Origin: Schmidtea polychroa
Taxonomy: Eukaryota
Assembly: GCA_044892525.1 (NCBI GenBank)
Contig: CM097886.1
Span: 17,608,001-17,672,000 of the forward strand
Direction of reading: 5' to 3'
Length of the DNA stretch: 64,000 nucleotides
The position numbers and the translations under genes were made by a program. Positions 1 through 64,000 of the stretch are shown here, in pieces. The notes under the pieces were generated by a model. It saw nothing but the letters and a program-made list of their open reading frames with translations. It searched no databases and had not been told where the DNA came from. How positions within the stretch are numbered: position 1 is the first letter of the stretch; each line of letters starts with the position of its first letter.

Positions 1-1185
1 CTTTAGTTTGTAGTTCCAAACAAACTCCGCTAGATTTTTGGGGATTGATTCAACATTCAATGTAATTTAATACAGTGGGATGGTGCAGTAGGTTTATGAA
101 CAGAAGAAATTTAGTAATAAGAGAAAAAACAAAAATCGCTCAGAAACTACCAAAAGATCTCGAGCACAAAATAACAAACTTCCACCGTTTCATAATTCAG
201 CTAAGGAAAAGGCATAAATTTCCATTATCCCATATCGGAAATATGGATGAAACTCCAATGAATTTTGACATGCTTGGTAATAAAACAGTGGATTTTAAAG
301 GTGTAAGAACAGTAAACGTGAAAAGTACAGGACACGAGAAGACAATATTTACAGTGGTATTAGGGTGCATGGCAGATGGTACTAAATTGAAACCAATGGT
401 TATCTTTAAACGTAAAACAAAACCTAAAATAACTTTTCCTCCTGGTGTTTTGGTTCACTTCCACGAGAAAGGGTGGATGGACGAGAATGGTGTAAAGTTA
501 TGGATTGAAAATATTAGGAACAGACGGCCAGGTGGTATACGAAAGCAACGCAGTTTGTTGGTCTGGGATATGTTTCGGAGCCATATAACGGCTAATTCTA
601 AAACTCGTTTAGCGCGCAACAACACCGATTATCCCAGCGGTTATCCCAGGCGGTTTAACTTCTGTACTTCAGCCGCTTGACGTAAGCTTAAATAAGCCAT
701 TCAAGGATAATGCTAGAGCACAACGGAATGAGTGGATGATGAATGGTGAAAAGTCATTTACAAAAAACGGAGCTATGCGTGGTGCCTCACTTGATGTTCT
801 TTGCGAGTTTGTTATAAAAGCATGGGATAATGTTAAGGTAGAAAGTGTCATAAAATCCTTTAAAAAATGTGGAATATCTAATGCCATGGATGGTAGTGAG
901 GATGATTTATTGTATGAAAGCGAAGATGAAGCCGAAGTCGACTTGCCAGAACCAGAATGGAATCCCTACGATGATGGCATCTGTGATGAATCTCGTGATG
1001 TATTCGAAAAACTTTTCGAAACAGACGGTGATGAATTTGATGGGTTTTAGATATGCATAAAAGTAGTATAAATACAACTACCTGTACTGTAATACTTTCT
1101 TTTATATCGGTTGTATAAGACGACCCACAATTTTCAAGGGTGATTTTTTGACTTTAAGGGTCGTCTTATACGCCGAAATATACGG
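1..1185 (+). mobile_element. pogo/Tigger-like (Tc1/mariner superfamily) DNA transposon, 3' part, decayed
   Basis: DDE_1-type transposase remnant followed by the terminal sequence GGGTCGTCTTATACGCCGAAATATACGG|TA (ends 1185, TA at 1186-1187). A subterminal 14-bp inverted pair lies at 1113-1126 (GTATAAGACGACCC) and 1158-1171. Confidence 0.8.
75..1050 (+). pseudogene. pogo-family DDE transposase, frameshifted
   Basis: Motifs GWCSRF, NMDETP, WD.FRSH and, after a frameshift near 628-640 (duplicated TTATCCC), IPGGLTSVLQPLDVSLNKPFK, then KSFKKCGISNAMDGSEDD. The catalytic spacing is about DD35D. Confidence 0.85.
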
Positions 1186-1976
1186 TAATTAAATGAATTG
1201 TGAATTCCTGAATTACGCATATGCATTTCTAATTGTCCCAAACTGTAGTCGTTTTCTTTGCCCAATTTTCCGCTTACGACATTTAGTCTTTCTTTGTGGT
1301 TATTCATTCATTATTTCTGAACATTGGAAGTATCATTGCAGTAATTGAAGGTTTATTCCACTTCCCTTTAATTTGTAATTTCCAGTTCGAAATGCATAGG
1401 CATAATGGGAATCCGTGCATAATTTGATATCTTTTGTAATTTAGGTTTAGCCAACTATCATTTGTGTTCCATATTGTGATTAATTGAGTGTTGGGCTAAA
1501 TTTCAGAGTGGAGAAAACTGGAGCGAATAGAAAAGTAAACCTCGAATAATAAATAAGATAAAAATATAAAAATCTCACTAGTAAATAGAAAGGAACGATA
1601 AAAAATCAATAAGAGAATAAGATAAGGTAAAACAAACTGAATAAAACCCAATAAATCCCTTAAGATTTAGAAATAAAACGAGTTAAAACACACAACGGAT
1701 AAAATAGAAATAGAATAAGTAAAAAAGTGACAACAAATAAACGAGAAATTTAAGAAATAAATAAAAAATAAACCATTTTAAGTCTAATTAAAACAAAAAA
1801 TAATATTACAATAAAATAACAATAAGTCCGCAGAAAAATAGAAGAGAAAATAATAAAAATAAGAAAAAATAAATAAAATAATAATAAGAATAAGCCAAGC
1901 CATTAAAAAAATTTAATATACGATGATAAAAACATAAAAATAATAATAAATAGTAAAAATACAAACGAGTCGCGTC

Positions 1977-2101
1977 CTGATTGGACAGAAAATAATATAT
2001 AAAGAGCGACAAAAATCTGTAGAGTATCATTCTAACCCGAAACTCTACAGGTAAAAATTCATTTAAAATATTATCAATCATTCTAACCCGAAACTCTACA
2101 G
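1977..2101 (+). promoter_or_regulatory. LTR promoter: reverse CCAAT box, TATA box, Inr, short leader exon with splice donor and a 51-nt intron
   Basis: CTGATTGG 1977-1984, TATATAAAG 1996-2004, TCATTC 2027-2032, CAG|GTAAAA at 2050/2051, CTAAC...TACAG| ending 2101. The same layout is in the E2 LTR. Confidence 0.65.
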
Positions 2102-4406
2102 GACTTCAGGACCACTTAGCAGCTATTAGAACTCGTTTACGAAGCAATCCTACAAAACTACTTACAGCCGATAAGCCATTTTAGACTACTGGTTAAGAGC
2201 CTACGGAAAGTATCGAGAACTTAGACGACTTTATTATTCTATTCGATCCAGTTTTAAACTCAAAGGTATGCATTCGATTGATATTATGAATAGTTATTTG
2301 CTGTAAAAATGTTGAAAATAATGAAAAGCAGAATAAATTTTATTCAATAAATTTAATTTGAAATGAACAGCAGCCTTTTTCTTCATGGTACCGGCCACTG
2401 CACTATCTGGGACCTTCAAGCATGATGCGGCAGAGCGAAAATGCGTTGCGAAAGGGTTTGCGAGTATGCATTGCGACGAAGGGACGATATCAGTCGATTT
2501 TCGAAGTTGAAGAAGAATTGAGGAAATTGTCCAGTACGAAGGGACATGCATCTGAATGGCTCGGAAGACATCATGCTTGGAACCCAGCTGGTGGGGTCGC
2601 CGGGTAAATCTGATTTATTCATTTTATGTGTTTTACAAAATTTTTCCATTAATGTCGGAGTTGATTTTGGAATTGCTTGAATAGAGGAGTTGATCGTCTC
2701 CCATGACGGTGCAAGGACGGCGGCAGAAATGAGTGCCGTTCTTGGGTGGGTCATGAGAGGTGAGGAAACTCCGTGAGTCGAAGTATAGCTGAAGAGTGAA
2801 ATTTCCTTCATCGAGTGCGATCGACCACCGCTATCGTCGAAAATACACTTCTTAAAAGAGTAGTCGCGAAGATGAAATCATGAGAAACTCCAGGAGATCG
2901 TCGAATCAAAATCTTTTCACATTACATCCAGTCGCCGTTAATCGCATTGGAAAGTTAGAGTCCATGTCGTATATCCCTCGGGAAATTGGCACGAGAATAT
3001 CTGGTGATTGGGGATCTATAGCTGCGTAAAAAATCCAATGTTGTTCACAGAGAATGTCATAGAGCCCGAGATCTTCTAGAATACACATCGCCAGGACATT
3101 TACGACGAAACCCATAGTCAGTGTACTTTTGAGTTAGATTGTTGGTTATGAGGCCACTGATAAGCCTAGATTTTCTGAGAATAAAACAAACAAATCACGA
3201 GAAATTATCGGAATATTTACGATCGGCGTTAGAGAAACCGCAGTCGAATTTATCAGAAACTGTCAAACTAATTTCAGACAGATTATTATTCACCGGATTG
3301 TATGACTGAGGAAAACCTGACGAAGAGCGAGAGCGATAATCGTCTCTGCAATAGGTTTAGTGAATGCGTTGATAGAGAGATGTCTAAGAGTTGATAACGA
3401 CTAGAGTAAATCATCAGTTCTGACCCGCTAGTGAATTGTCGCGTAATGATTGGGTGGATACTTCTAACCAATCTCCCAGACAACTGAATCTTGATAATCC
3501 GTCTCATTTACACACTATCGGGAAATTCTTTCTCAGTAGACGGCAATTTATTCTAAATCTTAAATGGTTATGTGACACAATCGTGACGTAACAACGAGGG
3601 AGTTAATCGAGAAAATACTACTGTGTGCACAGGCGAAAGAAAGAGTTCACGCGCGTAAAGGCAGACACCCACTCTTAAACTACCATTCGAAGCAAACACG
3701 TCACCAAAACTGATTCACATGCTAGGGACAAATAACAACACTTTAGTATGCATTGTCATATATTGAATTATGTGCCGCCTTTAAACGAAAGACGATATTT
3801 TAATACAACCACATATTACGCAACGTCGTCATGACAACCTCACGGCGAAAATTTAAATAAAACTAAAAATCATAAGTTAAGTCAATAGGGAACCAAAGAT
3901 ATTCTGCTGTTAATTTTTTCCCTTTTTCCTATTTTATTTTATCTATTTGAACTACTTTAATATAACATAACGAGGTCTATTGAATATCGAATTTTTCTTT
4001 TATAATACTACTCGGTTTAGTTGTGTAGAACGTAGTAATGAGGAGTAAAATCGCAAACATCAGATAATGATAAGTAGAATAAAAGGGTTAGTCTTGTTAG
4101 TACTAGACTGAACAAGCATGAAAAGGGGAATAGTCAAACTCATAACACGTACCGATTGTAAAATGATGACAAATAAATTATGTCTAGAATTTTCGTTTTC
4201 TTCTCGTCAGGTGTTGATGGTTGAGGGGATGAATTTGAATGTTTAAAACTGGATGAATGTGGGTGCCGACTGATAATTTGGGCGTTTGAATCACCACTGA
4301 ATGGTTTGATTTCGAAAAAAGGGAACCTCATATGTAAAAATAGGAATAAAATCCTAGCCAATAAATTTTGTAAAATTAACAATGAAAGATTCTATAAACT
4401 CTTTAG

Positions 4407-5168
4407 ATGAATACCTCTACCAGCTCTGGAAAAAATCTTCGCCCGTGTCTCTTCTGCGCCGATAAAAACGCAGATATCGCGCAGCTCCACTTATACATCG
4501 GGGCACTGAAAAAGAGAATTGATCTCTACGAAGGCACGTGGTTCTCCCCGCCACAAATGCAAGAGGAACGCAAGAAAATTCTCCGATTAGAGCATTGCAG
4601 GGACAGCCTGCTAGAGGAAAGCCGTTGCCAGCGGCTCACTATCAAAGCACAATCGGAAGCCCTCCATAAGGTATATACGGAGGCAGAATTGGCCAAACGG
4701 GTCCGAGAATTTCCCGTCATCGAGAAGACCAATGTCTTCCCACCTCACCATCAGGCCTCCCAATCAACTTCAACAAGCTGCCAAAGGCATGGTACCTATC
4801 TGCCGCCCGTCCCGGCTCCAACCTTATCGAGTTATCAACCCTTGGTCGGTGGACCTACCGATCCCATCTTGGCTCCAATCTTGGTGGCACCAATCGGCAC
4901 CGCGAACGTGGAAAACCCTCCGTCTACTCGCAAACGGAAACGGCCAACTCGAGCCGAGAAGAATAAAAAACGCCGAGATGCGATGGCCGCACTCGAAGCG
5001 TCGCTATCGGTAGCCCAATCCACCATAAAGGAAATCTCTTCCAGCCATTCAATTCCAACGAAGGAAATTTTCCGTGTAATTCCCGCAGAGGGCATCAAAT
5101 ACGTCTCTAACCAACAATTGCCGGTCGACATCGACGAGATGCTTGCCGATGGGGAGTCCTTTGACTGA
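4407..5168 (+). CDS. LTR-encoded 253-aa protein (CxxC, coiled coil, Arg/Lys-rich motif, acidic tail), 5' LTR copy
   Basis: Intact ORF, homologous to the 250-aa E2 LTR ORF (LRPC..C.DKNA, EGTWFSP, EHCRD.L..ESR.QR..I..QSEALHKVY); preceded by TTTAG|ATG. Confidence 0.8.
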   Translation: MNTSTSSGKNLRPCLFCADKNADIAQLHLYIGALKKRIDLYEGTWFSPPQMQEERKKILRLEHCRDSLLEESRCQRLTIKAQSEALHKVYTEAELAKRVREFPVIEKTNVFPPHHQASQSTSTSCQRHGTYLPPVPAPTLSSYQPLVGGPTDPILAPILVAPIGTANVENPPSTRKRKRPTRAEKNKKRRDAMAALEASLSVAQSTIKEISSSHSIPTKEIFRVIPAEGIKYVSNQQLPVDIDEMLADGESFD

Positions 5169-5700
5169 CAGATTTCCATTGCCTTGATTCGGCAAGATTC
5201 GGAAGCGGACTTGAGTGTTTGTGAATATTGAACATTTATTTTTGTGACAGCCCCTTTTCCTTGTTATAAATGTAATTATTGTTGTGGATGTAATATAATT
5301 TTTATTGTCTCTCGGTGATTGTTTTTGGCATGCATGATATGGGATTAAAAGTGAACAATAGGACGATATCAGATATAGGTAGCACTACAGAGTCGTCCCC
5401 TTGGACCAGGGAAGGACCGAATGATGTGTAGAGGAACGGGTAAGACCTTCTACGGCGCCATGGAACCCGAACCGAGACAGGGTTAGGAGTAGTCTTAAGG
5501 CAGAGGCTCACCTGCTAACCTTTTCCGACCCGTGTGAGCAGCACCAACGTGGAACATCACCACGGGCTCATACGTGGGAATATGCATTCGATCATCTGGT
5601 GTATGTATGGGAAGTGCCTGAGCGGAACGATGACGCCTTGTATGAGTGAAGGTTGCGCGTGCATAATTTTTCTCTTCCCCACATACGCCAACATGATTTT

Positions 5701-5723
5701 TGGGGGCTCAGCCGGGATTTGAA
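5701..5723 (+). promoter_or_regulatory. Primer binding site, tRNA-Pro-like
   Basis: TGGGGGCTCAGCCGGGATTTGAA is complementary to a tRNA-Pro-type 3' end (...UUCAAAUCCCGGnnGAGCCC-CCA). It is separated from the LTR end by TGATTTT. Confidence 0.85.
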
Positions 5724-6154
5724 TATTGATTTGTTTGATTGTCTATTTTCGTGTTATGATGTGTTAGATTAACAATTTAATTAATTATGATGGAAATGGA
5801 ATCGGGGCCGAACGAATTATAGTGCAATGAAATGATACGAACTGTCTGAGTTTGAAATAGGGCAAGTGGTGAATGAAACGAACCTAAATGAGTTTGAATG
5901 AATATGATGAAGTATGATGAGAAAAGAAAACGGGAATTAGTTATTGTGGTTAATTTTAACTGGTTAAAATAAAAGGGGGGACGAAAGAAAGTAAGTGATT
6001 AAAGCGAAAAGATGAAAGGGGAATTTCAAGGATCGAATAAAATACAAAAGTTAAAACACTAACACATAAAAGTCAACGAATATTAAATACAAACATAATA
6101 ATATTATTTTTAATACCAGCAGGAACAAAATAATAACAACACATTCATTTAGAT

Positions 6155-6634
6155 ATGTCGGAAGCTAGACAACATCTACAACAGCTAAGCCGGTTCATCG
6201 AAATAGAAAATGATTCAATAAAAACATTAAAGGAAAAACTGAAACAAATAGAACTGTTAGAACAACAAAGCCACAACGCACCGCTGATATCCAAACAAAA
6301 CTTTCTAACCGACAGATTAGGATCAACAAATACCAACACTGACTTGTCTATTCATTATCAATGGCTTCAGCAACGTCTCGACGACCCCGCTCTGAACATC
6401 GAATATGTGAGGATACGCGAACAAGTCAAAACTCTGTCTCAGCGGATACGAACATCAATAGTAGAGAAAGCAGCGGCCTTGAGAACTTGTAACATTTGCA
6501 AGATGCGACCTGTCAAAACTCTGATTCTACCTTGTGGGCACCTTAGCCATTGTGACGAATGCGCCGCCAGTTTAATCCGTTGTTCTATGTGCACATGTGT
6601 AATAAAAGAGAAGCACACAATCTACTTCAGTTAG
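6155..6634 (+). CDS. Coiled-coil plus C-terminal IAP/MDM2-type RING finger protein (159 aa)
   Basis: CNIC...LILPCGH..HCDEC...LIRCSMC..VIKEKHTIYFS at the extreme C-terminus; ortholog in E2 at 60586-61071; no BIR seen. Confidence 0.85.
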   Translation: MSEARQHLQQLSRFIEIENDSIKTLKEKLKQIELLEQQSHNAPLISKQNFLTDRLGSTNTNTDLSIHYQWLQQRLDDPALNIEYVRIREQVKTLSQRIRTSIVEKAAALRTCNICKMRPVKTLILPCGHLSHCDECAASLIRCSMCTCVIKEKHTIYFS

Positions 6635-7227
6635 GTACGCGATCGTCGCTCGGTGAAGGAAATTGGATGATTGACAATTAGACTAAACATTTTGATATTT
6701 TTGTTCTGATTTAATTCGGTAATGTTTTATAATGATAGCATATATTATCTGTAATGTGGAGGAAATAACTAATAAATCCTTTTTGTGTATTCATTTCATT
6801 ATACGAAGTTATAAATTGATTTGTGTTGTTATAATTTTCACCATGAAGAAAGGGCATTTTAAAAATTTAAAATGATTATTTAAAGTGGAACTAGTCCCGT
6901 CATAGGGTTAAAGGGGGAATAAACCGAGCCACCTTCGGGAGGTACGATATTGGAAACCGTTGGGGAAGGGACAACCGATCACCCCGAGTAAGAGATGTAA
7001 GACGAGGTACCATCGCGAATATTGAAAAGTTTCTGCGGTATGGCTGATCACCATACCAATGTAGAAATGGATCAATGCGATCGTTTTGCGTTTTAAGCAA
7101 GGGGGGAAAGGGGAAACATTCCAAAGCGGTACAGATTAGGTCGACAAATAAAAGTAAAAATAGGAAGATGACAGTATAGAATAAAGACAGAAAAGGAACG
7201 GAAGCATGCAGAGTTTAGAGACATTAG

Positions 7228-7667
7228 GGCCGAGCTGTCGAAAAGTCCAGCCGGTCAGGGAAATTGAAACTGAGCTGTGAAAAGTCCAGCCAGTCGGGGA
7301 TAATAAGGCCGAGTTGTTGAATAGTCCAACCGGTCAGGAGAAGAAGATTGAGCTGTTGAATAGTGCCAGCCAGTCGTAAGATCGAGTTGTTGAATAGTCC
7401 AACCGGTCAGGAGAAGAAGATTGAGCTGTTGAATAGTGCCAGCCAGTCGTAAGATCGAGTTGTTGAATAGTCCAACCGGTCAGGAGAAGAAGATTGAGCT
7501 GTTGAATAGTGCCAGCCAGTCGTAAGATCGAGTTGTTGAATAGTCCAACCGGTCAGGAGAAGAAGATTGAGCTGTTGAATAGTGCCAGCCAGTCGTAAGA
7601 TCGAGTTGTTGAATAGTCCAACCGGTCAGGAGAGGAAGATTGAGCTGTTGAATAGTGCCAGCCAGTC
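7228..7667 (+). repeat. Tandem array (73-bp dimeric unit) of 12 bulged stem-loop subunits in the 5' leader
   Basis: GAGCTGTTGAA recurs at 7350, 7423, 7496, 7569 and 7642. Alternating subunits are GATTG-A-GCTG..CAGC-CAGTC and GATCG-A-GTTG..CAAC-CGGTC. Confidence 0.95.
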
Positions 7668-9054
7668 GTAAAGGCCTAAAGTAATAGTGAGATAGCATTT
7701 AAGCTACAATTTGATGACATCTAAATTACTAGTGAGATAGAATATTAAAGCTAGCTAGGAACGAATTGAATTTAAATATGGAAATTTGAATTTAGGGAAG
7801 ATTAAACGAGCTCGTGGAAAGTGATAATAAAACCCCGTTAGTGAGGGAGAAACGGAAAAAGGAAAATGAATCAGGAGATAATAGAAACAAAGAATAAGTA
7901 TGAATAGATGATGAACAAAAGAGGAAATAATTAATTAATTAAAAGGGATCCCAGATAAGTAGACAAAGTTCTACAGAATTTTTTTTGGTTTAAACCGGTT
8001 AAACGAATTTTGTTTTTGGTTCCAGAGTAGAACCGAGTAAAAGGAAACAGAGACGAAAGAGTAAATAAAATAGCGGAACCGCGTAAAAGGATTAAGGAAA
8101 ATATGGGGGGTAATAAGCAGTAACTGACAACGACCTATCGATATTATAAATGCTAACTATAGATAATTTATACGACTATATAGATAATTGTTACTACCCC
8201 AAATAGATAATTTAAAATCGACGAAAAATATGGGTTGATGGGTAATTACACTCCACGAAGAAGTGTATGAGGGGAAATGAAGAGAAGTATAACAGAGGCC
8301 CAAAAACGGTGTCTGTGCTTGAATATGGTAAAAAGGAATGATTGATTCGTGTAAGCAAATGCAACACGATATCATTTTTTCATTGTAGATATCCATCCAA
8401 CCAAGTCAATTCAGAACCAGCTCAAAAGGAATCTAGAGAATATACAAACAACCCAGGAAAAGCAATTCAGAACCCGCACAAAGGAAAAAACAAATCAATC
8501 CAAATACGGAGGACGACAACGACATCTTTATCTACGACGGAATTATCGAAATACTTAGCATCGACGTACTAGCAGAAGTCAATCAAGGACTCAGATATCT
8601 CCTCCGGAAATCAGCCGAGAAATTACGCAGAATATTCCTCGAAGAAAACACTATCAGAACCGAACTCGACCAATTCAGCAGCCGCTAACCGTAGAAAAAC
8701 CCACGTGGAAAGACAGAAAAGAGTAAAAAGAAAATCACGGATAAACCCAACCTTAGATCTTCAAGTAAGCCAGGAGACGTATTATTTTCAAGAGACGAAT
8801 TAGATCAACTCAAAAGAGGACGATCATTTAGGCAGCAGAGAGGAATATCACAAGGAGCAAAAAGACCCCACAAAACACCGATATACGATCAAGAAAACCC
8901 CACAGCCAGACATACGCCCAGTCGATCTAGAAGTAGAGAAAGCCTATCCGATATAACAAACAACCTAACCGGGTCAACAGAAGAATTATCCGTCTATAAT
9001 TTAGCGACATCGCTGGAAAATTTAAAAGAAACAATAGAGTTACAAGAACCAGTC

Positions 9055-12000
9055 ATGATGAATGTGGTAAAAACCGACGAGTATAAAGAAAAATTTAGAG
9101 GCGAACCGTTTAACGGGAATGCGAACAAGTTGGCAACGTTCATAACCAACTTTGAAGTCTATATCGATGTGTGTGGATGGACGTCCGAAGCAATTAGCAA
9201 ACGGATGCCGTTGTTTTTATGTGATAGCGCATTAGAAGTGTACTTAGAAGCTAAAGAAAGAAATACGAAGTTAGACAATTGGGAAAGCATCAAAACATTT
9301 TTGAGGAAAACCTTCGGAGCCAGCAAACCAATAAATCAAGCCCTAGGAGAATTAGCGAGTAGAAAACAAAGAGCAAATGAATCCATAACGTTATATGCGA
9401 GTGAATTGCGAAGATTGGCAAAGAAGGCCATGAACGGAAACTTGCCGGAGGAAAATCTAATTGGTTACTTCATAGAAGGACTGCGCCGAGAAGAGGTAAG
9501 GGCCTCGGTGGGATGTCAAATGTGTAAAACACTAGAAGAAGCCATAGATTTGGCCACAAGATGCGAACTACACCTCCCAGCACAAATGAATGTCATGCAA
9601 GAGGAGGGAAGAATCGCAACAGCAACGGTGAAAACGGAAAATGGAGATAACAACAATCATGAACCCAAGATGAATCAGTTTATACCAGGAGCACATCAAA
9701 TCTTCAAACCACCACAAGGACGATCAAACGGGAATAACAGTGAACGCAACAACTCGAACAATGGGAACAACTTTAATAATCGACGAAATATGAACGATAA
9801 CAAACAATGCCGAACATGCGGTAAACCAGGACATTGGGATAGAGATTGTTACCGAAACGCAAATTGCAATAGGTGTGGACGACGAGGACACACGGAAAAT
9901 ATATGCCAATTGAGAGGATGTTTTAACTGCGGTCAACCAGGTCATATCTCAAGAGACTGTCGAGAAAGGAGCCAACAACAACGACCACCACAGCGAAATA
10001 ATAACTATGCACCGAATCCGCAACGACAAAGTAATCCTAGTGAGGGAAAGCAAATGAATGTGATGCAAGAAATTTCACAAATGAAGCAGATGATGCAACA
10101 AATGATGAGACCGAGACAAGAGCAAGTACCACAACAAACCCAGAATATACGCATGATGAGGAGCACCGAGAATCTTAACAATTATGAAGTGCAACAACAT
10201 GCACAAGAATGGCAAAGACTACAAGCTGAAGAAGAGAGGATAAAAAGAGAGCGAATTCAGCAGCGACAAGAACAACCATTACGAATAAATATGATGAGAA
10301 TGGTAAGGGAGATAAAAGAGCAATATTGTTACAATTACGGTAAAAATCCAAGAGTTGTACCTATGAGCGAACCAGAGAAACCGAAAGAAACAATTACAGC
10401 AGCAAAAAAGGAAAATTCAACAACACCGCTAAAAGGAAATCAGAGAATTCAGAAAATATTTTGGAAAAAGATAAAAGATAAAATCGAAAGAGAAAATGAG
10501 AAAACAAAAACAGAAGCAGAAGCAGAAAATAACGAAAATGAAAAACAGATTAATCATCTAAATCATGATATGATACGAGAATTAGACTCAGAGGAGCTAA
10601 CGATACTCGAGAACAAAAAGTTAAAGAAAGTACCAAGAATGAGAAATTTACGAATTAATATGATGAGGACAACAAAGAAGGTGTTGTCAACAGATGACGA
10701 TGAGGATTATGTGAGTAGCCTTGGTGGAGAAATGTTACAGTTAAATGAAAATATCGACCAACTAAGAGAAAAGATCGGAGCAGATGAGGATGAAAGTGAA
10801 AGCGACGTGACAAGCGAAAGCGAAGACGGGAATATCGAAACGAAATTGAGAAAAGAAAGAGAAGAAGCGATAAAACAAGTAAAGGAAATACTTCCAGTGG
10901 TGGTAAGAAACCAGGAATTCATTGACATCATACCATACAGACGCTTCATACAAAAGATAATGAAACTAGAAAGAAACGAAAAAGATCTAATACCAAACGA
11001 GGAAAAAGCGATAATAAAGAAGTATATGGAAAAAATGAAACAAGCGGAGACAACACGCTATGTAATAAAAATCGGAACGAGTAAAGGACTCGAGAGAATA
11101 TGGATAAAAAATGCAGTTACAGACGATCTTTTCGATTGGATAAGAGAACATTTGGGCAGCTCGAGAAAGAAAGAATACCTGTATCAATATCAAGGAGAAC
11201 AAATCAAACCAGACATGCACCTAATAGATGCATTGATCTGGCCAGGAGAAACTCAAATATTGAAATTGCATAAAGAGAAGCAACCAGCAAATATTCACGA
11301 ATGGGCTAAAGACGCCAAGGCCGAGTATGACTTTAACATCAAGCTGAAGCTGGAACAAATAAAACAATGCACCTTGCGACGAAATCTAGATAAATTAATC
11401 AAACAAATCCAAGAACAAGTTGAAGATAACTGGGATTTGCTCATAACAAGACGAACTGCGGACATGCATGAACTAATGAGCCGACTGCGAGATACAGAAC
11501 TGCTCCGAATGAGTGATTGGAGAACCATAAATTTGATCCACAAATATGGAAGGTTGAAAGAAACGCAACCGCAGAAATTAGAAATAACCATATGGTTACC
11601 AAACGAGGAGAAACGACGAATAAAGATGAGTAATCAGAGTACGGTGGATGACTTAGTAACCAAGATAAACCAAGAGATAACGGAAAAAGTACGAAGCGAG
11701 AGTAGCGACGGGATGATAGATGATGTAGTCCTGATGTACGATAAAATAATATTTCGGGCCGAAGATGACACCTCGCTAAGCGAAATGGGAATGTGGGATA
11801 ATCATCAAATCATCAGAATATTGCCCATGGACGAATTCCGAACAAGAGATGTAACATACCAGAAAGAGATACGGGACAGGATGAAAACGCTATACCAAAA
11901 ATCAGTGGAGATAATTGAAATTCATCAACAATGGCTAAAGGAAAAAGAGCTTCAAGGGAAAATAAAGAAACTGAGTACTAGATCCTGCAGACGAACCCCG

Positions 12001-14886
12001 TGGGAAAGGATGTGGAATGCGGAAAACAAAGAATGGGAAATCAGGAAAGGGATTTTCGTAGAAACAGACATTGGTGAGGCAGAAAGTGAATCAGAGGAAG
12101 AGGAAGATGAACCTCCAAAATACGAAGAGGACGAAATAGAATCGATATCGGACGACGAAAGCGAAACGGATGTTACGTCAGAAAGTGAAACGGAAACCAG
12201 ACATATTCATGCGATGAGAAAGAAAGAACGCGAATATGCCGATATGGACAGCGAAGAAGCGATGGAAGCTCGAGAACGAGAAGAGAAGGAAAGATATAAA
12301 CAATTAGGTGATATCTTAGCAACGGGAGCAAAAAATCAAAAACGTCAAGTAATAGCATTGGCTAACATCATCCTAAAGACATCAGAGAATATCCACAATC
12401 TAAGAGAAATGGCGAAAGCGATTGAGGAATACCGACAATATAACGAATGGTACCCAGAACAGCTAGAACAAATTATTAGGAAATGGAGAAACCAAGAATG
12501 GGCACAAGATACCCAGGAAAGGTATCGCATCCGAGTCAAGTACCCCGACAAGAGCATTGAGGATATAGAAGTACATCCAACAACCAAGATCAGAGAATTG
12601 AAAAAGAAATTAGCATACGAAACTCCATTTCACCTACAACTATTCGGAAAATCGTTGGATGATAATGCAGATGTCGGAATAACACCCATGAGATTGGGGG
12701 AGATCAATGTATTGACAATGGCAGAAACATTGGGAAAACCGATTAAAAGGAAGAGCAAATCCAGTAAACCTACGAAAGGTAGCTTGAGTACACCAAGCCC
12801 TAACAAAGTGGCGAGTAAATCGAATGAAACCGAGGAAATCGAGGAAATTATATTGGAAGACAGCGATGAAGGAGCTGGAGAAAGATCACCAATTCTGGTA
12901 AGATGGCCGACAGGAGCCGAAATGTGGACAACAAGCCAACCATCAACTAGCTATCAACAACCAAATAAGCTGAACATAGAGGAAATTGTCGATAATACGA
13001 CAGAAACCGAAATTGACGAACAATTTCAACGACAAAAAGGACCAACGAAAGCAATATCCGAAGGTCAAACGGACAAAATAATAGACGAATGGAATGAGTG
13101 GTTGAGAAACAACGATAGCTCATTGCCAAGAACAGATAACGAGAGAAACCCGAATTATGAAACGACAAGAGAAGCTGGAACAATGATGGAGAAACGGGCA
13201 AAAGGAAGACCCAAGAAGCAAGGAGAAAAACCAGAATTTAAAACCAGAGAACAACTGAAACAAGAACAAGGACAAGTCAGATTAGAGAAACTGGATAAAA
13301 TAGTGTGGGATCTAAAAGAGACCCAGCCAACAATCGAAAGAGGCGAAAAATGGATACGAGAGCTAGTAAAAGATATGCTAATAATAACGAACCCACAATT
13401 GCGACGATTATGGCAACGAAAAGTAGCAAGCGTAGATGCCAGACAGTTATGGAATACAATATCCGGAATAATTCCGAAATTAATCAAAGAGAAGACAAAA
13501 ACCACTAAAACCGATTGGGAAGAGACAAGAAGAGTAATTGAACAATTAACTTTAAACGCAAACGACGACGAACATCATTTAGTAGTATTAACGTATCTAA
13601 TGTACAATTTGATGGGATTAGCAGCAAGGAAAATACCTAACAAACAATTCGCAAATCATGTAGAAATGACCGTTACAATCATTGAAAATACAATCGAACC
13701 ACATATTATCCGCGCCGGTGGGTGGAAAAGACTCATACAAGCGCCACGAAAAAACGAGCAAGAGAGATCAATGCAAATTCGGTTGAAGAAATTGCTAAAC
13801 GAGCTGGAATGGGAATTGCCATTGAAAGACCCAGCCAGCAGAAAAGCGTCGATTAATTCACTAATGATGACCATGATGATATGGATGCTCTGCACCAGTG
13901 GAGCCGCGGGATTTACCATTTACGACTGTGACAATTCGATAATAGGAGAAAGGTACTCCCTGAGAGATATAGAGGAATGTAGACAGGCATCTCCGAATAA
14001 ATTAGATATAGTAAAAAAGAAAGTCTCCTATCACGTATACCAAGAATCAGATTTCATTAGAACGCAAGCTAGAGAATGCGTAGTATCGAAGAAAGTGTTG
14101 GCATATTACTGTGGACAATACTCATATTCAACCCTCATATTACCTGGATTAGATAAAGAAATAGTACCTATACAACGGGAAGACTGTAAAGAGCTTTTTA
14201 GAACCGGAGCGATGAGAATCAGGGATGGAGTAACAATACACGGACAAAGCGGAATGATCAAGACAGAAAGTATCTATGTCGCCGGACGAGTAAAATCAAC
14301 TGATGGATCATGTAACGGAGGCACATATACGATCAGAGGGGAGGTGATATCGGGAGTAGTAGTAATTGAGTCCTACACAGTAGAATTGAAGGAATATGAA
14401 GCACAATTCGACGCAAACAACTATCAAATGAAAACCAACCCAGCATGCAGAGCTACGGAAAACGTGTGTAGAACGGGAATTTCGACTATAATATATGAAG
14501 CTAACACCCAAAAATGCCGACTCCAATTGTTAAAAAGTGCCCTATTCAATGAAGTAAAAGGAGAAATTTACGAAAACGAAGACGACGATGAAGAGAATGG
14601 AAACGTAAGGATGCGAAATGGGAAACCAGTTCCACCATCCCCCAAAGAAAAGAGACTCACAACCCAAAAAACACCAACGGCATTAATTACAGATGATCCA
14701 GATATCGGTATGAGATTCATCAGAGAAAAAGAGACTACCAAATGTGACAGCATAGTATATCGGACGAACTACGCAGGTATCTACATGTCAAGGCAAGTAA
14801 TAGACCGAGCAGTGGGAAAGGTAGCAACAGAGGACGTAAAATTGTACCTGTACGCCAATAACAAAATGGACTTTTTATTTCATTGA
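9055..14886 (+). CDS. gag: E1 polyprotein, N-terminal part: Gag capsid, 3 CCHC knuckles, Ubl domains, Bcl-2-like domain, first half of envelope glycoprotein
   Basis: Retrotransposon capsid motifs (EPFNG..., Q...ESI..Y...LRRLA); CX2CX4HX4C x3 at 9808-9960; signal-like segment then FTIYDC at 13912. Ends at an in-frame TGA (14884-14886) where E2 has Arg. Confidence 0.92.
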   Translation: MMNVVKTDEYKEKFRGEPFNGNANKLATFITNFEVYIDVCGWTSEAISKRMPLFLCDSALEVYLEAKERNTKLDNWESIKTFLRKTFGASKPINQALGELASRKQRANESITLYASELRRLAKKAMNGNLPEENLIGYFIEGLRREEVRASVGCQMCKTLEEAIDLATRCELHLPAQMNVMQEEGRIATATVKTENGDNNNHEPKMNQFIPGAHQIFKPPQGRSNGNNSERNNSNNGNNFNNRRNMNDNKQCRTCGKPGHWDRDCYRNANCNRCGRRGHTENICQLRGCFNCGQPGHISRDCRERSQQQRPPQRNNNYAPNPQRQSNPSEGKQMNVMQEISQMKQMMQQMMRPRQEQVPQQTQNIRMMRSTENLNNYEVQQHAQEWQRLQAEEERIKRERIQQRQEQPLRINMMRMVREIKEQYCYNYGKNPRVVPMSEPEKPKETITAAKKENSTTPLKGNQRIQKIFWKKIKDKIERENEKTKTEAEAENNENEKQINHLNHDMIRELDSEELTILENKKLKKVPRMRNLRINMMRTTKKVLSTDDDEDYVSSLGGEMLQLNENIDQLREKIGADEDESESDVTSESEDGNIETKLRKEREEAIKQVKEILPVVVRNQEFIDIIPYRRFIQKIMKLERNEKDLIPNEEKAIIKKYMEKMKQAETTRYVIKIGTSKGLERIWIKNAVTDDLFDWIREHLGSSRKKEYLYQYQGEQIKPDMHLIDALIWPGETQILKLHKEKQPANIHEWAKDAKAEYDFNIKLKLEQIKQCTLRRNLDKLIKQIQEQVEDNWDLLITRRTADMHELMSRLRDTELLRMSDWRTINLIHKYGRLKETQPQKLEITIWLPNEEKRRIKMSNQSTVDDLVTKINQEITEKVRSESSDGMIDDVVLMYDKIIFRAEDDTSLSEMGMWDNHQIIRILPMDEFRTRDVTYQKEIRDRMKTLYQKSVEIIEIHQQWLKEKELQGKIKKLSTRSCRRTPWERMWNAENKEWEIRKGIFVETDIGEAESESEEEEDEPPKYEEDEIESISDDESETDVTSESETETRHIHAMRKKEREYADMDSEEAMEAREREEKERYKQLGDILATGAKNQKRQVIALANIILKTSENIHNLREMAKAIEEYRQYNEWYPEQLEQIIRKWRNQEWAQDTQERYRIRVKYPDKSIEDIEVHPTTKIRELKKKLAYETPFHLQLFGKSLDDNADVGITPMRLGEINVLTMAETLGKPIKRKSKSSKPTKGSLSTPSPNKVASKSNETEEIEEIILEDSDEGAGERSPILVRWPTGAEMWTTSQPSTSYQQPNKLNIEEIVDNTTETEIDEQFQRQKGPTKAISEGQTDKIIDEWNEWLRNNDSSLPRTDNERNPNYETTREAGTMMEKRAKGRPKKQGEKPEFKTREQLKQEQGQVRLEKLDKIVWDLKETQPTIERGEKWIRELVKDMLIITNPQLRRLWQRKVASVDARQLWNTISGIIPKLIKEKTKTTKTDWEETRRVIEQLTLNANDDEHHLVVLTYLMYNLMGLAARKIPNKQFANHVEMTVTIIENTIEPHIIRAGGWKRLIQAPRKNEQERSMQIRLKKLLNELEWELPLKDPASRKASINSLMMTMMIWMLCTSGAAGFTIYDCDNSIIGERYSLRDIEECRQASPNKLDIVKKKVSYHVYQESDFIRTQARECVVSKKVLAYYCGQYSYSTLILPGLDKEIVPIQREDCKELFRTGAMRIRDGVTIHGQSGMIKTESIYVAGRVKSTDGSCNGGTYTIRGEVISGVVVIESYTVELKEYEAQFDANNYQMKTNPACRATENVCRTGISTIIYEANTQKCRLQLLKSALFNEVKGEIYENEDDDEENGNVRMRNGKPVPPSPKEKRLTTQKTPTALITDDPDIGMRFIREKETTKCDSIVYRTNYAGIYMSRQVIDRAVGKVATEDVKLYLYANNKMDFLFH

Positions 14887-17800
14887 GGACAAACGACAAT
14901 GCAAAAAGTGTATTACGATCTTATACAAAATGACTGTTCATTGAATAAAGAGATACTAAAAACAAAATTAGCCATCGCAATAACACACCCAGATAACACA
15001 ATGCCATCACTCCCGTTACCGGATGGACATTTTGGTAGAATGGTGGGAGAGGTAATGTATACATATGCATGTACCAAGACATTTGCGCGACTGCCAAGAA
15101 AGCCCACAATTCCACCAGGGAAATGTGCAAACGAATTGGAAATTAGCTACAAAGGGCGGAACAGATTCGTTCAACCCGTCACTCGAATTATGAACCCAAT
15201 TGGATTTTATCCGAACACCTTTAATTGTTCAAATGCATACGGGCCATTATATGAAAAACCCGATGGGAAATGGATAATGTTACCGGTAAAAACCGAAGTA
15301 CAAGAGCCTAAAAAGTTTGGATTAATAGAACTCGCAACAGAGCAAGATTTCAAACCAATTGATGTGTCAAAAGCAGGTATGTACTCACCAGAGGATTTAG
15401 AAACAGCACGACTAAACGTACTATTCCCAGCAAGGCGAGAATCCATTCTATCGAATATGGTTACCATAACTGGGGGAACGAATTTCCAGTCAGGCCCCAA
15501 TTACGAACTATTATTGTCACCCGATCATTTTCAACAAGCCACGTCAAACATGATGAAAGCAATGTGGGAAAGATTTCTAGTGTTCGGTCAAATGATGGCA
15601 GGAATATTGGGAATCATCTTAATTATTCAGATTGTCAGAGTGATATTGACTCAAATGTTAGCGTGTTTTGATATCTATAAGAGAGAAAAGAAAGTAAATT
15701 GGAAGTTGATAGTAGGTTTTCTACCATTTTTGGCAAAAACAATGGTGTTGCACGGTCATTCTAAAGATATACACAGAATAAAACGATTAATCAAAATACT
15801 GACAAAAATAAAAGGGACTGACGAGGAGGTCGGTAGACGATTTCGGAAAACAATGTATGATGAAGCAACGAGAGCGCAACTAAAAAAGAACAAACCAAAA
15901 TTCCTAGACAGATTTAGAAATCGATCAAACAGCAGCGATAGTGATGATGATGATAACGGGAATGACAAATACCCGTATCCAAGCAGAAACCCGAACGAAA
16001 GGCAAATAGAAACAGCACCATTTTGGGAGAAAGAAAAAACAAATACCTGGATAGCCAACGGAAGTTATATACCACCAGATATCGTTGGACAACAAACAGC
16101 TTTGACCATGACACAAAATATGTATCCACAGTTACCAAGTCAACCAGGGATGAACTATATGCCGACCCGAAGAACGAAAAGTGTAGACCAAGCTGATGAC
16201 GTCAGAACAATAGCAGTAATGAGTTCACCAGGAGGAGCAGCAGTAACAGTCATGATCCAAATCAACGGGAAAGAGACAAGCGCAATGATAGATACCGGAG
16301 CAAATGTATCAGCAATAGCAATAAACCAAATACCCAGTAAATGTTGGAAAGACATCGAACAAACAACTATCCATATCATCGCATGCAGTAAAGAAACCGT
16401 AGACGTGGTAGGAAGATGGTGGACTACGTTACGATATCAAGATAATGAAATTGAAACGTATCTAGCGGTGATACCCAAACTGAGTGAACCATGTATAATC
16501 GGAACGGATTTAATGCCGGAATTGTTCAAGGAAGTAGTAATTGATTTAACAACAATGTGTCTAAAAGACAAAATGGGTAGAATATGCAAGATGAACGCAA
16601 TAATTAGATGCCCGGAGAAAATAATTGTACCCGCAAAATCACAGATGATATGTCAAATAAAAGTGGATGCAGGAATGGAAGGGGAAGTCATTTTTGAGCC
16701 AAGCAAATCATTCGAAAAACGACGAGAATTACCATTAGCAAGAGAAATAATAACAATAAATGAAGACGGGGAAATACCAATCAACATCACAAATTTCGAG
16801 GAAGAAGATAAAATCATATATGAAAATGAAAGATTGGGTAGATTGACACCCATGATAGACATCGAATTACCAAAAATCACCAACGAAACAACGAAAGCTG
16901 ACGAATTATGGATAATTGATAGCACCTTGCTAACGGAAAAAGAAAAGGAAAGACTTCAACAATTATTGATAGAATATAAAGATATATTCGCAATTTCGGA
17001 TTTAGATTTGGGAGCATGCGATGTTACATTACACGCAATACCATTAATAGACGAAACTCCAATCGCACTACGTCCATACAAACTAGCAGAGAAGCAAAAA
17101 GAGATAGCCGAAACAGAAGTACAAAAAATGCTAGATGCACAAGTGATCGAACCAAGTTGTTCGCCATGGCAATTTCCAGTAGTCATGGTGAAGAAAAAAG
17201 ATGGTACTCAGAGATTCTGTATCGATTATCGGAAACTAAATGCAGTAACAAAAAGAGACACATACCCGTTACCAGACATCAATGAGATGTTACTTATGTT
17301 ACAGGGGGCCGCATATTTTACGTCTTTAGATCTGAAAAGCGGATATTGGCAGATCAAAGTCAAGGAGGAAGACAAAGAGAAAACAGCATTCACATTGGGC
17401 CGAGATCTATACCAATTCAGGAAAATGCCATTTGGACTGACCAATGCCCCAGCATCATTTCAGAGATGTATGAATTTCGTCACGCACGGGATCAAGCAGT
17501 GTATGGTATATATTGATGATTTATTAATATATTCAGCAACATTCGAACAACATTTGGAAGACATTAGAAACGTGTTCATCCGATTACGACAATGGAAATT
17601 GAAACTCAAACCATCAAAGTGTGATTGGGCAAAAGAGAAAGTTACGTTCTTAGGACACATAGTGTCAGCAAAAGGCAAAGAACCAGACCCAAGAAACATA
17701 GAAAAAATAAAAACATGTCCAGCACCAAAAACTGTCACCCAAGTCCAAGAATTTCTCGGATTATGCGGATATTATCGAAAATTCATCAAAAACTATGCAG

Positions 17801-20800
17801 GTATTGCGAAACCAATACAGGAATTAGTGAAAAAGGATATTTCATTTATTTGGGGTGCAGAACAACAAAAAGCATTTGAGACATTGCGAGATAAATTAAT
17901 TGAAGCCCCAATACTAGTACATCCTGATTTCAAGAAACCGTTCTTATTAGCAACAGATGCAAGTGGATATGCAGCCGGAGCAATATTAGGACAACTGGAT
18001 GAAGAAGGAAAAGAAAGAGTGATTGGATACTACAGCAGAACGTTTAAAAAGCACGAGAAAAACTATTCCGTAACCGAGAGAGAAGCGTTAGCAATTATAC
18101 AAGCGATTAAACATTTTCGATATTTGTTATGGGGACACGAAATATGTATCACAACGGATCATCAACCACTAGTATGGCTTGGTCAACACAAAGAAGCTTC
18201 AAGTAGATTGATGCGATGGGCAATGCAGTTACAAGAATATTCACCGTTCATAAAATTCAAAGCGGGAAGAGCGAATGCCAATGCGGATTGTATGTCCAGA
18301 TTTATCTTTCCAGATTTAGTAGATCACGAAATGCAACGAATATGTCTGATGGTAGCAGAAGATTTAGATTTTTGCCAATTACGGAAAGACCAACAAGAGG
18401 ATACAGAGTTGAAGCAAATCATTGAGTATGTGAAAACAGGGAAAGCAGAGGTATATGAGAAAGATCAAAAATTGAAGGAGCATATGGATAAACATCGACA
18501 TCGATATATTATCGAGAAAGACTGGTTGTTGATAATGGATGGAGAAAAAAGACTGATGTGCATTCCCGAGAATAGACGTAAAGAGCTGCTAACACAATAC
18601 CATGACGGAAGACTCGGAGTACATATGTCATCTAAAAAGACGTTGGCACGAATGAAACAAAAGTATTTTTGGCCTACATTGACCGAGGATGTAACAGAAT
18701 GGGTAAAGAACTGTATAACTTGCGCGACCAGAAAAAACACGGGAACGAAATGGAAGGCACCATTAAAGCCAATGCCAGTACCAGCGGAACCAATGACAAT
18801 GCTATCAATGGACGTAGTCGGTCCACTACCAGAATCAGATAGAGGAAATATATATATATTGGTAATCACAGATTATTTGACAAAATTCCCCGAAGCATTC
18901 GCAATGGCAGATCAGAAAGCAAGAACAATCGCGAAAATACTAGTAGAGGAGATATGCTGTCGATATGGAACACCAAAACAGATATTAACTGATCAAGGAA
19001 CAAATTTCATGAGCGAAATAATGAGCGAAGTCACCAACTACTTCAAGATCGCAAAATTAAGAACATCACCGTACCATCCACAAACAAATGGTATGACAGA
19101 AAGATTCAACGGAACCTTGATCCAGATGTTATCAAATTATGTCGATCGTCATCAACGAGACTGGGATGAATATATAAAATTATGCCTAATGGCTTACAGA
19201 ATGTCGATTCACGCGTCCACAAAGATGAGTCCGTTCAAGTTGATGTACGGCAGAGAATGCAATATGCCAATGGATTTGGAGTATCAGCCACCAATATCAC
19301 AGTATATGGAAATAGATGATTATGTAACCAAGTTCAAGGAAAGAATGCAGGAAATCTGGGAAACTGCAGGATTGAATATAAAATTTTATCAAGAAAGTTA
19401 CAAAGATCTACATGATAGAAAGAAAAACGTCAAACAGCATACGTTTCAAACAGGCGACTGGGTGATGATCGAAACACCAGAATTAATTCCAGGAACCACC
19501 AAAAAATTACAACGAAACGGTAAAGGTCCGTATGAGATTCTATTCATCGGAGAAACCAATGTGAGAGTACGATTGGTAAACAACCCCTTCACGAGGCCAA
19601 TATATGTAAATGTGGCACGATGCAAGCCAATTCCGAAAACCGCCACCAGTCAGCCAGAAGGACGAACATTAACAACAAGATCACAAACGTATAGAATAAA
19701 TATGTTACAACAGATAAACGAACCAACAGGTAACCGATTGGGGTTACAACCATCAGAAGCAGAGAAAATCATAAAGGAAGTGAAAGCTAAAATGCCCGGA
19801 TGGGCAGAAGACAGATTAGATTTTGAGATATTGGGAGGTCTGCTAACAATGATCGAAAATTATGCAAACCGAGAAAGAACACACCCATTACTCAGGGTAG
19901 TAAAAAGTCAATGGCCTATATTATTTACGATCACAGACCATTATGGAGATACACCGCTGCACAAACTTTTAAAGGTCGGGAATAATGAACAAATACTGGA
20001 AACGATCGAAGCATTTCGCGACTGTAACATTTCGACGGATCAAGAAAACAACCAAGGTTACACTCCACTAATGATAGCAGCCAATCGGGATAAAGCTAAA
20101 GATATTATCATCGCATTACTTGAAACTGGGTCAAAGATAACCACACAAGACCACAACCAGAAAAATGCACTACATCATGCAATCGAAGGGAAAAGTACGG
20201 AAGCCTTCATAATCTTAGTAGATCTATTATCATATGAGGATCATAGGGAGATAGGAAACATGTATGACGGGCTATTAACTGCAATCAAAGAGAAATTAAT
20301 AACAATTGCTGGATTACTAATTGCATGGAGGAACCCGATCAAAAACGATTATATGGTAGATATAAACGAAACATTTACCAAAGGAGAAAACACCTTGATG
20401 AGAGAAGCGATGAGAGGACATCACCTATTCGAAATTCCAAATCAACTACTACAACGTGGCATAAAGTTTTCAAATCACAAAGACGAACAACTAATCAGAA
20501 AACGAATTACCAAATTCGAAAAAGCTATATCTCAATTTACCGATAAAGTACAAGTAAAATTTTGGGAAACCGTGAGTGTATTATATATGATGGAAACTAT
20601 GAACAACATTCGAGAAAACTACCTAAGTATTATTCAAGTGCTTACGGCGGAAGAACGCATTAACAGTTCAAACAAGAAAAAGATAAAAATAAAGAAAGTA
20701 AAAACAAGAGAGTCTGAGGAACAAGTCGATCAAATAATAACCGATATAGCAACAACAAGTAAACCAAAGATAATAAACTCAGACCAGGAGATAATAATAC

Positions 20801-22929
20801 GCAAAGCCAAAGAGGTGTTCTTTGAAGAAATGCGAGATTTATCTGACGAAGCAATACTATCAAAAATAACAAAAACAGTACACACCTACGCAAGAGACCA
20901 GACCACAAATCTAGACATAGAAAAAATAAAAACATTTATACCACTAGCATTCACCTTACCAACAAAAGACTCAAGAACACCATTACAACAAGCCATTTTA
21001 GCAGCAAAAGAAAACAGAGCAATAACCATCATAAGAATCCTTAGAGACTTCGGAGAAGAATCTAATGCAAAAAATGAACAAGGAGAAACAGCAATGATGT
21101 ATGCAGCCATAACAAATATACACCCGAAAACATTACATATACTACATCGATCGGGATCAAGACTGGACGAAATATCAAACGAAGGAAATTCTACCATGGA
21201 TTGGGCAACAATACAACCAAACTTGGAAATGATTAGATTCATTTGTAAAAATGCTACAAGAACTGAGGTAGAAAATATCTGTAAAAACACGTCACAGTTC
21301 CAATGGAACACGATACGGATGAACTTAGAAGCCATGAAGTTATTGCTAACATGGAAAATACCGCAAAGCAATAAATATGCAATAAATATAAATGAGTTCT
21401 ACGAAAACGGAGAAAATGCTATGGTTAAAAATACACTAACAAAAGGAGGAACTCCGAAAATCATAATGATCGTATTGAACAGAGAAGACCTCAAATTCAC
21501 GCAAAATCTAAACGAACAAAAGCGAATCGGAAAACATCGCCGTATACAATTGAGAGAACTGGTAAAAGAATGGAATAGAAAGAGACATGTAGCAACAGGC
21601 AGAAAAGAGTTTGAATTCGAAGCAAAATTAGCAAGAAATAGAGTGCTAACGGCATACCGCAGATTGTTGAATGATATAAATGTCGAGGACGACATTTTAA
21701 ACGATAGCGGGGGAGATAAAGACGATAAAGACGACGATAATAATGAAAAAGGTCGAAACGGGAATAAAGAGAAAGAGAAATCAGAGGAGAATAATCAAGA
21801 AAATAACGACGCGAGTAGGAAAAAAGAGGAAAATAACCCGGGAAACCGAATGAAGCAAGAAGAAAAGACGAATAGTGGAAAACAGAGGGTATGTCTACTT
21901 TTTACCAACAAAGAAATGGAGACAAATATGATGATAATGATACTCGTATTAACAATGGTGGAAATGATAACAGCCCAGGGAGGAATGAGAACGATAAAAG
22001 AAGCCAAAGAAACGGAAAATAAGGATAACAAAGAGGAAGAACTAAAACAAGAAAAGAAAAAACAAGTACAAGAGCAGCAATGGGATCTAAAAGAAGAATG
22101 GGATTTAAAAGAAAGGTGTATATTAGGAAGATGTATGTCTAGAGCTTATCAGAGACTAGTGTTAAAAAATGAAGATGCAGAACCAATAACGGAAGTGGGA
22201 ATACAAGAAGCGTACCAACATCGAAACGGGAAGAAGATAACAAAAGTCAAATGGAAAGAGGTACACCTGAGTAAAGGAGGGGAAATAGTGATAACACAGC
22301 TTCAACCAAGAAAAGAGCACAAAGTGTGTATTTCAAGGCTAGGCCCAGGAGAAAATTGCCTACAATATGTAACGCAACAACAACCACCAAAGGAATATAC
22401 GGTATGTATCCTGAGAAACGGTCCAGAAAGAGAATGTCGACGATACCCTGGGAAAAGAGGGAGGAAAAGAAAAATCAATGATGAAAAAGATGAGCAAGGA
22501 AAACGCAAGAAAAACAGTGAGAAACATCAAGACAATTATGTATCCGAGGAGGAGATGGAGAAAATACAAAAAATGGCAAAGGAAGGTATGAACGAGGAAA
22601 TAGCAAGAATACGAGGAATGATGAAAGGAAATGGCAAAGACGGTAATCTAAAAAGCACAGAAGCAATATCAACAATAACGAACAAGGAGAAAGCGGAAAT
22701 TATCAGCGTAAAACAGATGATGTGGATCAGCGGCATAATAATAACAGGGGCCTTTTTAATCATAACGGGGGGGACAATAAAAATAATCAAAGATAGACGG
22801 CATCGCGGAGAACTAGAAATGGCCAGAATAAGAAATTTTCAACATCGTGTAAAACGACCAAGTAATATCAAGCAGGAACAGTGGGTGGAGGCCTGGAATG
22901 CTCAGCGCCCTCCAAGCTCACGTATATAG
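14887..22929 (+). CDS. pol: E1 polyprotein, C-terminal part (same frame after the TGA; ORF-track ATG 14899): glycoprotein C-half and TM, PR, RT, RNase H, IN, ankyrin repeats, membrane tail
   Basis: IDTGA (16288), YIDD (17509-17520), LATDAS/TEREAL/TDHQPL, HHCC zinc finger and D-D-E integrase (SMDVVG, LTDQG, TERFN), GPY, and TPLH/TPLM ankyrin repeats. Confidence 0.95.
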   Translation, partial: GQTTMQKVYYDLIQNDCSLNKEILKTKLAIAITHPDNTMPSLPLPDGHFGRMVGEVMYTYACTKTFARLPRKPTIPPGKCANELEISYKGRNRFVQPVTRIMNPIGFYPNTFNCSNAYGPLYEKPDGKWIMLPVKTEVQEPKKFGLIELATEQDFKPIDVSKAGMYSPEDLETARLNVLFPARRESILSNMVTITGGTNFQSGPNYELLLSPDHFQQATSNMMKAMWERFLVFGQMMAGILGIILIIQIVRVILTQMLACFDIYKREKKVNWKLIVGFLPFLAKTMVLHGHSKDIHRIKRLIKILTKIKGTDEEVGRRFRKTMYDEATRAQLKKNKPKFLDRFRNRSNSSDSDDDDNGNDKYPYPSRNPNERQIETAPFWEKEKTNTWIANGSYIPPDIVGQQTALTMTQNMYPQLPSQPGMNYMPTRRTKSVDQADDVRTIAVMSSPGGAAVTVMIQINGKETSAMIDTGANVSAIAINQIPSKCWKDIEQTTIHIIACSKETVDVVGRWWTTLRYQDNEIETYLAVIPKLSEPCIIGTDLMPELFKEVVIDLTTMCLKDKMGRICKMNAIIRCPEKIIVPAKSQMICQIKVDAGMEGEVIFEPSKSFEKRRELPLAREIITINEDGEIPINITNFEEEDKIIYENERLGRLTPMIDIELPKITNETTKADELWIIDSTLLTEKEKERLQQLLIEYKDIFAISDLDLGACDVTLHAIPLIDETPIALRPYKLAEKQKEIAETEVQKMLDAQVIEPSCSPWQFPVVMVKKKDGTQRFCIDYRKLNAVTKRDTYPLPDINEMLLMLQGAAYFTSLDLKSGYWQIKVKEEDKEKTAFTLGRDLYQFRKMPFGLTNAPASFQRCMNFVTHGIKQCMVYIDDLLIYSATFEQHLEDIRNVFIRLRQWKLKLKPSKCDWAKEKVTFLGHIVSAKGKEPDPRNIEKIKTCPAPKTVTQVQEFLGLCGYYRKFIKNYAGIAKPIQELVKKDISFIWGAEQQKAFETLRDKLIEAPILVHPDFKKPFLLATDASGYAAGAILGQLDEEGKERVIGYYSRTFKKHEKNYSVTEREALAIIQAIKHFRYLLWGHEICITTDHQPLVWLGQHKEASSRLMRWAMQLQEYSPFIKFKAGRANANADCMSRFIFPDLVDHEMQRICLMVAEDLDFCQLRKDQQEDTELKQIIEYVKTGKAEVYEKDQKLKEHMDKHRHRYIIEKDWLLIMDGEKRLMCIPENRRKELLTQYHDGRLGVHMSSKKTLARMKQKYFWPTLTEDVTEWVKNCITCATRKNTGTKWKAPLKPMPVPAEPMTMLSMDVVGPLPESDRGNIYILVITDYLTKFPEAFAMADQKARTIAKILVEEICCRYGTPKQILTDQGTNFMSEIMSEVTNYFKIAKLRTSPYHPQTNGMTERFNGTLIQMLSNYVDRHQRDWDEYIKLCLMAYRMSIHASTKMSPFKLMYGRECNMPMDLEYQPPISQYMEIDDYVTKFKERMQEIWETAGLNIKFYQESYKDLHDRKKNVKQHTFQTGDWVMIETPELIPGTTKKLQRNGKGPYEILFIGETNVRVRLVNNPFTRPIYVNVARCKPIPKTATSQPEGRTLTTRSQTYRINMLQQINEPTGNRLGLQPSEAEKIIKEVKAKMPGWAEDRLDFEILGGLLTMIENYANRERTHPLLRVVKSQWPILFTITDHYGDTPLHKLLKVGNNEQILETIEAFRDCNISTDQENNQGYTPLMIAANRDKAKDIIIALLETGSKITTQDHNQKNALHHAIEGKSTEAFIILVDLLSYEDHREIGNMYDGLLTAIKEKLITIAGLLIAWRNPIKNDYMVDINETFTKGENTLMREAMRGHHLFEIPNQLLQRGIKFSNHKDEQLIRKRITKFEKAISQFTDKVQVKFWETVSVLYMMETMNNIRENYLSIIQVLTAEERINSSNKKKIKIKKVKTRESEEQVDQIITDIATTSKPKIINSDQEIIIRKAKEVFFEEMRDLSDEAILSKITKTVHTYARDQTTNLDIEKIKTFIPLAFTLPTKDSRTPLQQAILAAKENRAITIIRILRDFGEESNAKNEQGETAMMYAAITNIHPKTLHILHRSGSRLDEISNEGNSTMDWATIQPNLEMIRFICKNATRTEVENICKNTSQFQWNTIRMNLEAMKLLLTWKIPQSNKYAININEFYENGENAMVKNTLTKGGTPKIIMIVLNREDLKFTQNLNEQKRIGKHRRIQLRELVKEWNRKRHVATGRKEFEFEAKLARNRVLTAYRRLLNDINVEDDILNDSGGDKDDKDDDNNEKGRNGNKEKEKSEENNQENNDASRKKEENNPGNRMKQEEKTNSGKQRVCLLFTNKEMETNMMIMILVLTMVEMITAQGGMRTIKEAKETENKDNKEEELKQEKKKQVQEQQWDLKEEWDLKERCILGRCMSRAYQRLVLKNEDAEPITEVGIQEAYQHRNGKKITKVKWKEVHLSKGGEIVITQLQPRKEHKVCISRLGPGENCLQYVTQQQPPKEYTVCILRNGPERECRRYPGKRGRKRKINDEKDEQGKRKKNSEKHQDNYVSEEEMEKIQKMAKEGMNEEIARIRGMMKGNGKDGNLKSTEAISTITNKEKAEIISVKQMMWISGIIITGAFLIITGGTIKIIKDRRHRGELEMARIRNFQHRVKRPSNIKQEQWVEAWNAQRPPSSRI

Positions 22930-23097
22930 AAAGGATTATGACTGTATATAGATTGTAAAAAGTAAGTAGGTAATATTTATTTATATAACAGTACTCGATA
23001 TTTTTATATAAGCGCGGTATCAATAGTATATAATGATGGGGATAATTAATATGAAAATAAAATTAGATAAGGATTGAAAAGTATATATAAATTAAGA

Positions 23098-23457
23098 ATG
23101 GAACGAATAGGCGAGGAAGTAAATCACAGTACGACAACCGAGGAGATGTGGAAACAACAATGTGCAATGTTAACTCAAGTGATTTCGAATTTACAGGAAC
23201 AAGGACTCGCTGTACAAAGAAGCTTAGTCGAAAGTTTAAATAAAGGCTTCAGTTATGTAAGAATAATCGAAGACCAACGAATAAAAATAGAACAAATGCA
23301 GCGAGAGATAGACCGAATATCACGATACAGCCAGGTGCAAGAAGAGGAGTTAATAAGAATCGCGGAAGAGATGGAGCGAGAGGAGATAGAAGACTGGTCA
23401 GAATGGTTAACCAGCAGGGAAGAGGGCGGACAAGAGGCCGACTCTTCCAGCCAATAA
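23098..23457 (+). CDS. Small acidic coiled-coil accessory protein (119 aa from first ATG)
   Basis: Conserved with E2 43856-44215 (WKQQCA.L.Q..SNLQEQGL, EDWSEWL); the ORF track starts at a TTG, first ATG is 23098. Confidence 0.75.
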   Translation: MERIGEEVNHSTTTEEMWKQQCAMLTQVISNLQEQGLAVQRSLVESLNKGFSYVRIIEDQRIKIEQMQREIDRISRYSQVQEEELIRIAEEMEREEIEDWSEWLTSREEGGQEADSSSQ

Positions 23458-23546
23458 ATATAACCTAAAATAGCAATGTAAATAACTGTAAATAAAAATA
23501 CGAAACTGTACCAGTAACGAATATATGTATATATATAATTATAGAA

Positions 23547-24935
23547 ATGGATAAGCGACAACGAGAAGAATTCAAAGAAATTGTTGAACAAGTCAGAAAG
23601 TCCACCACAATTCGAATACACAACCATGTAACGTGTGGAATATGCAAGAGCTTATTAAGAGAACCTCACCAAACCAGATGTGGATGCAGAATGTGCAGAG
23701 AATGTGTAGAGGAGATAATAAAGAAGGGACCACAATGGTGCCCAGTATGCAAAGAAACAATGATAACAAGTCTGGGAGATACAAACGAAGATAAAGCAGC
23801 TGTAAAAGATATGTTGAATGCAAACCTAGGATGTAAAAACACCCCATGTAATTGGCGAGGAGTGATATGGGAAGTGAGGCAACATATGGAGCAATGTGAA
23901 TATAAAATCAGTCAATGCAAACGTTGCCAAGAAGAGATTAAAGTCAATGAAGAAGCAGAACATCAAAGTCGATGCGAAGAAAGACTGGAGAAATGTGAGT
24001 ATTGCGGAGAAACCGACACCTGGAAAAAACTAATCAGTCAACATCACAACATACAAGAGGAGAAAGTGTGCGCAGAATTCAGAGGAGAATGCCCCAACAA
24101 ATGCGATAAACCCGGAGTAATAAAACTCGCTCAACATCTAAAAGAATGTGAAAGAAAAAAGATAACGTGTGTGCTAGGAAAATGGGGATGTCAGAAACAA
24201 TTACACCGAGGGGAATTACCCCAACATCTAGCAGAAAACGTATCAACACACGCGGAAATATGGTCAACGGTATTACAAGAAAACGAAAGGAAAACCGAAG
24301 ACTTAGAAAGAGAAATAGTCTCGCTAAAAGCGTTGGTAAAAGAACTATTGGAAGAAAAGGAAGCATTTGAAGAGGCAAGAACAAGTACAAAGATACAGAC
24401 AGATCTAGTAGAAACTAGCAACATTATGGTGAAAGAACTACATCAAAAAGTAAGCGAATTAAACCTCAACGAATTAATACCCACGGCTCCATACATATGG
24501 AAAATAACGGGAGTAAAAGAGAAGATGCAGAGAGCGAGAAATGGAAAGGATACAACATTACTAAGTCCAGCATTCTACTCATGGAAAAACGGGTATAAAA
24601 TGAAAATGAAAGCATACCCCAATGGGGATGGAAGTGCATACGGAACGCATTTCTCAGTATTCTTCTTGATGTGCAAAGGGCTATACGACGAGTTAATAGA
24701 ATGGCCATTCAAAGCAAAAATAGACCTCGCAATGATGAACTATCAAAGTATACATGAACAGAGTTTCCATACAGCGGGAAACCTCGTATGTTACCAAAGG
24801 CCCTTGGAAGAAGAAGGACCAGCAACTGGAGCACCGAATTTCATCCTACAGCGGAAAGTAGAAGACATGACGAGAAACGACACCATATACATAAAAATAG
24901 TGGTGAGGCGAGACGGGAAGAGTAGGACTGAGTAG
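23547..24935 (+). CDS. TRAF-like protein (RING, TRAF zinc fingers, coiled coil, MATH domain), 462 aa
   Basis: N-terminal RING CGIC...EP.QT.CGC..C..C...CPVC; repeated CxxC..H..C fingers; MATH motifs YIWKITG, SPAFYS..NGYKM, YPNGDG..GTH.S.F, EWPF. Confidence 0.92.
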   Translation: MDKRQREEFKEIVEQVRKSTTIRIHNHVTCGICKSLLREPHQTRCGCRMCRECVEEIIKKGPQWCPVCKETMITSLGDTNEDKAAVKDMLNANLGCKNTPCNWRGVIWEVRQHMEQCEYKISQCKRCQEEIKVNEEAEHQSRCEERLEKCEYCGETDTWKKLISQHHNIQEEKVCAEFRGECPNKCDKPGVIKLAQHLKECERKKITCVLGKWGCQKQLHRGELPQHLAENVSTHAEIWSTVLQENERKTEDLEREIVSLKALVKELLEEKEAFEEARTSTKIQTDLVETSNIMVKELHQKVSELNLNELIPTAPYIWKITGVKEKMQRARNGKDTTLLSPAFYSWKNGYKMKMKAYPNGDGSAYGTHFSVFFLMCKGLYDELIEWPFKAKIDLAMMNYQSIHEQSFHTAGNLVCYQRPLEEEGPATGAPNFILQRKVEDMTRNDTIYIKIVVRRDGKSRTE

Positions 24936-25152
24936 AGAGACGAATAATTTTGTATATACTAATTGTAAATATCGGCATATATACCCCGTAAAATATTATA
25001 TAGTAGTGTAGAAAATTCCCCCGAATCTAATAAAGGTAAACTTAAGCGAAAACTCCTAAACCAACTCCTATAACGAATTGTAAAAATAAATAAAAACTAA
25101 GCCAAATATAAGCGTACAACGTTGAGTTAATGATATCGTTATTTAGACAAAG

Positions 25153-26190
25153 ATGACTCCAGATCAAACGGAAGCCCCAAATAACGAAATAAACATCAGT
25201 AGAATACATAGAGAAAGATGGGCCAAAGTAATGATACAATTATCAAACCAAACACGAAATTACCTCGAAGAAGCGAGAGAATGGGAAAACCACCAATTCC
25301 AGTGGTTAGTACAGAATTTACGGGCGGAGGCCGAGGCCTGCAAAAGAGCCGCCAAATGGTCGGCATTAGAAAATACCAGGCAAGAGGCGCACGGGCACTA
25401 CCTGAAGCAGCTAGTACAGGAGTCAAGAAAAAGACTAACGGATGAGAATAAGAAGCGGGAAATAGAAAAACAAAAGGAGGAAAGAAAAACCCGCCAACTA
25501 TTAACAGAAGCCAGAAAGTGGAAAAAACAACATCGAGAAATCCAAAAAGAGATGAGAGAATTGCCGCGAAGATTGGAACACGAGAGTGATCAAGGGAAAT
25601 GGGAAGAAAACCTGGATCAGAAAGAAGAGCTAAGAAGGCTCCGGAAAGTAGCAGCTAGAAGTCAAACCTGGCAGACCAAGGCCATGGAATTTGAAAGGCA
25701 TCTGGCCATGAAACTGTCCATGAAGGAACAGGAGAATACCGCCATGGAAGAGATGATCCTGCAACAGTCAGGTAGAATCGTCGAACTCGTAAACAAGGTG
25801 GCAGATCTTGAAAGAGACAATAACGGCTATAAGGGGGCACTAGAACAAAGAAATATAGTGCTAGCCGGTAAGAACAAGAAATTGGAAAACGAGAGAAAGA
25901 TGTATGACGAAAATATCAAGAACCTCGAAAAGGAGATCAAAAAATGGGAGAACGGCGAAAAAGCGGAGGAGTTAGAAAAACAGATCGAGGTAAGGGACGA
26001 CGAAACCAGGTATCTAACATACCTGTTGGACGAGGAACTCAACGTGTCAAGAGCACTAAGAGACGAAGTTCAGGAGCTCAGAGCGCAGATTCCCCGGTAC
26101 TACATCCCATTCGATCCCATCGCAATCCAACTACAAACGTCAATAGACAGCGATGAAGGGTATGTAGGCCAGGAAGAAACCTTTGTATAA
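25153..26190 (+). CDS. Long coiled-coil accessory protein (345 aa)
   Basis: Intact and heptad-rich; ortholog at E2 41134-42189 with near-identical C-terminus (DSDEGYVGQEETFV). Confidence 0.8.
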   Translation: MTPDQTEAPNNEINISRIHRERWAKVMIQLSNQTRNYLEEAREWENHQFQWLVQNLRAEAEACKRAAKWSALENTRQEAHGHYLKQLVQESRKRLTDENKKREIEKQKEERKTRQLLTEARKWKKQHREIQKEMRELPRRLEHESDQGKWEENLDQKEELRRLRKVAARSQTWQTKAMEFERHLAMKLSMKEQENTAMEEMILQQSGRIVELVNKVADLERDNNGYKGALEQRNIVLAGKNKKLENERKMYDENIKNLEKEIKKWENGEKAEELEKQIEVRDDETRYLTYLLDEELNVSRALRDEVQELRAQIPRYYIPFDPIAIQLQTSIDSDEGYVGQEETFV

Positions 26191-26362
26191 AGATAAGGAG
26201 AAAAGATAAAAAATATAAAAAGCGGGACCTGTATCCCAACAAAAAAATTATTAGTACGATAAAAATATTTACGGGACTGTAACCCTGATTATATAAAATT
26301 ACCTATAAATGTATAAGTATAAGCCGCACTGTAGCGCACTATTAATTGTAAATATTGTAGAA

Positions 26363-27073
26363 ATGAAAATAGAAGAAATATCCACCATGACCGAGCTAGA
26401 GGAGGGAGAAATCGAAGTTGAGGAAGTGGAGAGGAAGAAAACTATCAAAGAAGAATTACAAGAAGAGAAACAAGAAAACGAAAGATTAGTAGAAAGGTGG
26501 AGAGATAATCGAAAAATGATTAAAGTATTGAAAAGAGAATACACCTTGCTAGAAGAAGTAAAGAAAGAAGTAGAGGAAGAAAATGAATGGCTTCACGAGC
26601 AAAGAAAGCGAGGGAGAAATTGGGAAAAGATCGCGGAAGAATTATGGCAGGAAAGAGCCAGTCTCAAGGCTAATGAAGTGATTGAAGATTACTGGAAAAC
26701 GGAAGCGAGGAAACGACAAGAAACTATCAGGGGTCTAGAAAACCAGCTGGGAGTAAAAGTACAGGAAAGTGCAGAAATGGAGAAATGGATCAATAAATAC
26801 CGAGAAATAGAAATAAAACGGCTGAAACAAAGTCCAAAGACGAACGACCCAGAAGAAAATGATTTCCTACAATTGGAGCTGGAACGGAACTTGGAGGAGA
26901 AAAAGAAGGAGATAAAAACCTTGAAAAGAGAGATAAAACACTTGACGGACAAGGTCCAAGAGAAAGATAGGCAGCTCGAAATGTTGCCGGAACTCCGACA
27001 TAGGGTCATTAAAGCAGAATCTAAATTAATGAGAATCCGAGAAAGAGACCCTAAAAAGAAACGACAAAATTAA
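26363..27073 (+). CDS. Coiled-coil accessory protein (236 aa from MKIEE)
   Basis: Ortholog E2 40266-40964 starts MKIEE, so 26363 is the likely start; shared ENEWLHEQRKRG.NWEKIAEELW. Confidence 0.8.
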   Translation: MKIEEISTMTELEEGEIEVEEVERKKTIKEELQEEKQENERLVERWRDNRKMIKVLKREYTLLEEVKKEVEEENEWLHEQRKRGRNWEKIAEELWQERASLKANEVIEDYWKTEARKRQETIRGLENQLGVKVQESAEMEKWINKYREIEIKRLKQSPKTNDPEENDFLQLELERNLEEKKKEIKTLKREIKHLTDKVQEKDRQLEMLPELRHRVIKAESKLMRIRERDPKKKRQN

Positions 27074-27132
27074 AACCAACAAAAAGCGATGTATATAAAT
27101 ATGTATAAAATAACTAAATGTATATCAGTATC

Positions 27133-27792
27133 ATGAGAAGCCAACCGATCATTGTAACGCTGATGATGATGATAATTCTTGATCTAACACGACGACAGCC
27201 AGTGAAACCCCAAATCGAACGGGTTCGAGACAACAGAAAACCCAATCAGAAAATCGAACCAACAACCCCATCGTGCACCTGCTCAAATGCCATAAGAACC
27301 AATCTTATCAATAACCTTCGAGCAACCCGAAACTACATCAACAACATCAGAATTATGTGTAATCACAACCCTATGTGTAAAATCATCGATAAAAGAATTC
27401 TGGACCAAATTCACCAAGTCGATCAATTAGAACAGCAAGTCCAACACCAAGAAACACAAAACCCACCCGATCAAGTAAAAAGCCCGAATGAAATAAACCA
27501 CACCTATGAACTCCTCTATGTGGTAATCGCCGAGACCACCTTAATCACAATAGTCACCCTGCTAAAAATCTATAACCTCTGCAAAGTTTGGAAGAAAAGT
27601 CACCCCGTATCAGAAAGATCATCTCGAAGGTCCCAAGAAGCTAACATGGCTGAAGTAATCCAAGAAAACCTCCGTCAACGAACCTCCATCGCAGAAACAG
27701 TCAGACCATCCGCAAGTCGCCGAATATACTACAACATCGAACCCCAACAACCAAATCTCCCATCATCAACGGCAACTGAACAACACACATAA
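27133..27792 (+). CDS. Putative type I membrane protein (signal peptide, Cys-containing ectodomain, TM, polar tail)
   Basis: Hydrophobic N-terminus, conserved C...MC..NP.CK.I, and TM LLYVVIAETTLITIVTLLKIY; ortholog E2 39569-40210. An upstream ATG at 27118 is also possible. Confidence 0.75.
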   Translation: MRSQPIIVTLMMMIILDLTRRQPVKPQIERVRDNRKPNQKIEPTTPSCTCSNAIRTNLINNLRATRNYINNIRIMCNHNPMCKIIDKRILDQIHQVDQLEQQVQHQETQNPPDQVKSPNEINHTYELLYVVIAETTLITIVTLLKIYNLCKVWKKSHPVSERSSRRSQEANMAEVIQENLRQRTSIAETVRPSASRRIYYNIEPQQPNLPSSTATEQHT

Positions 27793-28046
27793 CACTTCGA
27801 ACTGTAACTATTGACAAAATTCTTGATGTTTCATTGTTTTATGATAAAACCGGTCACCTTAAGTGACCACTGCTTGCTTATATTTGTCATTTTCTCTGTT
27901 TAATTAAAGTATTTTTTTTGTTGTTAATTTGATTTTAGGTCTGTGTGAATTTTGATGGTGAGATTAGGTGTCATACCGAAAGAAAGTATGATTTGAATGT
28001 ATTATGTGAATTGCGGGGCGCAATTTTAACGGGCCCCGGAGTGATT

Positions 28047-31000
28047 TGTTGGGCTAAATTTCAGAGTGGAGAAAACTGGAGCGAATAGAAAAGTAAACCT
28101 CGAATAATAAATAAGATAAAAATATAAAAATCTCACTAGTAAATAGAAAGGAACGATAAAAAATCAATAAGAGAATAAGATAAGGTAAAACAAACTGAAT
28201 AAAACCCAATAAATCCCTTAAGATTTAGAAATAAAACGAGTTAAAACACACAACGGATAAAATAGAAATAGAATAAGTAAAAAAGTGACAACAAATAAAC
28301 GAGAAATTTAAGAAATAAATAAAAAATAAACCATTTTAAGTCTAATTAAAACAAAAAATAATATTACAATAAAATAACAATAAGTCCGCAGAAAAATAGA
28401 AGAGAAAATAATAAAAATAAGAAAAAATAAATAAAATAATAATAAGAATAAGCCAAGCCATTAAAAAAATTTAATATACGATGATAAAAACATAAAAATA
28501 ATAATAAATAGTAAAAATACAAACGAGTCGCGTCCTGATTGGACAGAAAATAATATATAAAGAGCGACAAAAATCTGTAGAGTATCATTCTAACCCGAAA
28601 CTCTACAGGTAAAAATTCATTTAAAATATTATCAATCATTCTAACCCGAAACTCTACAGGACTTCAGGACCACTTAGCAGCTATTAGAACTCGTTTACGA
28701 AGCAATCCTACAAAACTACTTACAGCCGATAAGCCATTTTAGACTACTGGTTAAGAGCCTACGGAAAGTATCGAGAACTTAGACGACTTTATTATTCTAT
28801 TCGATCCAGTTTTAAACTCAAAGGTATGCATTCGATTGATATTATGAATAGTTATTTGCTGTAAAAATGTTGAAAATAATGAAAAGCAGAATAAATTTTA
28901 TTCAATAAATTTAATTTGAAATGAACAGCAGCCTTTTTCTTCATGGTACCGGCCACTGCACTATCTGGGACCTTCAAGCATGATGCGGCAGAGCGAAAAT
29001 GCGTTGCGAAAGGGTTTGCGAGTATGCATTGCGACGAAGGGACGATATCAGTCGATTTTCGAAGTTGAAGAAGAATTGAGGAAATTGTCCAGTACGAAGG
29101 GACATGCATCTGAATGGCTCGGAAGACATCATGCTTGGAACCCAGCTGGTGGGGTCGCCGGGTAAATCTGATTTATTCATTTTATGTGTTTTACAAAATT
29201 TTTCCATTAATGTCGGAGTTGATTTTGGAATTGCTTGAATAGAGGAGTTGATCGTCTCCCATGACGGTGCAAGGACGGCGGCAGAAATGAGTGCCGTTCT
29301 TGGGTGGGTCATGAGAGGTGAGGAAACTCCGTGAGTCGAAGTATAGCTGAAGAGTGAAATTTCCTTCATCGAGTGCGATCGACCACCGCTATCGTCGAAA
29401 ATACACTTCTTAAAAGAGTAGTCGCGAAGATGAAATCATGAGAAACTCCAGGAGATCGTCGAATCAAAATCTTTTCACATTACATCCAGTCGCCGTTAAT
29501 CGCATTGGAAAGTTAGAGTCCATGTCGTATATCCCTCGGGAAATTGGCACGAGAATATCTGGTGATTGGGGATCTATAGCTGCGTAAAAAATCCAATGTT
29601 GTTCACAGAGAATGTCATAGAGCCCGAGATCTTCTAGAATACACATCGCCAGGACATTTACGACGAAACCCATAGTCAGTGTACTTTTGAGTTAGATTGT
29701 TGGTTATGAGGCCACTGATAAGCCTAGATTTTCTGAGAATAAAACAAACAAATCACGAGAAATTATCGGAATATTTACGATCGGCGTTAGAGAAACCGCA
29801 GTCGAATTTATCAGAAACTGTCAAACTAATTTCAGACAGATTATTATTCACCGGATTGTATGACTGAGGAAAACCTGACGAAGAGCGAGAGCGATAATCG
29901 TCTCTGCAATAGGTTTAGTGAATGCGTTGATAGAGAGATGTCTAAGAGTTGATAACGACTAGAGTAAATCATCAGTTCTGACCCGCTAGTGAATTGTCGC
30001 GTAATGATTGGGTGGATACTTCTAACCAATCTCCCAGACAACTGAATCTTGATAATCCGTCTCATTTACACACTATCGGGAAATTCTTTTTCAGTAGACG
30101 GCAATTTATTCTAAATCTTAAATGGTTATGTGACACAATCGTGACGTAACAACGAGGGAGTTAATCGAGAAAATACTACTGTGTGCACAGGCGAAAGAAA
30201 GAGTTCACGCGCGTAAAGGCAGACACCCACTCTTAAACTACCATTCGAAGCAAACACGTCACCAAAACTGATTCACATGCTAGGGACAAATAACAACACT
30301 TTAGTATGCATTTTCATATATTGAATTATGTGCCGCCTTTAAACGAAAGACGATATTTTAATACAACCACATATTACGCAACGTCGTCATGACAACCTCA
30401 CGGCGAAAATTTAAATAAAACTAAAAATCATAAGTTAAGTCAATAGGGAACCAAAGATATTCTGCTGTTAATTTTTTCCCTTTTTCCTATTTTATTTTAT
30501 CTATTTGAACTACTTTAATATAACATAACGAGGTCTATTGAATATCGAATTTTTCTTTTATAATACTACTCGGTTTAGTTGTGTAGAACGTAGTAATGAG
30601 GAGTAAAATCGCAAACATCAGATAATGATAAGTAGAATAAAAGGGTTAGTCTTGTTAGTACTAGACTGAACAAGCATGAAAAGGGGAATAGTCAAACTCA
30701 TAACACGTACCGATTGTAAAATGATGACAAATAAATTATGTCTAGAATTTTCGTTTTCTTCTCGTCAGGTGTTGATGGTTGAGGGGATGAATTTGAATGT
30801 TTAAAACTGGATGAATGTGGGTGCCGACTGATAATTTGGGCGTTTGAATCACTACTGAATGGTTTGATTTCGAAAAAAGGGAACCTCATATGTAAAAATA
30901 GGAATAAAATCCTAGCCAATAAATTTTGTAAAATTAACAATGAAAGATTCTATAAACTCTTTAGATGAATACCTCTACCAGCTCTGGAAAAAATCTTCGC

Positions 31001-32251
31001 CCGTGTCTCTTCTGCGCCGATAAAAACGCAGATATCGCGCAGCTCCACTTATACATCGGGGCACTGAAAAAGAGAATTGATCTCTACGAAGGCACGTGGT
31101 TCTCCCCGCCACAAATGCAAGAGGAACGCAAGAAAATTCTCCGATTAGAGCATTGCAGGGACAGCCTGCTAGAGGAAAGCCGTTGCCAGCGGCTCACTAT
31201 CAAAGCACAATCGGAAGCCCTCCATAAGGTATATACGGAGGCAGAATTGGCCAAACGGGTCCGAGAATTTCCCGTCATCGAGAAGACCAATGTCTTCCCA
31301 CCTCACCATCAGGCCTCCCAATCAACTTCAACAAGCTGCCAAAGGCATGGTACCTATCTGCCGCCCGTCCCGGCTCCAACCTTATCGAGTTATCAACCCT
31401 TGGTCGGTGGACCTACCGATCCCATCTTGGCTCCAATCTTGGTGGCACCAATCGGCACCGCGAACGTGGAAAACCCTCCGTCTACTCGCAAACGGAAACG
31501 GCCAACTCGAGCCGAGAAGAATAAAAAACGCCGAGATGCGATGGCCGCACTCGAAGCGTCGCTATCGGTAGCCCAATCCACCATAAAGGAAATCTCTTCC
31601 AGCCATTCAATTCCAACGAAGGAAATTTTCCGTGTAATTCCCGCAGAGGGCATCAAATACGTCTCTAACCAACAATTGCCGGTCGACATCGACGAGATGC
31701 TTGCCGATGGGGAGTCCTTTGACTGACAGATTTCCATTGCCTTGATTCGGCAAGATTCGGAAGCGGACTTGAGTGTTTGTGAATATTGAACATTTATTTT
31801 TGTGACAGCCCCTTTTCCTTGTTATAAATGTAATTATTGTTGTGGATGTAATATAATTTTTATTGTCTCTCGGTGATTGTTTTTGGCATGCATGATATGG
31901 GATTAAAAGTGAACAATAGGACGATATCAGATATAGGTAGCACTACAGAGTCGTCCCCTTGGACCAGGGAAGGACCGAATGATGTGTAGAGGAACGGGTA
32001 AGACCTTCTACGGCGCCATGGAACCCGAACCGAGACAGGGTTAGGAGTAGTCTTAAGGCAGAGGCTCACCTGCTAACCTTTTCCGACCCGTGTGAGCAGC
32101 ACCAACGTGGAACATCACCACGGGCTCATACGTGGGAATATGCATTCGATCATCTGGTGTATGTATGGGAAGTGCCTGAGCGGAACGATGACGCCTTGTA
32201 TGAGTGAAGGTTGCGCGTGCATAATTTTTCTCTTCCCCACATACGCCAACA
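28047..32251 (+). repeat. E1 3' LTR (4,205 bp)
   Basis: Direct repeat of 1489-5693, followed by the TSD TGAG. Confidence 0.97.
30965..31726 (+). CDS. LTR-encoded 253-aa protein, 3' LTR copy
   Basis: Translation identical to 4407-5168. Confidence 0.8.
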   Translation: MNTSTSSGKNLRPCLFCADKNADIAQLHLYIGALKKRIDLYEGTWFSPPQMQEERKKILRLEHCRDSLLEESRCQRLTIKAQSEALHKVYTEAELAKRVREFPVIEKTNVFPPHHQASQSTSTSCQRHGTYLPPVPAPTLSSYQPLVGGPTDPILAPILVAPIGTANVENPPSTRKRKRPTRAEKNKKRRDAMAALEASLSVAQSTIKEISSSHSIPTKEIFRVIPAEGIKYVSNQQLPVDIDEMLADGESFD

Positions 32252-33979
32252 TGAGTCTGGAGCTATACTCCGTTTATCATACCTAGGGTACTGTATTCGT
32301 GTTGATTTTTAGTGTGTACGTTATATGTATTTTATGCATGAATAAAGTCGATTTAAAGAAAAATTGCTTGCTTTCGGGGCCTCACTGTGCTCCCTACAAC
32401 AAGCCCTAATATACTACCCTACTATAATAACGATAACGAGTTCTAAGAACTCCATCGCCCAGAGGTAATTCATCGACGAACCCAGTGGCCTATACCACTG
32501 AGTCGGTACGACAACCGACGGCCCCACCATTTATATATTGTAATTACTTAACTTAATTAATTTGTTTGGTTTCTTTTTCTCATTGTCCATTTCTTTTTAC
32601 ATTCGTTTCCTCTCCGAGTTCCCCTAAGTCGTCCCGTTTGTCATGACAATCTTTCACCAAGTAATTTTATTTATTTATTCATAAATTTGTTATTTAGGTT
32701 TTCTCAATAAAATTATAAACAACAATCAAGAATTAAGATTAGACACAAATACATATTGAATTATTTTAAAATTTTTAAAGATGAATAAATTTCCTTTGGT
32801 ACCTTTTGGATCCTTGTCTTGTTCATATTCATTTTTCAATTCCCGAATTTTTTATTAATCGATTTCCCGATAAACTTAACAAATAATTTCCTCTTGAGTT
32901 CCTACGATGGTTAAAAATATCCATAATCGAATTTATATTAAAGTTAAAAATTAATTTTTCTTTTAAGAATCCCCTCATATTGAGCTCAGAAAAAAAATTA
33001 CAAAAATTATTCTAATCAGCGATTTTTCCCAAAATGTTTTAAAAAAATACATTGATTTATTTATTTAATTAATTATAATTGTAATTTAATTCATTCTATA
33101 ATTTAAATCATCATCTCCATCGACCAAATCTTCGCTTCGAGCTACCTAAAATTGACCAACTTCCTAGAAATGTCCCGAATAATTTAAATTGTTTTTACAA
33201 TTTATAAATTGTTTTTACGAAATTTAAATTTTTACAAATAATTCAACAATTATTACTACAGTATTCCTGCCGACAAAATCGAACTCCTTCTGATATCCTT
33301 TCGTTTTGATGAACTTGCTGCTGATAATCTTTCTTCGCGAACGCTGATCATTCGCTCTTCTCCCTTAACTAAGGCAGTTACATATTTTCCAAATTATCAT
33401 CTACATTAAGTGTACACGGAAGAATGTACTAGTGCACAGTAAGACTTAGAGTCAATAATAATTTTGGCGTCTAGGGCTGACTGACGTTCATCAACTAGTT
33501 ATTCTAAAATCTCGTAAGCAAGGCAACCCTGGGCGGCAACAGTAGTCCAGGATATAGAAGCTTCGTCTCGACTTTGTATACAGTTGCAAATAAATATATT
33601 GGCGTCTAGGGACGACCGATATACAGCTCCTGGCTAAATGAAAATTCTGTTGCAGAAGGAAATCCACAGACACTAACACTTAAAGGACATTACTTGTCGG
33701 AAGTAAGATTGTTGACGTAAAATGTTGAACTTGCGAAATGAAATCCAGTCCTTAATAGAATCAAATACAAATTTGTGAAAGAACTTGAGGATTAAAAGCA
33801 GTCTCGGTGCGTGACCAACACTCACATTTTATAAGGCTTTGAGATACAAATATCCAAATTATGTCCAATTATATGTCGTATAAATGGCTTTAAACCTTGC
33901 AATAATTATAAATAAAAAATATGTTATTTAATTTGAAAATATACATATATTTATCTCATAACAAATGAATTTATTTAGA

Positions 33980-34411
33980 TTAATTGCAACAAATAATTTC
34001 AGAAATATCTGGCTTAATAAGTCGAATAATTTCATCGATATAATTCCAATCTTCACATGGTAAATTGTAGCTCAGGTATATTGGACATTTAAAATATTTA
34101 ACTAATTTTTTAGTAAGAACTTCGTGTATGGAAAAATCTGAATTTGAATTCAATTGACATTTCGAAGATATTAATTTATTTTCTTTTTCAAAACCCAAAC
34201 ATAATCCTTAAATTCACATATCATGACCACTAAAATTAACACAAAAACTAATACCTGCAAAATTATTTTGTTCATTTCCTATATATAAAAATATCGAACT
34301 ATTCATTATTAATCCTTTATAAATAATTTGAGTTTCATTAACGACTTTAGTTATATTAAATTCACGAAAATTTTTCAGTGGTAAAAATTCAACATCGGAT
34401 ACATTGACCAT
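33980..34411 (-). CDS. PSMG4: Host proteasome assembly chaperone 4-like gene, 2 exons (34255-34411, 33980-34206), 127 aa
   Basis: Removing a 48-nt GT-AG intron (34207-34254) joins two ORFs into one 384-nt frame. It contains SSIFLYIG..NFAGLCLGF and LTKKLVK...IYLSYNL, resembling PSMG4 SLFLWVG and LAQRLARK...VFVSYNL; the length also fits. Confidence 0.72.
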
Positions 34412-34554
34412 GCTAAAATTAAAAATAAAAAATATTTAACGAATTATTAAAACAATCAATATTTCAGATACGAAATATTTCTTATAATATTTCAGTATCG
34501 TCATAAAGTTAACATGATAAAAAAATCAATTACTAAATGGTAAATACTAGAAAT

Positions 34555-34630
34555 AGTGTGGTTTAAATAAAATAGCATGTTTTAAATAAAATAGTAAGTT
34601 TAAATAGAATAGTGTGTTTTAAATAAATTA
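34555..34630. repeat. Short degenerate tandem repeat (TTTAAATAAAATAG core, about 4 copies)
   Basis: Visible periodic repeat next to the Merlin relic. Confidence 0.45.
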
Positions 34631-34699
34631 TAAAAAAAACTAAAATAATTAAAAAACTAGAAATGGAATTAAAATAAACAAAGCAGAAAATCTTTTTCT

Positions 34700-35178
34700 T
34701 TTTTTCAATCGAATACTCCCAAATAAACTGAATAAGTAGCTCGGATTGCTATTCCTTTGTAATTCCTCGTTTTTTGATCGAAAGGTGTTACATAATTTGT
34801 ATTTCTTCAATAGCTCAACTGTATGCTTGCTATTTATCAGTAATAATTGTAGTTCCAGGGAGAACATTATTGGATATAACGGCTATCGTAATTTGAGCGT
34901 TTCTGTTTTCAACCGACCCTATAAAACAATTCATAGATCCTCGTTCAATGACGCCGAAAAACCATTGATTTTCTAATATTCGGCCTCGGTTATACTTGCG
35001 CTTAAAAAAAGAGGCTCTAATCAATTTCAACTATTTTTGAAATGTTATGTTGGTCATAGCCACCAATTCTTTGATTGTTTACTTCAACTGCGAATGCGAT
35101 TACTTCCCTTAAAAACTTACCCACATACTTACAGTTTCTCTGTTAACGCCTAAATCATATGCGATGTCATTAATCTCT
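34700..35178 (-). pseudogene. Merlin (IS1595/ISXO2-like) DDE transposase relic, interrupted by E2
   Basis: The minus strand reads IGG...IVEID*SLFFKRKYNRGR...QWFFGVIER...NVLPGTTIITDK*QAY with stops. An upstream HTH-like DLGVNRETVSMW runs up to the E2 LTR junction. Confidence 0.8.
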
Positions 35179-35712
35179 TGTTGGGGTTACACCTCGGCTG
35201 ACCGCTCTACCATATTGACGGGTCTAAGGGTTGATTGTCCATCTCGAATAAAAGGTGCCACCGATTTGTCAACCTGGAGTGAAACCCCACATAACTTTCT
35301 TCCAACATAGTGCCCGTGAATCACTTCACGTTGGTACTGCACTATGCAGGCGAGACACCAGCAAGCAGGTGAGCTTCTGCCTTAAAACTACTCCTTGCTG
35401 AGGCCTCGACTTCCCATTCACGACTGCCGATAGAAGGGCTTACGTCCATTTCCTTACACAACCACTTATCAGGATTCGCTGAACGCAAATTGGGAATTTC
35501 TCACTAGATCCTGCGGGTTCTCTACTCAACCCACTTAATTAAAGTCTAATTATTCATGAACGAAAACGTGTAAGACAACAAGATTTATTAATTTCAACGT
35601 TATGACACAAGGATTCAGCTGTACACTTTACTAATGTTTGTCGAAAGAAGAGAAAACATCATAATCAACATAGATCGGGTCCTTGTTCTTCATCCTGACC
35701 GCCACTGGGGTT

Positions 35713-36465
35713 CTATTGTTTCTCCCATTCAGCGTCGGCGAATAATTCGTCGAGGTTAAAAAACTCGGAAGCGTTCTCTTCCCACGTTACGCCAGCGGCT
35801 GATATGATTCGTGCTGAGGGTCCCGTTGTTAGGTCGATGGACACGTGAGAGTTACCACCGTTGGTTGAATCCTCTATTGATGGGATGTTTGGCTTTGTAG
35901 TGGCGCGTTCGCGCTGTCTCTTCTTGCGCTCTGCACGAGAGAGTTGTTTGCGCTTGGGTTTGCTTGAAGATGCCACTTGCAGAAGGGTGACAGGTACAGA
36001 TGGACTAGCAGTGGGGGGCTTACTGGTACCCGTGATGACAACATCTGGTCGCTTGGGGGACAATTCGTTTTCGACGCAGTCTCGGCACGGTCTCTTGAAC
36101 GGTGGAGATGGATTCGAGGAAAGGTTGTGATGAGGCGGAAAGATGTCATCGGCCTCTCGGATGGGAATCTGCACAATTTTTCGGGTTGTAACCGCCTGCA
36201 TGTAAACCTTATGCAGTGCCTCGGATTGTTCTCTGATTAGACTTCTTTGGGCACGGCTCTCAGATATTAGCGCGTCCCGGCAATGCTCGCTACGATCGAG
36301 CTTCTTTTGGATCTCCTTCATCCGAGCGGGACTAAACCATGTCCCTTCCAGCTCGTCGATTTTTCGTTTATATCGACCGATCTGGGCTTGAAGATCTTTA
36401 ATCACTGCATTTTTATCTGAGCAGGAGAAGCAGGGACGTAGAGCTGATTTGTTGTTTGATAACAT
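35713..36465 (-). CDS. LTR-encoded 250-aa protein, E2 3' LTR copy
   Basis: Homolog of the E1 LTR ORF; TTCTTTAG acceptor 10 nt before the ATG; AATAAA downstream (35584-35589). Confidence 0.8.
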   Translation of the reverse strand: MLSNNKSALRPCFSCSDKNAVIKDLQAQIGRYKRKIDELEGTWFSPARMKEIQKKLDRSEHCRDALISESRAQRSLIREQSEALHKVYMQAVTTRKIVQIPIREADDIFPPHHNLSSNPSPPFKRPCRDCVENELSPKRPDVVITGTSKPPTASPSVPVTLLQVASSSKPKRKQLSRAERKKRQRERATTKPNIPSIEDSTNGGNSHVSIDLTTGPSARIISAAGVTWEENASEFFNLDELFADAEWEKQ

Positions 36466-38870
36466 AATGGATGGCTAAAGAAGAAAACTATGGTGACTAT
36501 ATCTAAAAATTTCGGATCAGATACACGGTTTATCCGCTATTGGATACTTAGTGCTGGAAGAAAACAAGACGAGTCGACGAAACAGGATCCCTCCCTTCAC
36601 CCTTGATTACTAATATTTTACGTATCCTTTACAGAAAATTATTCCCCAACGCCCTGATTGCTTCCCTGACGAATGCAAATTATTTGTAAAAATTTTAATT
36701 TTCGTCTGTCGCGTTCGAGTTGGATTTCTATCTATCGCACATAACGGCAATTGACGGATTGGTTCATGCCGGAGTGAATAAACCTATTTCATTACAAATA
36801 CACTATACTACACTTCGTTTAAATTTCGCTGATTATTTGTTGTTATTCTAATGCAAAATAAGGTTTTTGGACCAAATGCAACTAGTAAAAACTTGCACCC
36901 TTACTTCAAGTAGCGGAATAAGTAACAACTCGTAATTTCGTATAAACTATACGTCACTATTTTATGATTACCCCTTATCCATACCATACGGTGATATCGT
37001 CGTAGAAATATAGCATCGTAAAAATATTGTAATTACATAATAATTTGTTATCGGATTTAGTTTTCTATTACGATACGTCATTTACAGGGAATATGAGAAA
37101 TTTAACTACAATATTACTAGCTATTTTATAACCCAAAAATTCCTGTAGATACTTTAGTTAATTTAAATTTGGCTCGAAGGCTACTACTATGATTTGTAAC
37201 ATCTAATTAGAATTACGATAAACCTCTACAACACTTAGGTAAAACTTCCTATGGTTTAGTTATAAAGTTTGGTTTGAATTTTCGATTATTAATTAAAATA
37301 CCCCTTCAACAATTTCGATTTTTATTTAGCATATTTAATTTAAGCAAAATTATCTTTAATGAGTGCACTTTAGAGAGTCCCTTATCTTAGTAGTCGGTTA
37401 CTGGTTATTTGGCTTATCTTTTTAGTGGTACGAATGGCCTTTATCAGTAGTGAAATTTAAGAGTCAGTCATCTGGAAGTCACATCTCATGTCAGCATTAT
37501 CTAATAGGACCACTGATTACTACTCACACACTAAGAATCCTAGAGAGGGTGACACATGGCGGCATTCCCTGCGGTGAGAGGCACTCGGAATGACTCTGCT
37601 GTTTCTCATGCATATTTCTGACCGGATGACGCTACTCATAGTTATGTTAGCAGCATGTCTGTATGTATGGGTGCCTATTCGATGGAAATTTTATCTGTAA
37701 CTATCAACCGTACTGAGCGAACTGCAAATGTTACATCGCGTGTCGATTCCCATCTGAGCTTATGATGTTGGATTTATTTACTACGACTCGTAATTTCCTC
37801 AATATTGGATGCTTTTGAACGATGGAAGATCTCTACGAACCAGCCAACTAGACTCTATGAAGCATATTTCAGTAGTGGATATTTCGACGCGACAGCATGA
37901 AAATTATTCAATGGGTATTACCAGATTTTGTTAATATATGTGATTGAATATAGTATTATTGTGGTTTTATGCTTTACTTTTCCTTTATTGTAAATTCCTC
38001 ATCATATGCTAAGATTTGGATGTCGCATCTGAAAGAGATGACCTAAATTAGATTTACTTTTTCAAAAATCTACCGAATGCAATTTCAACTTCTCGATATG
38101 TTAGAAAAACCAGCGATGGATGTTTAATGGTATTTTCCCCCACATGGTAAGTTCGGATTTATAGACAGAAGTGGCATGAATGTCTTATAAGACGACTCTG
38201 GACAATACAGAGTTAATATGAGAACTCCCTCAGTCGCTGTGAAGCACATATCCTATTTTCGAAAATTTCATAAGGTTTCCTTTCGGTCTATATTTCGGTA
38301 CTCTGACAGATTTTAAGTCCTTCAGCAATTGGACCCGTGAAGAAGCCTTCACATTTCGGCCCAATCTAGCTGCGTGATTGAAATACTCCATGTCCACCGG
38401 CTGAGCTCCCGAAGGCACCTCACACCATGACATGGAGTATCTCAACGCCACGTTTCTCGTTAATATTAGAAATCATAAAACTATCACTTCAAAATAAATA
38501 TCCATAAAAATTATGTAAGAGTTCACCTGTTACCAATAAATACTTTTAAACATTTAAATTATTTACTTTATCAAAATCGTTATTCAGGATCAAATGAAAA
38601 GAGAGTCTGTTTAAATTTAAAAGTTTAATTGCTCATTAAATATACACATTTACTATTAACTTCGAAAAACAATATCATAAATAAAAATCCCTTACTATGG
38701 AATTAGGCTGAATCGGAAAATTAACGTTAGTCGTTCCAAATTAGTCTGATGATAGTTTGTCGAATGTCGATTGCTGTGACTGAGTTCGAATTGCTGTGAA
38801 GTTTTTCGAATTAACTGTTGCTCTACTTGTATTGCTGATCCTTGAAATAAGTCTCCGTGATTGTAGATGT

Positions 38871-39002
38871 CTATGAAATGCTCGGGGTTAACAGTAAACA
38901 ACAGTAAACATTTTTCTTACCTATGAAATGCTCGGGGTTAACAGTAAATTTAATGTTTTTGGTAGTTGTATATATATCAAATTCTTATTTGTGCGGACCA
39001 AT
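38871..39002 (-). promoter_or_regulatory. E2 LTR promoter with leader exon, donor and 50-nt intron
   Basis: CTGATTGG (CCAAT at 38998-39002), TATATATA ~38969-38977, ATAG|GTAAGA at 38921/38920, acceptor TTTCATAG at 38871. Confidence 0.65.
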
Positions 39003-39568
39003 CAGAGTTGAGTACCGCTTATTTCTATTAATTTAATATAATTTTCTTGTTTTTAGGTTGTTTTTTCCTTATTTTCTTTATTTTTAATATGTTTTTCTAT
39101 TTATTTCCTTAATTTCCTTATTATTTCTTGAATTCCTCTTTATTTATTTGTCAACTTGTTCTATTTTAATCTTTTCTTAATTTTATTTTTTTTTTGTTTT
39201 AATTCTTATGTCTTACTTATTATTTTCCTTATATCTTATTCTATTTTATTTCTGATTTTATTTATTTTATTATTATTTTTCTTAATGTTCTACTTCCCTA
39301 CTTTCCTATTTTTCAACGATTAAATTTTCGACTCAGCCCAACAAATCACTCGGGGACCCATCAAAATTGCGTCCCGCAATTGCATAATTAACTTAATTCA
39401 TTCATTCAAAAAAAATATAACACGAACACGGAAAATTATACAACAATGATAAAAATTTTATTGTAAGATCAAGGTCAAAGCAAGACCAAGCAAGTATCAC
39501 TTAAGGTGATAGTTTGTACATACAATAAAAGTTTCCACATATAATAACACAAATGTTTGAATTAGAGT

Positions 39569-40210
39569 TTATGAACTGTCAACCATTGATGCTTCTGCTG
39601 GCGGCTGTTGGTTGGTTTGGGTATTGATGTTGAGATAGGTCTGACTATTAGATTTCGGCTGGATTGGTTGATTACTCGGGGTTCGAGGTCGGTTAAGATT
39701 TGTCAGGGGCACTTCTTGAGGATTTTGGTTCGAGGTTACTCTTATTGATGTCGAGACTCTACATCTATTTCGAACTTCGTAAATTTTCATGAATATTGGT
39801 AGACATAGGAGGAGGGTTTCTGCGATCACCACATATATGAGATAATGGGTGTCATTGATTTCGGGAGGTATTTTTGGCTTTTCTACCAGATTCCCAAAAT
39901 TCTCTTGTTGCATTTGTTGTTCCAACTGGTCGAATTGTTGAATTTGTTCGAGGATTTGTTTGTTTATCATTTTACAAATGGGGTTCTTTTTACACATTGT
40001 TTGGATGTTGTTGATGTGTGATCGGGTTGATTGAATGGTTTGGATGATATGGGTTTTTACGGTCATCGGGTATGTGCATTGACTGGATTCTTGTTTAGGT
40101 TCTTGATTTTGATTTCGGTAATCTCGTACGATTTTCGGTTGGGCGTCTATTTGTTTGCTCTCCATCAGAATCATCAATACCATCATTGTTATCATCATCT
40201 CGCCTCGCAT
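39569..40210 (-). CDS. Putative type I membrane protein (E2 ortholog)
   Basis: Signal-like MMITMMVLMILM and TM LIYVVIAETLLLCLPIFM. Confidence 0.75.
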   Translation of the reverse strand: MRGEMMITMMVLMILMESKQIDAQPKIVRDYRNQNQEPKQESSQCTYPMTVKTHIIQTIQSTRSHINNIQTMCKKNPICKMINKQILEQIQQFDQLEQQMQQENFGNLVEKPKIPPEINDTHYLIYVVIAETLLLCLPIFMKIYEVRNRCRVSTSIRVTSNQNPQEVPLTNLNRPRTPSNQPIQPKSNSQTYLNINTQTNQQPPAEASMVDSS

Positions 40211-40265
40211 GATACTATTATACATTCATTATGTTTATTTACAATTGGTTTTAATGACCCTTAAT

Positions 40266-40964
40266 TTAATGGTTCTGATTTGGATTATTTTCGCCGATTC
40301 TCATCAAGGTGGACTCTGCTTTAATTACCCTGTGTCTTAACTCGGGCAGCATTTCCAATTGTCGGTCTTTTTCACGGGCTTCTCTCTTTAGATGTCTAAT
40401 TTCTTTTTCCAAGCGTCTAATTTCTTCCCTTTTCTTTTCAAGGTTTCTTTTTAGCTCGATTTGTAGGAGATCTTGTTCGTTTTCTTGCAGGTAATTTTGT
40501 TGTTGATGTTTTCTTTCTATTTCTCTATATTTGCGGACCCACTTCCTCATTTCTTTACTTTCCCGTTGGTTTTCTTCTAGTTGTCGTTTTAATTTATTTA
40601 TAGCTGTTTGGCGCTCCTTCGCCTCAGTTTTCCAGTAGTCTTGGATTACCTCCTTTGCTTTGAAGCTTGCCCTCTCTTTCCATAGTTCTTCCGCTATCTT
40701 TTCCCAGTTTTTCCCTCGCTTCCTTTGTTCGTGTAGCCATTCATTTTCCTCTTCCGTTTCTCTTTTTATTTCCCCCAACGCTTCGCACTCTTTCTTTAAC
40801 ACCTTTATCATTTTCCGGTCCTCCAGGTATTTGTTTATTAATCTCCCGTTTTCGTATTTCTCTTCCCGTAACTCGGCCTTTAGCGTTTGTGTTTCTGTTG
40901 TTTCTGCCTCAATCTCTCCCTCTTCTACGTCGCTCATAATTTCTATCATTTCCTCGATTTTCAT
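40266..40964 (-). CDS. Coiled-coil accessory protein (232 aa, E2 ortholog)
   Basis: Aligns along its length with 26363-27073. Confidence 0.8.
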   Translation of the reverse strand: MKIEEMIEIMSDVEEGEIEAETTETQTLKAELREEKYENGRLINKYLEDRKMIKVLKKECEALGEIKRETEEENEWLHEQRKRGKNWEKIAEELWKERASFKAKEVIQDYWKTEAKERQTAINKLKRQLEENQRESKEMRKWVRKYREIERKHQQQNYLQENEQDLLQIELKRNLEKKREEIRRLEKEIRHLKREAREKDRQLEMLPELRHRVIKAESTLMRIGENNPNQNH

Positions 40965-41133
40965 ATCTATAATATTTACAATTAATCATGCGCTACAGTG
41001 CGACTTATACTTATACATTTATATCGTTTTTATTTACACAGGGTTACAGTCCCTCAAATACTTTTACTGTACTTTAATTTTTTTGTTTGGGATATACGTC
41101 CCGGTTTTTAGTTTTTCATCTTTTCATCCACCC

Positions 41134-42189
41134 TCATACGAAGGTTTCCTCCTGGCCTACATAACCTTCATCACTATCGACCGCGGAATGTAACTGTATC
41201 GCAATAGGGTCGTATGGTAGGTAATATTGGGGAATTTGAGCTCTCAATTCACTAACTTCGTCTCTTAGAGCTCGAGTGATATTCAATTCCTCGTCGAGCA
41301 GATAGGTGAGATACCTTGTCTCTTCATCTTTCGCCTCTATCTGTTTGTCTAGGGCTTTGATTTTCTCGTCGCCCTTCCATTTTTCAATTTCTATTTCTAA
41401 GTTTTTAATATTTTCGGTGTACATTTTCCTTTCGTTTTCTAATTTTCTGTTTTTTCCCGCTAGGACCATGTTTCTTTGTTCCAGCGATCCTTGTAATCCA
41501 TTAAGGTCTCTTTTCATCTCTTCTACCTGATTTACTAATTCCACAACCCGTCCCGCTTGTTGGGTTATTATCTCTTCCATTGCGGCATTCTCGTGCTCTC
41601 TTATGTCGCACTTTATTGCCAAATGTCGCTCAAACTCCATAGCCTTTGTTTGCCAGGTTTGGCTTCGGGCGGCGACCTTTCTCAACCTTTTCAATTCTTC
41701 CTTTATTATTAAATTCTCCTCCCATTTACCTTGTTCGCTTTCATATCCGAGTCTCATGGGCAATTCTTTCATCTCTTTTTTCATTTCTCCGTTTTGTCTT
41801 TTCCATTTTCTCGCTTCTGCCACTAAGTGCATCATTTTCCTGTCTTCTATTTGTTTTTCCGCTTCGCGCTTGGTGTTCTCATCGGTAAGTCTCTTTCTCG
41901 CTTCCTGCACTAGCTGCTTTAAGTAGTGGCTGTGTGCTTCTTGGCGGGTATTTTCTAGTGACGCCCATTTTGATGCTCTTTTGCATGCTTCTGCTTCCGC
42001 TCTTAAGTTGTGTATTAACCATTGGTATTGACTATTCTCATCTTCTCTAGTTTCTTCGATGTGATTTCGGGTGAGATTAGTTAGTTGGAACATTACTTTG
42101 TTCCATTTTTTGTTATGTTCTCGGGGAATTTGTGTCTTGTTGACATTGGTTGGGGCTATCGCAGTTTCGGTTATTTTCTCTTGTGTCAT
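41134..42189 (-). CDS. Long coiled-coil accessory protein (E2 ortholog)
   Basis: Aligns with 25153-26190 from MTQEK (42189), which follows TTTAG|AG. Confidence 0.8.
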   Translation of the reverse strand: MTQEKITETAIAPTNVNKTQIPREHNKKWNKVMFQLTNLTRNHIEETREDENSQYQWLIHNLRAEAEACKRASKWASLENTRQEAHSHYLKQLVQEARKRLTDENTKREAEKQIEDRKMMHLVAEARKWKRQNGEMKKEMKELPMRLGYESEQGKWEENLIIKEELKRLRKVAARSQTWQTKAMEFERHLAIKCDIREHENAAMEEIITQQAGRVVELVNQVEEMKRDLNGLQGSLEQRNMVLAGKNRKLENERKMYTENIKNLEIEIEKWKGDEKIKALDKQIEAKDEETRYLTYLLDEELNITRALRDEVSELRAQIPQYYLPYDPIAIQLHSAVDSDEGYVGQEETFV

Positions 42190-42381
42190 CTCTAAATCAT
42201 AGATATCGATTAATCTTTTTATTATGAAAAGGAATTTATTCATTATTTACTGTTTCTTGGGAAATTTTCGCATCATTTTTGGGTTTTCGTATTTAGGGTT
42301 TTCATACTATTATTATATAATATTTTATTGGTTATATACACCGATATATACAGATTATTATATACAACATTATTCGATTGG

Positions 42382-43770
42382 TTACTCCGTTCTACCCTTC
42401 TCCTCTTTCCTCACGGTCATCTTGATATATATGGTATCATTTCTCGCCATATCTTCTACTTTTTGTTGTGAGATGAACGTAGGTGCTCCTGTTGCTGATC
42501 CTTCTTCGTTGAGGGGCCTCTGGTAAGCTATTTGATTCCCCGTTGTTTTGAAGCTTTGCTCATATATACTTTGGTTGTTCATCAGAGTAATATCGATTTT
42601 TGCCTGGAACGGCCATTCTAATATTTCGTCGTATTCTCCTTTACATAACAGAAAGAAAATCGAAAAGTGCGTATCTAATCCGGTTCCGTCCCCGTTGGGA
42701 TATATCTTCATTTTCATTTTGTACCCATTTTTCCAAGAATGGAATGCAGGACTTGTTATTCTTGTCTCTTCTCCGGTTTTTGCTTTTCGTATTCTTTCTT
42801 TTACTCCCGTTATTTTCCATATGTAGGGTGCTGTTGGGGTTATCTCATTTAGATTTATTTCCCGTATTTTCTGATGTAGCTCCTTGGCCTGATTATTACT
42901 GATTTCTATTCGGTTTATTTGCATCTTTATGTTTGCTCGGGCTTCTTCGAACGCTTCCCTTTCTTCTAGTAGTTCTTTGACTAACACTTTCAACGATGTT
43001 ATCTCTATCTCCATTTGTTTTACTTTCTCTTCGCTTTCTCGTAACGCAGTCGACCACATTTCTGCGTGAGTTGAAGCATTTTCTACTAAATGATGTGGTA
43101 ACTCACCTCGGTGTAGTAATTTCTGACAACCCCATCTACCTAGTACGCATGTCATTCTTTTCTTTTCGCATTCTCTTAGATGCTGTGCCACCTTCATTAT
43201 TTCCCCTTGGTTACATCCGTTTGGGCATTCCCCACTGAACTCCGCACATACTCTCTCCTCTTGGACATTGTGATGTTTGAGGGTGAGATTTATCCACGTA
43301 TCTATTTCTCCACAGTGTTCACATCTTTCTAATCTCTCTTCACACTGCTTTTGATGTTCTTTTTCTTCGCTTGCTCGAATGGTTTTATGGCACCTTTCAC
43401 ACTGGCCAATTCTGTACATACATTCTCCCATATGTTGTACTACCTTCCATATTACTCCTTTCCATTCGCATGGGGCATTTTTGCATCCCAGGTTGGTGTT
43501 TAACATGTCTTTCACTGCGGCTTTATCCTCGTTAGTGTCTTCTAAACTCGATATTAGTGTCTCTTTACACACCGGGCACCTCTGTGGTCTATTCTTTATT
43601 GCTTCACTGATACATTCTTTACATGCTCTGCATCCACATTGCGTTTGGTGAGGTTCCTTTAACAACTTTTCACATATTCCGCACATAACATGTTTGTGTA
43701 TTCTGATCGTTGTAGATTTTCGGACTTGCTCGACAATCTCTCTGAACTCTTCTCTTTGTCGTTTATCCAT
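42382..43770 (-). CDS. TRAF-like protein (E2 ortholog)
   Basis: MDKRQREEF start at 43770; RING, zinc fingers and MATH domain as in E1. Confidence 0.92.
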   Translation of the reverse strand: MDKRQREEFREIVEQVRKSTTIRIHKHVMCGICEKLLKEPHQTQCGCRACKECISEAIKNRPQRCPVCKETLISSLEDTNEDKAAVKDMLNTNLGCKNAPCEWKGVIWKVVQHMGECMYRIGQCERCHKTIRASEEKEHQKQCEERLERCEHCGEIDTWINLTLKHHNVQEERVCAEFSGECPNGCNQGEIMKVAQHLRECEKKRMTCVLGRWGCQKLLHRGELPHHLVENASTHAEMWSTALRESEEKVKQMEIEITSLKVLVKELLEEREAFEEARANIKMQINRIEISNNQAKELHQKIREINLNEITPTAPYIWKITGVKERIRKAKTGEETRITSPAFHSWKNGYKMKMKIYPNGDGTGLDTHFSIFFLLCKGEYDEILEWPFQAKIDITLMNNQSIYEQSFKTTGNQIAYQRPLNEEGSATGAPTFISQQKVEDMARNDTIYIKMTVRKEEKGRTE

Positions 43771-43855
43771 TCTATAATTATATGTACAAATAGTTCTCAT
43801 CGATACAGGTTCGATATTTTATTTACAATTATTTACATTTTAAGCTAGGTTTGGT

Positions 43856-44215
43856 TTAGGGTTCGGAAGAGTCGGCTTCGTGTCCGCTCTCCTCTCTATT
43901 CATTAGCCATTCCGACCAGTCTTCTATTTCTGTCTGTTCTGCTTCCTCCCTCATTCGGTCTATTTCAATTTCCTGCCGACGGCTATATTGGGTTATCCTC
44001 TCTATCTCTCTTTGCATTTGTTCGATTTTTAACCTCTGGTCTTCAATTATCTTCAAATAACTAAATCCTCTGTTCATACTCTCGATCAGGTTTCTGTGCA
44101 TCGTCAGTCCTTGTTCTTGCAAATTGGACACTAATTGTGCTAATACGGCACATTGTTGCTTCCATAATTCTTCAGTTACTGTGTTGTGGTTCATTTCGTT
44201 ATTTCCTTGATCCAT
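43856..44215 (-). CDS. Small acidic coiled-coil accessory protein (E2 ortholog)
   Basis: Aligns with 23098-23457. Confidence 0.75.
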   Translation of the reverse strand: MDQGNNEMNHNTVTEELWKQQCAVLAQLVSNLQEQGLTMHRNLIESMNRGFSYLKIIEDQRLKIEQMQREIERITQYSRRQEIEIDRMREEAEQTEIEDWSEWLMNREESGHEADSSEP

Positions 44216-44375
44216 TCCTAATTTATATACACTTTTCAACTCTTATGTAAATTTAATTTTATTTTATGATTCCCGTTATTGTATAATATTGATACCGCGC
44301 TTATATACAGATATAGTACTGTTATATACATAAGATATACTTACTTTTTACAATTATATACAGTCATATTCCTTT

Positions 44376-45819
44376 CTATATACGTGAGTTTGGAGGGCGC
44401 TGAGCGTTCCAGGCCTCCACCCACTGTTCTTGTTTGATATCACTTGGTCGTTTCACTCGATGTTGGAAATTTCTGATTCGAGTCATCTCTAGTTCTCCGC
44501 GATGTCGTTTATCCTTAATTATTTTTATTGTTCCCCCCGTTATGATTAGGAATGCCCCTGTTATTATTATCCCACTGATCCACATCATCTGCTTCACGCT
44601 TATACTCTCTGGTTTTTCCTGGTTTGTTAATGTTGATATTGCTTCTGTACTTTTCTCGTTCCCTCTTTTGCCGTTTCCTTTCATCCTTTCCCGTATTCTT
44701 GCTATTTCCTCGTTCATACCCTCCTTTGCCATCTTTTGTATTTTTTCCATCTCTTCTTCCGAAACATAGTTGTCTTGAGCTTCCTCGCCGGTTTTCTTGT
44801 GCTTTCCTCCTTCGTCCTTTTCGTCGCGGTTTTTCCTTTTCTTTCCTCTTTTCCCCGGGTATCGTCGGCATTCTCTTTTTGATTCGTTTCTCCAGATACA
44901 AACCGTATATTCCTTCGGAGGCTGCTGCTGCGTCACATATTGATGGCATCTCTCACCCGGTCCTAATCTTGAAATACAGACTTTGTGCTCTTTTCTTGGT
45001 TGGAGCTGCGTTATTACTACTTCGCCACCTTTTCCTAGGTGTACCTCTTTTCCTTTGACGTTCGTTATTCTCTTCCCGTCTCGATTTCGGTATGCTTCTT
45101 GTATTCTTACTTCTGTTATTGGTTCTGTGGCCTCATTTATCAGTACTAGTTTCTGATACGCTCTAGACATGCATCTTCCTAGTATGCACCTTTCCTTTAA
45201 GTCCCATTCTTCCTTTAAATCCCACTGCTGCTCTTGTGCTTGCTTTTTCTTTTCTTGCTTTAGTTCATCCTCTTTGCTATCTTGATTCTCCGCTTCTTTG
45301 GTTTCTTTTATCGTCCTCGTCCCTCCAGGAGCTGTTACTAACTCTATCATGGTAAGCATAATTATCATTAATATCATATTTGTCTCTATTTCTTTGTTAG
45401 TGAAAGGTAGGCATACCCTCTGTTTTCCATTATTCGGTTTTTCCTCCTCTTTGGTCTTAGTTCCCGGGTTGTTTCCCTCTCTTTTCGTATCCGAATCCTT
45501 GTTTTCCGGTTTACCCTCCTCCGGTTCTCTTTTCTCTTTATCCTCCTTTCGGCCTTTTCCGTTATTGTCATCGTGTTTATCTCCCCCGCTGTCGTTTAAA
45601 ATGTCGTCCTCGACATTTATATCGTTCAATAATCTGCGATATGCTGTTAGCACTCTGTTTCTTGCTAATTTTGCTTCGAATTCAAACTCCTTTCTGCCCG
45701 TTGCAGCGTGTCTCTTTCTATTCCATTCTTTGACTAATTCTCTTAATTGAATGCGACGATGTTTCCCAATTCTTTGTTGCTCGTTCTGATTTTGCGTGAA
45801 TTTTAGGTCTACTATTATA
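44376..45819 (-). pseudogene. C-terminal tail of the E2 polyprotein (second membrane protein module), disconnected by a frameshift
   Basis: The translation matches the E1 polyprotein C-terminus (ending ...EAWNAQRPP.SRI); a +1 shift with a stop lies near 45811-45835. Confidence 0.85.
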
Positions 45820-48800
45820 TTAAAATATTAAAATAATTTTTGGCGTCCCCCCCTTAGTTAGGGTATTCTTTACCATCGCATTTTCTCCGTTTTCGTAGAA
45901 TTCGTTTATATTTATCGCATATTTATTATTTTGTGGTACTCTCCAGGTTAATAATAATTTCATTGCTTCTAGATTTTTCCGTACCGTATTCCATTGAAAC
46001 TGAGATGTGTTTTTGCACATATTTTCAACTTCTTCTTTTGTCGCATTTTTGCAAATAAATCTGATCATTTCTAAGTTTGGCTGTATGGTTGCCCAGTCCA
46101 AGGTGGAATTTCCTTCATTGGACCTTTCGTCTAGTTTCGATCCTGATTGATGTAGGATGTGGAGTGTTTTTGGGTGTATTTTCGTTATAGCTGCATACAT
46201 CATGGCGGTTTCACCTTGTTCATTTTTCGTGTTGGTTTCCTCGCCCATCTCCCCAAGGATTCTCACGATCGTTATTGCTCTATTTTCTTTCGCTGCTAGT
46301 ATTGCTTGTTGTAGGGGTGTTCTGGAATCCTTCGTTACCATCGTAAATGCTCGAGGCAAGAAGGTTTTGATTTTCCCGATATCTAAACCCGTGGTTTGAT
46401 CTCTTGCGTATGTATGTACAGCTTTTATTATTTTTGACAATATTATTTCGTCTGACAACTCTAGCATTTCCTCAAAGAACACTTCTTTTGCTTTGCGTAT
46501 TATTGCCTCCTGATCTATACTCATTGATTTTGTTTCGATGACGTTATTTGTGACCTTTTGGTTCGTTGTCAATTTTGGTTCCCTTGATTTCCCATACCTT
46601 ATTTTCGTTTTCTTTCCGTTTGGGTTATTGATTCGTTCCTCTGCTGTAAGTATTTGGATAATATCCAGGTAATTCTCGCGGATGTTATTCATTGTGTCCA
46701 TCATATATAACACACTTACCGTTTCCCAATATTTATTTCGTACTTGGTTAGTAAATTGGAATAGGGATTTTTCGAATGTGTCGATTCGCTTTTTTGCTAA
46801 CTGTTCGTCTTTATGATTTGTGAATTTTATCCCTCGTTCTAGTAATTGATTCGGAATTTCGAATAAATGATGTCCTTTCATAGCTTCTCTCATCAGCGTG
46901 TTCTCTCCTCTCGTGAACGCTTCGTTTACGTTGATCATATAATCGTTTTGAATTGGATTTCTCCATGTAATTAATATTCCGGTAATTGTCGTCAGTTTTT
47001 CTTTGGTCGCTGTTAATAATCCATCATACATGTTTCCGACTTCCCGATTGTCCTCATATGATAGTAGTTCCATCAATGACGTGAACGCCTCGGTACTTCT
47101 CCCTTCGATAGCATGATGTAGAGCGTTTTTCCGCTCGTGGTCTTGTGTAGTTATTTTCGATCCGGTATCGAGTAATGCGGTTATAATGTCTTTGGTTTTG
47201 CCTCTGTTTGCGGCTATCATTAATGGTGTGTAACCTTGGTTGTTTGTTTGTTCTGTTGATCGCTTGCAGTCGTGAAATGCTTCTATTGTTTCTAGTATTT
47301 GCTCGTTGTTACCTACTTTCATGAGTTTGTGTAATGGTGTGTCTCCGTAATGATCTGTTATTGTAAATAATATTGGCCATTGGCTTTTGACTACTCGCAA
47401 TAATGGGTGTGTCCTTTCTCTATTTGCATAGTTCTCGATCATCGTCAATAATCCTCCTAATATTTCGAAATCTAATCGATCTTTTGCCCATCCAGGTATT
47501 CTAATTTTTACCTCTTTTACAATCTTTTCCGCTTCTGATGGTTGGATACCTAATCGTCCAGTGATCGGTTCCGCGAGTTGTTGCATCATGTTCATTCGGT
47601 AGGTTTGCGAACGTGTGGTTAATGTACGGCCTTCTGGTTGACTAGTAGCTGTTTTTGGAATTGATTTGCATCGTGCCACGTTTACGTATATTGGTCTGGT
47701 AAAGGGGTTATTTACCAATTTCACTCTTACATTAGTTTCGCCTACGAATAAGATCTCATATGGTCCTTTTCCGTTGCGTTGTAACTTTTTTGTGGTTCCT
47801 GGAATTAATTCCGGGGTTTCTATCATTACCCAATCACCTGTTTGGAACGTATGTTGCTTCACGTTTTTCTTTCGATCGTGTAAATCTTTATAACTTTCCT
47901 GGTAGAACTTGATATTTAATCCCGCAGTTTCCCAAATTTCTTGCATTCTTTCCTTGAATTTCGTAACATAATCATCGATCTCCATATACTGCGATATCGG
48001 TGGTTGGTATTCCAGGTCCATTGGCATATTACATTCTCTTCCGTACATTAATTTGAATGGGCTCATTTTCGTTGATGCGTGAATCGACATTCTGTACGCC
48101 ATAAGACATAGGTTTATATATTCATCCCAATCTCGTTGGTGACGGTCAACGTAGTTTGATAACATTTGTATAAGTGTTCCATTAAATCTTTCCGTCATCC
48201 CATTGGTTTGAGGGTGGTATGGAGATGTTCTTAGTTTTGCTATTTTGAAGTAATTTGTTACTTCGCTCATTATCTCACTCATAAAATTAGTTCCCTGATC
48301 GGTTAAGATTTGTTTTGGTGTTCCATATCGGCAACATATCTCTTCTACCAAAATTTTTGCGATTGTTTTAGCTTTTTGGTCTGGCATCGCGAATGCTTCT
48401 GGGAATTTCGTAAGAAAGTCTGTGATCACTAGAATGTAAACGTTTCCTTTATCTGACTCTGGTAGTGGACCAACTACGTCCATGGATATCATTGTCATTG
48501 GTTCTATTGGTACTGGCATTGGTGTTAAAGGTGCTTTCCATTTCGATCCAGTATTCTTCCTGGTTGCACAAGTTAGACAATTTTTTACCCATTCAGTTAC
48601 ATCTTCAGTTAACGTAGGCCAAAAATATTTCTGTTTCATTCTTGCTAACGTCTTTTTCGATGACATATGTCCTCCCAATCTCCCGTCGTGATATTGCGTT
48701 AGTAGCTCTTTTCGTCGGTTTTCCGGTATACACATTAATCGTTTTTCCCCATCCATTATCAGCAACCAATCTTTCTCTATAACATATCGGTGTCGGTGTT

Positions 48801-51800
48801 TATCCATATGTTCTTTTAATTTTTGGTCTTTCGCATATACATCTGTCTTTCCGGTTTTTACATAATCGATAATTTGTTTTAATTCCGCGTCCTCTTGTTG
48901 GTCCTTTCGCAATTGACAGAAATCCAAATCTTCCGCTACTATTAAGCATATGCGTTGCATTTCTGAATCCACCAAATCTGGGAAAATAAATCTTGACATA
49001 CAATCGGCGTTGGCATTTGCTCTTCCCGCTTTGAATTTTATAAATGGGGAGTATTCTTGCAATTGCATGGCCCATCGCATCAGTCTACTGGACGCTTCTT
49101 TATGTTGCCCTAACCACACTAATGGTTGATGATCTGTGGTTATGCATATCTCATGTCCCCATAGTAAATATCGGAAGTGTTTGATAGCTTGTATTATAGC
49201 CAATGCTTCTCGTTCTGTTACCGAATAGTTCTTTTCGTGCTTTTTGAATGTTCGACTGTAATACCCGATTACTCTCTCTTTTCCTTCATCGTCTAATTGT
49301 CCCAGAATCGCGCCTGCCGCGTACCCGCTTGCATCCGTTGCCAATAGAAATGGCTTCTTAAAATCTGGGTGTACGAGGATAGGTGCTTCGATTAGTTTGT
49401 CTCTCAGCGTTTCAAACGCCTCTTGTTGTTCCTTCCCCCATATGAACGAAATGTCCTTCTTTACTAATTCCTGGATTGGTTTTGCAATTCCTGCATAATT
49501 TTTGATAAATTTGCGATAGTATCCGCATAATCCTAGAAATTCCTGAACTTGGGTGACAGTTTTCGGTGCTGGACATGTTTTTATTTTCTCAATGTTTCTT
49601 GGATCTGGCTCCTTTCCTTTAGCTGACACTATGTGTCCTAAAAACGTGACTTTTTCCTTTGCCCAATCGCATTTTGATGGTTTGAGTTTGAGTTTCCACT
49701 GTCTTAATCTAATAAATACGTTTCGGATATCTTCCAGATGTTGTTCAAATGTCGCTGAATAGATTAGTAAATCATCAATATATACCATACATTGTTTGAT
49801 TCCATGGGTGACAAAGTTCATACACCGTTGAAATGATGCTGGTGCGTTGGTCAGTCCAAATGGCATTTTTCTGAATTGATATAGATCTCGTCCCAACGTG
49901 AAAGCTGTTTTCTCTTTGTCCTCATCTTTGACTTTAATCTGCCAGTATCCACTTTTTAGATCTAGGGAAGTAAAATATGCTGCCCCTTGCAACATCAATA
50001 ACATCTCATTGATGTCCGGCAATGGATAGGTATCTCTCTTGGTCACTGCGTTTAACTTCCGATAATCGATACAGAATCGTTGGGTGCCATCTTTCTTTTT
50101 TACCATGACCACTGGGAATTGCCAGGGTGAGCAACTTGGTTCGATTACTTTTGCGTCTAGCATCTTTTGTACTTCTGCTTCGGCTATTTCTTTTTGCATT
50201 TCTGCTAGCTTGTATGGTCTTAATGCAATTGGAGTTTCATCTATGAGGGGTATTGCATGTAGGGTAACATCGCATGTACCCAAGTCTAAGTCTGAGATGG
50301 CGAATATATCTTTATATTCTACCAACAATCGGTGCAATTTTTTCTTTTCATCATTCGTCAACAACATACTATCTATTGTCCATAATTCATCATCTTTGAT
50401 CATCTCGTTGGTCACTTTCGGTAATTCTATGTCCATCATTGGGGTCAATCTTCCCAATTTTTCGTTCTCATAAATGATTTTGTCTTCCTCTTCGAAATTC
50501 GTGATGTTGAGCGGTATCACTCCTTCTTGGTTTATTGTGATTATTTCTCTTGCGAGTGGTAATTCTCGTCGCTTTTCGAATGACTTGCTTGGTTCAAAGA
50601 TAACTTCTCCTTCCATACCCGTATCCACTTTTATCTGACAAATCATCTGCGATTTTGCTGGTACTATTATTTTTTCTGGACATCTGATGACTGCATTCAT
50701 TTTACATATTCTACCGGTTTTGTCTTTTAAACACATGGTTGTTAAGTCAATTACGACTTCTTTTAACAATTCTGGCATCAAATCCGTTCCGATTATGCAT
50801 GGTACGCTAAGTTTTGGTATTACTGCCAAATACGTTTCAATTTCGTTGTCCTGGTATCTCAATGTAGTCCACCATCTTCCGACCACGTCCACTGTTTCTT
50901 TACTACATGCTATGATGTGAATTGTTGTTGATTCGATATCCTTCCAGTGTTTACTGGGGATTTGATTAATCGCTATCGCTGATACATTAGCTCCTGTGTC
51001 TATCATAGCATTGGTTTCTTGACCATTGATTTGGATCATGACTGTCACTGCTGGACCTCCAGGTAGACTCATTGCTGCGATTGTTCTTACGTCATCTGCT
51101 TGATCTACACTTTTGGTACGTCGTGTTGGCATATAATGCATACCGGGTTGACTCGGTAATTGCGGATACATATTTTGTGTCATGGTCAAAGCTGCTTGTG
51201 GTCCCACGATATCCGGTGGTATATAGCTTCCATTGGCGATCCAGGTGTTTGTCTTTTCCTTTTCCCAATATGGTGCCGTTTCCATTGGTTTTTCGTTTGG
51301 GTTTCTGTTTGGATAAAGACATTTATCGTTCCCGTTATCATCGTCGTCACTATCGCTGTTAGATGATTGGCTTCTAAATCGGTCCAAGAATTTTGGCTTA
51401 TTCTTTTTCAATTGTCGTCTTGTTGCTTCATCGTACATTACTTTCCGGAATCGTCTGCCTACTTCCTCGTCGGTTCCTTTAATCTTTGTTAATATTTTAA
51501 TCAATCGCTTTATCCGATGAATGTCTTTTGAGTGGCCATGTAATACCATGGTCTTAGCTAAAAATGGTAAGAAACCTACTATCATTTTCCAGTTAACTTT
51601 CTTTTCCCGCTTGTATATATCGAAACAAGCTAACATTTGTGTTAGTATTACTCTGACTATCTGAATTATGAGTATGATCCCTAATATCCCGGCCATCATT
51701 TGTCCGAAAACTAAGAATCTTCCCCACATTGCTTTCATCATGTTTGACGTAGCTTGTTGAAAATGGTCTGGCGATAATAGCAGCTCGTAATTCGGGCCTG

Positions 51801-54800
51801 ATTGATAGTTTGTGCCCCCAGTTATTGTTACCATATTAGACAAAATGGATTCTCGTCTGGCTGGAAAGAGTACGTTAAGTCGTGCTGTTTCTAGATCTTC
51901 TGGGGAATACATACCACCGTTTGACACGTCTATAGGTTTGAAATCCAGCTCTGTGGCGAGTTCTATTAATCCAAATTTCTTGGGCTCCTCGGATATGGTT
52001 TTTCCCGGTAACATCATCCATTTCCCATCGGGCCTTTCATATAAAGGTCCGTATGCATTAGAACAGTTAAAGAGATTTGGGTAGAAACCCACTGGATTCA
52101 TAATTCTAGTGACTGGTTGGACGAATCGATTTTGTCCTTTATAACGAATTTCTAATTCATTTGCACATCTCTTTTCGGGTAGTATGGATTTTTCTGGCAT
52201 TCGTGCATACGTCTTGGTACACTGGTATGTGTACATCACTTCTCCTACCATTCTACCAAAGTGTCCATCTGGTAATGGGAGTGATGGCATCGTGTTATCT
52301 GGGTGCGTTATCGCAATAGCTAGCTTTGTTTTCAATATTTCTTTATTCAATGAACAATCGTTTTGTATCAGATCGTAATATACTTTTTGCAAGGTCGTTT
52401 GTCCGCGATGAAATAGAAAATCCATTTTATTATTTGCATATAAGTACAGTTTTACGTCCTCCGTTGCTATCTTTCCCACTGCTCTATCGATTATTTGTCT
52501 CGACATATAGATACCTGCGTAATTGGTTTTATATACTATACTGTCACATTTGGTGGTTTCTTTCTCTTTGATAAATCTCATACCTAGATCTGGATCGTCT
52601 GTGATTAATGCTGTTGGTGTCTTCTGCGTTGAAAGTCTCTTTTCTCTGGGAGATGGTGGCATTGGTTTTCCATTTCGCATTCTCACTCTGTCGTTTCCAT
52701 CCTCGTCGTTCTCGTTCTCATATATTTCTCCTTTTACTTCATTGAACAAAGCACTTTTTAACAGTTGGAGTCGGCATTTTTGGGTATTAGCTTCATAGAT
52801 TATAGTTGATACTCCTGTCCTGCATACGTTTTCTGTAGCTCTACACGTTGGGTTGGTCTTCATTTGGTAATTATTTGCGTCAAATTGCGCTTCGTATTCT
52901 TTTAATTCGACCGTGTAGGACTCGATCACTACAACTCCCGATATTACCTCGCCTCGGATCGTATACGTCCCTCCGTTACATGACCCATCTGATGATTTTA
53001 CTTTTCCGGATACGTAAACACTTTCGGTTTTAATCATTCCAGTTTGTCCGTGAATTGTCACTCCGTTATGCATTTTTAGCGCTCCGGTTCTAAATAGCTC
53101 TTTACAATCCTCTCGTTGTATTGATACGATTTCCTTATCCAGACCGGGTAATATAAGAGTCGAATACGAATATTGTCCACAGTAATATGCGAGTACCTTT
53201 TTTGATACTACGCATTCCCTTGCTTGCGTTCTGATGAAATCTGATTCTTGATATACATGGTAAGTAACTTTTGTTCTCACGATGTCCAATTTGTTGGGTG
53301 AGGCTTGTCTGCATTCTTCTATGTCTCTCAATGAGTATTTATCTCTCATTATCATGTTATCACAATCGTAGATGGTGAAACCTGTTGCTCCACTTGTGCA
53401 CAACATCCATATCATCATAGTCATCATTAACGAATTTATTGATGCTTTTCTGCTTGCGGGATCTTTCATCGGTAGTTCCCATTCTAGTTCATTTAACAGT
53501 TTTTTCAATCTAACTTGCATCGACCTTTCTTGCTCATTTTTCCGTGGCGCTTGTATCAGTCTTTTCCATCCTCCTGCACGAATAATATGTGGTTCAATAG
53601 TATTCTCTATGATTGAAACGGTCATTTCCACATGATTTGCAAACTGTTTATTTGGTATTTTCCTCGCAGCTAGTCCCATCAAATTATACATCAAATACGT
53701 GATTACCACTAGGTGATGTTCGTCATCATTTGCATTTGTCGTGAGCTGTTCAATCACTCTCTTTGTTTCGTCCCAATCCGTTTTGGTGGTTTTCGTTTTC
53801 TCTTTGATTAACTTTGGGATTATCCCCGAAATGGTGTGCCATAATTGTCTAGCTTCCGTACTGGCTACTTTCCGTTGCCACAAACGTCTAAGTTGTGGGT
53901 TTGTTATTATTAACATATCTTTTAACAATTCTCGTATCCATTTTTCTCCTCTTTCGATCGTTGGTTGGGCTTCCTTTAGATCCCATACTATTTTATCCAA
54001 TTTTTCTAATCGAACTTGCCCTTGTTTTTGCTTTAATTGTTCTTTGGTTTTGAACTCAGACTTTTCTCCTTGTTTCTTGGGTCTTCCTTTTGCCCGTTTT
54101 TCCATCATCGTTCCGGCTTCTCTGGTATTTTCGTAATTCGGATTTCTTTCGTTATCCGTTCTGGGTAATGAGCTATCGTTATTTCTTAGCCACTCATTCC
54201 ATTCGTCTATTATTTTGTCGGTTTGACTTTCTGGTGTTACTTTCGTTGGTTCTCTTTGCTTCTGGAATTGTTCATCCGTTTCGGTTTCCGTAGTATTGTC
54301 GATGATTTCTTTGATGTTCAGTTTCGTTGGTTGTTGATAACTCGTTGATGGCTGGTTATTAGTCCACATTTCGGCTCCTGTCGGCCATCTCACTAATAGC
54401 GGTGATCTTTCTCCTGGTTCATCGTCACTATCTTCCAGGATTATCTCTTCAACTTCTTCAGTTTCATTAGATTTACTTGGTGCTTTGTTCGGACTTGGAG
54501 TACTCAAACTGCCTTTTGTTGGTTTAATAATTTTACTTTTCCTTTTTAACGGTTTTCCCAACGTTTCTGCCATTGTTAATACATTTGTCTCTTCCAATCT
54601 CATGGGGGTTATCCCGACGTCTGCATTATCGTCTAGTGATTTTCCGAACAGTTGCAGATGGAATGGAGTTTCATATGCTAATTTCTTTTTTAATTCTCTA
54701 ATCTTTGTTGTTGGATGCACCTCTAGTTCCTCGATGCTCTTGTCCGGATACTTGATTCGGATGTGATACCTCTCCTGAGTGTCTTGTGCCCATTCCTGAT

Positions 54801-57800
54801 TTCTCCATTTTCGAATAATTTGTTCTAGCTGTTCTGGATACCATTCATTATATTGCCGGTATTCCTCTATTGCCTTTGCCATTCCTCTCAGATTGTGGAT
54901 GTTCTCTGATGTCTTTAAGATGATGTTAGCCAACGCTACTACTTGGCGTCTTTGATTTTTCGCTCCCATTGCTAAGATATCGCCTAATTGTTTATATCTT
55001 TCTTTCTCTTCTCGTTCTCTTGCTTCCGTCGCTTCCTCGCCGTCCATATCAGCATATTCACGTTCCTTTTTCCTCATTGCATGAATATGTCTCGCTTCAT
55101 TTTCGCTTTCTGATGTGACATCCGTCTCGCCTTCGTCATCTGATGTCTGTTCCCTTGCTTCCTCTTCATATTCTGGGGGTTCCTCTTCTTCTTCCTCCGA
55201 TTCACTTTCTGTCTCACCAATGTCTGTTTCTACGAAGATTCCTTTCCGGATTTCCCATTCCTTATTTTCTGCATTCCACACTCTTTCCCATGGGGTTCGT
55301 CTGCAGGATCTGGTATTTAATTTCGTGATTTTTCCTTGTAGCTCTTTTTCTTTTAACCATTGTTGGTGGATTTCAATTATTTCTGTAGATTTTTGATATA
55401 ACGTTTTCATCCGGTCTCGTATTTCTTTTTGATAGGTTACATCTCTTGTTCGAAATTCATCCATTGGTACTATCCTGATTATCTGATGATTGTCCCACAT
55501 ACCCATTTCGCTTAGCGAGGTGTCGTCCTCCGCTCGTAATATTATCTTATCGTACATCATGACTACATCATCCACCATACCATCACTACTTTCGCTACGT
55601 ACCTTTTCCGTTATCTCTTGGTTTATTTTTGATACCAAGTCATCCACTGTACTCTGATTGCTCATTTTTATTCGTCGTTTTTCTTCGTTCGGTAACCATA
55701 TGGTTATTTCCAACCTCTGTGGCTGGGTTTCTTTTAACCTTCCATATTTGTGGATCAAATTTATGGTTCTCCAATCACTCATTCGGAGCATTTCTGTATC
55801 TCGCAACCGGCTCATTAGTTCGTACATGGCTGGGGCTCGTCTGGTGATGAGTAAATCCCAGTTGTCTTCTACTTGTTCTTGAATTTGTTTGATCAGCTTA
55901 TCCAGGTTTCGTCTCAGAGTACATTGTTTTATTTGTTCTAATTTCAATTTGATATTAAAATCATATTCTGCCTTGGCATCTTTAGCCCAGTCGTAAAGGT
56001 TGGCTGGTTGTTTTTCTTTATGCAACTTCAGTATTTGCGTTTCTCCTGGCCATATTAGTGCATCTACTAAGTGCATATCTGGTTTGATCTGTTCTCCTTG
56101 GTATTGATACAGATATTCTTTCTTTCTCGAACTTCCCAAATGTTCTCGTATCCAATCGAAAAGTTCGTCGGTGACTGTATTTTTTATCCATATTCTTTCA
56201 AGTCCTCTACTCGTTCCAATTTTTATTACATACCGCGTGGTATCGGCCTGCTTCATTTTTTCCATATAATTTTTTATAATTGATTTTTCCTCGTTTGGTA
56301 TTAAATCTTTCTCGTTTCTTTCCAATTTCATCACTTTTTGCACGAATCGCCTGAATGGTATTACGTCAATGAACTCTTGGTTCCTCACTACTACTGGGAG
56401 TATTTCCGCTACTTGTTTTATCGCTTCCTCCCTTGCTTTTCTCAACTTTATTTCGATATCTTCGTCTTCACTTTCACTGGTTATCTCGTTTCCGCTTTCT
56501 TCCTCTTTAATTTCCCCTTTTGGGGGTTCGCTTATTTCATTCGGCTGTAGTATTTCTCCACCCAAACTACTTACATAATCTTCTTCTTCGTCTGACGATG
56601 CTACATCTTTTGTCCTTTTCATCATATTGATTTGCAAGTTTCTCATCCTTGGTACTCTCTTTAGTTTCTTTCTTTCGAATATTGTTGTTTCTTCCGATTC
56701 TGATTCTTGTAGCATTTGGTGGTTTAATTGACTGGTTTGTTCCTTGCTCTTGTTATTTTCATCTTCTGTCTCGGCTTTCGCTTTATTATGTTCTTTTTCG
56801 ATTTTATCTTTTATCTTTTTCCAGAATATTTTCTGAATTCTCTGGTTTCCTTTTAAAATCGTGGTTGAATTCTCTGTTTTTATTTCCGTTGTTATTTCTT
56901 TTACCTTTTCTGGTTCAGTCATGGGTACTACCCTTGGGCTTTTCCCGTAATTGTAGCAATACTGGCTCTTCATGTCTTTTACTAACTTCATCATATTTAT
57001 TCGCAATGGTTGTTCTTGTCGTTGTTGGTTGCGTTCTTGTTTTATCCTCTCTTCCTCGGCCTGTAGCCTTTGCCATTCTTGTACATGTTGATGCACTTCA
57101 TAATTGTTGAGATTTTCGGTACTCCTCATCATACGTATATTCTGGGTTTGTTGTGGTGCTGATTCTTGTCTTGGTCTCATCATTTGTTGCATCATCTGTT
57201 TCATCTGCGAAATTTCCTGCATAACGTTCATTTGTTTTCCTTCGTTAGGGTTACTTTGTCGTTGCGGATTCGCTATATAATTATTATTTCGCTGTGGTGG
57301 TCGTTGTTGTTGGCCCCTTTCTCGGCAATCTCTGGAGATGTGACCTGGCTGACCACAGTTAAAACAGCCTCTCAATTGGCATACATTTTCGGTATGTCCA
57401 CGCCGTCCGCAACGATTACAATTTGAATTTCTATAACAATCTCTGTCCCAGTGTCCTGGTTTACCGCATGTTCGGCACTGCTTGTTATCGTTCATATTTC
57501 GCCGATTATTGAAATTGTTCTCATTATTCGGGTTGTTACGATTACCATTATTCCCGTTTGATCGTCCTTGTGGTGGTTTGAAAATTTGGTGCGCTCCTGG
57601 TATAAATTGATTCATTTTCGGTTCTTGATTGTTGTTATCTCCGTTATCCGCTTTCGCTATTGCTGTCGCTATCCTTCCCTCCTCTTGCATAATATTCATT
57701 TGAGCTGGAAGGTGGAGCTCGCATCTTGTAGCCCAATCTATGGCTTCCTCTAATGTTTTGCACATTTGACAACCTACTGAGGCTCTTACTTCTTCTCGGC

Positions 57801-58230
57801 GTAATCCCTCTATGAAATAACCGATCAGATTTTCTTCGGGTAATTTTCCATTCATTGCTTTCTTCGCTAATCTCCGCAATTCACTGGCATATAATGTTAT
57901 CGATTCGTTTGCTCTTTGCTTCCTATTTGCTAGTTCGCCCAACGCCTGGTTGATTGGCTTACTGGCTCCGAAGGTTTTCTTCAGGAATGTTTTAATATCT
58001 TCCCACTTTTCTAATTTCGTGTCTCTCTCTTTAGCTTCTAAATATACCTCTAATGCACTATCGCACAAAAACAACGGCATCCTTTTACTAATTGCTTCGG
58101 GTGTCCATCCACACACAGTGATATAAACTTCAAAATTAGTTATGAACGTTGCTAGCTTGTTTGCATTTCCGTTGAACGGTTCTCCTCTGAACTTCTCTTT
58201 ATACTCGTCGGTTTTTACGACATTCGTCAT
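45820..58230 (-). CDS. gag-pol: E2 Gag-Env-Pol-ankyrin polyprotein (4,136 aa uninterrupted)
   Basis: One ORF with capsid, 3 CCHC, Ubl, Bcl-2-like, signal/glycoprotein (FTIYDC at 53380)/TM, DTG protease, YIDD RT, RNase H, HHCC+DDE integrase and ankyrins. Confidence 0.96.
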   Translation of the reverse strand: MTNVVKTDEYKEKFRGEPFNGNANKLATFITNFEVYITVCGWTPEAISKRMPLFLCDSALEVYLEAKERDTKLEKWEDIKTFLKKTFGASKPINQALGELANRKQRANESITLYASELRRLAKKAMNGKLPEENLIGYFIEGLRREEVRASVGCQMCKTLEEAIDWATRCELHLPAQMNIMQEEGRIATAIAKADNGDNNNQEPKMNQFIPGAHQIFKPPQGRSNGNNGNRNNPNNENNFNNRRNMNDNKQCRTCGKPGHWDRDCYRNSNCNRCGRRGHTENVCQLRGCFNCGQPGHISRDCRERGQQQRPPQRNNNYIANPQRQSNPNEGKQMNVMQEISQMKQMMQQMMRPRQESAPQQTQNIRMMRSTENLNNYEVHQHVQEWQRLQAEEERIKQERNQQRQEQPLRINMMKLVKDMKSQYCYNYGKSPRVVPMTEPEKVKEITTEIKTENSTTILKGNQRIQKIFWKKIKDKIEKEHNKAKAETEDENNKSKEQTSQLNHQMLQESESEETTIFERKKLKRVPRMRNLQINMMKRTKDVASSDEEEDYVSSLGGEILQPNEISEPPKGEIKEEESGNEITSESEDEDIEIKLRKAREEAIKQVAEILPVVVRNQEFIDVIPFRRFVQKVMKLERNEKDLIPNEEKSIIKNYMEKMKQADTTRYVIKIGTSRGLERIWIKNTVTDELFDWIREHLGSSRKKEYLYQYQGEQIKPDMHLVDALIWPGETQILKLHKEKQPANLYDWAKDAKAEYDFNIKLKLEQIKQCTLRRNLDKLIKQIQEQVEDNWDLLITRRAPAMYELMSRLRDTEMLRMSDWRTINLIHKYGRLKETQPQRLEITIWLPNEEKRRIKMSNQSTVDDLVSKINQEITEKVRSESSDGMVDDVVMMYDKIILRAEDDTSLSEMGMWDNHQIIRIVPMDEFRTRDVTYQKEIRDRMKTLYQKSTEIIEIHQQWLKEKELQGKITKLNTRSCRRTPWERVWNAENKEWEIRKGIFVETDIGETESESEEEEEEPPEYEEEAREQTSDDEGETDVTSESENEARHIHAMRKKEREYADMDGEEATEAREREEKERYKQLGDILAMGAKNQRRQVVALANIILKTSENIHNLRGMAKAIEEYRQYNEWYPEQLEQIIRKWRNQEWAQDTQERYHIRIKYPDKSIEELEVHPTTKIRELKKKLAYETPFHLQLFGKSLDDNADVGITPMRLEETNVLTMAETLGKPLKRKSKIIKPTKGSLSTPSPNKAPSKSNETEEVEEIILEDSDDEPGERSPLLVRWPTGAEMWTNNQPSTSYQQPTKLNIKEIIDNTTETETDEQFQKQREPTKVTPESQTDKIIDEWNEWLRNNDSSLPRTDNERNPNYENTREAGTMMEKRAKGRPKKQGEKSEFKTKEQLKQKQGQVRLEKLDKIVWDLKEAQPTIERGEKWIRELLKDMLIITNPQLRRLWQRKVASTEARQLWHTISGIIPKLIKEKTKTTKTDWDETKRVIEQLTTNANDDEHHLVVITYLMYNLMGLAARKIPNKQFANHVEMTVSIIENTIEPHIIRAGGWKRLIQAPRKNEQERSMQVRLKKLLNELEWELPMKDPASRKASINSLMMTMMIWMLCTSGATGFTIYDCDNMIMRDKYSLRDIEECRQASPNKLDIVRTKVTYHVYQESDFIRTQARECVVSKKVLAYYCGQYSYSTLILPGLDKEIVSIQREDCKELFRTGALKMHNGVTIHGQTGMIKTESVYVSGKVKSSDGSCNGGTYTIRGEVISGVVVIESYTVELKEYEAQFDANNYQMKTNPTCRATENVCRTGVSTIIYEANTQKCRLQLLKSALFNEVKGEIYENENDEDGNDRVRMRNGKPMPPSPREKRLSTQKTPTALITDDPDLGMRFIKEKETTKCDSIVYKTNYAGIYMSRQIIDRAVGKIATEDVKLYLYANNKMDFLFHRGQTTLQKVYYDLIQNDCSLNKEILKTKLAIAITHPDNTMPSLPLPDGHFGRMVGEVMYTYQCTKTYARMPEKSILPEKRCANELEIRYKGQNRFVQPVTRIMNPVGFYPNLFNCSNAYGPLYERPDGKWMMLPGKTISEEPKKFGLIELATELDFKPIDVSNGGMYSPEDLETARLNVLFPARRESILSNMVTITGGTNYQSGPNYELLLSPDHFQQATSNMMKAMWGRFLVFGQMMAGILGIILIIQIVRVILTQMLACFDIYKREKKVNWKMIVGFLPFLAKTMVLHGHSKDIHRIKRLIKILTKIKGTDEEVGRRFRKVMYDEATRRQLKKNKPKFLDRFRSQSSNSDSDDDDNGNDKCLYPNRNPNEKPMETAPYWEKEKTNTWIANGSYIPPDIVGPQAALTMTQNMYPQLPSQPGMHYMPTRRTKSVDQADDVRTIAAMSLPGGPAVTVMIQINGQETNAMIDTGANVSAIAINQIPSKHWKDIESTTIHIIACSKETVDVVGRWWTTLRYQDNEIETYLAVIPKLSVPCIIGTDLMPELLKEVVIDLTTMCLKDKTGRICKMNAVIRCPEKIIVPAKSQMICQIKVDTGMEGEVIFEPSKSFEKRRELPLAREIITINQEGVIPLNITNFEEEDKIIYENEKLGRLTPMMDIELPKVTNEMIKDDELWTIDSMLLTNDEKKKLHRLLVEYKDIFAISDLDLGTCDVTLHAIPLIDETPIALRPYKLAEMQKEIAEAEVQKMLDAKVIEPSCSPWQFPVVMVKKKDGTQRFCIDYRKLNAVTKRDTYPLPDINEMLLMLQGAAYFTSLDLKSGYWQIKVKDEDKEKTAFTLGRDLYQFRKMPFGLTNAPASFQRCMNFVTHGIKQCMVYIDDLLIYSATFEQHLEDIRNVFIRLRQWKLKLKPSKCDWAKEKVTFLGHIVSAKGKEPDPRNIEKIKTCPAPKTVTQVQEFLGLCGYYRKFIKNYAGIAKPIQELVKKDISFIWGKEQQEAFETLRDKLIEAPILVHPDFKKPFLLATDASGYAAGAILGQLDDEGKERVIGYYSRTFKKHEKNYSVTEREALAIIQAIKHFRYLLWGHEICITTDHQPLVWLGQHKEASSRLMRWAMQLQEYSPFIKFKAGRANANADCMSRFIFPDLVDSEMQRICLIVAEDLDFCQLRKDQQEDAELKQIIDYVKTGKTDVYAKDQKLKEHMDKHRHRYVIEKDWLLIMDGEKRLMCIPENRRKELLTQYHDGRLGGHMSSKKTLARMKQKYFWPTLTEDVTEWVKNCLTCATRKNTGSKWKAPLTPMPVPIEPMTMISMDVVGPLPESDKGNVYILVITDFLTKFPEAFAMPDQKAKTIAKILVEEICCRYGTPKQILTDQGTNFMSEIMSEVTNYFKIAKLRTSPYHPQTNGMTERFNGTLIQMLSNYVDRHQRDWDEYINLCLMAYRMSIHASTKMSPFKLMYGRECNMPMDLEYQPPISQYMEIDDYVTKFKERMQEIWETAGLNIKFYQESYKDLHDRKKNVKQHTFQTGDWVMIETPELIPGTTKKLQRNGKGPYEILFVGETNVRVKLVNNPFTRPIYVNVARCKSIPKTATSQPEGRTLTTRSQTYRMNMMQQLAEPITGRLGIQPSEAEKIVKEVKIRIPGWAKDRLDFEILGGLLTMIENYANRERTHPLLRVVKSQWPILFTITDHYGDTPLHKLMKVGNNEQILETIEAFHDCKRSTEQTNNQGYTPLMIAANRGKTKDIITALLDTGSKITTQDHERKNALHHAIEGRSTEAFTSLMELLSYEDNREVGNMYDGLLTATKEKLTTITGILITWRNPIQNDYMINVNEAFTRGENTLMREAMKGHHLFEIPNQLLERGIKFTNHKDEQLAKKRIDTFEKSLFQFTNQVRNKYWETVSVLYMMDTMNNIRENYLDIIQILTAEERINNPNGKKTKIRYGKSREPKLTTNQKVTNNVIETKSMSIDQEAIIRKAKEVFFEEMLELSDEIILSKIIKAVHTYARDQTTGLDIGKIKTFLPRAFTMVTKDSRTPLQQAILAAKENRAITIVRILGEMGEETNTKNEQGETAMMYAAITKIHPKTLHILHQSGSKLDERSNEGNSTLDWATIQPNLEMIRFICKNATKEEVENMCKNTSQFQWNTVRKNLEAMKLLLTWRVPQNNKYAININEFYENGENAMVKNTLTKGGTPKIILIF

Positions 58231-59493
58231 GATTGGTGTTCTAGGTTCGTCTGTTTCTTTTAAATTGTCTAACGATGTGACTAAACTTTGGGCTGATAAT
58301 TCCTCGGTTGACGTTGCTAAACTATTAGTGATATCGGACAGACTTTCTCTACTTCGAGATCGACTAGGGGTATATCCGAGATTTTCTTGGTCAAATATGG
58401 GTACTTGATTGGTTCTTCTGGATCCTTGTGATATTCCTCTTTGATGTTTAATGGATCGTCCTCTTTTGAGTTGTTGTAATTCGTCTCCTGAAAATAATAC
58501 GTCTCCTGGCTTACTAGAAGATCTAAGATTGGGTTTATCCGTGATTCCTTTCTTACGCTTCTTGGTAATTAGCGGCTATTGAATTGGTCGCGTTCGGTTC
58601 TGATTGTGTTTCTAATCCTTGGCAGATGGCTGCTAATACTTCTTCCGTTCGGGAGTCTTCCGGTTGCTGTGTCTCTCGGTGCGGGTTCTGAATGGATTTA
58701 TCCTTGGTTGATTGTCGATTTCTTCGAATTCCTTTTGTGCAGGTTCTGGATTGTCTTGGTTGGCTGGATTGGCTTGATATCTAAAATGAAAAAATGATCT
58801 CGTGTTGCATTTGCTTACACGACTTCATCATTCTTTCTACAACGTTCAAAAACAGACACCTTTTAGGTTTCTGTTTGTGCTTCCCCTATCTTTTGTGAAA
58901 TCCTTTCTGCGGGTTATAATATCCCATCAGCCCGTATTTTCCGTCGATTTTAAATTATCTATATGGGGTAGTAACAATTATCTATAAAGTCGTAATAATT
59001 ATCTATTCGTTATCAATTATAGTAAAAATAGGTCGTTGTCGGTCTCTGCTTATTACCCCCCTTTCATTTTCCTAATCCTTTTGCGCTGTTGTCGCTATTT
59101 TACTTTTCATGTTCACTATTATTACGCTCGGTTCTACTCTGGAACCAATAAAATGCATTTTCCCGGTTTAACCAACAAAAAAAATATTCCGTAGAGTTTC
59201 TCTACTTCACTGGGATCCCTTTAATTAGTTAGTTACTTTCCTCTTTACTCATTATCATCGTTTCATCTATTCTTTATTTTCTATTATCTCTTTAATTCGT
59301 TTCCTTCTTCCCTTTCCTTTTTCATTATAATCCTATTTTCTTTTCCACGAGCTCGTTTATTTCCTCTCTAAACTCGAATTTTCAAAATTACATTCAATTT
59401 GTTCTAGCTAGCTTTAATATTCCATATCACTAGTAATTTAAATATTATCTCATTGTAGCTTAACTGCTATCTCTCGCTTTTCTAGGCCTTTAC

Positions 59494-60005
59494 GACTGGC
59501 TGGCACTATTCAACAGCTCAATCTTCTTCCTTCTGATCGGTTGGACTATTCAACAACTCAATCTTACGACTGGCTGGCACTATTCAACAGCTCAATCTTC
59601 CTCCTTCCTGATCGGTTGGACTTTTCACAACTCGACCTTACGACTGGCTGGCACTATTCAACAGCTCAATCTTCCTCCTTCCTGATCGGTTGGACTTTTC
59701 ACAACTCGACCTTACGACTGGCTGGCACTATTCAACAGCTCGATCTTCCTCCTTCCTGATCGGTTGGACTTTTCACAACTCGACCTTACGACTGGCTGGC
59801 ACTATTCAACAGCTCAATCTTCCTCCTTCCTGATCGGTTGGACTTTTCACAACTCGACCTTACGACTGGCTGGCACTATTCAACAGCTCAATCTTCCTCC
59901 TTCCTGATCGGTTGGACTTTTCACAACTCGACCTTACGACTGGCTGGCACTATTCAACAGCTCAATCTTCCTCCTTGACCGGCTGGATTATTCGACAGCT
60001 CGGCT
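59494..60005 (-). repeat. Tandem array (74-bp dimeric unit) of 14 bulged stem-loop subunits in the E2 leader
   Basis: TACGACTGG recurs every 74 bp from 59491 to 59935; homologous to the E1 array. Confidence 0.95.
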
Positions 60006-60585
60006 TTAATATTCCTCGCTCTGCATGCTTCTATTTCTCTTTTCTTCTTTTACTCTAGTTTACCATTTTCTCTATCTACTTTTAATTTGTCGACTTAATC
60101 TTTACCGCTTGGGAGTGTTTCCCCTTTCTCCCCTTGCTCAAAACGCACGACGATCGCGATGATCCATTTCTACATTTGCATGGTGATCAGTCATGTCGCA
60201 AAAACTTCTCATCATATGCGATGGTACCCCGCCCTACGCTTCTTACTTGGGTTGATCAGTTATCCCCTCCCAACGGGTTCTTGCAATAAGACGTACCGCC
60301 CGAAGGTGGCTCGGTTTGTACCCCTGCAGTCTATATTGGGACTAATTCCACGTTATTCAACCCTCTCTTCATTTGATTCCAAAAAAAAAAAGGAATAAAA
60401 CAAAATAAACACGCAAATATTCATTCGTCATGCAAATTTTATTAGTCCTAATCATCAAAACTTTTTAAAGACGAATTTATTTATCATAAACATAAAGATT
60501 GAATCATTAACAGTACGTGTTACTTCAACAATTTCATGCATTCTTGTTCAAACATCGTATACTTGCTGTTACATCGCCGGCCGTT

Positions 60586-61071
60586 TCATTCGCCATAATA
60601 GACCATATGGGTCTCTTTTATTTCATATTTGCACATCGTGCATCTTTTTAGGTCTTTTATACACTCTTCACAGTGACTGAGGTGTCCACACGGCAAGAAT
60701 AATACGCGAATAGGACGGAGTTTGCAGGCTATACAAGTTCGTAATTGGTTAACTTTTTCCTGTATTTTTTGTTCGATTGCATCTGGTATTGTATTTAGTG
60801 AGTCTTTTAGACGCTGATAATCTAGATTTAATGTTGGGTGGTTCAATCTCTCTTGATACCACTGATATACGGTTTCGGGGTCTATTTTTCCATCTGGGCG
60901 ACTTAGGCCTGTGGCTAATATCATATGATTAGGTACGACTGGTGTTTGTCCGATTGCTTGCAGTAATATCGCGTTGATTTTTTCTCTTTTATGCGTCAGT
61001 GTTGTTAGGGAGTCGTTTTCTATATCGATAAACTTGAGCAGTTGTTGCATTTGGTTCGCGAATTCTGTCAT
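60586..61071 (-). CDS. Coiled-coil plus IAP-type RING protein (161 aa, E2 ortholog)
   Basis: CIAC...LFLPCGHLSHCEEC...KRCTMC..EIKETHMVYY. Confidence 0.85.
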   Translation of the reverse strand: MTEFANQMQQLLKFIDIENDSLTTLTHKREKINAILLQAIGQTPVVPNHMILATGLSRPDGKIDPETVYQWYQERLNHPTLNLDYQRLKDSLNTIPDAIEQKIQEKVNQLRTCIACKLRPIRVLFLPCGHLSHCEECIKDLKRCTMCKYEIKETHMVYYGE

Positions 61072-61388
61072 AGCTGTTGGAAAAGTAATGTTTTAATAAT
61101 ATGTAGTAAATTAATAGTTAATTCGTTAATTGGTTTCTTTAACCATTGTTAATTATTTAATTTGACTACTTTATCTCCTTTATTTATATATATCCTTAAT
61201 TTTTCTATTATCTACATTTTGCTTTTCTCTACTTAGTTCCTAATATAATTTAATAATCAATAGTCACTTTGCATTCGTCAAGCAACGGTCGGTTGAAAAT
61301 AGAAAATCGATGTGATAAATCCCTTTAATTTTGTATGAAAATCCCGGTGAATTTCGCATTCGTTAATAGAAATTTCGATCGACTGTAG

Positions 61389-61406
61389 ATCCCGGCTGAG
61401 CCCCCA
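61389..61406 (-). promoter_or_regulatory. Primer binding site, tRNA-Pro-like
   Basis: Minus strand TGGGGGCTCAGCCGGGAT, identical to E1 and with the same TGATTTT spacer. Confidence 0.85.
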
Positions 61407-61413
61407 AAAATCA

Positions 61414-64000
61414 TGTTGGGGTTACACCTCGGCTGACCGCTCTACCATATTGACGGGTCTAAGGGTTGATTGTCCATCTCGAATAAAAGGTGCCACCGAT
61501 TTGTCAACCTGGAGTGAAACCCCACATAACTTTCTTCCAACATAGTGCCCGTGAATCACTTCACGTTGGTACTGCACTATGCAGGCGAGACACCAGCAAG
61601 CAGGTGAGCTTCTGCCTTAAAACTACTCCTTGCTGAGGCCTCGACTTCCCATTCACGACTGCCGATAGAAGGGCTTACGTCCATTTCCTTACACAACCAC
61701 TTATCAGGATTCGCTGAACGCAAATTGGGAATTTCTCACTAGATCCTGCGGGTTCTCTACTCAACCCACTTAATTAAAGTCTAATTATTCATGAACGAAA
61801 ACGTGTAAGACAACAAGATTTATTAATTTCAACGTTATGACACAAGGATTCAGCTGTACACTTTACTAATGTTTGTCGAAAGAAGAGAAAACATCATAAT
61901 CAACATAGATCGGGTCCTTGTTCTTCATCCTGACCGCCACTGGGGTTCTATTGTTTCTCCCATTCAGCGTCGGCGAATAATTCGTCGAGGTTAAAAAACT
62001 CGGAAGCGTTCTCTTCCCACGTTACGCCAGCGGCTGATATGATTCGTGCTGAGGGTCCCGTTGTTAGGTCGATGGACACGTGAGAGTTACCACCGTTGGT
62101 TGAATCCTCTATTGATGGGATGTTTGGCTTTGTAGTGGCGCGTTCGCGCTGTCTCTTCTTGCGCTCTGCACGAGAGAGTTGTTTGCGCTTGGGTTTGCTT
62201 GAAGATGCCACTTGCAGAAGGGTGACAGGTACAGATGGACTAGCAGTGGGGGGCTTACTGGTACCCGTGATGACAACATCTGGTCGCTTGGGGGACAATT
62301 CGTTTTCGACGCAGTCTCGGCACGGTCTCTTGAACGGTGGAGATGGATTCGAGGAAAGGTTGTGATGAGGCGGAAAGATGTCATCGGCCTCTCGGATGGG
62401 AATCTGCACAATTTTTCGGGTTGTAACCGCCTGCATGTAAACCTTATGCAGTGCCTCGGATTGTTCTCTGATTAGACTTCTTTGGGCACGGCTCTCAGAT
62501 ATTAGCGCGTCCCGGCAATGCTCGCTACGATCGAGCTTCTTTTGGATCTCCTTCATCCGAGCGGGACTAAACCATGTCCCTTCCAGCTCGTCGATTTTTC
62601 GTTTATATCGACCGATCTGGGCTTGAAGATCTTTAATCACTGCATTTTTATCTGAGCAGGAGAAGCAGGGACGTAGAGCTGATTTGTTGTTTGATAACAT
62701 AATGGATGGCTAAAGAAGAAAACTATGGTGACTATATCTAAAAATTTCGGATCAGATACACGGTTTATCCGCTATTGGATACTTAGTGCTGGAAGAAAAC
62801 AAGACGAGTCGACGAAACAGGATCCCTCCCTTCACCCTTGATTACTAATATTTTACGTATCCTTTACAGAAAATTATTCCCCAACGCCCTGATTGCTTCC
62901 CTGACGAATGCAAATTATTTGTAAAAATTTTAATTTTCGTCTGTCGCGTTCGAGTTGGATTTCTATCTATCGCACATAACGGCAATTGACGGATTGGTTC
63001 ATGCCGGAGTGAATAAACCTATTTCATTACAAATACACTATACTACACTTCGTTTAAATTTCGCTGATTATTTGTTGTTATTCTAATGCAAAATAAGGTT
63101 TTTGGACCAAATGCAACTAGTAAAAACTTGCACCCTTACTTCAAGTAGCGGAATAAGTAACAACTCGTAATTTCGTATAAACTATACGTCACTATTTTAT
63201 GATTACCCCTTATCCATACCATACGGTGATATCGTCGTAGAAATATAGCATCGTAAAAATATTGTAATTACATAATAATTTGTTATCGGATTTAGTTTTC
63301 TATTACGATACGTCATTTACAGGGAATATGAGAAATTTAACTACAATATTACTAGCTATTTTATAACCCAAAAATTCCTGTAGATACTTTAGTTAATTTA
63401 AATTTGGCTCGAAGGCTACTACTATGATTTGTAACATCTAATTAGAATTACGATAAACCTCTACAACACTTAGGTAAAACTTCCTATGGTTTAGTTATAA
63501 AGTTTGGTTTGAATTTTCGATTATTAATTAAAATACCCCTTCAACAATTTCGATTTTTATTTAGCATATTTAATTTAAGCAAAATTATCTTTAATGAGTG
63601 CACTTTAGAGAGTCCCTTATCTTAGTAGTCGGTTACTGGTTATTTGGCTTATCTTTTTAGTGGTACGAATGGCCTTTATCAGTAGTGAAATTTAAGAGTC
63701 AGTCATCTGGAAGTCACATCTCATGTCAGCATTATCTAATAGGACCACTGATTACTACTCACACACTAAGAATCCTAGAGAGGGTGACACATGGCGGCAT
63801 TCCCTGCGGTGAGAGGCACTCGGAATGACTCTGCTGTTTCTCATGCATATTTCTGACCGGATGACGCTACTCATAGTTATGTTAGCAGCATGTCTGTATG
63901 TATGGGTGCCTATTCGATGGAAATTTTATCTGTAACTATCAACCGTACTGAGCGAACTGCAAATGTTACATCGCGTGTCGATTCCCATCTGAGCTTATGA
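61414..64000 (-). repeat. E2 5' LTR (partial)
   Basis: Matches 35179-37765 with no difference spotted by eye. Confidence 0.95.
61948..62700 (-). CDS. LTR-encoded 250-aa protein, E2 5' LTR copy
   Basis: Translation identical to 35713-36465. Confidence 0.8.
   Translation of the reverse strand: MLSNNKSALRPCFSCSDKNAVIKDLQAQIGRYKRKIDELEGTWFSPARMKEIQKKLDRSEHCRDALISESRAQRSLIREQSEALHKVYMQAVTTRKIVQIPIREADDIFPPHHNLSSNPSPPFKRPCRDCVENELSPKRPDVVITGTSKPPTASPSVPVTLLQVASSSKPKRKQLSRAERKKRQRERATTKPNIPSIEDSTNGGNSHVSIDLTTGPSARIISAAGVTWEENASEFFNLDELFADAEWEKQ

Follow-up and report, generated by a model that had tools for sequence, protein, structure and literature searches.

The closest described relatives of the element reported here are the Burro retroelements, giant env-carrying members of Ty3/Gypsy in dugesiid planarians. 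As mapped in passages of Arkhipova and Yushenova (2019; PMC6431247), Burro/GYPSM1 encodes Gag, MATH/TRAF, Ubi/SUMO-like and BCL2 domains, an in-frame Env between Gag and Pol, ankyrin repeats and a BIR domain; its ORF spans 4,800-5,100 aa, with a dUTPase-like region between protease (PR) and reverse transcriptase (RT), and the provirus hypothesis for planarian Burro is put forward in the same passages. GAG-ENV-POL errantiviruses with an Env of the HSV/gB type occur in Platyhelminthes, Nematoda and Bryozoa (PMC13524379, in part); in the portion of its main text at hand the words Burro, ankyrin, TRAF and accessory do not occur, and apoptosis cargo is not discussed. The IAP of Burro1, B-IAP, is described as anti-apoptotic, with a mutualistic role for Burro1 and a proposed protection of stem cells from apoptosis (Lee et al., 2026, Dev Cell; via passages of PMC13465017). 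Burro1 is also repressed by PIWI, and BURRO1 RNAi failed to rescue the smedwi-2 phenotype (PMC8532177), observations that would also suit a parasite kept under control.

Here, we analysed a 64,000-nucleotide stretch of Schmidtea polychroa DNA (the window), which holds two elements, E1 and E2. They are very probably best explained as recent insertions of one Burro sub-family with a virus-like cycle and captured survival cargo, now defective. An element with the full architecture of the original prediction had already been published, as Burro/GYPSM1 (passages of PMC6431247); with the domain map, the Env and the notion of apoptosis control all in print, the headline is not new, and E1/E2 add a Burro sub-family.

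E1 is an LTR retroelement of 30,763 bp on the forward strand (window 1489-32251), with exact bounds and TG...CA ends (Table 1). The LTR ends, the target-site duplication and the PR-RT-RH-IN order of Pol confirmed the Gypsy element of about 30 kb that had been proposed at 1489..32251. The primer-binding site lies 7 nt past the 5' LTR and matches a genomic tRNA-Pro(TGG) over 18 nt.

Table 1. Features of E1, and the position of E2, in window coordinates.
Feature	Position (strand)	Details
5' target-site duplication, 4 bp, TGAG	1485..1488 (+)	second copy at 32252-32255
5' LTR of E1, 4,205 bp	1489..5693 (+)	ends TGTTGG...CCAACA
253-aa ORF within LTR	4407..5168 (+)	second copy 30965-31726; no Pfam match
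Primer-binding site, 18 nt	5701..5718 (+)	complementary to host tRNA-Pro(TGG) 3' end + CCA
159-aa ORF, C-terminal IAP-type RING (cIAP/XIAP-like)	6155..6634 (+)	Pfam zf-C3HC4_3 E 2.5e-8
Tandem repeat array, unit about 73-79 bp	7225..7671 (+)	in 5' leader; present in E2 too
Polyprotein, N-terminal part, 1,943 aa	9055..14886 (+)	frame open from 8695; in-frame stop inside Env
Gag capsid domain and three CCHC zinc knuckles	9208..9963 (+)	Pfam Retrotrans_gag E 1e-9, zf-CCHC E 5e-9
Ubiquitin-like domain, weak match	12517..12744 (+)	Pfam E 0.086; PDB E 0.5; dN/dS 0.054
Bcl-2-like domain	13267..13764 (+)	immediately N-terminal of Env; dN/dS 0.022
Env, putative fusion glycoprotein, C-terminal TM helix	13852..15681 (+)	mononegavirus/chuvirus-like, gB-type; stop-split in E1
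Polyprotein, C-terminal part, 2,676 aa	14899..22929 (+)	Env C-half, PR, RT, RNase H, IN, two ankyrin blocks, membrane module
Pol: aspartic protease (DTGA), RT (YIDD), RNase H, integrase	16249..19278 (+)	Ty3/Gypsy order
Two ankyrin-repeat blocks, generic type	19876..21288 (+)	Pfam Ank_2 E 6e-17
C-terminal polyprotein module	21919..22929 (+)	signal-like hydrophobic stretch, beta-rich ectodomain, TM helix, short tail
119-aa accessory ORF	23098..23457 (+)	sister-family homologue E 1.5e-11
Full-length TRAF, 462 aa, intronless	23547..24935 (+)	RING, zinc fingers, coiled coil, MATH; Pfam MATH E 8e-25
345-aa accessory ORF	25153..26190 (+)	coiled-coil-like composition
254-aa accessory ORF	26309..27073 (+)	coiled-coil-like composition
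224-aa accessory ORF	27118..27792 (+)	signal-like N-terminus, one TM helix
3' LTR of E1	28047..32251 (+)	3 differences vs 5' LTR in 4,205 bp
E2, diverged copy of E1 family, 30,400 bp	35179..64000 (-)	extends 1,578 bases beyond window

The polyprotein runs in the order Gag-ubiquitin-like-Bcl-2-like-Env-PR-RT-RNase H (RH)-integrase (IN)-ankyrin. Gag, the CCHC knuckles, PR, RT, RNase H, IN and ankyrin, together with the TRAF and RING domains encoded elsewhere in the element, all scored above their Pfam cut-offs, which bears out the Gag/Pol and ankyrin modules expected from the original prediction. The spacer between PR and RT is conserved between E1 and E2 (dN/dS 0.033) and gave no Pfam match to dUTPase, the Burro trait at this position, in either copy. 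In E1 the frame is broken by an in-frame stop at 14884-14886, within Env. Programmed readthrough at this stop was rejected, because E2 is stop-free there and 53 of the 116 scored genomic copies have continuous frames, of at least 4,700 codons; in the other 63 the frame falls below 4,700 codons.

The expected envelope-like glycoprotein was readily recognized: Env, in frame between the Bcl-2-like domain and the protease, matches Pfam PF24664, Monjiviricetes_fusion (E 7e-26 and 1e-36 for the two E1 halves, 4e-70 for E2), and its family membership points to a class III fusion glycoprotein. Compared with solved structures, Env gave 0 matches as one sequence, and an Env profile retrieved flank-derived proteases, with no fusion protein among the best 60 of 174 matches. 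In a retrotransposon with a purely intracellular life, Env would no longer serve particle entry and would be retained as a structural or cell-surface component, or because of its frame with Pol; nonsense changes in a region lying in frame between Gag and Pol would be purged whatever its function, and passages of the Burro literature report no virion. However, frame position does not explain how low dN/dS is in Env (about 0.04 across some 630 codons, E1 vs E2), a value as low as that of the Gag-Pol spacers or lower, and distant relatives retain the Env cysteines and TM anchor. We consider a purely intracellular life unlikely.

The two domains N-terminal of Env were less easily assigned. For the proposed ubiquitin-like module, only the weak Pfam and PDB matches of Table 1 were found. 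The Bcl-2-like domain of E1 retains a BH2-like GGW, its canonical BH1 signature is degenerate, and as a single sequence it gave 0 matches in the PDB. A profile of seven positional homologues, by contrast with the single sequence, had Bcl-2/Bcl-xL as the best 60 of 139 PDB matches (top E 0.007). In the search with the Bcl-2 profile, five of 15 matches were unrelated ankyrin proteins. An AlphaFold single-sequence model of the domain (pLDDT 51) was uninformative, with no Bcl-2 among the 50 matches listed (best Z 7.9), and the ESM Atlas search returned no usable match. The proposed Bcl-2-like module is weak but supported: the profile matches speak for it, as does, short of the cut-off, a Pfam match in E2 (E 0.065), whereas the empty PDB search with E1 alone and the degenerate BH1 speak against it.

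The element had also been credited with an NF-kB toolkit, which could be a blocking kit of the kind found in poxviruses or polydnaviruses, with the ankyrins as IkB mimics. Ankyrin repeats, a TRAF and an IAP-type RING are indeed all in the element, and a PDB search with the ankyrin block lists BCL-3 (E 6e-8) among the best 60 of 264 matches. It stands near the bottom of those 60, however, the leading matches being ankyrin-1/2, NompC, Kidins220 and MIB1; no IkB-specific match was found among them, and the ankyrins are of a generic rather than a specifically IkB-like type. Moreover, direct NF-kB homologues of S. mediterranea were hard to identify, its seven RHD factors being highly divergent (PMC13563047). 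This part of the original prediction is not supported, and an NF-kB-blocking function is improbable.

Seven separate accessory ORFs are present in E1, as had been claimed, and all seven are open in E2. The TRAF module proved by Pfam to be a full protein, from RING to MATH; in a quick MATH tree (13 of 22 branches open) it clusters with other intronless TRAF ORFs of the same genome. The RING of the 159-aa ORF is of the proposed IAP type, IAP RINGs being the best 10 of its 13 PDB matches, but it stands without a BIR domain: none of 19 ORFs has a Pfam match to BIR, and a search of E1/E2 by motif and by tblastn in six frames, with a sister-family protein (see below) as positive control, found none. 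The ORF within the LTR has 41% identity between E1 and E2, and the sister family carries a homologue of it (E 4e-7).

E2 has LTRs of 4,165 bp that differ at one site, a 4-bp target duplication and 78.8% nucleotide identity to E1 across 18.9 kb; its polyprotein is frameshifted near 45.8 kb. The claim that everything is kept open in E2 thus holds for the accessory ORFs and fails for the polyprotein, interrupted by a stop in E1 and by the frameshift in E2. The E1 family has been recently active, as its near-identical LTRs and 116 scored RT matches in the genome at 98-100% identity show, and E1 and E2 are defective copies of this active family. Comparison of E1 with E2 points to strong purifying selection, as expected: dN/dS is 0.005-0.11 across the polyprotein, 0.08 for TRAF and 0.36 for the 224-aa ORF, the fastest-evolving of the element genes; for RNase H and five accessory ORFs dS is saturated and the comparison is of pN with pS only. 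The LTR anatomy, the tRNA-Pro priming site, the single Gag-Env-Pol frame in many copies and the purifying selection on all modules are direct observations, and the reading of a virus-like, enveloped Gypsy element with apoptosis and ubiquitin cargo under purifying selection holds.

Because it was measured between mobile copies, this selection reflects the element's own replication; it shows that the genes serve that replication and does not show infection or host benefit. The family might nonetheless be a domesticated mutualist, kept because its cargo shields host stem cells through the Bcl-2-like, TRAF and RING proteins rather than BIR. Such protection is what was reported for Burro1 B-IAP, host TRAFs regulate cell survival in S. 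mediterranea (passages of PMC7586133), and the cargo is strongly conserved between E1 and E2. However, the BIR gene is absent from E1/E2, selection between mobile copies mirrors replication of the element, and the shortened frames of both window copies and of 63 of the 116 scored copies are expected once selection stops after insertion. Host benefit is possible but, on balance, doubtful.

The sister family is a Burro1-like family of the same genome, with 86.6% (about 87%) RT-RH identity to E1/E2; it is E1's nearest relative among 24 RT-RH sequences (quick tree, SH-aLRT 100). It has MATH inside a 4,791-codon frame, three CCHC knuckles and, downstream of TRAF, a 393-codon BIR-RING ORF. Six of the seven E1 accessory ORFs are shared with it by BLASTP, and the primer-binding site is the same; of the two ORFs with an IAP-type RING, E1/E2 keep only the RING-only upstream one, common to both families. 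By contrast, MATH_TRAF_C inside the polyprotein (by Pfam) and a BIR-containing IAP gene, both traits of Burro1/GYPSM1, are absent from E1 and E2, in which TRAF is a separate full-length ORF downstream of the polyprotein; with B-IAP, as described in passages of PMC13465017, E1/E2 share the IAP-type RING, and the BIR-RING gene belongs to the sister family. Otherwise, E1/E2 resemble Burro/GYPSM1 in their length of about 30 kb, long LTRs, accessory ORFs, tandem repeats, many copies, three CCHC knuckles, ubiquitin-like domain, in-frame mononegavirus-like Env, PR, RT, RH and IN, ankyrin repeats after IN and MATH/TRAF within the element; the BCL2-like likeness is weak, and the single giant ORF is found at the level of the family, E1 and E2 having one break each. 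A Burro-like element of Dugesia (Girardia) tigrina (passages of PMC6431247) has, like E1/E2, an ORF1 without MATH and its TRAF in an accessory ORF, but this ORF lies upstream and the knuckles number two, against downstream and three in E1/E2. The errantiviruses of PMC13524379, as far as its text at hand goes, are alike in gene order and Env type, and, of the six S. mediterranea rows listed, Smed_errantivirus_5 looks by eye the most similar to E1 Env (27 of the first 50 aligned residues). That E1/E2 form a Burro sub-family is thus probable from architecture, the sister family and the by-eye Env comparison, the basis of the assignment; the distinction drawn is from Burro1 only, so that the sub-family may equal Burro-2, -3 or -4, and it may already stand in the figures or supplements of Grohme 2018 or Lee et al. 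2026.

We propose that genomic RNA from the 5' LTR would yield one polyprotein of about 4,600-4,700 aa, in which an internal signal sequence would thread Env into the ER and the TM anchor would bring the chain back to the cytosolic side, where PR-RT-RH-IN-ankyrin would be made, before a second signal delivers the C-terminal membrane protein. The element protease and signal peptidase would release the parts, Gag would package the RNA, and RT and IN would copy and insert it; Env may pass particles between cells, with stem cells or germ cells as possible recipients. Host signalling genes are the presumed source of the Bcl-2-like, RING, TRAF, ubiquitin-like and ankyrin modules, which would let the producing cell survive by dampening apoptosis as well as stress signalling that relies on ubiquitin. 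For the E1 family, particles, fusion, cleavage and an anti-apoptotic activity are predicted from sequence, and the absence from E1/E2 of the gene with a reported function, BIR-RING, counts against the proposal. In its most specific form, a BIR-less Burro lineage that is an infectious endogenous virus of planarians, spreading between cells with a class III Env and two further membrane proteins (the C-terminal polyprotein module and the 224-aa ORF), and that controls cell survival not by the B-IAP route but through the Bcl-2-like domain, the captured full-length TRAF and a RING-only IAP ligase, the proposal is speculative, and we regard it as unlikely to be correct in full. If true, a BIR-less infectious lineage and its BIR-bearing sister in the same genome would offer a natural experiment in gain and loss, asking which cargo turns a giant retroelement into a parasite and which into a mutualist.

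The additions made here are modest: the measured purifying selection on Env and every cargo gene, the tRNA-Pro primer site, the cargo map between sister families, in one of which BIR-IAP and in-polyprotein MATH are present and in the other absent, and two membrane-protein modules without mention in passages of the Burro literature. With these in hand, experiments can ask which of the cargo genes accounts for the stem-cell protection reported, and if particles are formed by Burro. One of the two modules is the 224-aa ORF; the other, the C-terminal polyprotein module (dN/dS 0.10, E1 vs E2), is a putative second type I membrane protein. Fibronectin type III is no more than a lead for its ectodomain, the ESM Atlas score of 0.85 lying below the 0.9 mark; Foldseek with the ectodomain model (pLDDT 51) gave nothing at E<=0.001, and the model is beta-rich, matching only assorted beta-sandwiches (Z up to 7.4). 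A 333-aa ORF of E2, considered as an eighth accessory gene, is the C-terminus of the polyprotein severed by the frameshift.

E1 and E2, the two large elements that self-comparison revealed in the window, very probably belong to a sub-family of Burro (Burro/GYPSM1, the published giant Ty3/Gypsy retroelements of planarians) and are recent insertions, virus-like in build and carrying a putative cell-survival cargo. They lie tail to tail, and each has its own 4-bp target duplication. The LTRs of E1 differ from each other at three sites and those of E2, which are 4,165 bp long, at one; because the pairs are so similar, both copies are very recent insertions, despite the divergence of their internal sequences (78.8% identity over 18.9 kb). 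The tRNA-Pro(TGG) matched by the primer site is a gene of the same genome. This tRNA, which also primes the Burro families, has 1,577 pattern matches genome-wide and forms a long tandem array with a 475-bp unit (G000:C1:130.90-130.95 Mb, on a contig of the same assembly).

Positions of E1, E2 and representatives of related families in the same genome
Feature	Position	Strand	Details
E1	1489-32251	+	self-comparison
E1 LTRs	1489-5693, 28047-32251	+	4,205 bp each; start TGTTGG, end CCAACA
E1 primer site	7 bases past 5' LTR		18 nt; complementary to tRNA-Pro(TGG) 3' end + CCA
E2	35179 to 1,578 bases beyond window end	-	30,400 bp
Sister-family copy	G000:C1:~201.086-201.121 Mb		published Burro1 map
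Third-family copy	G000:C1:~210.860-210.874 Mb		~13.4 kb; 1,069-bp LTRs; 3,053-codon frame

A Pfam scan of 19 ORFs gave the polyprotein domain order as Gag, CCHC knuckles, ubiquitin-like (weak, E 0.086), Bcl-2 (weak, seen in E2 at E 0.065), PF24664, which is a fusion glycoprotein of mononegavirus type (E 4e-70 in E2), then protease, RT, RNase H, integrase and ankyrin repeats. Before and after it lie seven accessory ORFs of 253 (in the LTR), 159 (RING), 119, 462 (full TRAF), 345, 254 and 224 aa. All seven are open in E2, as originally noted, but the polyprotein, said to be kept open as well, is broken in both copies, by an in-frame stop in mid-Env in E1 (14884-14886) and by a frameshift near 45.8 kb in E2. 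These are lesions of single copies: in a genome search with RT-RH, 116 of 13,471 first-look candidates were scored, all at 98-100% identity, and 53 of the 116 had frames of at least 4,700 codons, in a sample biased to young copies because the best-scoring matches were taken.

The IAP character ascribed to the RING ORF holds for the RING itself, with cIAP, XIAP and Livin RINGs as the top 10 of its 13 PDB matches, but not for a BIR: neither Pfam, motif nor tblastn searches found one in E1 or E2, with the sister-family BIR protein as positive control. The Bcl-2-like stretch of E1, as a single sequence, had no PDB match and its predicted model is of low confidence; an alignment of seven positional homologues from three families had 139 PDB matches, of which all 60 shown were Bcl-2/Bcl-xL (best E 0.007), a signal owed largely to the third family, in which the domain is best preserved (Pfam E 8e-5). 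The E1 domain keeps a GGW that we take to be BH2-like, and not the signature that we take to be BH1. Of the 15 matches in a wide Bcl-2 profile search, four had Pfam Bcl-2, five the adjoining Env domain, and five were unrelated ankyrin proteins. That the ankyrin blocks are IkB mimics is improbable: generic ankyrin proteins match best, with BCL-3 near the bottom of the 60 shown of 264, and in S. mediterranea one study found divergent RHD genes but no clear NF-kB homologue (PMC13563047). The TRAF of E1 is closer to intronless TRAF ORFs of the same genome (26-31%, four tested) than to database TRAFs, and a weakly resolved tree places it with the former, consistent with its putative capture from the host. 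Clusters of intronless Bcl-2 ORFs (seven near-identical) and MATH/TRAF ORFs (G000:C4:89.9-90.8 Mb; G000:C2:114-121 Mb) are possibly host donors, or derivatives of element cargo.

Purifying selection on the element genes, as originally proposed, was borne out by pairwise Nei-Gojobori comparison of E1 and E2. The dN/dS was 0.023 for Gag, 0.054 for the ubiquitin-like and 0.022 for the Bcl-2-like domain, 0.041 and 0.037 for Env, 0.022 for PR, 0.005 for RT, 0.016 for IN, 0.045 and 0.063 for the ankyrins, 0.10 for the C-terminal module, 0.082 for TRAF and 0.36 (CI 0.21-0.56) for the 224-aa ORF; for RNase H and five accessory ORFs dS was saturated, with pS at 0.77-0.92 against pN at 0.02-0.45. No gene is therefore neutral. 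The family has the machinery for LTR retrotransposition, has been active recently, encodes Gag, Env and Pol in one frame and conserves its cargo. The BIR-RING region of Burro1, a named sub-family, reportedly protects stem cells from caspase-mediated apoptosis (Lee et al. 2026, as cited in PMC13465017); that the BIR-less E1/E2 family benefits its host is doubtful, as the selection shows that its genes are used in the element's replication and is not proof of host benefit.

A hydropathy scan picked out the anchor of Env and, at the polyprotein end, where the ectodomain is modelled as beta-rich, another signal-like stretch with a TM helix; the 224-aa ORF has two hydrophobic stretches. The internal signal stretch of Env, below the scan threshold, was placed by reading the sequence and by where the Pfam match starts. 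The polyprotein would pass through the ER at Env and a second time at its C-terminus, with cleavage by signal peptidase and by the protease of the element; particles might then move between cells by means of Env, while the Bcl-2-like, RING, TRAF, ubiquitin-like and ankyrin modules would keep the producer cell alive. A role of Env other than entry seems unlikely.

The sister family, which is Burro1-like and accounts for at least 150 genomic BIR matches in a 392-393-codon ORF, is the nearest relative of E1 among 24 RT-RH rows (86.6% identity; SH-aLRT 100, quick tree), and many copies have 4,791-codon frames. The map of one copy, pieced from separate stretches, shows a polyprotein with three CCHC knuckles, an internal MATH, Env, Pol and ankyrins, followed by a homologue of the 119-aa ORF, a full TRAF, the BIR-RING ORF (393 codons), two coiled-coil ORF homologues and a TM ORF; it also has the LTR ORF, an upstream RING ORF and a primer site identical to that of E1. 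With MATH besides full TRAF, and the upstream RING besides BIR-RING, the family therefore has two TRAF-derived and two IAP-RING-derived genes. The third family holds Gag-Bcl-2-Env-Pol only, with no ankyrin or TRAF match; it suggests that the pairing of Bcl-2 and Env predates the giant size. Env also precedes Pol in the database proteins P0018-P0024, P0026, P0041, P0045, P0046, P0049 and P0051; in some of them a Bcl-2-like stretch immediately precedes Env, and some have additional aspartic-protease domains.

The anatomy of an enveloped virus-like Gypsy element with cell-death cargo is real and was well annotated originally, but neither it nor its interpretation is new: a published element of this architecture, originally named as what would remove the novelty, exists in the Burro map. 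Planarian Burro/GYPSM1 exceeds 30 kb, and its 4,873-aa ORF1 combines Gag with three knuckles, MATH_TRAF_C, Ubi/SUMO-like, BCL2, Env, PR-RT-RH-IN and ankyrin, with BIR too; Env, which continues the reading frame from BCL2 to PR, matches mononegavirus fusion proteins, and the elements were proposed to be integrated proviruses meddling with apoptosis and ubiquitination (Arkhipova & Yushenova 2019, PMC6431247). The sister family agrees with Burro1 point by point in architecture, whereas E1 and E2 fit Burro without BIR or in-polyprotein MATH; what remains beyond published Burro is these two absences, the full downstream TRAF and two extra membrane modules. Our searches of the literature on Burro and planarian giant retroelements found no description of this sub-family difference, although Grohme 2018 and Lee 2026 may cover it. 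PMC13524379 lists six GAG-ENV-POL elements of S. mediterranea whose Env is of gB type; by eye, the Env of E1 comes closest to number 5, sharing 27 of the first 50 aligned residues (23 with number 6), that of the sister family to number 6 (35/50) and that of the third family to Smed_errantivirus_3. These resemblances also suggest a dugesiid planarian as host. BURRO1 is PIWI-repressed and termed highly abundant and active in PMC8532177.

Directly upstream of E1 lies a broken pogo/Tigger-type DDE_1 transposase (96-1050; Pfam E 2e-12). The sense strand is rich in A over 9055-27792 (42% A, 17% C), mirrored in E2, and a short motif, (I/M)N(M/V/S)(M/L), recurs by eye at many polyprotein domain borders (9055-22929). 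One contig, of guessed RNA origin, stops at a stretch of A residues some 400 bp inside the 3' LTR (~28440-28460), a weak hint of a candidate polyadenylation site; U5 would then be very long, and the 253-aa ORF would lie inside the 5' leader.

Follow-up and report, generated by a model that had tools for sequence, protein, structure and literature searches.

The long terminal repeats (LTRs) of two giant planarian retroelements carry, directly behind a CCAAT-TATA promoter, a unit of 25-28 nt that is followed by a GT and appears a second time, ending in AG, as the last bases of the short interval thus opened. The interval has the form of an intron whose 3' end repeats the exon in front of it. The best reading of this duplication, which we regard as probable, is a self-restoring intron; its start site, its splicing and its poly(A) site are deduced from the DNA. 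A sequence-only reading of the same region had left the duplication of the exon at the 3' end of the intron unexplained; it is the key fact. Coordinates are collected in Table 1.

The window, i.e. the whole 64-kb stretch of DNA that was analysed, contains two Burro-type gypsy elements of ~30 kb arranged tail to tail, E1 on the plus and E2 on the minus strand. The 5' LTR of E2 lies beyond the window end and was fetched separately (L031). Both elements have the domain order gag, fusion-glycoprotein domain, PR-RT-RNase H-IN and ankyrin repeats, with additional ORFs for RING, TRAF and others of no known type. A Pfam search located the env-like fusion protein (PF24664) between gag and protease and detected the ankyrin and MATH/TRAF cargo; BIR and BCL2-like motifs had zero matches to Pfam profiles at E<=0.01 among the E1 and E2 proteins. 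A giant frame of 4251 aa is present in E2, with a continuous gag-to-pol env-like part and a frame change near 45820, while the long frame of E1 is interrupted by a stop at 14884-14886. The LTR pair with TG...CA ends and target-site duplication and the order PR-RT-RNase H-IN are those of Ty3/gypsy (Metaviridae-type) elements; the size of ~30 kb, the multi-kb LTRs and an env-like protein between gag and pol in a giant frame are those of Burro/GYPSM1. By published descriptions, E1 and E2 match the planarian Burro/GYPSM1 kind, which is described with env in frame between gag and pol (PMC6431247) and, in a further account, as expressed and PIWI-controlled in planarians (PMC8532177).

Every long LTR encodes in U5 an open frame of 253 aa, unbroken in most of the 150+150 copies listed and with candidates in the genome in thousands. 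It belongs to no Pfam family, and a homologue search over 350 candidates yielded none at E<=0.001. The primer-binding site (PBS) of E1 is presumably tRNA-Pro-like; seven bases separate it from the LTR end (5694-5718), and the bases just 3' of it differ from copy to copy. The window contained no tRNA gene, and the stretch 1489-7300 no Rfam match. Both elements contain tandem arrays in the interval from the RING ORF to gag, with repeats of 73 nt (7225-7671) and 74 nt (59490-60008). Upstream of the 3' accessory ORFs, TATA-like and repeated TGTAAATA motifs without clear acceptors were noticed by eye (23450-23550, 26220-26310, 27030-27120); these ORFs may possess internal promoters, and the leader is perhaps not used for them at all. 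A broken remnant of a DDE_1 (pogo-type) transposase lies just upstream of E1 (66-1050). Elsewhere in the genome, tandem elements with shared LTRs, three LTRs in a row, were observed at C1:72.64-72.70 Mb, C2:107.32-107.38 Mb and C4:12.79-12.81 Mb, the last array being a pol-deleted derivative.

Table 1. Features of the two elements and of their LTRs; positions refer to the window.
Feature	Position	Strand	Remark
E1, whole element	1489-32251	+	LTRs of 4205 bp with 3 differences between them; 4-bp target-site duplication
E1 5' LTR	1489..5693	+	4205 bp, TG...CA ends
Inverted CCAAT box CTGATTGG	1977..1984	+	read in the E1 5' LTR
TATA box TATATAAA	1996..2003	+	read in the E1 5' LTR
Unit copy 1, putative exon 1	2026..2050	+	predicted start site 2026; branch-point-like motif and AG
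Intron 1	2051..2101	+	51 nt, GT..AG
Hypervariable junction	2073..2076	+	directly 5' of copy 2; putative first-strand-transfer site
Unit copy 2	2077..2101	+	supplies the branch point and the AG acceptor of intron 1; presumably acts as the start of R during reverse transcription
Exon 2	2102..2265	+	ATG-poor leader; relic unit-like pieces, seen by eye
Donor 2 and intron 2	2266..2370	+	105 nt; candidate major splice donor; exact loss in one related element
AATAAA and U-rich downstream motif	2346..2388	+	candidate poly(A) site; R/U5 border near 2368, from spacing only
LTR-encoded 253-aa open frame, E1	4407..5168	+	acceptor-like AG at 4210
Primer-binding site	5701..5718	+	557 LTR-end+PBS matches in the genome
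E1 3' LTR	28047..32251	+	unit copy 1 28584-28608, intron 1 28609-28659
E2 3' LTR	35179..39343	-	~4165 bp
LTR-encoded 253-aa open frame, E2	35713-36474	-	U5 ORF
E2 donor 2, ATTAAA and U-rich motif	38601..38695	-	donor 2 at 38695, ATTAAA at 38629, U-rich motif at 38601; from sequence
E2 unit copy 2	38898-38871	-	28 nt
E2 intron 1	38920-38871	-	50 nt
E2 unit copy 1	38948-38921	-	28 nt

The CCAAT and TATA boxes, the duplicated unit, the GT at 2051 and the AG-ended copy 2 were all found where the sequence-only reading had placed them, and its GT..AG intervals of 51 nt in E1 and 50 nt in E2 were borne out. The succession of unit, GT and AG-ended unit is the same in the 3' LTR of E1 (28584-28659), and the 5' LTR of E2 is identical in layout to the 3' LTR. 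In 100 block-dinucleotide shuffles of the window, no 20-mer was found that ends in AG, precedes a GT and recurs within 100 nt; in the unshuffled window this pattern was present at the three LTR sites and in five matches inside a 74-nt tandem array. A leader exon at this place had been proposed with a length of ~22 nt. The exon stands, its length is better given as 25 nt (2026-2050), because in 107 of 109 LTRs the duplication sets in 28-31 nt downstream of the first T of the TATA box, the position expected for a start site. From this spacing and layout we infer, in agreement with the earlier proposal, a promoter with a start ~537 nt into the LTR, genuine splice sites and an R+U5 of ~3.67 kb. 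Four runs available as contigs only, three of them merely guessed to be RNA, were compared with 22950-32300; none of the joints listed (15 of 58) crossed intron 1 or intron 2. One X7 contig covers U3 through copy 2 with no skip, though contigs give no starts, ends or levels. The depth of the X6 contigs is high over U3 and near zero after 28566, where family divergence too lowers the depth; neither contig observation is used here as evidence.

For a wider view, LTRs were fetched from the same 781-Mb genome via DNA similarity, the LTR-encoded ORF and the PBS; the sample is biased to relatives of E1 and E2, and its PBS set to contig C1. It comprised 191 non-duplicate loci, among them 124 two-unit LTRs and 25 one-unit LTRs; the rest had no promoter of this type and consisted of a short-LTR lineage, truncated or interrupted LTRs and internal stretches. 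The two-unit LTRs fell into 18 clusters representing ~15 distinct unit types (three clusters are 1-nt indel variants), with a median of 10/20 letters in common between types. The architecture is conserved despite different sequence, as had been said of E1 and E2 alone, and this holds far more widely than for two elements. Within an LTR the last 20 nt of the copies were identical in 119 of the 124 cases (LTR pairs counted twice) and unequal in five. With one LTR taken per cluster, copy 1 equalled copy 2 in 17-18 of 18 clusters at the positions -24 to -1 from the AG; beyond this stretch the identity was 15 of 18 at -25 and, at chance-like levels, 4-11 further 5' and 1-9 after the AG. The presumed start site and the donor mark the two limits of the identity. 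Four LTRs (L006-L009) show the same single substitution in both copies.

The splice-site-like features were retained throughout. Units measured 25-28 nt, and all 18 clusters possess GT donors, a terminal AG and, 14-18 nt before it, a loose branch-point-like motif. The unit-to-unit interval was 45-51 nt in 123 of 124 two-unit LTRs. Short-intron modes of ~32 and ~58 nt are given for a parasitic flatworm, not for this host (PMC4040987), and the 45-nt floor is an unbenchmarked value. A (G/T/A)ATTGG box precedes the TATA box in all two-unit LTRs, but this box formed part of the search rule. Nine of 12 PBS-anchored long LTRs were in the two-unit state, the other three having no promoter within 7 kb, and this state prevails in every long-LTR type sampled. 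In four LTRs (L139, L145, L147, L155) a GT follows directly after copy 2, where splicing of intron 1 would rebuild a donor in a manner reminiscent of recursive splicing.

The duplication is absent from an abundant lineage with short LTRs of ~1.6 kb (L138, L143, L150, L160, L178-L179), which has the same PBS and LTR ends, a CCAAT-TATA promoter, donor 2 and a poly(A)-like signal; none of 28 PBS-anchored loci without the LTR ORF contained a duplicated unit. Intron 1 is therefore not needed by every relative. One short-LTR copy examined was gag-only, with a gag-like ORF of 877 aa, and a tandem row of five copies, ~13.5 kb apart, occupies C1 near 77.27-77.32 Mb. A part of U5 that is richer in G+C (~2440-2580; in E2 38450-38330 on the minus strand; also in L143) appeared by eye to be conserved between E2 and the short-LTR lineage, unlike the sequence on either side, and is a candidate for a packaging or dimerisation RNA structure.

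The two copies differ in the bases that precede them. The 4 nt before copy 1 were invariant in all 35 sequences with the E1 unit and all 27 with the E2 unit, and occurred in 2 variants among 12 sequences of a third family. Before copy 2, the same three groups had 13 (n=35), 8 and 5 variants, including one-base additions and short repeats of the first letters of the unit. The junction base was a G in 16 of 45 haplotypes (6.5 expected) and a C in 14 of 49 (5.6 expected), with p-values of 4e-4 and 9e-4 that overstate independence, the haplotypes being related. As a sign of cap copying the signal is not clean: C is enriched as much as G, and several of the Cs belong to short repeats of the letters with which the unit begins. 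The junction variant was the same in both LTRs of 20 out of 20 pairs and was therefore made before integration. The run of bases right after the PBS, another junction of reverse transcription, is likewise variable. We take the hypervariable, G/C-rich bases 5' of copy 2, common to both LTRs, as the probable mark of the first-strand-transfer junction. By the textbook rule for LTRs the transfer junction coincides with the transcription start; here the hot spot is at copy 2 and none is found at TATA+30, the presumed start. Although the promoter is directed at copy 1, the 5' end of the copied RNA thus seems to arrive at copy 2. Removal of 2051-2101 makes the 5' end identical to the sequence from 2077 onward, and splicing therefore reconciles a promoter at copy 1 with a junction at copy 2. 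A comparable mark is described for HIV-1, whose reverse transcriptase is reported to copy the cap G and to misalign exactly at the U3-R junction (PMC12172438). One-base changes to G and slips of 1-3 nt directly upstream of the first RNA base are shared features; the HIV-1 mark is at the start site (PMC12172438), the present one ~50 nt downstream, at copy 2 and beyond a donor.

The cycle that we propose would begin with transcription from the first base of copy 1 in the 5' LTR, as the TATA spacing and the edge of the duplication suggest. The intron of 45-51 nt would then be spliced out of the RNA to be packaged, whose 5' end, copy 1 joined to exon 2, is letter for letter the sequence of copy 2 and exon 2. 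The 3'-LTR-derived intron at the 3' end of the RNA would usually stay unspliced; this is the least secure step. Minus-strand strong-stop DNA of ~3.6 kb, made from the spliced 5' end, would anneal at copy 2 of the 3' end, and reverse transcriptase would go on to copy the 5' half of the intron, then copy 1 and U3. New LTRs would regain the intron, copy 2 would be overwritten by the sequence of copy 1 in each cycle, and end-of-template errors would fall just 5' of copy 2, consequences that are seen in the genome copies. With the transfer at copy 2, the functional U3/R junction would therefore lie ~50 nt downstream of the start site, and exon 1 would have to carry the branch point and the AG of the intron because it templates them. 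An intron-less element would arise when the 3' intron is also spliced or when the transfer lands on copy 1.

Most likely the intron is kept for a cap-proximal splice that boosts expression or export, or that helps the RNA of the 5' LTR to pass the poly(A) signal downstream of donor 2. Behind intron 1 of the 3' copy lies a normal-looking terminal exon of ~270 nt, and nothing found accounts for the presumed escape of this intron from splicing. Our guess is that copy 1 downstream of U3 is taken for an acceptor and its donor thereby masked, which is impossible next to the cap. A stricter version of the self-restoring intron, offered as a tentative conjecture, supposes an obligately spliced genome: packaged RNA would always be without intron 1, the intron would exist only at the RNA 3' end and be rebuilt in each reverse transcription, and the exon mimicking an acceptor would be the switch between the LTRs, with splicing where it is adjacent to the cap and, behind U3, recognition as a 3' splice site, by which its own donor would be blocked and the poly(A) site freed. 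If true, this would be a natural retroelement in which splicing uncouples the start site from the U3/R border, and also a recorder, each insertion writing start site and cap into the genome.

Exact loss of intron 1 was found in 25 LTRs, with L110 counted in and the false calls L111 and L148 left out, and intron-less LTRs amount to ~7-11% overall, with repeated losses. For the E1 unit, 7 LTRs without intron 1 stand against 88 with it; in a tree of 55 rows the 8 intron-less rows required 7 changes, the sole pair being the LTRs of a single element. Among LTRs with the E2 unit, 16 lacked the intron (12 as both LTRs of 6 elements, 4 single), with 7-9 changes in a tree of 52 rows. The loss of ~11% calculated for E2 is rough since the with-intron count of 44 is too low, the last letter of the search pattern excluding C; E2-like LTR ORFs at >=92% identity number about 140. 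Two intron-less elements share one unresolved group of the E2 tree, and a limited spread of intron-less E2 copies may have taken place. As judged from the trees, the intron-less LTRs are recurrent products and not a lineage. Frequent recurrent loss, yet prevalence of the two-unit state, argues for selection for the intron or for its regain from co-packaged RNA. Loss of intron 1 via splicing and via deletion between direct repeats give the same sequence and are inseparable.

Intron 2 provides indirect evidence that the RNA is spliced. In one element (L096/L205, its two LTRs) the 105-nt GT..AG interval is gone exactly, with a 3-nt microhomology and with intron 1 retained; therefore processed RNA was copied and intron 1 came through. 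Local alignments of the fetched LTRs contained no GT..AG deletions besides those of introns 1 and 2. The start of exon 2 was cut back to a downstream AG, with intron 1 kept, in three of four distinct events found by script and additionally, by eye, in L051; this is as expected for use of an alternative acceptor followed by transfer to copy 2, and microhomology also allows slippage. Three units occur in both LTRs of a further element (L100/L207), where the first two are alike and the third differs; this fits a strand transfer that placed copy 1 on copy 2, the template being an RNA no longer spliceable because its intron was too short. Six odd copies were checked for a partner LTR, which was located for two. 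Relic unit-like pieces were observed by eye 9-17 nt behind copy 2 in L074 and L187 and in exon 2 of L030, L090, L091 and L110. In L074 and L187 a whole unit of another family follows copy 2, which suggests strand transfer between co-packaged families via microhomology.

Behind copy 2, exon 2 is poor in ATG: seven were counted in 11 families where 25.4 were expected, six of them from one family with a doubtful exon end. Donor 2, of the GTATG/GTAAG type, recurs in most long-LTR families, has a GT at the matching place in the short-LTR lineage, and is followed after 80-125 nt by a poly(A)-like signal of conserved position. Twelve clusters were compared, one of them mis-anchored; among the 11 correctly anchored, A(A/T)TAAA occurred 19-35 nt before a U-rich motif in nine and was absent in two, and in the same 11 it never occurred 55-140 nt upstream of that motif. 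Not every family retains the AG of intron 2, while the spacing of hexamer and U-rich motif is kept. This would place the poly(A) site near 2368, giving an R of ~300 nt and a U5 of ~3.3 kb. An R ending 10-20 nt after copy 2 had been considered and was dropped, no signal being present there.

The sequence-only reading had regarded the donor at 2050/2051 as a common leader for subgenomic mRNAs. Taken as the main function, this would mean an exon 1 joined to several acceptors, with the duplication incidental and the packaged RNA unspliced. The ATG-poor leader, the acceptor-like AGs before the LTR ORF (4210) and the RING ORF, and the donor that splicing would rebuild where a GT follows copy 2 (the L139 group and L155) speak in its favour. 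Among the joints listed from the contig data, however, no junction from 2050 to a distant acceptor was seen, and an unspliced packaged RNA would put the transfer junction at copy 1 instead of copy 2 and give copy 2 no reason to track copy 1. Donor 2 (2266) is the better candidate for the common or major splice donor, because its use is shown in one element (L096/L205), over a longer distance than donor 1, and because it recurs across families and precedes the poly(A)-like signal. As an account of the duplication the common leader is improbable; a side role of donor 1 in this function may exist.

The homogenised copies, the junction mark and the occasional loss would equally be predicted without any splicing, if reverse transcriptase on unspliced 5' RNA skipped from copy 2 to copy 1 in most cycles, as in a direct-repeat deletion, and then transferred onto copy 2. 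Skipping has no need for GT, AG, branch motif and 45-nt floor, all of which are kept in ~15 unit types; it would have to succeed nearly every time on a repeat of 25 nt, and the genomic loss of intron 2 shows splicing of such LTR RNA. We consider it an unlikely explanation as well. If instead the packaged RNA came from a second start site at copy 2, with copy 1 a promoter element or the start of another RNA, the position of the junction mark would be explained, and copy 2 has the same initiator-like letters as copy 1. A start there and a spliced 5' end look identical from reads alone. Yet the TATA box lies 30 nt before copy 1, the sequence 30 nt before copy 2 being the end of copy 1 and the donor, and a copy 1 that was plain U3 would be free to diverge, which it does not; the chance of this alternative is slim.

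Gene conversion or slippage at the DNA level between neighbouring repeats after integration could also keep the copies alike, short direct repeats do recombine, and single intron-less LTRs exist (4 of 16 for E2). The variants common to both LTRs in 20 of 20 pairs predate integration and largely refute this idea, and the sharp edges of identity at start site and donor and the one-sided error hot spot add to making it very improbable. Spliced-leader trans-splicing, known in flatworms, onto copy 1 or copy 2 is barely credible: both copies resemble 3' splice sites, and a leader of ~22-25 nt followed by GT resembles an SL RNA, but none of the fetched LTRs has a foreign common leader in front of either copy, and the ~15 unit types, compared with each other, differ between families instead of being one host leader.

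Reverse transcription normally causes the loss of spliced introns from retroelements, and R by definition starts at the cap site. If the self-restoring intron is true, one duplication of 25 nt and ordinary strand transfer would break both rules. It would also provide a mechanism for concerted evolution by reverse transcription, and would make start sites and end errors of reverse transcriptase readable from genome copies. Other LTR elements may be screened simply for an exon 1 that is repeated at the end of a cap-proximal intron. The anatomy of the Burro LTR would comprise a U3 of ~540 nt and, as predicted parts, an R of ~300 nt and a U5 of ~3300 nt, with a very long strong-stop DNA.

The element family is known. 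Burro/GYPSM1 has ~30 kb, long LTRs and one giant polyprotein with gag, an in-frame env-like part between gag and pol, PR-RT-RH-IN, ankyrin and MATH/TRAF (PMC6431247); in the elements described here MATH/TRAF has an ORF of its own, downstream of pol. That paper's passages on Burro/GYPSM1 mention no promoter, leader intron or duplicated exon, and the word intron turns up in it solely in a reference title (PMC6431247). In the full texts searched, which comprised few subscription papers, no natural LTR intron restored via exon duplication was found described; a prior description of the duplication or of the mechanism may exist. In foamy virus, R contains the major splice donor, which precedes the poly(A) signal (PMC3694450), and U1 binding suppresses the poly(A) site of the 5' LTR. 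A donor upstream of a poly(A)-like signal inside both LTRs, here as a sequence layout, and two LTRs that must be handled differently are common to both systems; the foamy virus genome, however, loses no leader intron and has no duplication restoring one (PMC3694450). The nearest known mechanisms are engineered split-intron retroviral vectors and Penelope-like elements. The vectors carry a donor at the U3/R border of the 3' LTR, and this donor reaches the 5' LTR by copying (PMC3182074, a secondary description). They are man-made, work for one round and are meant to destroy packaging, while in the planarian elements a natural, whole short intron would be rebuilt in every cycle via exon duplication. 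Penelope-like elements likewise carry a spliceosomal intron through retrotransposition (PMC3846280); for these an antisense or unspliced template has been proposed, with no LTR strand transfer and no copy of the exon at the intron end.

Follow-up and report, generated by a model that had tools for sequence, protein, structure and literature searches.

A gene within the long terminal repeat of giant Burro-like elements of Schmidtea polychroa and its possible role as an RNA regulator

An open reading frame (ORF) of about 250 codons inside a long terminal repeat (LTR) raises the question of whether it is a gene, how a transcript that begins in the same LTR could come to encode it, and what its product might do for the element that carries it. 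A first-pass annotation had proposed a nuclear regulator of the Rev/Rex or Tas/Tax kind, possibly partnering an array of RNA hairpins. The window, the whole 64,000-nt stretch of DNA that we analysed, holds two young, env-bearing, Burro-like gypsy elements arranged tail to tail, E1 (+) and E2 (−). E1 spans 1489-32251 (+), or 30,763 bp; its LTRs differ from each other by 3 mismatches, and both elements are flanked by a 4-bp target-site duplication (TSD). Their landmarks are as follows.

1489..5693, +: 5' LTR of E1, 4205 bp, TG...CA, 4-bp TSD
28047..32251, +: 3' LTR of E1, also 4205 bp, with an identical ORF copy at 30965-31726
35179..39343, −: 3' LTR of E2, with a 250-aa ORF at 35713-36465 and the same leader layout as E1
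61414..64000, continuing beyond the window end, −: 5' LTR of E2, with the ORF at 61948-62700
5701..5718, +: primer-binding site (PBS) of E1, recognised by sequence, which we take to be tRNA-Pro-like

Pfam matches to the polyprotein comprise gag, CCHC knuckles, a Monjiviricetes-type fusion protein, PR, RT, RNase H, integrase and ankyrins; in the 4136-aa polyprotein of E2, env lies in frame between gag and PR-RT-RH-IN, and a Bcl-2 match is weak (E 0.065). A length of ~30 kb, multi-kb LTRs, the TSD, the PBS and the order of the env, Bcl-2-like and ankyrin parts place both elements among the Burro-like giant gypsy elements. They lack the trait specific to Burro1/GYPSM1, a MATH domain inside the polyprotein: RING and TRAF/MATH are separate genes, and the TRAF/MATH ORF lies outside the polyprotein at 23547-24935. 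The polyprotein frame is broken once in each element relative to the other, in E1 at 14884-14886 inside env and in E2 at 45820 near the C-terminal end. An open frame of ~110 codons without an ATG stands upstream of, and in frame with, the gag ATG (~8690-9054; in E2 ~58231-58560, −). It is conserved in both elements and contains a GTAAG site; it is possibly a non-AUG start or a spliced N-terminal extension. Upstream of E1, positions 96-1050 hold a broken transposase remnant, presumably of the pogo/DDE-like family.

The two elements do not differ evenly along their length. Amino acid identity is 90% in pol, 43% in the RING genes and 37% in the LTR ORF proteins, and because of this contrast the LTR-RING module appears to be far older than the backbone. 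At the DNA level (1489-6700 contrasted with 6914-27450) the backbone is ~80% identical, whereas the LTR-plus-RING modules are very old and cannot be aligned. A shared backbone combined with divergent LTR-RING modules would be read as cassette exchange between element lineages. Elsewhere in the genome searched, a 781-Mb assembly with four large contigs, some ORF copies lie 11-14 kb apart and not ~26 kb (C4:12790027, 12801167 and 12812307; C2:151133516 and 151147334); these would be internally deleted or tandem elements, possibly derived from spliced RNAs.

The LTR ORF itself is the following feature, identified by its frame, BLASTP, genome copies and dN/dS.

4407..5168, +: LTR ORF, 253 aa, terminal exon

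As had been suggested, both LTR types hold such an ORF, of 253 aa in E1 and 250 aa in E2, and BLASTP aligns the two products at 37% identity over 254 columns (E 5e-48). The LTRs around them are mostly unalignable: their DNA is alike only in A-rich patches of U3, over 38-44 nt within the ORF and in a single motif of 32 nt in the tail. A common N-terminal block was seen as well, and its length of ~105-117 aa (51% in tblastx) slightly exceeds the ~90 aa first given. In pairwise counts among 39 aligned ORFs, dN/dS ranged from 0.068 to 0.185 in all 7 within-type pairs given, which is not near 1 (E1 against E2 was saturated), and fell to 0.005-0.048 in the core (aa 11-103) where it could be estimated. 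Selection on the ORF was significant in the 4 pairs tested (Fisher p <= 1e-21). As a control, a 131-aa antisense ORF at 2416-2811 (−) in the E1 LTR was kept whole in 0 of 80 other loci. Judged by this pattern of substitution, the LTR ORF is a protein-coding gene under strong purifying selection.

Searches of the genome returned ~6,700-7,100 first-look candidates, and stops were present in 9, 2 and 7 of the best 150 scored, a selection that is biased to intact copies and does not give copy numbers. With distant relatives as queries, at least five ORF families and a decayed older lineage were recovered. A profile built from 20 copies found 17 distant relatives at E <= 0.001 among 1.84 billion proteins. 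Since the host part of one of them (P0002) is 74-92% identical to this genome, the distant relatives appear to come from a related species. Nearly all 17 (P0001-P0017) are public gene models in which the LTR exon is glued to unrelated host domains, and such chimeric models would mislead studies of domain fusion. Among 38 LTRs with both ends found, which had been chosen by protein match, 22 were solo, flanked by a TSD and uninterrupted in the ORF for at least 240 aa.

How this gene could be expressed was read from the organisation of the LTR upstream of it, in which we distinguish the following features.

1974..2002, +: putative promoter, with a reverse CCAAT box at 1974-1986 and a TATA box at 1996-2002, at fixed spacing in 55 of 81 loci
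2026..2050, +: exon 1, 25 nt, no AUG; probable start site at 2026, the left edge of the leader duplication
2051..2101, +: intron 1, GT...AG, 51 nt, ending in a perfect 25-nt repeat of exon 1 (2077-2101)
2102..2265, +: exon 2, a non-coding leader ending at splice donor 2 (2265/2266), a donor used in loci L036 and L119
2266..4406, +: long intron of the ORF mRNA, with an acceptor YAG immediately 5' of the ATG; exactly absent in L119
2332..2370, +: poly(A) signal 1, AATAAA at 2332 and 2346, inside the short intron 2; probable end of R
5292..5297, +: putative poly(A) signal 2, a non-canonical hexamer conserved after the ORF stop

The left edge of the leader repeat falls 24-31 nt past the TATA box in 19 of 21 distinct units. 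Exon 2 is poor in ATG, with 18 observed against 58.6 expected in 31 representatives. Splicing has left fossils in the genome. In the L119 LTR, exon 2 is joined exactly to the ORF ATG, where its relatives have a GT...AG intron of 2.1-2.2 kb; the copy also lacks intron 1, and its reading frame is broken near the 3' end. It was the sole processed exon 2-ORF copy in pattern searches of the genome, and through it alone, as a genomic fossil, the multiply spliced mRNA that marks Rev-like proteins is documented here. In the L036 element, a 105-nt GT...AG stretch after exon 2 (intron 2) is exactly missing from both LTRs. Splicing thus connects a non-coding leader of two exons to the ORF, through an acceptor at the ATG.

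Other copies support the position of the acceptor. Of 37 E1-type copies, 34 have a YAG that abuts the ATG; among the 14 E2-type copies with an ATG, a YAG precedes it by 3-9 nt in 13. The copies were assigned to families by rough motifs, and about five are misbinned. Two further candidates for processed copies, L121 and L123, have no promoter upstream and were read as natural acceptors, and a 609-nt deletion in L058 is not bounded by GT-AG and was rejected as a removed intron. The idea that a trans-spliced leader is needed to supply the AUG was also set aside, as acceptor-to-ATG distances are not all in frame. Contigs from four sequencing runs (88% likeness) contained no joint at the predicted splice sites and are uninformative either way.

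Next, we consider where the transcripts would end. An AATAAA occurs 260-390 nt past the start site in 25 of 31 representatives against 6.4 expected, followed by a U-rich tract; E2 has ATTAAA there. A set of hexamers, picked after viewing, occurs 120-180 nt past the stop in 17 of 22 representatives against 5.2 expected. The representatives are related to each other, so that these counts, like that of ATG in exon 2, are not independent. Both signals named by the first-pass annotation, AATAAA at 2332/2346 and TATAAA at 5265, are present; the conserved signal after the stop, however, is the one at 5292 and not that at 5265. As the annotation had held, the ORF lies downstream of the start site: the TATA box, exon 1 and exon 2 are all upstream of it, and it begins 2381 nt after the start. 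Because the start lies at ~2026, the upstream poly(A) signal at ~2346 and a second one after the stop, the ORF is most likely situated in a U5 of 3.3 kb that follows an R of ~340 nt, rather than in a long R. A U5 location with a poly(A) signal of its own would make every LTR, solo LTRs included, a complete expression unit. The arrangement recurs further downstream. In both elements, a YAG precedes an ATG by 2-6 nt at the RING ORF, the TRAF ORF and each of the two coiled-coil ORFs (6155, 23547, 25153, 26309-26370), and most downstream accessory ORFs are followed by their own poly(A) hexamer. By these signals the element resembles a nested series of alternative last exons, of which the LTR ORF is the first.

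The duplication of exon 1 bears on how such an element could keep an intron through reverse transcription. Exon 1 forms a perfect direct repeat in 45 of 55 promoters, with a period of 45-51 nt, a donor GTAAA or GTAAG, and an end at AG/GT in 42 of the 45; the remaining 10 promoters carry a single copy. The repeat is perfect within each LTR, while its 21 units across subfamilies have a mean identity of only 0.45, and its edges are fixed at the start site and the donor. The duplication would give the start site to the base. If splicing of genomic RNA were confined to its 5' end, exon-1 copy 2 in the 3' LTR would be where the minus-strand cDNA anneals; strand transfer on copy 2 would then rebuild intron 1 in each cycle and overwrite copy 2 with copy 1. 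In favour of this scheme, L036 lost intron 2 and retained intron 1 in both LTRs. The nucleotide before copy 2 is a G in 6 of 21 units, compared with 7% G in the spacers, which is suggestive of the G expected from copying of the cap. Against it, the 10 single-copy promoters could also have come from slippage between repeats; set against that point, the second copy in L050 is missing from both LTRs. A search of openly accessible literature returned no description of an intron that strand transfer rebuilds. The duplicated exon 1 would provide a testable answer to how a reverse-transcribed element keeps a spliced intron.

We then asked what the sequence and predicted fold of the protein imply about its function. 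Its conserved parts correspond to three segments of the ORF.

4437..4751, +: conserved core, aa 11-115, with a CxxC, helix 15-42, a TW-x-x-P turn, helix 48-101 and P-x-HH (AlphaFold2, dN/dS, relatives)
4929..4976, +: Arg/Lys-rich segment, aa 175-190, in which the predicted helix 182-213 starts (alignment, prediction)
5124..5147, +: acidic-hydrophobic tail motif, aa 240-247, hydrophobic-x-x-hydrophobic-hydrophobic in a predicted short helix (alignment, prediction)

AlphaFold2, run with 20 and 40 sequences, predicted helices at 15-42, 48-101 and 182-213 and a short one at 242-247, the remainder being of low confidence; pLDDT was 74-94 over aa 21-100, and overall pTM was 0.31-0.33. The single folded part of the model would be a long helical hairpin. 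The TW-x-x-P turn, Arg, Glu and Gln residues of helix 2 and the P-x-HH are near-invariant, and this core is the part matched by the distant relatives. The CxxC that had been counted among the shared N-terminal features does not belong to it: it is present in 61 of 71 intact copies here and in 0 of 16 anchored distant relatives, which argues against zinc binding as the basis of the core. By contrast, the Arg/Lys-rich segment and the acidic-hydrophobic end exist in both ORFs as originally quoted. All families carry the basic segment, with 8-10 K+R in 18 aa. It is richer in Arg in the relatives from the other species (6-10 Arg in 14 aa in 9 of 17), and an arginine-rich motif (ARM) of the kind found in Rev-like proteins is therefore present. 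The segment runs into an amphipathic helix in four of five families; the E2 type has no helix after it. All five families retain the tail motif, the tail having a net charge of −3 to −7 and 3-7 W/F/Y/L in most examples given. Classical nuclear export signals (NES) are not conserved: of 71 intact copies, 7 have such a pattern within their final 45 aa, and no NES class was common to the families outside the hairpin in the same 71 copies, atypical signals lying beyond these patterns. A V/I-x-I-D-L-T motif, which we take to be SUMO-interaction-like, occurs in 13 of 16 E2-type copies and in P0002 and P0004, and in none of 37 E1-type copies.

None of the searches placed the protein in a known family. 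Pfam had no family for either window protein, the best shared matches being generic coiled coils, and REV was absent from the 25 Pfam families listed for 40 aligned members. One distant relative matched REV at E 0.0013, below the cut-off and likely for compositional reasons. A word search of 5.8 billion proteins, covering near lengths only, returned no match; the ESM Atlas gave only unnamed clusters at 0.86-0.88; and sequences of solved structures gave none, except that one search matched the host furin part of a chimeric relative. Foldseek found nothing at E <= 0.001 among PDB and viral structures, and the matches of a VIA structure search were generic helical hairpins, with a best Z of 9.8. 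Sequence, profile and structure searches thus detected no homology to Rev, Rex, Tas or Tax, nor did Pfam to Rec or Rem. CERV, the accessory protein of Cer1, was not among the 17 relatives of the profile search, judged by length and content. A bZIP reading was rejected, as the E2 type has no zipper and no family matched. By these comparisons the LTR ORF protein would form a new family without a known fold match, which departs from Rev in its NES and homology and from Tas in position. The proposal of a nuclear nucleic-acid-binding regulator consequently holds for the sequence layout, which fits, and not for kinship with Rev/Rex/Tas/Tax.

If the protein acts on RNA, the element offers two candidate partners.

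5437..5577, +: conserved structured RNA in the LTR tail, with stems at 5473-5527 and 5529-5577 and a GTAAG donor-like site at 5440 (covariation)
7225..7680, +: array of 73-nt hairpins between the PBS and gag (sequence, folding)

The LTR tail is the best-conserved DNA between the LTR types, and its motif was found in 65 of 81 loci. In an alignment of 29 sequences, obtained by removing 4 visibly incomplete copies and collapsing similar ones, its fold has 52 pairs; 88% of cells were paired, compared with 31-49% when the alignment was slid, and two-sided changes were seen in 31 of the 52 pairs, compared with 14-21. Two stems with invariant internal loops are kept in all families. Single-sequence folding z-scores are weak (+0.7 to −2.6), and no Rfam family matched up to E 5. 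Because the structure lies beyond poly(A) signal 2 and the donor-like site, only genome-length RNA would keep it. It also lies 120-260 nt before the PBS, where structures for primer placement, dimerisation or packaging are expected; it could be a response element or a ribozyme, and a part in priming or packaging is just as plausible. The hairpin array, which had been put forward as the partner, folds with z of −2.8 and −3.1 in E1 and −1.4 in E2. It now appears the weaker candidate: it is 84-95% identical between the elements while the LTR proteins are 37% identical, and its position between the PBS and gag is the usual one for packaging signals. For the array, packaging is the simpler reading.

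We consider the LTR ORF to be best explained as the first accessory gene of a Burro-like element. The reading that we favour for its product, though we would put it at a little under an even chance, is a Rev- or CERV-like regulator of RNA that acts on the U5 structure at 5473-5577 and not on the hairpin array. The LTR promoter would yield a fully spliced early mRNA consisting of exon 1, exon 2 and the ORF and ending at poly(A) site 2, whether the LTR is a 5', a 3' or a solo one. The protein might then oligomerise through its helical hairpin and enter the nucleus; its Arg-rich helix might bind element RNA, most plausibly the structured U5 tail, and its acidic-hydrophobic tail might recruit a host factor. 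The 30-kb intron-retaining RNA could thereby escape internal acceptors and poly(A) sites and be completed or exported, an action like that of Rev/Rex/Rec or CERV without kinship to them. Such a switch at the RNA level is favoured because of the many acceptors and poly(A) sites in the 30-kb RNA, the position of the ORF on the most-spliced message, the order of predicted coiled coil, ARM and tail, and the precedent of CERV. Rev-like proteins combine a coiled coil, an Arg-rich motif and a C-terminal hydrophobic motif in the same order (PMC5568270). Against the switch, the known Rev response elements described there lie in env or near U3 and not in U5; an NES pattern is found in the tail of 7 of 71 copies only, and the tail fits an acidic activation motif equally well; the REV score is sub-threshold, single-sequence folding is weak, and there is one processed copy alone. 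The wider proposal is more doubtful as a whole: that the LTR is an autonomous gene, present in thousands of copies of which many are solo LTRs, that doses the host with an RNA regulator of the 30-kb genome acting through U5 RNA, and that its leader intron is rebuilt in each cycle.

The same tail and basic segment would suit a Tas/Tax/Tat-like activator, which would contact U3 DNA or the nascent leader through its basic helix and boost the LTR promoter through its acidic tail. We hold this to be somewhat unlikely. The tail is acidic with a hydrophobic-x-x-hydrophobic-hydrophobic core, which we take to resemble VP16-type motifs, although the tail is only modestly acidic; the continuation of the basic segment into an amphipathic helix in four of five families would fit, although the E2 type lacks that helix and neither bZIP nor another DNA-binding family matched. 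In foamy Tas, a central part binds DNA and the acidic activation domain is C-terminal (PMC8339588), and foamy LTRs likewise have a leader with a donor upstream of the poly(A) signal (PMC3694450). In 55 LTRs, no promoter of one type (E1 or E2) was combined with an ORF of the other; this matching could, however, follow from the homology that strand transfer requires, and within a type U3 reassorts freely against the ORF (Spearman 0.06-0.10), with exon 1 in 21 variants. Segment-wise identity did not separate a U3-linked from an RNA-linked function. It is distinctly unlikely that the protein is instead a host-directed modulator, an antagonist of PIWI/SUMO silencing or a cell-survival factor, retained in the LTR since thousands of solo LTRs raise its dose. 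The SUMO-interaction-like motif of 13 of 16 E2-type copies and P0002/P0004 would point that way, but it is in 0 of 37 E1-type copies; the other cargo (RING, TRAF/MATH, Bcl-2-like, ankyrin) is host-directed, and Burro elements are silenced by SMEDWI-2 (PMC8532177), yet nothing ties this protein to a host target, and its Arg-rich helix would then be only a nuclear localisation signal (NLS). A structural RNA chaperone or particle component, which would assist reverse transcription of the very long (3.7-kb) R-U5, seems improbable to us. R-U5 is unusually long here, and a coiled coil with an ARM is the RNP-forming layout of ZfL2-1 ORF1p (PMC3905857), but gag already has CCHC knuckles, the conserved tail suggests a host partner, and early spliced expression fits a regulator better. 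That the ORF has no function and is merely carried along with the LTR would agree with the lack of a spliced read in RNA runs that are themselves uninformative; it is largely refuted by dN/dS of 0.07-0.19 (core 0.005-0.05), conservation across five families and another species, the existence of a processed copy and the decay of the neighbouring antisense ORF, and we give it hardly any weight.

If the RNA regulator that we favour, or any other product, is made from the LTR, solo LTRs, which are usually treated as relics of promoters, become protein-coding units. The elements are abundant and PIWI-controlled in a model animal, and knock-down of PIWI is expected to induce the ORF. In the literature searched, no sense gene is described downstream of the start site inside an LTR; the search, which covered openly accessible papers, found nothing on a Burro LTR ORF or a sense gene in U5, and figures may show the ORF unannotated. 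Regulators in the style of complex retroviruses appear to be known from few LTR retrotransposons, CERV being the tested case.

The closest known systems resemble the LTR ORF in part. E1 and E2 share with Burro/GYPSM1, planarian elements whose giant gypsy-like layout is described in PMC6431247, a length of ~30 kb, long LTRs, a gag-Bcl2-like-env-PR-RT-RH-IN-ankyrin polyprotein and accessory RING and TRAF/MATH genes. Unlike Burro1 (MATH in the polyprotein) and the D. tigrina element (upstream), E1 and E2 have the MATH/TRAF ORF downstream of pol. The text of that source mentions no LTR ORF, leader splicing or U5 RNA structure for Burro; the ORF may be drawn in published figures. CERV, from the C. 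elegans element Cer1, is a gypsy accessory protein made from a spliced mRNA, which is nuclear and needed for export of unspliced RNA (PMC10309623). It resembles the present protein in its spliced mRNA and helix-hairpin/zipper part, whereas NLS and nuclear site are features of CERV; it differs in its 517 aa, its overlap with gag, its M and G domains and Cys loop, its position outside the LTR and a function that has been demonstrated. Compared by description only, its H-M-G layout contrasts with the one folded part predicted here. With Rev, Rex, Rec and Rem the LTR ORF shares a multiply spliced mRNA, an Arg-rich motif and a hydrophobic motif C-terminal of it, and its predicted helical hairpin may correspond to their coiled coil. 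It differs from them in having no sequence or fold homology and no conserved classical NES, and in a gene wholly within the LTR past the start site; compared with Rev response elements, the candidate RNA element here lies in U5. Foamy Tas/Bel1 and the foamy LTR leader resemble it in a basic segment followed by an acidic tail and in a splice donor that precedes the poly(A) signal of R. Tas, however, is encoded between env and the 3' LTR and has an internal promoter, while the LTR ORF is inside the LTR and has no recognisable DNA-binding domain. Coding sequence within LTR DNA is familiar from nef, MMTV sag and bel2 in U3 and from antisense HBZ; these lie in U3 or on the opposite strand, and their transcripts come from elsewhere. 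Unlike them, the LTR ORF is in sense orientation and downstream of its own promoter, and a solo LTR would contain the whole gene.

What the first reader, a model, noticed from the sequence alone, without database searches (positions are those of the whole stretch)
7228..7667. Array of 12 (E1) and 14 (E2) bulged-A RNA hairpins with extensive compensatory changes
Seen: each subunit folds on the sense RNA as a 5-bp lower stem, a bulged A, a 4-bp upper stem and a 9-11-nt loop (UUGAAUAGU(G)C or UGAAAAGUC). The upper stem covaries GCTG/CAGC vs GTTG/CAAC. The lower stem varies GATTG/CAGTC, GATCG/CGGTC, GGCCG/CGGTC, and in E2 GGTCG/CGATC and GATTG/CGATC. All of these keep pairing, several through G-U wobbles that work only on the sense strand; only two edge subunits lose the outermost pair. 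Copy number differs between elements. Established: bulged hairpins are protein-binding sites (MS2 operator, TAR, RRE/CTE export elements). Inference: a multivalent export or packaging signal on the unspliced genomic RNA.
Basis: partly seen in the sequence, partly recalled or inferred. Interest (0 to 1): 0.85.

Follow-up and report, generated by a model that had tools for sequence, protein, structure and literature searches.

The report
Hairpin array in giant retroelement leader
Two 30-kb Burro-like LTR retroelements each carry, between the primer-binding site and gag, a tandem array of 12 or 14 small bulged-A hairpins that fold only on the sense strand; it is most likely a protein-binding RNA platform, but its role (packaging, export or something else) is untested.

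Summary
E1 (+, 7228-7667) has 12 subunits and E2 (-, 59494-60005) has 14. Each subunit is a 5-bp lower stem, an invariant bulged A, a 4-bp upper stem and a 9-11-nt loop. The motif occurs nowhere else in the window.

RNAalifold predicts the same fold without guidance. The hairpins fold well on the sense strand and poorly on the antisense strand, because 25 of 26 carry one G.U pair.

"Extensive compensatory changes" is overstated. The arrays were homogenised recently, so the 26 subunits reduce to 9 distinct sequences in two alternating lineages, A and B. Three of 9 pairs covary, through about three double changes.

The core hairpins are 93% identical between E1 and E2, against 78% for the flanking leader (p=0.003).

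The host elements are giant gag-env-like-pol LTR elements of the Burro kind. The array lies in a 2.4-kb non-coding stretch of the leader.

Best reading (about 0.45): a multivalent protein-binding RNA element on the genomic transcript, most plausibly a Gag/NC packaging platform.

Rivals are a DNA-level enhancer or insulator array, neutral slippage amplification of one hairpin, and a decoy-splice-site/purine-rich control element.

No further family copies could be reached, so the covariation test remains underpowered.

The parts
7228..7667 (+). E1 hairpin array. It has 12 subunits in strict A/B alternation (6 dimers). Three are diverged edge subunits (7228, 7268, 7307) and nine are homogenised core subunits. 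A-to-B spacers are purine-only and 10 nt long; B-to-A spacers are GUAA.
59494..60005 (-). E2 hairpin array. It has 14 subunits (7 A/B dimers), with the same boundaries relative to the flanking sequence as in E1. A-to-B spacers are purine-only, 12 nt long in the five core repeats and 9 and 11 nt at the two ends of the array.
1489..32251 (+). Element E1, 30.8 kb. Its LTRs (1489-5693 and 28047-32251) run TG..CA and are 99.93% identical. A 4-bp target-site duplication, TGAG, flanks the element.
5701..5718 (+). E1 primer-binding site. The 18 nt, and 30 nt in all around it, are identical in E2 (61389-61406, - strand).
6155..6634 (+). Leader ORF of 159 aa with a C-terminal RING (PF13920), upstream of the array. 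The E2 counterpart at 60586-61071 (-) is 43% identical in protein.
9055..22929 (+). E1 giant gag (Retrotrans_gag, 2 CCHC) - mononegavirus-like fusion glycoprotein - PR - RT - RNase H - IN - ankyrin reading frame. It is interrupted once by an in-frame stop.
44376..58230 (-). E2 counterpart of the giant reading frame. Gag to ankyrin is continuous; there is one frameshift relative to E1 in the part after it.
35176..64000 (-). Element E2 as far as the window shows it. The 3' LTR starts at 35176 and the 5' LTR (61411-64000) is cut by the window end. From 314 nt before the array onwards the internal region is about 81% identical to E1.
4407..5168 (+). ORF inside the LTR (253 aa, with a basic K/R patch). 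It is repeated at 30965-31726. The E2 counterparts at 61948-62700 and 35713-36465 (-) are 37% identical in protein.

Best explanation
The array is a cis-acting structured RNA element of the full-length sense transcript: a row of 6-7 pairs of small bulged-A hairpins, each offering the same loop and the same G-A(bulge)-G / C-C junction. It would act as a multivalent binding platform for one protein.

It lies in the non-coding leader between the primer-binding site and gag, and the element encodes a Gag with two CCHC knuckles. The most likely partner is therefore Gag/NC, and the most likely role is high-avidity capture or nucleation of the very long (about 26 kb) genomic RNA for particle assembly. 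Nuclear export is the second possibility.

Shown: the hairpins, their strand specificity, their conservation and their position. Inferred: that a protein binds them, which protein it is, and what follows from binding.
For: (1) All 26 subunits fit one fold, and RNAalifold predicts it unaided.

(2) Stems vary more than loops (8 of 18 stem columns variable against 4 of 11 loop columns), yet 96.3% of cells pair. Slid-partner controls give 0-48%.

(3) Pairs 3/28, 4/27 and 8/24 switch between C-G and U-A, with U.G intermediates seen for the first two.

(4) 25 of 26 subunits have exactly one G.U in the lower stem. On the antisense strand these become A.C. Local-fold pair probability is 0.65-0.91 on the sense strand for 11 of 12 E1 hairpins (subunit 2: 0.34). 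On the antisense strand it is about 0.01 for core A-type and 0.63 for B-type.

(5) The arms are asymmetric (10 nt against 9 nt) because of the bulged A, which is invariant in 26/26. That fits an RNA bulge motif and not a symmetric DNA site.

(6) The A and B lineages kept the hairpin while their spacers became unrelated (GUAA against 10-12 purines).

(7) Core hairpins are 55/59 identical between E1 and E2, against 920/1182 for the flanking leader (Fisher p=0.003). The B hairpin is 30/30 identical.

(8) The position is 1.4-1.5 kb after the 5' LTR and about 1.4 kb before the gag ATG. The sense strand there is non-coding (8-15 stops per frame) and the period is not a multiple of 3.

(9) Precedent: leader packaging signals bound by Gag (PMC8096270), and multiple stem-loops sharing a loop motif and a 5' bulged A that act cooperatively in capsid assembly (PMC6281560).
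Against: Independent evidence is thin.
- There are only 9 distinct sequences from two related elements. The counts of pairs or pair types with double changes do not exceed shuffles (66/500 and 476/500).
- The tool itself warns that related sequences can beat shuffles on the other measures without any structure.
- The three stem differences between orthologous E1 and E2 subunits (two preserving, one breaking) match the neutral expectation. By my enumeration, about 56% of transitions preserve pairing.
- Single hairpins are only marginally stable.
- No palindromic, dimerisation-type loop is present.
- No Rfam match.
- Distant relatives (43-46% pol identity) lack such hairpins. One of them has non-folding tandem arrays upstream of gag, so tandem arrays in this position need not be RNA structures.
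- No transcript data were available. Neither the transcription start, nor splicing around the array, nor any protein binding is known.
Confidence: 0.45

Rival explanations
1. The array works at the DNA level as a transcription-factor binding array (enhancer or insulator) in the 5' untranslated region, as in Drosophila gypsy. The conserved 'loop' would be the binding site and the flanking inverted repeat would be incidental.
For: The position and copy number parallel the gypsy insulator: 12 sites in 340 bp of the 5' UTR (PMC2374998). The most conserved part of each unit is the loop (7 of 11 columns invariant). Burro-type elements show tissue-specific expression (PMC8532177). Tandem arrays upstream of gag also occur in a distant relative, without any hairpins. 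Higher conservation of the hairpins than of the flanks fits DNA function equally well.
Against: A DNA site does not explain why arms change on both sides so as to keep complementarity. It also does not explain why the non-Watson-Crick positions are G.T on the sense strand in 25/26 units, against 3 A.C, nor why the arms keep a 10/9 asymmetry. The Su(Hw) consensus from PMC2374998 is absent from the arrays.
Confidence: 0.2
2. The array is a neutral by-product. A single hairpin (functional or not) causes polymerase pausing and template switching during reverse transcription or replication, so the segment is repeatedly duplicated and homogenised. Copy number would have no function.
For: Units within an array are 98-99% identical, while the arrays differ by about 10% between elements. 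Amplification or homogenisation is therefore recent and lineage-specific. Copy number differs between the elements (12 vs 14). Tandem repeats are marked on the published Burro maps and are common in LTR-element non-coding regions (PMC6431247). All stem substitutions are transitions, about half of which preserve pairing by chance.
Against: The diverged, non-homogenised edge subunits (7228, 7268, 7307; 59977-60005) still fold. The A/B dimer organisation and the array boundaries are kept in both lineages. Hairpin cores are more conserved than the flanks. The G.U excess runs opposite to what the A-rich sense-strand composition would produce.
Confidence: 0.2
3. The array is a splicing or polyadenylation control element: repeated 5'-splice-site-like GUAAG cores (one in every B-to-A linker) next to purine-only spacers. 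These would bind U1 snRNP and SR-type proteins, in the manner of the Rous sarcoma virus negative regulator of splicing, or of U1-mediated suppression of premature polyadenylation. The hairpins would set the spacing or the accessibility.
For: GTAAG occurs 4 times in the E1 array and 6 times in the E2 array. It is depleted in the E1 internal sense strand overall (19 found against 36 expected from composition), and 9 of those 19 lie in the 3.4-kb leader. The 22-kb internal sense strand holds 47 AATAAA. Five of the eight purine runs of 12 nt or more in the E1 leader lie in the array.
Against: The evidence is at motif level only, from one amplified unit per array. Apart from the 5-nt core the match to a 5' splice site is poor, and part of the core lies inside the next hairpin's stem. 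Purine richness is the general composition of this strand (42 such runs in the internal region). The comparison with the avian element rests on my own knowledge, not on a tool result.
Confidence: 0.1

Closest known systems
Retroviral and LTR-retrotransposon leader packaging signals (Psi), e.g. the MMTV Gag-binding loops (PMC8096270)
   Same: They lie in the leader between the primer-binding site and gag. They are stem-loops with single-stranded purine-containing loops, and the element encodes a Gag with CCHC knuckles.
   Different: Known Psi regions are single, irregular multi-helix domains with long-range interactions and a dimerisation palindrome. This is a regular tandem array of one small hairpin type, lies 1.5 kb from the PBS, and has no palindromic loop.
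MS2/PP7-type operator hairpins and 'multiple packaging signal' assembly (PMC6281560)
   Same: Each is a small hairpin with a 5' bulged A and a shared loop motif. Many copies act cooperatively on capsid protein.
   Different: The loop here is 9-11 nt, not 4-6. The copies are contiguous, not dispersed. No levivirus-type coat protein is present (Pfam). The host is a retroelement.
Gypsy 5'-UTR Su(Hw) insulator (PMC2374998)
   Same: It consists of twelve closely spaced repeats in about 340-440 bp of the 5' untranslated region of a Ty3/gypsy-type element with an env-like gene.
   Different: The gypsy sites are non-palindromic DNA sites in AT-rich spacers. Here the units are strand-specific hairpins and the Su(Hw) consensus is absent.
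Tandem repeats marked on Burro elements of planarians (PMC6431247, Fig. 2A legend)
   Same: The element type is the same: over 30 kb, LTRs of about 4 kb, env-like domain in frame between gag and pol, and ankyrin, MATH/TRAF and RING domains. Tandem repeats are drawn on the published map.
   Different: The paper neither analyses nor interprets the repeats. Whether they are this array could not be checked, because no Burro sequence was reachable with these tools. The domain order here also differs (the TRAF-like ORF lies downstream of pol, and there are two CCHC knuckles).
Constitutive transport elements and their multimerised forms; Rev/RRE-type systems (from my own knowledge)
   Same: They are structured RNA with repeated protein-binding motifs that let intron-containing retroelement RNA leave the nucleus, and avidity rises with copy number.
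   Different: Those elements lie near the 3' end or within env and have internal-loop motifs. No Rfam retroviral element matches here, and no adaptor protein is identified.
Yeast L-A totivirus encapsidation signal (Fujimura et al. 1990, listed in the references of PMC8780742; details from my own knowledge)
   Same: It is a stem-loop with an A bulged on the 5' side, and its loop sequence matters for capsid binding.
   Different: It is a single copy in a dsRNA virus and is bound by the Pol part of Gag-Pol.

Membership tests
Burro-like giant Ty3/gypsy LTR elements | Total length over 30 kb, with multi-kb LTRs and a target-site duplication | tested here: met
   E1 is 30.8 kb. Its LTRs are 4.2 kb at 99.93% identity, and the TSD is TGAG.
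Burro-like giant Ty3/gypsy LTR elements | Gag, an env-like mononegavirus-type fusion glycoprotein and pol in one reading frame, plus ankyrin, MATH/TRAF and RING domains | tested here: met
   Pfam hits; the family is described in PMC6431247.
Burro-like giant Ty3/gypsy LTR elements | Sequence similarity to named Burro or GYPSM1 copies, and a planarian host | not testable with these tools
   No planarian sequence is in any searchable collection. The gag searches returned only three unnamed metaclust proteins at 38-52% identity.
Retroviral Psi packaging signal | Lies in the leader between the PBS and gag | tested here: met
   PBS at 5701-5718, array at 7228-7667, gag ATG at 9055.
Retroviral Psi packaging signal | Palindromic dimerisation loop | tested here: not met
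   The loops, as read, hold no self-complementary hexamer. The reverse complement of the loop occurs nowhere else on the E1 sense strand.
Retroviral Psi packaging signal | Bound by Gag/NC and present only on unspliced RNA | not testable with these tools
   No transcript or binding data are available.
MS2/PP7 operator hairpins | 5' bulged A in a short stem | tested here: met
   Column 6 is A in 26/26 subunits.
MS2/PP7 operator hairpins | 4-6-nt loop with the family's recognition motif, and a levivirus coat-protein partner | tested here: not met
   The loop is 9-11 nt. No coat-protein domain was found in either element.
Gypsy Su(Hw) insulator | Cluster of sites matching the Su(Hw) consensus given in PMC2374998 | tested here: not met
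   There is no match in either array, and one unrelated match in the window.
Any curated RNA family (Rfam 15, including retroviral cis elements) | Covariance-model match | tested here: not met
   No match at E<=1 in 5600-9200 on either strand.

The most novel reading that the evidence does not exclude
The array is a dedicated, element-specific RNA 'handle'. Six or seven hairpin pairs would be read by an element-encoded protein: Gag/NC, or one of the conserved accessory proteins (the basic LTR-encoded protein or the leader RING protein). This would let an unusually long retroelement RNA of about 26 kb be selected, exported or condensed. It would be a regular multi-site protein-RNA recognition system, of a kind so far known from engineered MS2/PP7 arrays and dispersed viral packaging signals, evolved naturally in a retroelement.
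Probability: 0.25. Interest if true: 0.7.

Novelty: new variant of a known kind. Interest (0 to 1): 0.5.

Why it matters
Burro-type elements are the largest LTR retroelements known, and how their very long, A-rich RNA is handled is not known.

A regular natural array of identical bulged hairpins in the leader would be a concrete, testable candidate for the cis signal. It would also be a rare natural counterpart of the synthetic hairpin arrays used for RNA tagging.

If it turns out instead to be a DNA enhancer or insulator, or a slippage by-product, it is an ordinary feature of LTR-element leaders.

Tried and rejected
(1) More family copies for a proper covariation test. None were found.
- Gag searches found only three unnamed proteins without contigs.
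- Exact-protein look-ups failed.
- A motif scan of metagenome and viral contigs gave only single chance hits and no arrays.
- Further pattern scans and gag-based locus searches in viral and prokaryote-genome contigs found nothing.

(2) Distant relatives with the same gag-env-pol layout (43-46% pol identity; L001, L002, L132-L134).
- None has hairpins of this type.
- The tandem arrays of L133 do not fold.

(3) Rfam: no match.

(4) Coding: rejected, with many stops in all sense frames and a period of 73/74.

(5) A link between the PBS/tRNA and the hairpin arm. A shared 7-mer occurs only in the two first subunits and is about as likely as not by chance (my estimate, 0.3), so it was dropped.

(6) A kissing partner for the loop elsewhere in the element: none.

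(7) Candidate RNA-binding folds in the LTR ORF, in the unassigned 1,300-aa middle of the E1 polyprotein, and in one accessory ORF: no PDB sequence match.

(8) tRNA genes in the window: none.

This report gives only counts of breaks.

Full report
WHAT IS IN THE WINDOW

The window holds two giant LTR elements in opposite orientation.

E1 (+ strand) has 4.2-kb LTRs at 1489-5693 and 28047-32251. They are 99.93% identical, run TG..CA, and are flanked by a TGAG target-site duplication.

E2 (- strand) has LTRs starting at 35176 and at 61411. The second is cut by the end of the window.

Pfam shows the following:
- a gag (Retrotrans_gag plus two CCHC knuckles);
- a mononegavirus-type fusion glycoprotein in frame between gag and pol;
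- PR, RT, RNase H and IN, followed by ankyrin repeats;
- a separate RING+MATH (TRAF-like) ORF;
- a small RING ORF in the leader.

This is the layout described for the Burro elements of planarians (PMC6431247). That paper's map marks tandem repeats but does not analyse them. Membership by sequence could not be tested, because no planarian sequence is in any searchable collection.

Relative to each other, E1's giant reading frame carries one in-frame stop and E2's carries one frameshift (counts).

THE OBSERVATION

TRF reports arrays at 7230-7671 (period 73, 5 copies, 99%; older 39-nt copies at the 5' edge) and at 59490-59976 (period 74, 6.6 copies, 98%).

A structural regex finds 12 subunits in E1 (7228-7667) and 14 in E2 (60005-59494, - strand), and none elsewhere. 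A covariance model built from them finds only these 26 in the window. It finds nothing convincing in five loci of distant relatives.

Each subunit has a 5-bp lower stem, a bulged A, a 4-bp upper stem and a 9-11-nt loop. RNAalifold predicts this fold unaided.

The subunits alternate strictly between two types:
- A: upper stem GUUG/CAAC in the core units.
- B: upper stem GCUG/CAGC.

E1 therefore has 6 dimers and E2 has 7. B is followed by GUAA and then A. A is followed by 9-12 purines and then B.

The array boundaries are the same in both elements.

HOW STRONG IS THE STRUCTURAL EVIDENCE

For the structure:
- 18 of 30 alignment columns are invariant. These include the bulged A, the G-C pairs on both sides of it, and 7 of 11 loop columns.
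- Stems vary more than loops, yet 96.3% of stem cells pair. The figure is 91.2% when 3' letters are shuffled (0 of 500 shuffles reach the observed value) and 0-48% when partners are slid.
- Three pairs switch between C-G and U-A.
- 25 of 26 subunits carry exactly one G.U pair in the lower stem, at position 2, 3 or 4. The antisense strand therefore folds much less well: centroid -44.6 against -109.7 kcal/mol.
- Local pair probability on the sense strand is 0.65-0.91 for 11 of 12 E1 hairpins. On the antisense strand it is about 0.01 for core A-type and 0.63 for B-type.
- The core hairpins are 55/59 identical between E1 and E2, against 920/1182 for the adjoining leader (p=0.003). The B hairpin is identical.
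- The spacers of the A and B lineages are unrelated, while the hairpins are kept.

Against, or limiting:
- The units of one array are near-identical through recent amplification or homogenisation. The 26 subunits are therefore 9 distinct sequences from two related elements.
- The measures that count pairs or pair types do not exceed the shuffles (66/500 and 476/500).
- By my reading there are about three double changes, four single wobble changes and three disruptions, and all of them are transitions.
- About 56% of transitions keep pairing by chance. The three stem differences between orthologous E1 and E2 subunits say nothing on their own.
- Single hairpins are modestly stable.

My assessment is that the hairpins are real and probably selected. 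"Extensive compensatory changes" overstates the case.

CONTEXT

The array lies in a 2.4-kb stretch with no sense ORF, between the leader RING ORF (stop at 6634) and the gag ATG at 9055. This is 1.5 kb after the 5' LTR and the PBS (5701-5718).

E1 and E2 are mosaic:
- The LTRs and the first 1.2 kb of leader are not alignable as DNA (LTR ORF 37% and RING ORF 43% protein identity).
- The 30 nt around the PBS are identical.
- About 81% DNA identity begins 314 nt before the array.

The array therefore belongs to the conserved internal module.

WHAT IT MOST LIKELY IS

The best reading is a multivalent protein-binding RNA element on the full-length sense transcript (confidence about 0.45).

Within this reading, I consider packaging or nucleation by Gag/NC the most likely role, because of the position and the CCHC Gag. 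There are precedents in leader Psi elements (PMC8096270) and in cooperative multi-hairpin packaging signals with a 5' bulged A (PMC6281560). Nuclear export is a second option. None of this is tested.

RIVALS

(a) A DNA-level enhancer or insulator array like the 12 Su(Hw) sites in the gypsy 5' UTR (PMC2374998).
- The position and copy number fit.
- The two-sided arm changes, the G.T-over-A.C asymmetry and the constant 10/9 arm asymmetry do not.
- The Su(Hw) consensus is absent.

(b) Neutral slippage amplification of one hairpin.
- It fits the recent homogenisation and the variable copy number.
- It is echoed by non-folding tandem arrays upstream of gag in a distant relative.
- The diverged edge subunits still fold, and the hairpins are more conserved than the flanks.

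(c) A decoy-splice-site/purine-rich control element.
- Every B-to-A linker forms GUAAG.
- That pentamer is otherwise depleted in the internal sense strand (19 against 36 expected).
- The strand carries 47 AATAAA.
- The evidence is at motif level only.

COMPARISON AND NOVELTY

The array is not a member of any Rfam family. It is not an MS2/PP7 operator (wrong loop size and no coat protein) and not a Su(Hw) array.

It works most like a packaging-signal array. I rate it a new variant of a known kind, of moderate interest. It could become more interesting if a copy census and transcript and probing data confirm a selected, genomic-RNA-specific structure.

LIMITS AND SLIP

- No further family copies could be obtained.
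- The host species is not established.
- My first notebook entry names a coordinate adjacent to E1's break.

Noticed in passing
window 1489-6913 vs 60325-64000: E1 and E2 are mosaic. The LTRs and the first 1.2 kb of leader are too diverged to align as DNA (encoded ORFs 37-43% identical), yet the 30 nt around the PBS are identical and everything from 314 nt before the array onwards is about 81% identical. This suggests an exchange of the LTR/leader module between lineages.
   Followed up: partly
window 4407-5168, 30965-31726 (+); 35713-36465, 61948-62700 (-): A 250-253-aa ORF is conserved inside the LTR. It has a Cys-containing N-terminus, a K/R-rich patch and an acidic C-terminus. It has no Pfam or PDB sequence match.
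   Followed up: partly
window 6155-6634 (+); 60586-61071 (-): A ~160-aa ORF with a C-terminal RING (PF13920) is conserved in the leader upstream of the array. It is the first long ORF after the PBS, so gag is not the 5'-proximal ORF of the full-length RNA.
   Followed up: partly
window 7376, 7449, 7522, 7595 (+); 59937-59567 (-): Each B-to-A linker makes a GUAAG core next to a purine-only spacer. GTAAG is depleted in the E1 internal sense strand (19 against 36 expected), and that strand holds 47 AATAAA.
   Followed up: partly
window 7976-8025 (+): A T-rich tract ending in CAG lies in an otherwise purine-rich leader and looks like a possible splice acceptor. Its conservation in E2 was not checked.
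   Followed up: no
window 23547-24935 (+); 42382-43800 (-): A separate RING+MATH (TRAF-like) ORF lies downstream of pol, and ankyrin repeats are fused after the integrase. Three more conserved-position ORFs before the 3' LTR have no family match.
   Followed up: partly
window 75-680 (+): The ORF flanking E1 matches a DDE_1 transposase domain, so E1 sits next to, or in, another transposon remnant.
   Followed up: no
L002 2334-5753; L133 17034-24564; L001 16872-18689: Metagenome contigs (ERZ25039515) that carry distant relatives of the element also carry short bacterial-type gene fragments (MacB, ABC transporter, luciferase-like, Mnh) and a protein-primed DNA polymerase B. This points either to assembly chimeras or to a host rich in foreign genes.
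   Followed up: no
L133 936-2629: Four different tandem arrays (periods 38-79) lie upstream of gag in a distant relative. The two that were folded show no structure beyond shuffles.
   Followed up: partly
window 1834-1894 and 28392-28452: A short A-rich tandem repeat lies inside the E1 LTR.
   Followed up: no

Follow-up and report, generated by a model that had tools for sequence, protein, structure and literature searches.

Giant gypsy-like LTR retrotransposons of planarians have been described under the names Burro and GYPSM1 (PMC6431247, citing Grohme 2018 and Jurka 2007). According to PMC6431247, Burro elements exceed 30 kb with their LTRs and encode one polyprotein of 4,700-5,100 aa, in which a Gag with CCHC knuckles is accompanied by ubiquitin-like and Bcl-2-like cargo, ankyrins and MATH/TRAF; the env lies in frame between Bcl-2 and the protease and matches mononegavirus glycoproteins. 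Elements with the order GAG-ENV-POL and a gB-type env have been reported from flatworms, nematodes and bryozoans (PMC13524379). The novelty that the original prediction for this locus implied for an in-frame env between gag and pol does not hold, since this arrangement was published for Burro in 2019 (PMC6431247). The gag-env-pol order is already known, and the elements described here are a further family of the Burro-type layout.

The whole 64-kb stretch of DNA analysed here (the window) contained two Ty3/gypsy elements of about 30 kb each, E1 on the forward and E2 on the reverse strand, with the following features.

1489..32251 (+): E1, a giant Ty3/gypsy provirus of the Burro type, complete, 30,763 bp
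1489..5693 (+): E1 5' LTR, 4,205 bp, TG...CA
5701..5718 (+): primer-binding-site-like 18-mer, identical in E2
6137..6634 (+): upstream accessory ORF with C-terminal RING (zf-C3HC4_3, Pfam E=3e-8)
8695..22929 (+): E1 polyprotein frame, 4,744 codons, first ATG at 9055
9208..9963 (+): Gag, composed of capsid (Retrotrans_gag) plus three CCHC knuckles (Pfam scored on E2)
11062..13734 (+): cargo that separates Gag from Env, with ubiquitin-like and Bcl-2-like stretches
13843..13911 (+): internal signal-peptide-like segment, judged by pattern
13912..15570 (+): class III (chuvirus G/gB-like) ectodomain of E1, interrupted by the stop at 14884-14886
15574..15654 (+): transmembrane helix of Env; no other 19-mer in the E2 polyprotein or in E1 is as hydrophobic
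15694..15750 (+): second hydrophobic segment, weaker, Pro-containing, basic residues on both sides
16249..19614 (+): Pol, with aspartic protease (DTG at 16291), RT (YIDD), RNase H and integrase
19984..21294 (+): ankyrin repeats (Pfam scored on E2)
21907..22926 (+): second membrane protein, at the C-terminal end of the polyprotein, with signal-like segment (21907-21975), possible FN3-like part of the ectodomain (22099-22467), TM (22717-22788) and short tail
23496..27792 (+): four downstream accessory ORFs of E1
23496-24935 (+): the first of these, TRAF-like RING+MATH
25147-26190 and 26309-27073 (+): two charged ORFs without a Pfam match
27118-27792 (+): the last, signal+TM-like
28047..32251 (+): E1 3' LTR
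35179..64000 (−): E2, running on 1,578 bp beyond the window, 30,400 bp in total
45820..58575 (−): reading frame of the E2 polyprotein, 4,251 aa without a stop from Gag to the ankyrins
51541..53448 (−): E2 env, stop-free, with signal-like segment (53448-53380), ectodomain (53379-51721), TM (51717-51637) and second hydrophobic segment (51597-51541)

Both elements had the Pol order PR-RT-RH-IN with a YxDD motif, two LTRs bounded by TG...CA, a short target duplication and a primer-binding site, as used here to define Ty3/gypsy elements. The 18-mer is presumably of the tRNA-Pro type; no tRNA genes were found within the window. No BEL/Pao-type family occurred among the 17 Pfam families listed, and the RT matches were of the RVT_1 and RT_RNaseH types. 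Both insertions are recent: the LTRs of E1 differ at 3 positions and those of E2 (4,165 bp) at none. Each element is flanked by a 4-bp target duplication (1485-1488 and 32252-32255 for E1). E2 represents a sister family of E1, with an internal DNA identity of about 81%.

The polyprotein of both copies is ordered Gag, cargo, signal segment, glycoprotein, TM, PR, RT, RH, IN and ankyrins. Since E1 carries a single in-frame stop (TGA at 14884-14886, env residue 325) and E2 a frame shift near 45830, downstream of the ankyrins, which puts its C-terminal membrane segment into another frame (44376-45827), both copies in the window are damaged to some degree. The original prediction had placed an envelope glycoprotein in frame between Gag and protease and had described E2 as free of stops and shifts from Gag to integrase; the sequence confirmed both. 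Every motif listed for E1 was found in one frame at the expected place, starting with FTIYDC (13912), YCGQYS (14107), GEVMYTY.C (15046), CANELEI (15124), FVQPVTRI (15166), G.YSPEDLE (15376) and LFPARRE (15421), followed by the TM from 15574 and the protease DTG at 16291. E2 carries the same motifs from 53379 down to 51870 and its DTG at 51000, in the single open frame 58575-45820. Gag and env are not adjacent: the last zinc knuckle is separated from the signal segment by about 1,300 aa of cargo, whose Pfam matches, scored on E2, were weak and below the cut-off (ubiquitin E=0.004, Bcl-2 E=0.026). Three slippery heptamers upstream of env are common to E1 and E2 and may be due to chance in A-rich DNA.

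The glycoprotein was identified by a match to Pfam PF24664 (Monjiviricetes_fusion), which at E=6e-72 and between zf-CCHC and RVP is not due to chance. The fold was modelled on the E2 copy, and the AlphaFold2 model (pLDDT 89.3, pTM 0.73) contained a long central helix of 48 residues (H311-358). In Foldseek searches with this model, the top viral matches were glycoproteins of chu-like viruses (E 1.6e-35, TMq up to 0.68) and the top PDB matches were herpesvirus gB (E 7e-14); the alignment to gB had a Z of 10.1 and an rmsd of 7.0 over 403 aligned residues. A sequence search of the PDB gave no match at E<=10, so that gB was recovered by fold only. The E1 ectodomain contains 14 cysteines, and 13 of the 14 env cysteines were at least 90% conserved among 120 sequences. 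Conserved disulphide cysteines, an N-terminal signal (judged by pattern) and a C-terminal TM, which served as class III criteria, were all present. The Pfam match, the model and the fold matches to chuvirus G and gB thus bear out the predicted chuvirus-like class III glycoprotein.

The env is under strong purifying selection, with a dN/dS of 0.051 across 552 ectodomain codons, compared with 0.025 for RT and 0.023 for the capsid. All 72 scored E2-type copies in the genome had a stop-free env, and 49 of the 72 had frames of at least 4,700 aa by hand count, the frames of the family measuring 4,700-4,817 aa. In a third family, all 18 scored copies had the env some 370 bp upstream of pol, and in the one copy that was read, Gag, env and protease share one frame. 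The long database matches combined env with PR/RT/IN in seven of seven cases, and distant relatives share the in-frame env at 26-41% identity. In a quick env tree, 20 envs from long polyproteins fell on one side of a branch and 39 others on the opposite side (SH-aLRT 97); the sequences had been picked by similarity to E2, and the set comprised 59 of 127 extracted envs, namely all 20 long ones and every third id of the remainder.

The original prediction had also proposed a topology of cytosolic Gag, lumenal ectodomain and cytosolic Pol, with which the sequence is consistent, as a signal-like segment is followed by one strong TM. The signal-like segment has a basic n-region, a short Met-rich h-region and, ahead of the mature N-terminus, small residues at positions -3 and -1; the h-region in E1 and E2 is short and moderately hydrophobic, with a 19-mer Kyte-Doolittle (KD) value of 1.27 against a TM threshold of 1.5. 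Only one strong TM was found (KD 2.53, next best 1.35). The second hydrophobic segment is flanked by net charges of +2 and +5 and would be cytosolic and membrane-associated. Its KD value was not lower in fused than in stand-alone glycoproteins (1.34 versus 1.26, p=0.19); a weaker segment in fused proteins was suggested only by a home-made scale, without a statistical test. Against this reading count the short, moderately hydrophobic h-region, in which several Met codons could start a separate product, the similar KD of the second segment in fused and stand-alone glycoproteins, and the single N-glycosylation sequon in the ectodomain.

A class III ectodomain, preceded by a signal-like segment and followed by a TM, thus stands in frame between Gag-cargo and protease and has been kept by selection. 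It is best explained as the envelope part of a giant Ty3/gypsy endogenous retrovirus-like element of the Burro type, probably made and processed via one membrane-crossing polyprotein. The full-length RNA would be translated into one chain of about 4,700 aa, with Gag and cargo folding on the cytosolic side. Threading of the ectodomain into the ER would be the task of the internal signal segment, host signal peptidase would release the N-terminus of the ectodomain, and the Env TM would halt transfer, leaving PR-RT-RH-IN-ankyrin back in the cytosol. Before the element protease cuts, Gag-cargo would remain tethered via the signal segment and Pol via the Env tail; such tethering would bring core, enzymes and fusogen together on one membrane for budding, from which enveloped particles moving from cell to cell would result. 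At the C-terminus, a second signal/TM pair would add a further lumenal ectodomain. The polyproteins of flaviviruses, hepaciviruses and alphaviruses likewise comprise a cytosolic capsid, an internal signal, a lumenal envelope and cytosolic enzymes, separated by host and viral protease cuts, with class II fusogens and RNA replication. This likeness concerns the working principle only, and homology with E1 or E2 is not claimed.

Env, or Env-Pol, might instead come mainly from spliced, trans-spliced or internally started RNA, with the Met cluster of the signal segment serving as an ordinary N-terminal signal peptide start and Gag made in excess rather than at the 1:1:1 ratio of the original prediction. 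Retroviruses and errantiviruses produce their env from spliced RNA, and a Met at or just before the h-region was present in E1, E2 and the third-family copy L040, and in 15 of 26 tested proteins with a long N-terminal extension. The other 11 of these lacked a Met within 30 aa before the h-region, as expected for an internal signal. Silent sites around the signal were less conserved (0.36-0.44) than average (0.57) and thus give no sign of a conserved RNA signal. Run X5, whose RNA origin is a guess, had two poly(A)-like loose ends (56270 and 54073) that would have favored separate RNAs but were rejected as RNA evidence; the genomic sequence at both is A-rich (41% A on the sense strand), so that internal priming explains them. 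No joint skipping the whole env or leading splice-like to its start was seen among the 15 of 34 contig joints listed; these came from four runs on a stretch without the LTR and leader, a possible donor site, and since X5-X7 are RNA only by guess, the joints have no bearing on expression. On balance, a separate RNA is an unlikely main source of Env.

It is considerably less probable that the ectodomain has lost fusion and has been retained for some intracellular or structural function, as an assembly membrane scaffold or for interference with related viruses. A furin-like site in the E2 env has no counterpart at the same place in E1, and no function is shown for any gB-type errantivirus env (PMC13524379); against such a role stand the full-length class III fold, the conserved cysteines, the strong selection and the co-variation of Env and RT-RH identities across 12 elements (Mantel rho 0.85, inflated by near-duplicates). 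A dual topology, in which the second hydrophobic segment would be a true TM in some chains and their Pol would become lumenal and be lost, lowering the Pol-to-Gag ratio, appears very improbable. Although fused and stand-alone relatives alike conserve this segment, at similar KD values, and some gB-type envs reportedly lie between two TM domains (PMC13524379), it has basic residues on either side in E2 and in L040 and contains a Pro in 20 of 20 fused versus 5 of 55 stand-alone proteins, the fused ones being kin and not independent. The idea that the env-like block arrived recently as a nested insertion, which the original prediction had named as a way to fail, or that it reflects faulty assembly, has a negligible probability. 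The copy survey refuted this and nothing was found in its favor: the env is not a nested insertion because its dN/dS is 0.05 and 49 of 72 copies keep the long frames, both sister families, the third family and the distant relatives carry it in frame, and contigs from independent runs (X6, X2) span all 30 bins of the E2 frame.

Under the single-polyprotein reading, the chain appears, from its sequence, to enter the membrane system again at the C-terminus. A signal-ectodomain-TM unit was present there in E1 and E2, in the third family (L041) and, by eye, in 7 of 9 long relatives. Its Pfam matches were weak (E 0.016 and 0.064), the nearest Atlas clusters were FN3 (0.81-0.84 for E1, 0.89-0.91 for L041), and a single-sequence model was all-beta with a pLDDT of 43, too poor for a fold search; the FN3-like nature is a lead only. 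No homologue was found among 1,593 database candidates of 614-2,000 aa, comparison with the C-termini of relatives gave no significant match, and no description of such a protein in these elements was found in the portions of the literature searched. As a further lead, the protein could be an attachment partner of the fusogen. Tentatively, and with considerable doubt, the elements may be enveloped retroviruses in effect, whose four-crossing polyprotein would yield a class III fusogen and a fast-evolving FN3-like type I attachment or trigger partner in a gD- or gH/gL-like role, and would hold Gag and Pol at the budding membrane by covalent tethers instead of a myristoylated matrix.

What is added here is a very young, high-copy family, with LTR pairs differing at 0 and 3 positions, open frames of 4,700 aa by the dozen and a class III env under strong selection. 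It makes two questions approachable: by what processing an LTR element would release a lumenal fusogen that sits mid-chain in Gag-Pol, and how a gB-type env acts without the partner glycoproteins that herpes gB requires, as raised in PMC13524379; the second membrane protein is a concrete candidate for such a partner. Should the particles be able to infect other cells, spread through the stem cell population of a regenerating host would be conceivable.

With 30,763 and 30,400 bp and long LTRs, E1 and E2 resemble Burro (>30 kb), as does the single ORF from Gag to beyond IN, which at 4,700-4,817 aa is slightly shorter than the 4,900-5,100 aa or so of Burro (PMC6431247). The in-frame env between a Bcl-2-like segment (a weak match here) and the protease, and the ankyrin and MATH/TRAF cargo, are also shared, the MATH/TRAF here being a downstream accessory ORF. 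Burro also has ubiquitin/SUMO-like, dUTPase-like and BIR segments. Here, BIR was not found by Pfam and an upstream RING ORF was present instead; the dUTPase-like segment had no Pfam match and ubiquitin stayed below the cut-off. The published Burro calls used HHpred. The PMC6431247 text considered here makes no mention of a second C-terminal membrane protein. Kinship to Burro1-4/GYPSM1 appears to be backed indirectly, by hand comparison with Smed_errantivirus_1 and Smed_errantivirus_5. Of 179 gap-free positions, 100 were identical between the E2 ectodomain and the stretch printed for Smed_errantivirus_5, and the third family (L040) matched Smed_errantivirus_1 at 82 of 100, both by hand count (PMC13524379). 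These "ancient errantiviruses" of the HSV/gB type share the GAG-ENV-POL order and class III env, and the E2 family is distinct from the elements listed there. The terms "polyprotein", "splic", "fused" and "Burro" occur 0 times in the main text of PMC13524379, which thus offers no processing model in such words.

Chuvirus G and other Monjiviricetes glycoproteins share the Pfam family and fold of this env at about 20% identity, but chuviruses encode G as a stand-alone gene, whereas here it lies inside a polyprotein. Kuafuorterviruses/Troyka (IADD/VADD/LADD RT motif, 5-6 kb, env-less) were rejected, as the elements here have YIDD, 30 kb and an env. Identity with Anakin, which carries chuvirus G on a BEL/Pao backbone (PMC7642597), was ruled out by the gypsy-type Pfam set of Pol. 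Hookworm Atlas virus likewise has a stop-free single polyprotein (Gag-Pol-Env) with a captured RNA-virus fusogen; it differs in being a Belpaovirus with class II Gn/Gc and an env at the C-terminus, so that its Pol need not follow a lumenal domain (PMC9094657).

The glycoprotein (env) of these Burro-type Ty3/gypsy elements is encoded between Gag and protease in one polyprotein frame, in which the Pfam matches followed the order Retrotrans_gag, zf-CCHC, Monjiviricetes_fusion (PF24664, E = 6e-72 for the env region), RVP, RVT_1, RNase H, integrase, and ankyrins. The window contains two such elements:

1489-32251, + strand: E1 element, LTRs of 4,205 bp with 3 differing sites, target duplication of 4 bp
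35179 to 1,578 bp past the window end, - strand: E2 element, LTRs of 4,165 bp with 0 differing sites, target duplication of 4 bp

Since the LTR pairs carried only three and zero differences, both are very recent insertions, representing two sister families whose interiors share approximately 81% identity, and the E1/E2 family is plainly active. The elements lie tail to tail, separated by only 2.9 kb (32252-35178), and form a large, 81% identical inverted repeat. A DDE_1 (pogo/Tigger-type) transposase fragment was located outside E1 at 66-680 (+) (Pfam E = 2e-12). Tandem arrays with a 73/74-bp unit, 5 copies in E1 (7225-7671, +) and 6.6 copies in E2 (59490-59976, -), lay in the leader, where it separates the RING ORF from gag.

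The motifs named in the original prediction were all in frame at their E1 positions and all present in E2, which indeed has no stop or shift from Gag to integrase, the frame being open for 4,251 aa and continuing through the ankyrins. A frame shift occurs in E2 near 45830, upstream of the last polyprotein segment, and E1, the copy originally cited, has an in-frame stop at 14884-14886. Gag and Env are spaced by a cargo of around 1,300 aa with weak Pfam matches to ubiquitin (E = 0.004) and Bcl-2 (E = 0.026).

A sequence search of the PDB with env returned no match, and searching 1.84 billion representatives without a profile yielded 1,018 relatives at E ≤ 0.001. Using an alignment of 120 sequences (the E2 env and 119 of the 150 listed matches), AlphaFold2 produced a model of the E2 env with a pLDDT of 89.3 and a pTM of 0.73, in which long beta hairpins accompany a central helix of 48 residues. 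The best viral Foldseek matches were chu-like virus glycoproteins (E 1.6e-35, approximately 20% identity), while the PDB fold matches, among the matches listed, were all herpesvirus gB (best E 7e-14), with a superposition on gB giving Z 10.1 and an rmsd of 7.0 over 403 residues. Of the 14 env cysteines, 13 were conserved at 90% or more. Because of the model, the fold matches, and the conserved cysteines, the predicted class III fold is well supported as far as prediction reaches, in agreement with the chuvirus-like class III glycoprotein proposed originally.

The ectodomain dN/dS between E1 and E2 was 0.051 over 552 codons, within the range of 0.012-0.09 found elsewhere in the frame in regions with estimable dS, the leader (0.27) excepted. 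Among the best 72 of 2,847 E2-type candidates, a scored sample biased toward intact copies, env was stop-free in all 72 and 49 lay in frames of 4,700 aa or more (hand count). For the E1 type, copies at or above 98% identity in frames of that length made up 39 of 123 scored rows (hand count), so the stop in the E1 env represents damage to one copy. In a third, distant family of the same genome, env lay a short way upstream of pol in all 18 scored copies, and in the single copy examined Gag, cargo, signal, env, TM, and protease shared one frame. All seven long database matches carried env together with PR, RT, and IN, and env was followed by protease or RT in 14 of 20 further proteins scanned, four of the seven being among the 20. 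In a quick tree, a single branch set the 20 long-polyprotein envs apart from the others (SH-aLRT 97), and the identities of env co-varied with those of RT-RH (rho 0.85, n = 12), both values being inflated by selection by similarity and near-duplicates. A nested insertion absent from other copies, the alternative raised with the original prediction, was thus not borne out in the copies scored. In the 781-Mb assembly, matches were found mostly on four very long contigs. The host is probably planarian-like, judging by how its elements relate to published ones.

The segment ahead of the mature Env N-terminus had a basic-hydrophobic-small-residue pattern, which was retained in fused relatives. Behind the ectodomain there was one strong TM (Kyte-Doolittle hydropathy 2.53, next best 1.35), and a second, weaker hydrophobic segment contains a proline and has basic residues on either side. 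In line with the original proposal, Gag and cargo would stay cytosolic, the internal signal would carry the ectodomain across the membrane, the TM would halt transfer and return Pol to the cytosol, and signal peptidase and the element's own protease would cut the product. We consider this cytosol/lumen/cytosol topology probable on sequence features. Replication of the element requires Pol in the cytosol. An internal signal was favored because 11 of 26 proteins (a set including E2, the third-family locus L040, and four proteins probably not of the gag-env-pol type) had no Met within 30 residues of the h-region, and because silent sites around the signal were not conserved. Two features count against the model: the E1/E2 h-region is short, Met-rich, and under the TM threshold used, and the Kyte-Doolittle hydropathy of the second segment was not lower than in stand-alone glycoproteins (p =.19). 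The putative 1:1:1 ratio of Gag, Env, and Pol would apply only to synthesis from unspliced RNA; single-ORF elements such as Tf1 adjust product ratios post-translationally.

A hydrophobic-N/H/C/R-hydrophobic-hydrophobic motif recurs at E2 domain borders, those directly ahead of the two signal segments among them:

aa 293, 449, 526, 649, 1164, 1713, 2626, 3209, and 3661 of the E2 polyprotein: examples of the border motif

These are candidate cut sites of the element's protease, in a pattern that also matches inside domains. Distant relatives (P0001-P0010) have polyproteins with two or three aspartic-protease-like domains, one of them 3′ of integrase in several. Both elements have 115-120 open codons 5′ of the first ATG (8695-9054, +; 58231-58575, -), with a dN/dS of 0.27 and a silent-site identity above that of every other part of the frame. 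This could reflect translation from a non-AUG codon or an RNA signal that overlaps the frame. A myristoylation signal at the first Met was absent in both elements, the next residue not being Gly.

Beyond the ankyrins, the E1 frame encodes a further signal-like segment followed by an ectodomain and a TM, with a short tail at the end:

21907-22926, + strand: C-terminal membrane protein, E1
44376-45827, - strand: C-terminal membrane protein, E2
L041:1-1449: C-terminal membrane protein, third-family locus

Between E1 and E2, 227 of 271 residues were identical, 76 of those with silent codon differences, and the segment was included in long frames of other genome copies. The same layout ended the polyproteins of the third family and of seven of nine long relatives inspected; their C-terminal ectodomains, that of the third family included, gave no alignment with that of E1. 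A single-sequence model of the segment was of unusable quality, and the Atlas look-alikes were FN3 clusters (0.81-0.84 for E1, 0.89-0.91 for L041), weak leads by which the ectodomain is possibly FN3-like. Several C-termini (those of L041, P0001-P0003, P0012, and the accessory ORFs at 25147-26190 and 41134-42246) finish with T/S-x-V or a similar sequence, in the manner of PDZ-binding motifs. According to PMC13524379, the gB of herpesviruses depends on partner glycoproteins, and how gB-type errantiviruses enter cells has yet to be explained, which makes the C-terminal protein a candidate partner of the putative env fusogen in entry, although we rate that role as less likely than not. It is the lead most worth following and may be new: neither this protein nor a topology model for Burro was described in the article listings searched or the texts consulted, and figures, Repbase reports, and bioRxiv supplements may already show it.

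Accessory ORFs were also present:

6137-6634, + strand (E1); 60586-61092, - strand (E2): RING ORF 5′ of the polyprotein
23496-24935, + strand (E1); 42382-43818, - strand (E2): complete TRAF-like ORF (RING + MATH) 3′ of the polyprotein
27118-27792, + strand; 39569-40225, - strand: last accessory ORF, which has a TM-like segment and begins like a signal (by eye)
4407-5168 and 30965-31726, + strand (E1); 35713-36474 and 61948-62709, - strand (E2): 253-codon ORF in each LTR

Together with the Bcl-2-like and ankyrin segments, the RING/MATH ORFs suggest possible interference with cell death and innate signaling, and the last accessory ORF is a possible third membrane protein. The LTR ORFs of E1 and E2 look homologous by eye, though the LTR DNA scarcely aligns, and the E1 copy had no Pfam match. 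A further accessory ORF (25147-26190; 41134-42246) shares its final five residues with the L041 polyprotein. The third family has a 497-aa ORF 3′ of the polyprotein (L041:1853-3343), which by eye we take to resemble a DEDD-type exonuclease.

The gag-env-pol order had been published earlier. Of the elements in PMC13524379, Smed_errantivirus_5 agreed with the E2 env at 100 of 179 gap-free positions, while L040 agreed with Smed_errantivirus_1 at 82 of 100 (hand counts). The same paper cites Sacco 2022 for nematode elements in which env and pol have changed places. A hookworm belpaovirus is described in PMC9094657 as having one Gag-Pol-Env polyprotein. Kuafuorterviruses (PMC11673190) and Troyka (PMC12440569) do not fit. 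By the features tested, the element is a Burro-type gB-env Ty3/gypsy element and works like one.

Follow-up and report, generated by a model that had tools for sequence, protein, structure and literature searches.

A giant LTR retroelement in the 64-kb window (the whole stretch of DNA analysed here) very probably encodes a divergent, non-canonical Bcl-2-fold domain, located at a fixed position of its polyprotein. The likeliest role for this domain, argued by analogy and with a probability of roughly 0.5, would combine an ancient capture, a tether at the endoplasmic reticulum (ER), and a function in host-cell survival. The initial annotation had described a helical segment in the polyprotein, just ahead of the signal of the envelope (env) glycoprotein. 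This segment is indeed found in frame at 13291-13745, within the plus-strand frame 8695-14886; it ends, as quoted there, in IIENTIEPHIIRAGGWKRLIQ, with the BH2-like part at 13696-13743. It is also kept, as had been noted, in a second element of the window, at 93% protein identity. The structural models of both segments are all-helical.

The two elements, E1 and E2, lie in opposite orientation. E1 is a Ty3/gypsy element of 30.8 kb (1489-32251), with LTRs of 4.2 kb that are 99.93% identical and a 4-bp target duplication at both ends. The LTR pair of E2 is 99.98% identical, and its 5′ LTR extends about 1.6 kb beyond the end of the window. These identities indicate that both insertions are recent. 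The single frame of each element codes for a Gag with retrotrans_gag and CCHC matches, then ubiquitin-like stretches, the Bcl-2-like segment, a Monjiviricetes-type fusion glycoprotein, a protease, reverse transcriptase, RNase H, an integrase and ankyrin repeats; behind it lie a RING-MATH (TRAF-like) open reading frame (ORF) and three ORFs of no clear family. The polyprotein frame is broken near 45820 in E2, while in E1 an in-frame stop lies inside env, at 14884-14886. The first part of the E1 polyprotein runs from the Gag capsid through CCHC knuckles, two ubiquitin-like stretches, the Bcl-2-like domain and the signal to the first half of env. The first ubiquitin-like stretch has a faint PI3K_rbd match (E = 0.0068) and nothing stronger; the second matches ubiquitin at E = 0.0023. 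No tRNA genes were found in the 64-kb window. The features are as follows.

1489-5693, plus strand: 5′ LTR of E1, about 4.2 kb, TG...CA, from comparison with the 3′ LTR
8695-14886, plus strand: first part of the E1 polyprotein, 2,063 aa from stop to stop
13273-13320, plus strand: extra helix ahead of the Bcl-2 fold (pLDDT <50; fold matches begin at model residue 13-19)
13333-13749, plus strand: Bcl-2-like domain, very probable from profile, fold, shuffle and dN/dS evidence
13552-13590, plus strand: BH1 position, with DDEH in place of NWGR, from the register of profile alignments to the PDB
13696-13743, plus strand: BH2-like motif (…IxxxGGW…), from the four-family alignment
13840-13911, plus strand: internal env signal peptide, with a basic start, an uncharged core and small residues before FTIYDC
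13912-14886, plus strand: N-terminal half of a class III-type (Monjiviricetes-like) fusion glycoprotein (PF24664, E = 8e-26)
14887-22929, plus strand: same frame of E1 past the stop, with the env remainder including a membrane span, protease, reverse transcriptase (RT), RNase H, integrase and ankyrin repeats
23496-24935, plus strand: accessory ORF, RING plus MATH (TRAF-like), from the domain search
28047-32251, plus strand: 3′ LTR of E1, from the LTR comparison
35179-64000, minus strand: E2, of a sister subfamily that shares about 79-82% DNA identity with E1
53539-54042, minus strand: Bcl-2-like segment of E2

The genome holds at least 150 near-identical matches to the domain, all 93-100% identical (150 of 901 candidates were scored). 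By hand count, about 66 of these 150 copies lie in open frames of at least 4,700 aa, and a stop falls within the domain in 5 of them. Of three sequencing runs that are guessed to be RNA, one covers the domain and two leave it bare, which is no evidence on expression. A joint from 23788 to 27224, seen in one run, was considered as a splice and rejected, as no splice ends are found there; it looks like a deletion variant.

The Bcl-2 fold proper begins near 13320-13333, beyond the low-confidence extra helix, which is itself preceded by a basic RGRP-like patch (13195-13218). The BH2-like motif at its other end is well preserved: the I, the GGW and the following L are invariant in all 14 rows of an alignment of four retroelement families, the window family (A) and three sister families (B, C and D). 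Family A carries H where W usually precedes the I. Family B was obtained from a genome search with the Pfam Bcl-2 model, which also found host exons (150 of 909 candidates scored, 20 regions chosen). Families C and D came from a genome search with env, in which no Bcl-2 reference was used (68 of 2,580 candidates scored, 12 regions). In B, C and D the Bcl-2-like domain occupies the same place in the polyprotein as in A. In all four families, IxxxGGW closes a helical domain, and a linker followed by a hydrophobic stretch separates it from the [AIV]YDC with which env begins.

Taken singly, the E1 segment gives little. Against the Pfam Bcl-2 family (PF00452) it scores E = 0.02-0.033 and 15.9 bits, below the curated cut-off of 31.4 bits, and against PDB sequences it has no Bcl-2 match at E ≤ 10. 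A single-sequence search of 1.84 billion representatives gave 0 matches, as did an Atlas search at 0.9. Single-sequence homologue searches returned 0 of 79, 0 of 2,476, and 1 of 789 (the distant relative P0002), and none of 169 metagenome and 297 viral contig stretches matched. The families taken together are more informative. Scores against PF00452 are 16.9-29.8 bits in the sister families, with a few family B copies above the cut-off; the E values are 1.5e-06 and 9e-07 in family B and 0.0018 and 0.0095 in family C. Family D, located via env alone, matches Pfam positions 1-100 at E = 7.8e-06. Every one of the 14 alignment rows matches Pfam Bcl-2 at E ≤ 1, the best at 4e-07. With a profile made from six host Bcl-2 exons, the E1 segment scores 13.1 bits, a value reached by 0 of 200 shuffles, and each of the six retroelement domains outscores all 200 of its own shuffles.

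Profile searches of the PDB point the same way. A profile of families A and B has 56 Bcl-2 family members among its 59 matches at E ≤ 10 (best 0.057). With all four families the match to Bcl-xL reaches E = 9e-04 and is gapless over 70 columns, from helix 4 to BH2, and the best 60 of 128 PDB matches are all Bcl-xL or Bcl-2. The family B rows were selected by the Pfam Bcl-2 model itself; when they are left out, the PDB match weakens to E = 0.044 and is mostly to BH2. In hhalign, family A against B alone has a probability of 5%, and against B, C and D together, 92%. In a tree, the six retroelement rows cluster at 90/96, where long branches meet; this clustering is compatible with one capture, short of proof. 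The analysis singles out no donor, although profile scores favour host exon L044.

A structural model of the domain was built with AlphaFold on the 14-row alignment, which is free of cellular Bcl-2 rows. The resulting model consists of eight helices (pLDDT 58.6, pTM 0.46), the bundle expected of a Bcl-2 protein. In a search of 48,161 chains, the top 10 are all Bcl-2 family members, superposed over the whole domain (119-128 residues aligned, rmsd 3.2-3.9) with Z of 7.8-9.2, although a Z of 8-9 is within reach of helical bundles by arrangement alone and the confidence of the model is moderate. Bcl-2 proteins make up 20 of the best 50 rows; the unrelated rows align over 66-111 residues. With Foldseek, a check proposed in the initial annotation, 39 of 39 among the PDB matches listed are Bcl-2 family members, none at E ≤ 0.001, and adintovirus Bcl2 comes first among viral models (E = 0.27). 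A model from the single sequence (pLDDT 56) gave generic helical matches and nothing useful. Thus, the call no longer rests mainly on BH2, as it did originally, but also on the profile match from helix 4 onward and on the fold of the whole domain.

The domain is as conserved as the capsid. Between E1 and E2, dN/dS is 0.023 in the domain (its halves alike), 0.020 in the capsid, 0.025 in the protease and 0.011 in the RT, compared with 0.044-0.046 in env and 0.048-0.105 in the linkers; these ratios are rough because dS is near saturation. In the distant relatives P0002 and P0004, the sequence either ends or is broken within the domain. Against these two, 57 of 90 domain residues are identical; the same comparison gives 99-100 of 171 for the capsid and about 30% for the linkers. 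In P0004, 0 of 70 residues of the second ubiquitin-like stretch could be aligned. The dN/dS values and these identities together argue that the domain is no relic. That the resemblance is an accident of a helical bundle containing GGW, or the domain a dead relic kept by the open frame, is very unlikely: the window sequence alone does stay below every threshold and the model is of moderate confidence, but the profile, the shuffle control, the comparison of four families and the fold search agree independently, and amino-acid conservation far exceeds that of linkers in the same frame.

The BH1 motif, NWGR, had been reported as unrecognisable, and it is replaced throughout. By profile register, its site reads DDEH in family A, including E1, NRDK in B, DRDV in C, and DKEV in D, such that the glycine has become an acidic residue in all four. 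Gly and Arg of BH1 are important for interactions within the family, yet a parapox protein with SPGR still binds BH3 (PMC9027176), and Bcl-xL G138A is impaired in Bax binding but keeps that of BAD (bioRxiv 10.64898/2026.06.23.733989). Canonical BH3 binding by the domain is therefore doubtful, though still conceivable. A complex prediction of the domain with a host Bak/Bax-like BH3 exon, run without a custom alignment, scored 0.00, which is evidence neither way. The label of viral-type Bcl-2 holds in part. The fold, the helix 4-8 spacing and BH2 are shared with viral proteins (KsBcl-2, A179L, adintovirus Bcl2), a fair likeness, and equally with cellular ones (Bcl-xL, Bak, and those of Hydra, sponge, Trichoplax and schistosome); an anti-apoptotic function, which the label implies, remains putative, and BH1 is lost in all four families. 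The domain further differs from both groups in its 7-14% identity in the fold matches, in being part of a polyprotein, and in an anchor that is borrowed from the env signal, with no C-terminal tail.

It had also been proposed that a Bcl-2 anchor doubles as the env signal peptide. The match to PF24664 begins on the hydrophobic stretch itself: profile position 3 falls at aa 1722, and in family B the match begins with profile position 4. The distance from the BH2 tryptophan to the uncharged stretch is 40 residues in A, 48-50 in B, 20 in C and 32 in D; that from the uncharged stretch to YDC is nearly fixed across families. The fixed distance and the PF24664 start identify the stretch as the env signal peptide by descent. 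Being env's own signal, it was probably not inherited as a Bcl-2 tail, and the domain has no C-terminal tail anchor to itself, as the frame continues into env. The signal half of the proposal thus stands, its origin in a Bcl-2 tail probably does not, and a tether after cleavage, at a site placed by eye, may still result. Hydropathy over 19 residues of the stretch is 1.27-1.40 in A (1.40 in E1) and about 2.0-2.4 in B-D. The same genome has three small Bcl-2-like genes, each in multiple copies, whose tails have values of 1.0-1.2; the stretch equals or exceeds these, and so could be able to hold on to a membrane.

When Gag, Env and Pol are made as one chain, the piece upstream of an internal signal is cytosolic, and stays on the signal after signal peptidase has acted unless it is cut elsewhere. 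The cut env signal may thus tether the Bcl-2 domain to the ER, a place that differs from the mitochondrial site of Bak/Bax action. As to cuts elsewhere, the motif I/M-x-x-M, chosen as a candidate protease motif after inspection of the sequence, occurs at 9 sites, whereas shuffled sequences average 1.5 (0 of 1000 shuffles reach 9). Its sites include the protease and integrase borders, none occurs from aa 1175 to the protease, and it recurs in P0004 at 6 of 6 N-terminal sites. From this pattern we infer that either a longer Gag precursor or a product of some 565 aa would end in the Bcl-2 domain and the signal at the ER.

The course of events that we favour would be the following. An env-carrying Ty3/gypsy lineage of planarians, of the Burro type, would have captured a Bcl-2 gene long ago and retained it in frame between Gag and Env. 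The polyprotein would enter the ER through env's internal signal, and signal peptidase would release the Env ectodomain, leaving the upstream piece, with Bcl-2 at its end, held on the cytosolic side by the cut signal. By analogy, the tethered domain could then dampen death signalling in the host, such that cells expressing the element survive, possibly with a non-canonical groove that receives BH3 proteins, either pro-death ones or those of autophagy.

Two other roles start from the same fold and are both clearly less probable. The captured fold may have been repurposed as a blocker of signalling, acting with the TRAF-like ORF, the ankyrins and the ubiquitin-like stretches against host defence. 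The absence of BH1 from four of four families, the co-occurrence of a TRAF-like ORF and ankyrins in one element, and the poxvirus A52/B14 precedent (PMC2494871) speak for this; yet BH2 and the helix 4-8 spacing match cellular Bcl-2 gaplessly, apoptosis-type cellular and viral Bcl-2s head the fold list, and, a weak point, A52/B14-type proteins are not named among its best 50 rows. We consider a blocker rather unlikely. Similarly unlikely is a structural role, in which the fold would be a cytosolic, signal-anchored Env leader that links Gag to the ER membrane in assembly.

The foamy-virus Env leader is a model for such an assembly link. Here, Gag-Bcl2 would hang from the env signal and Pol from the env tail, all in one chain. 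A topology of this kind is forced by the single Gag-Env-Pol frame, the domain directly precedes the env signal in each of the four families, and it is conserved like the capsid, whereas the neighbouring second ubiquitin-like stretch is absent in P0004. On the other hand, the signal would tether an uncut Gag precursor even without the domain, and BH2 has been retained. The more general proposition, that BH3 binding has been lost and that across the clade the fold is an ER-anchored Env leader, organising particle assembly or a blockade of defence signalling, we likewise hold to be improbable. Survival of the host cell remains the role that we prefer.

The order of ubiquitin-like, BCL2, env and protease regions is already published for Burro, and the system is not of a new type. 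According to PMC6431247, whose account of Burro and GYPSM1 draws on Grohme 2018 and Jurka 2007, planarian Burro elements exceed 30 kb, with an ORF1 of 4,873 aa in Burro1; a BCL2-like motif is noted in Burro-2, -3 and -4, with a ubiquitin-like domain before it, and a region homologous to env lies between BCL2 and protease. The role of these domains is called worth testing there, and BCL2, BIR and MATH are listed as Burro cargo. As judged from this description, the window element shares the length above 30 kb, the long LTRs and the RT-RH-IN order, as well as one ORF of about 4,700-4,800 aa, three CCHC knuckles, ubiquitin-like and BCL2-like regions, an in-frame env, ankyrins and MATH/TRAF. It differs in the location of TRAF/MATH, which E1 encodes in an ORF of its own behind the polyprotein; in Burro it is given as inside the polyprotein in S. 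mediterranea and upstream in D. tigrina (PMC6431247). Added here are the support for the fold, the presence in four families, the common loss of BH1 and the argument for tethering.

Burro1 also has a BIR (B-IAP) region, whereas no BIR match at E ≤ 0.1 was found among the 16 window proteins scanned (ORFs of 150 aa or more). According to a second-hand report, stem cells are shielded from apoptosis by the IAP region of Burro1 (PMC13465017). With no IAP match, and with a Bcl-2 fold kept as tightly as the capsid, the window family is a candidate source of a second mechanism against cell death, or else of a fold put to a new use, in elements that fill planarian genomes. No test of a Burro Bcl-2 domain turned up in our literature search, though Grohme 2018, Lee 2026 or their supplements may say more on this domain; the Burro passages of PMC8532177 and PMC11410931 mention the elements without Bcl-2. 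Six such S. mediterranea elements are listed in PMC13524379, whose main text nowhere uses "Bcl" or "Burro" and does not treat the domain. As judged by eye, their env sequences resemble those of families B, C and D closely and that of the window family loosely, on which ground the host is apparently a planarian. By eye, the env sequences of families D, C and B match rows 1, 2 and 3 of the env sequences given there, that of C nearly letter for letter, and the window env looks closest to row 5, with identity at about half of some 60 positions.

A Bcl-2 exon of host type, with the NWGR motif intact, is present in seven near-identical copies (L033-L039), clustered on a single chromosome arm (contig C4, 89.9-90.8 Mb). 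At L115:8523-8976 lie two exons belonging to a Bak/Bax-like host gene that includes a BH3-like stretch. Bcl-2-like genes also occur as small, stand-alone units that have a hydrophobic tail (L048-L053, L055-L062); these form at least two dispersed multi-copy families, and one seems to contain a short intron. The ORFs flanking two of the small-gene matches gave BED and DDE transposase matches only.

In the giant Ty3/gypsy element E1, env is in frame with pol (window 14887-22929), and likewise in the frame of its sister element, E2. With this arrangement, protease, RT and integrase would be translated as a cytosolic extension of the Env membrane span. Each polyprotein would supply one Pol per Gag and per Env, a stoichiometry and topology that are unusual among gypsy elements. 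Other features of the window are as follows.

66-680: DDE_1 (pogo-like) transposase fragment, from the Pfam scan
4407-5168 and 30965-31726 (+): 253-aa ORF inside each E1 LTR
35713-36474 and 61948-62709 (-): 253-aa ORF inside each E2 LTR
5694-5725: tract common to E1 and E2, a few bases past the 5' LTR
7304-7744 (E1) and 59479-60050 (E2): the 5' leader carries tandem repeats of 73-74 bp
23496-27792 (E1) and 39569-43818 (E2): four accessory ORFs in each element, downstream of the polyprotein

Among the accessory ORFs, one is TRAF-like (RING-MATH), two are coiled-coil-like, and one has hydrophobic stretches near both ends; the Pfam scan returned a clear family for the first, RING-MATH, ORF and none for the other three. 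The same scan gave no match for the E1 LTR ORF, whose N-terminus, judged by eye, is related to that of its E2 counterpart. The tract at 5694-5725 resembles a tRNA-Pro primer site and is a putative one.
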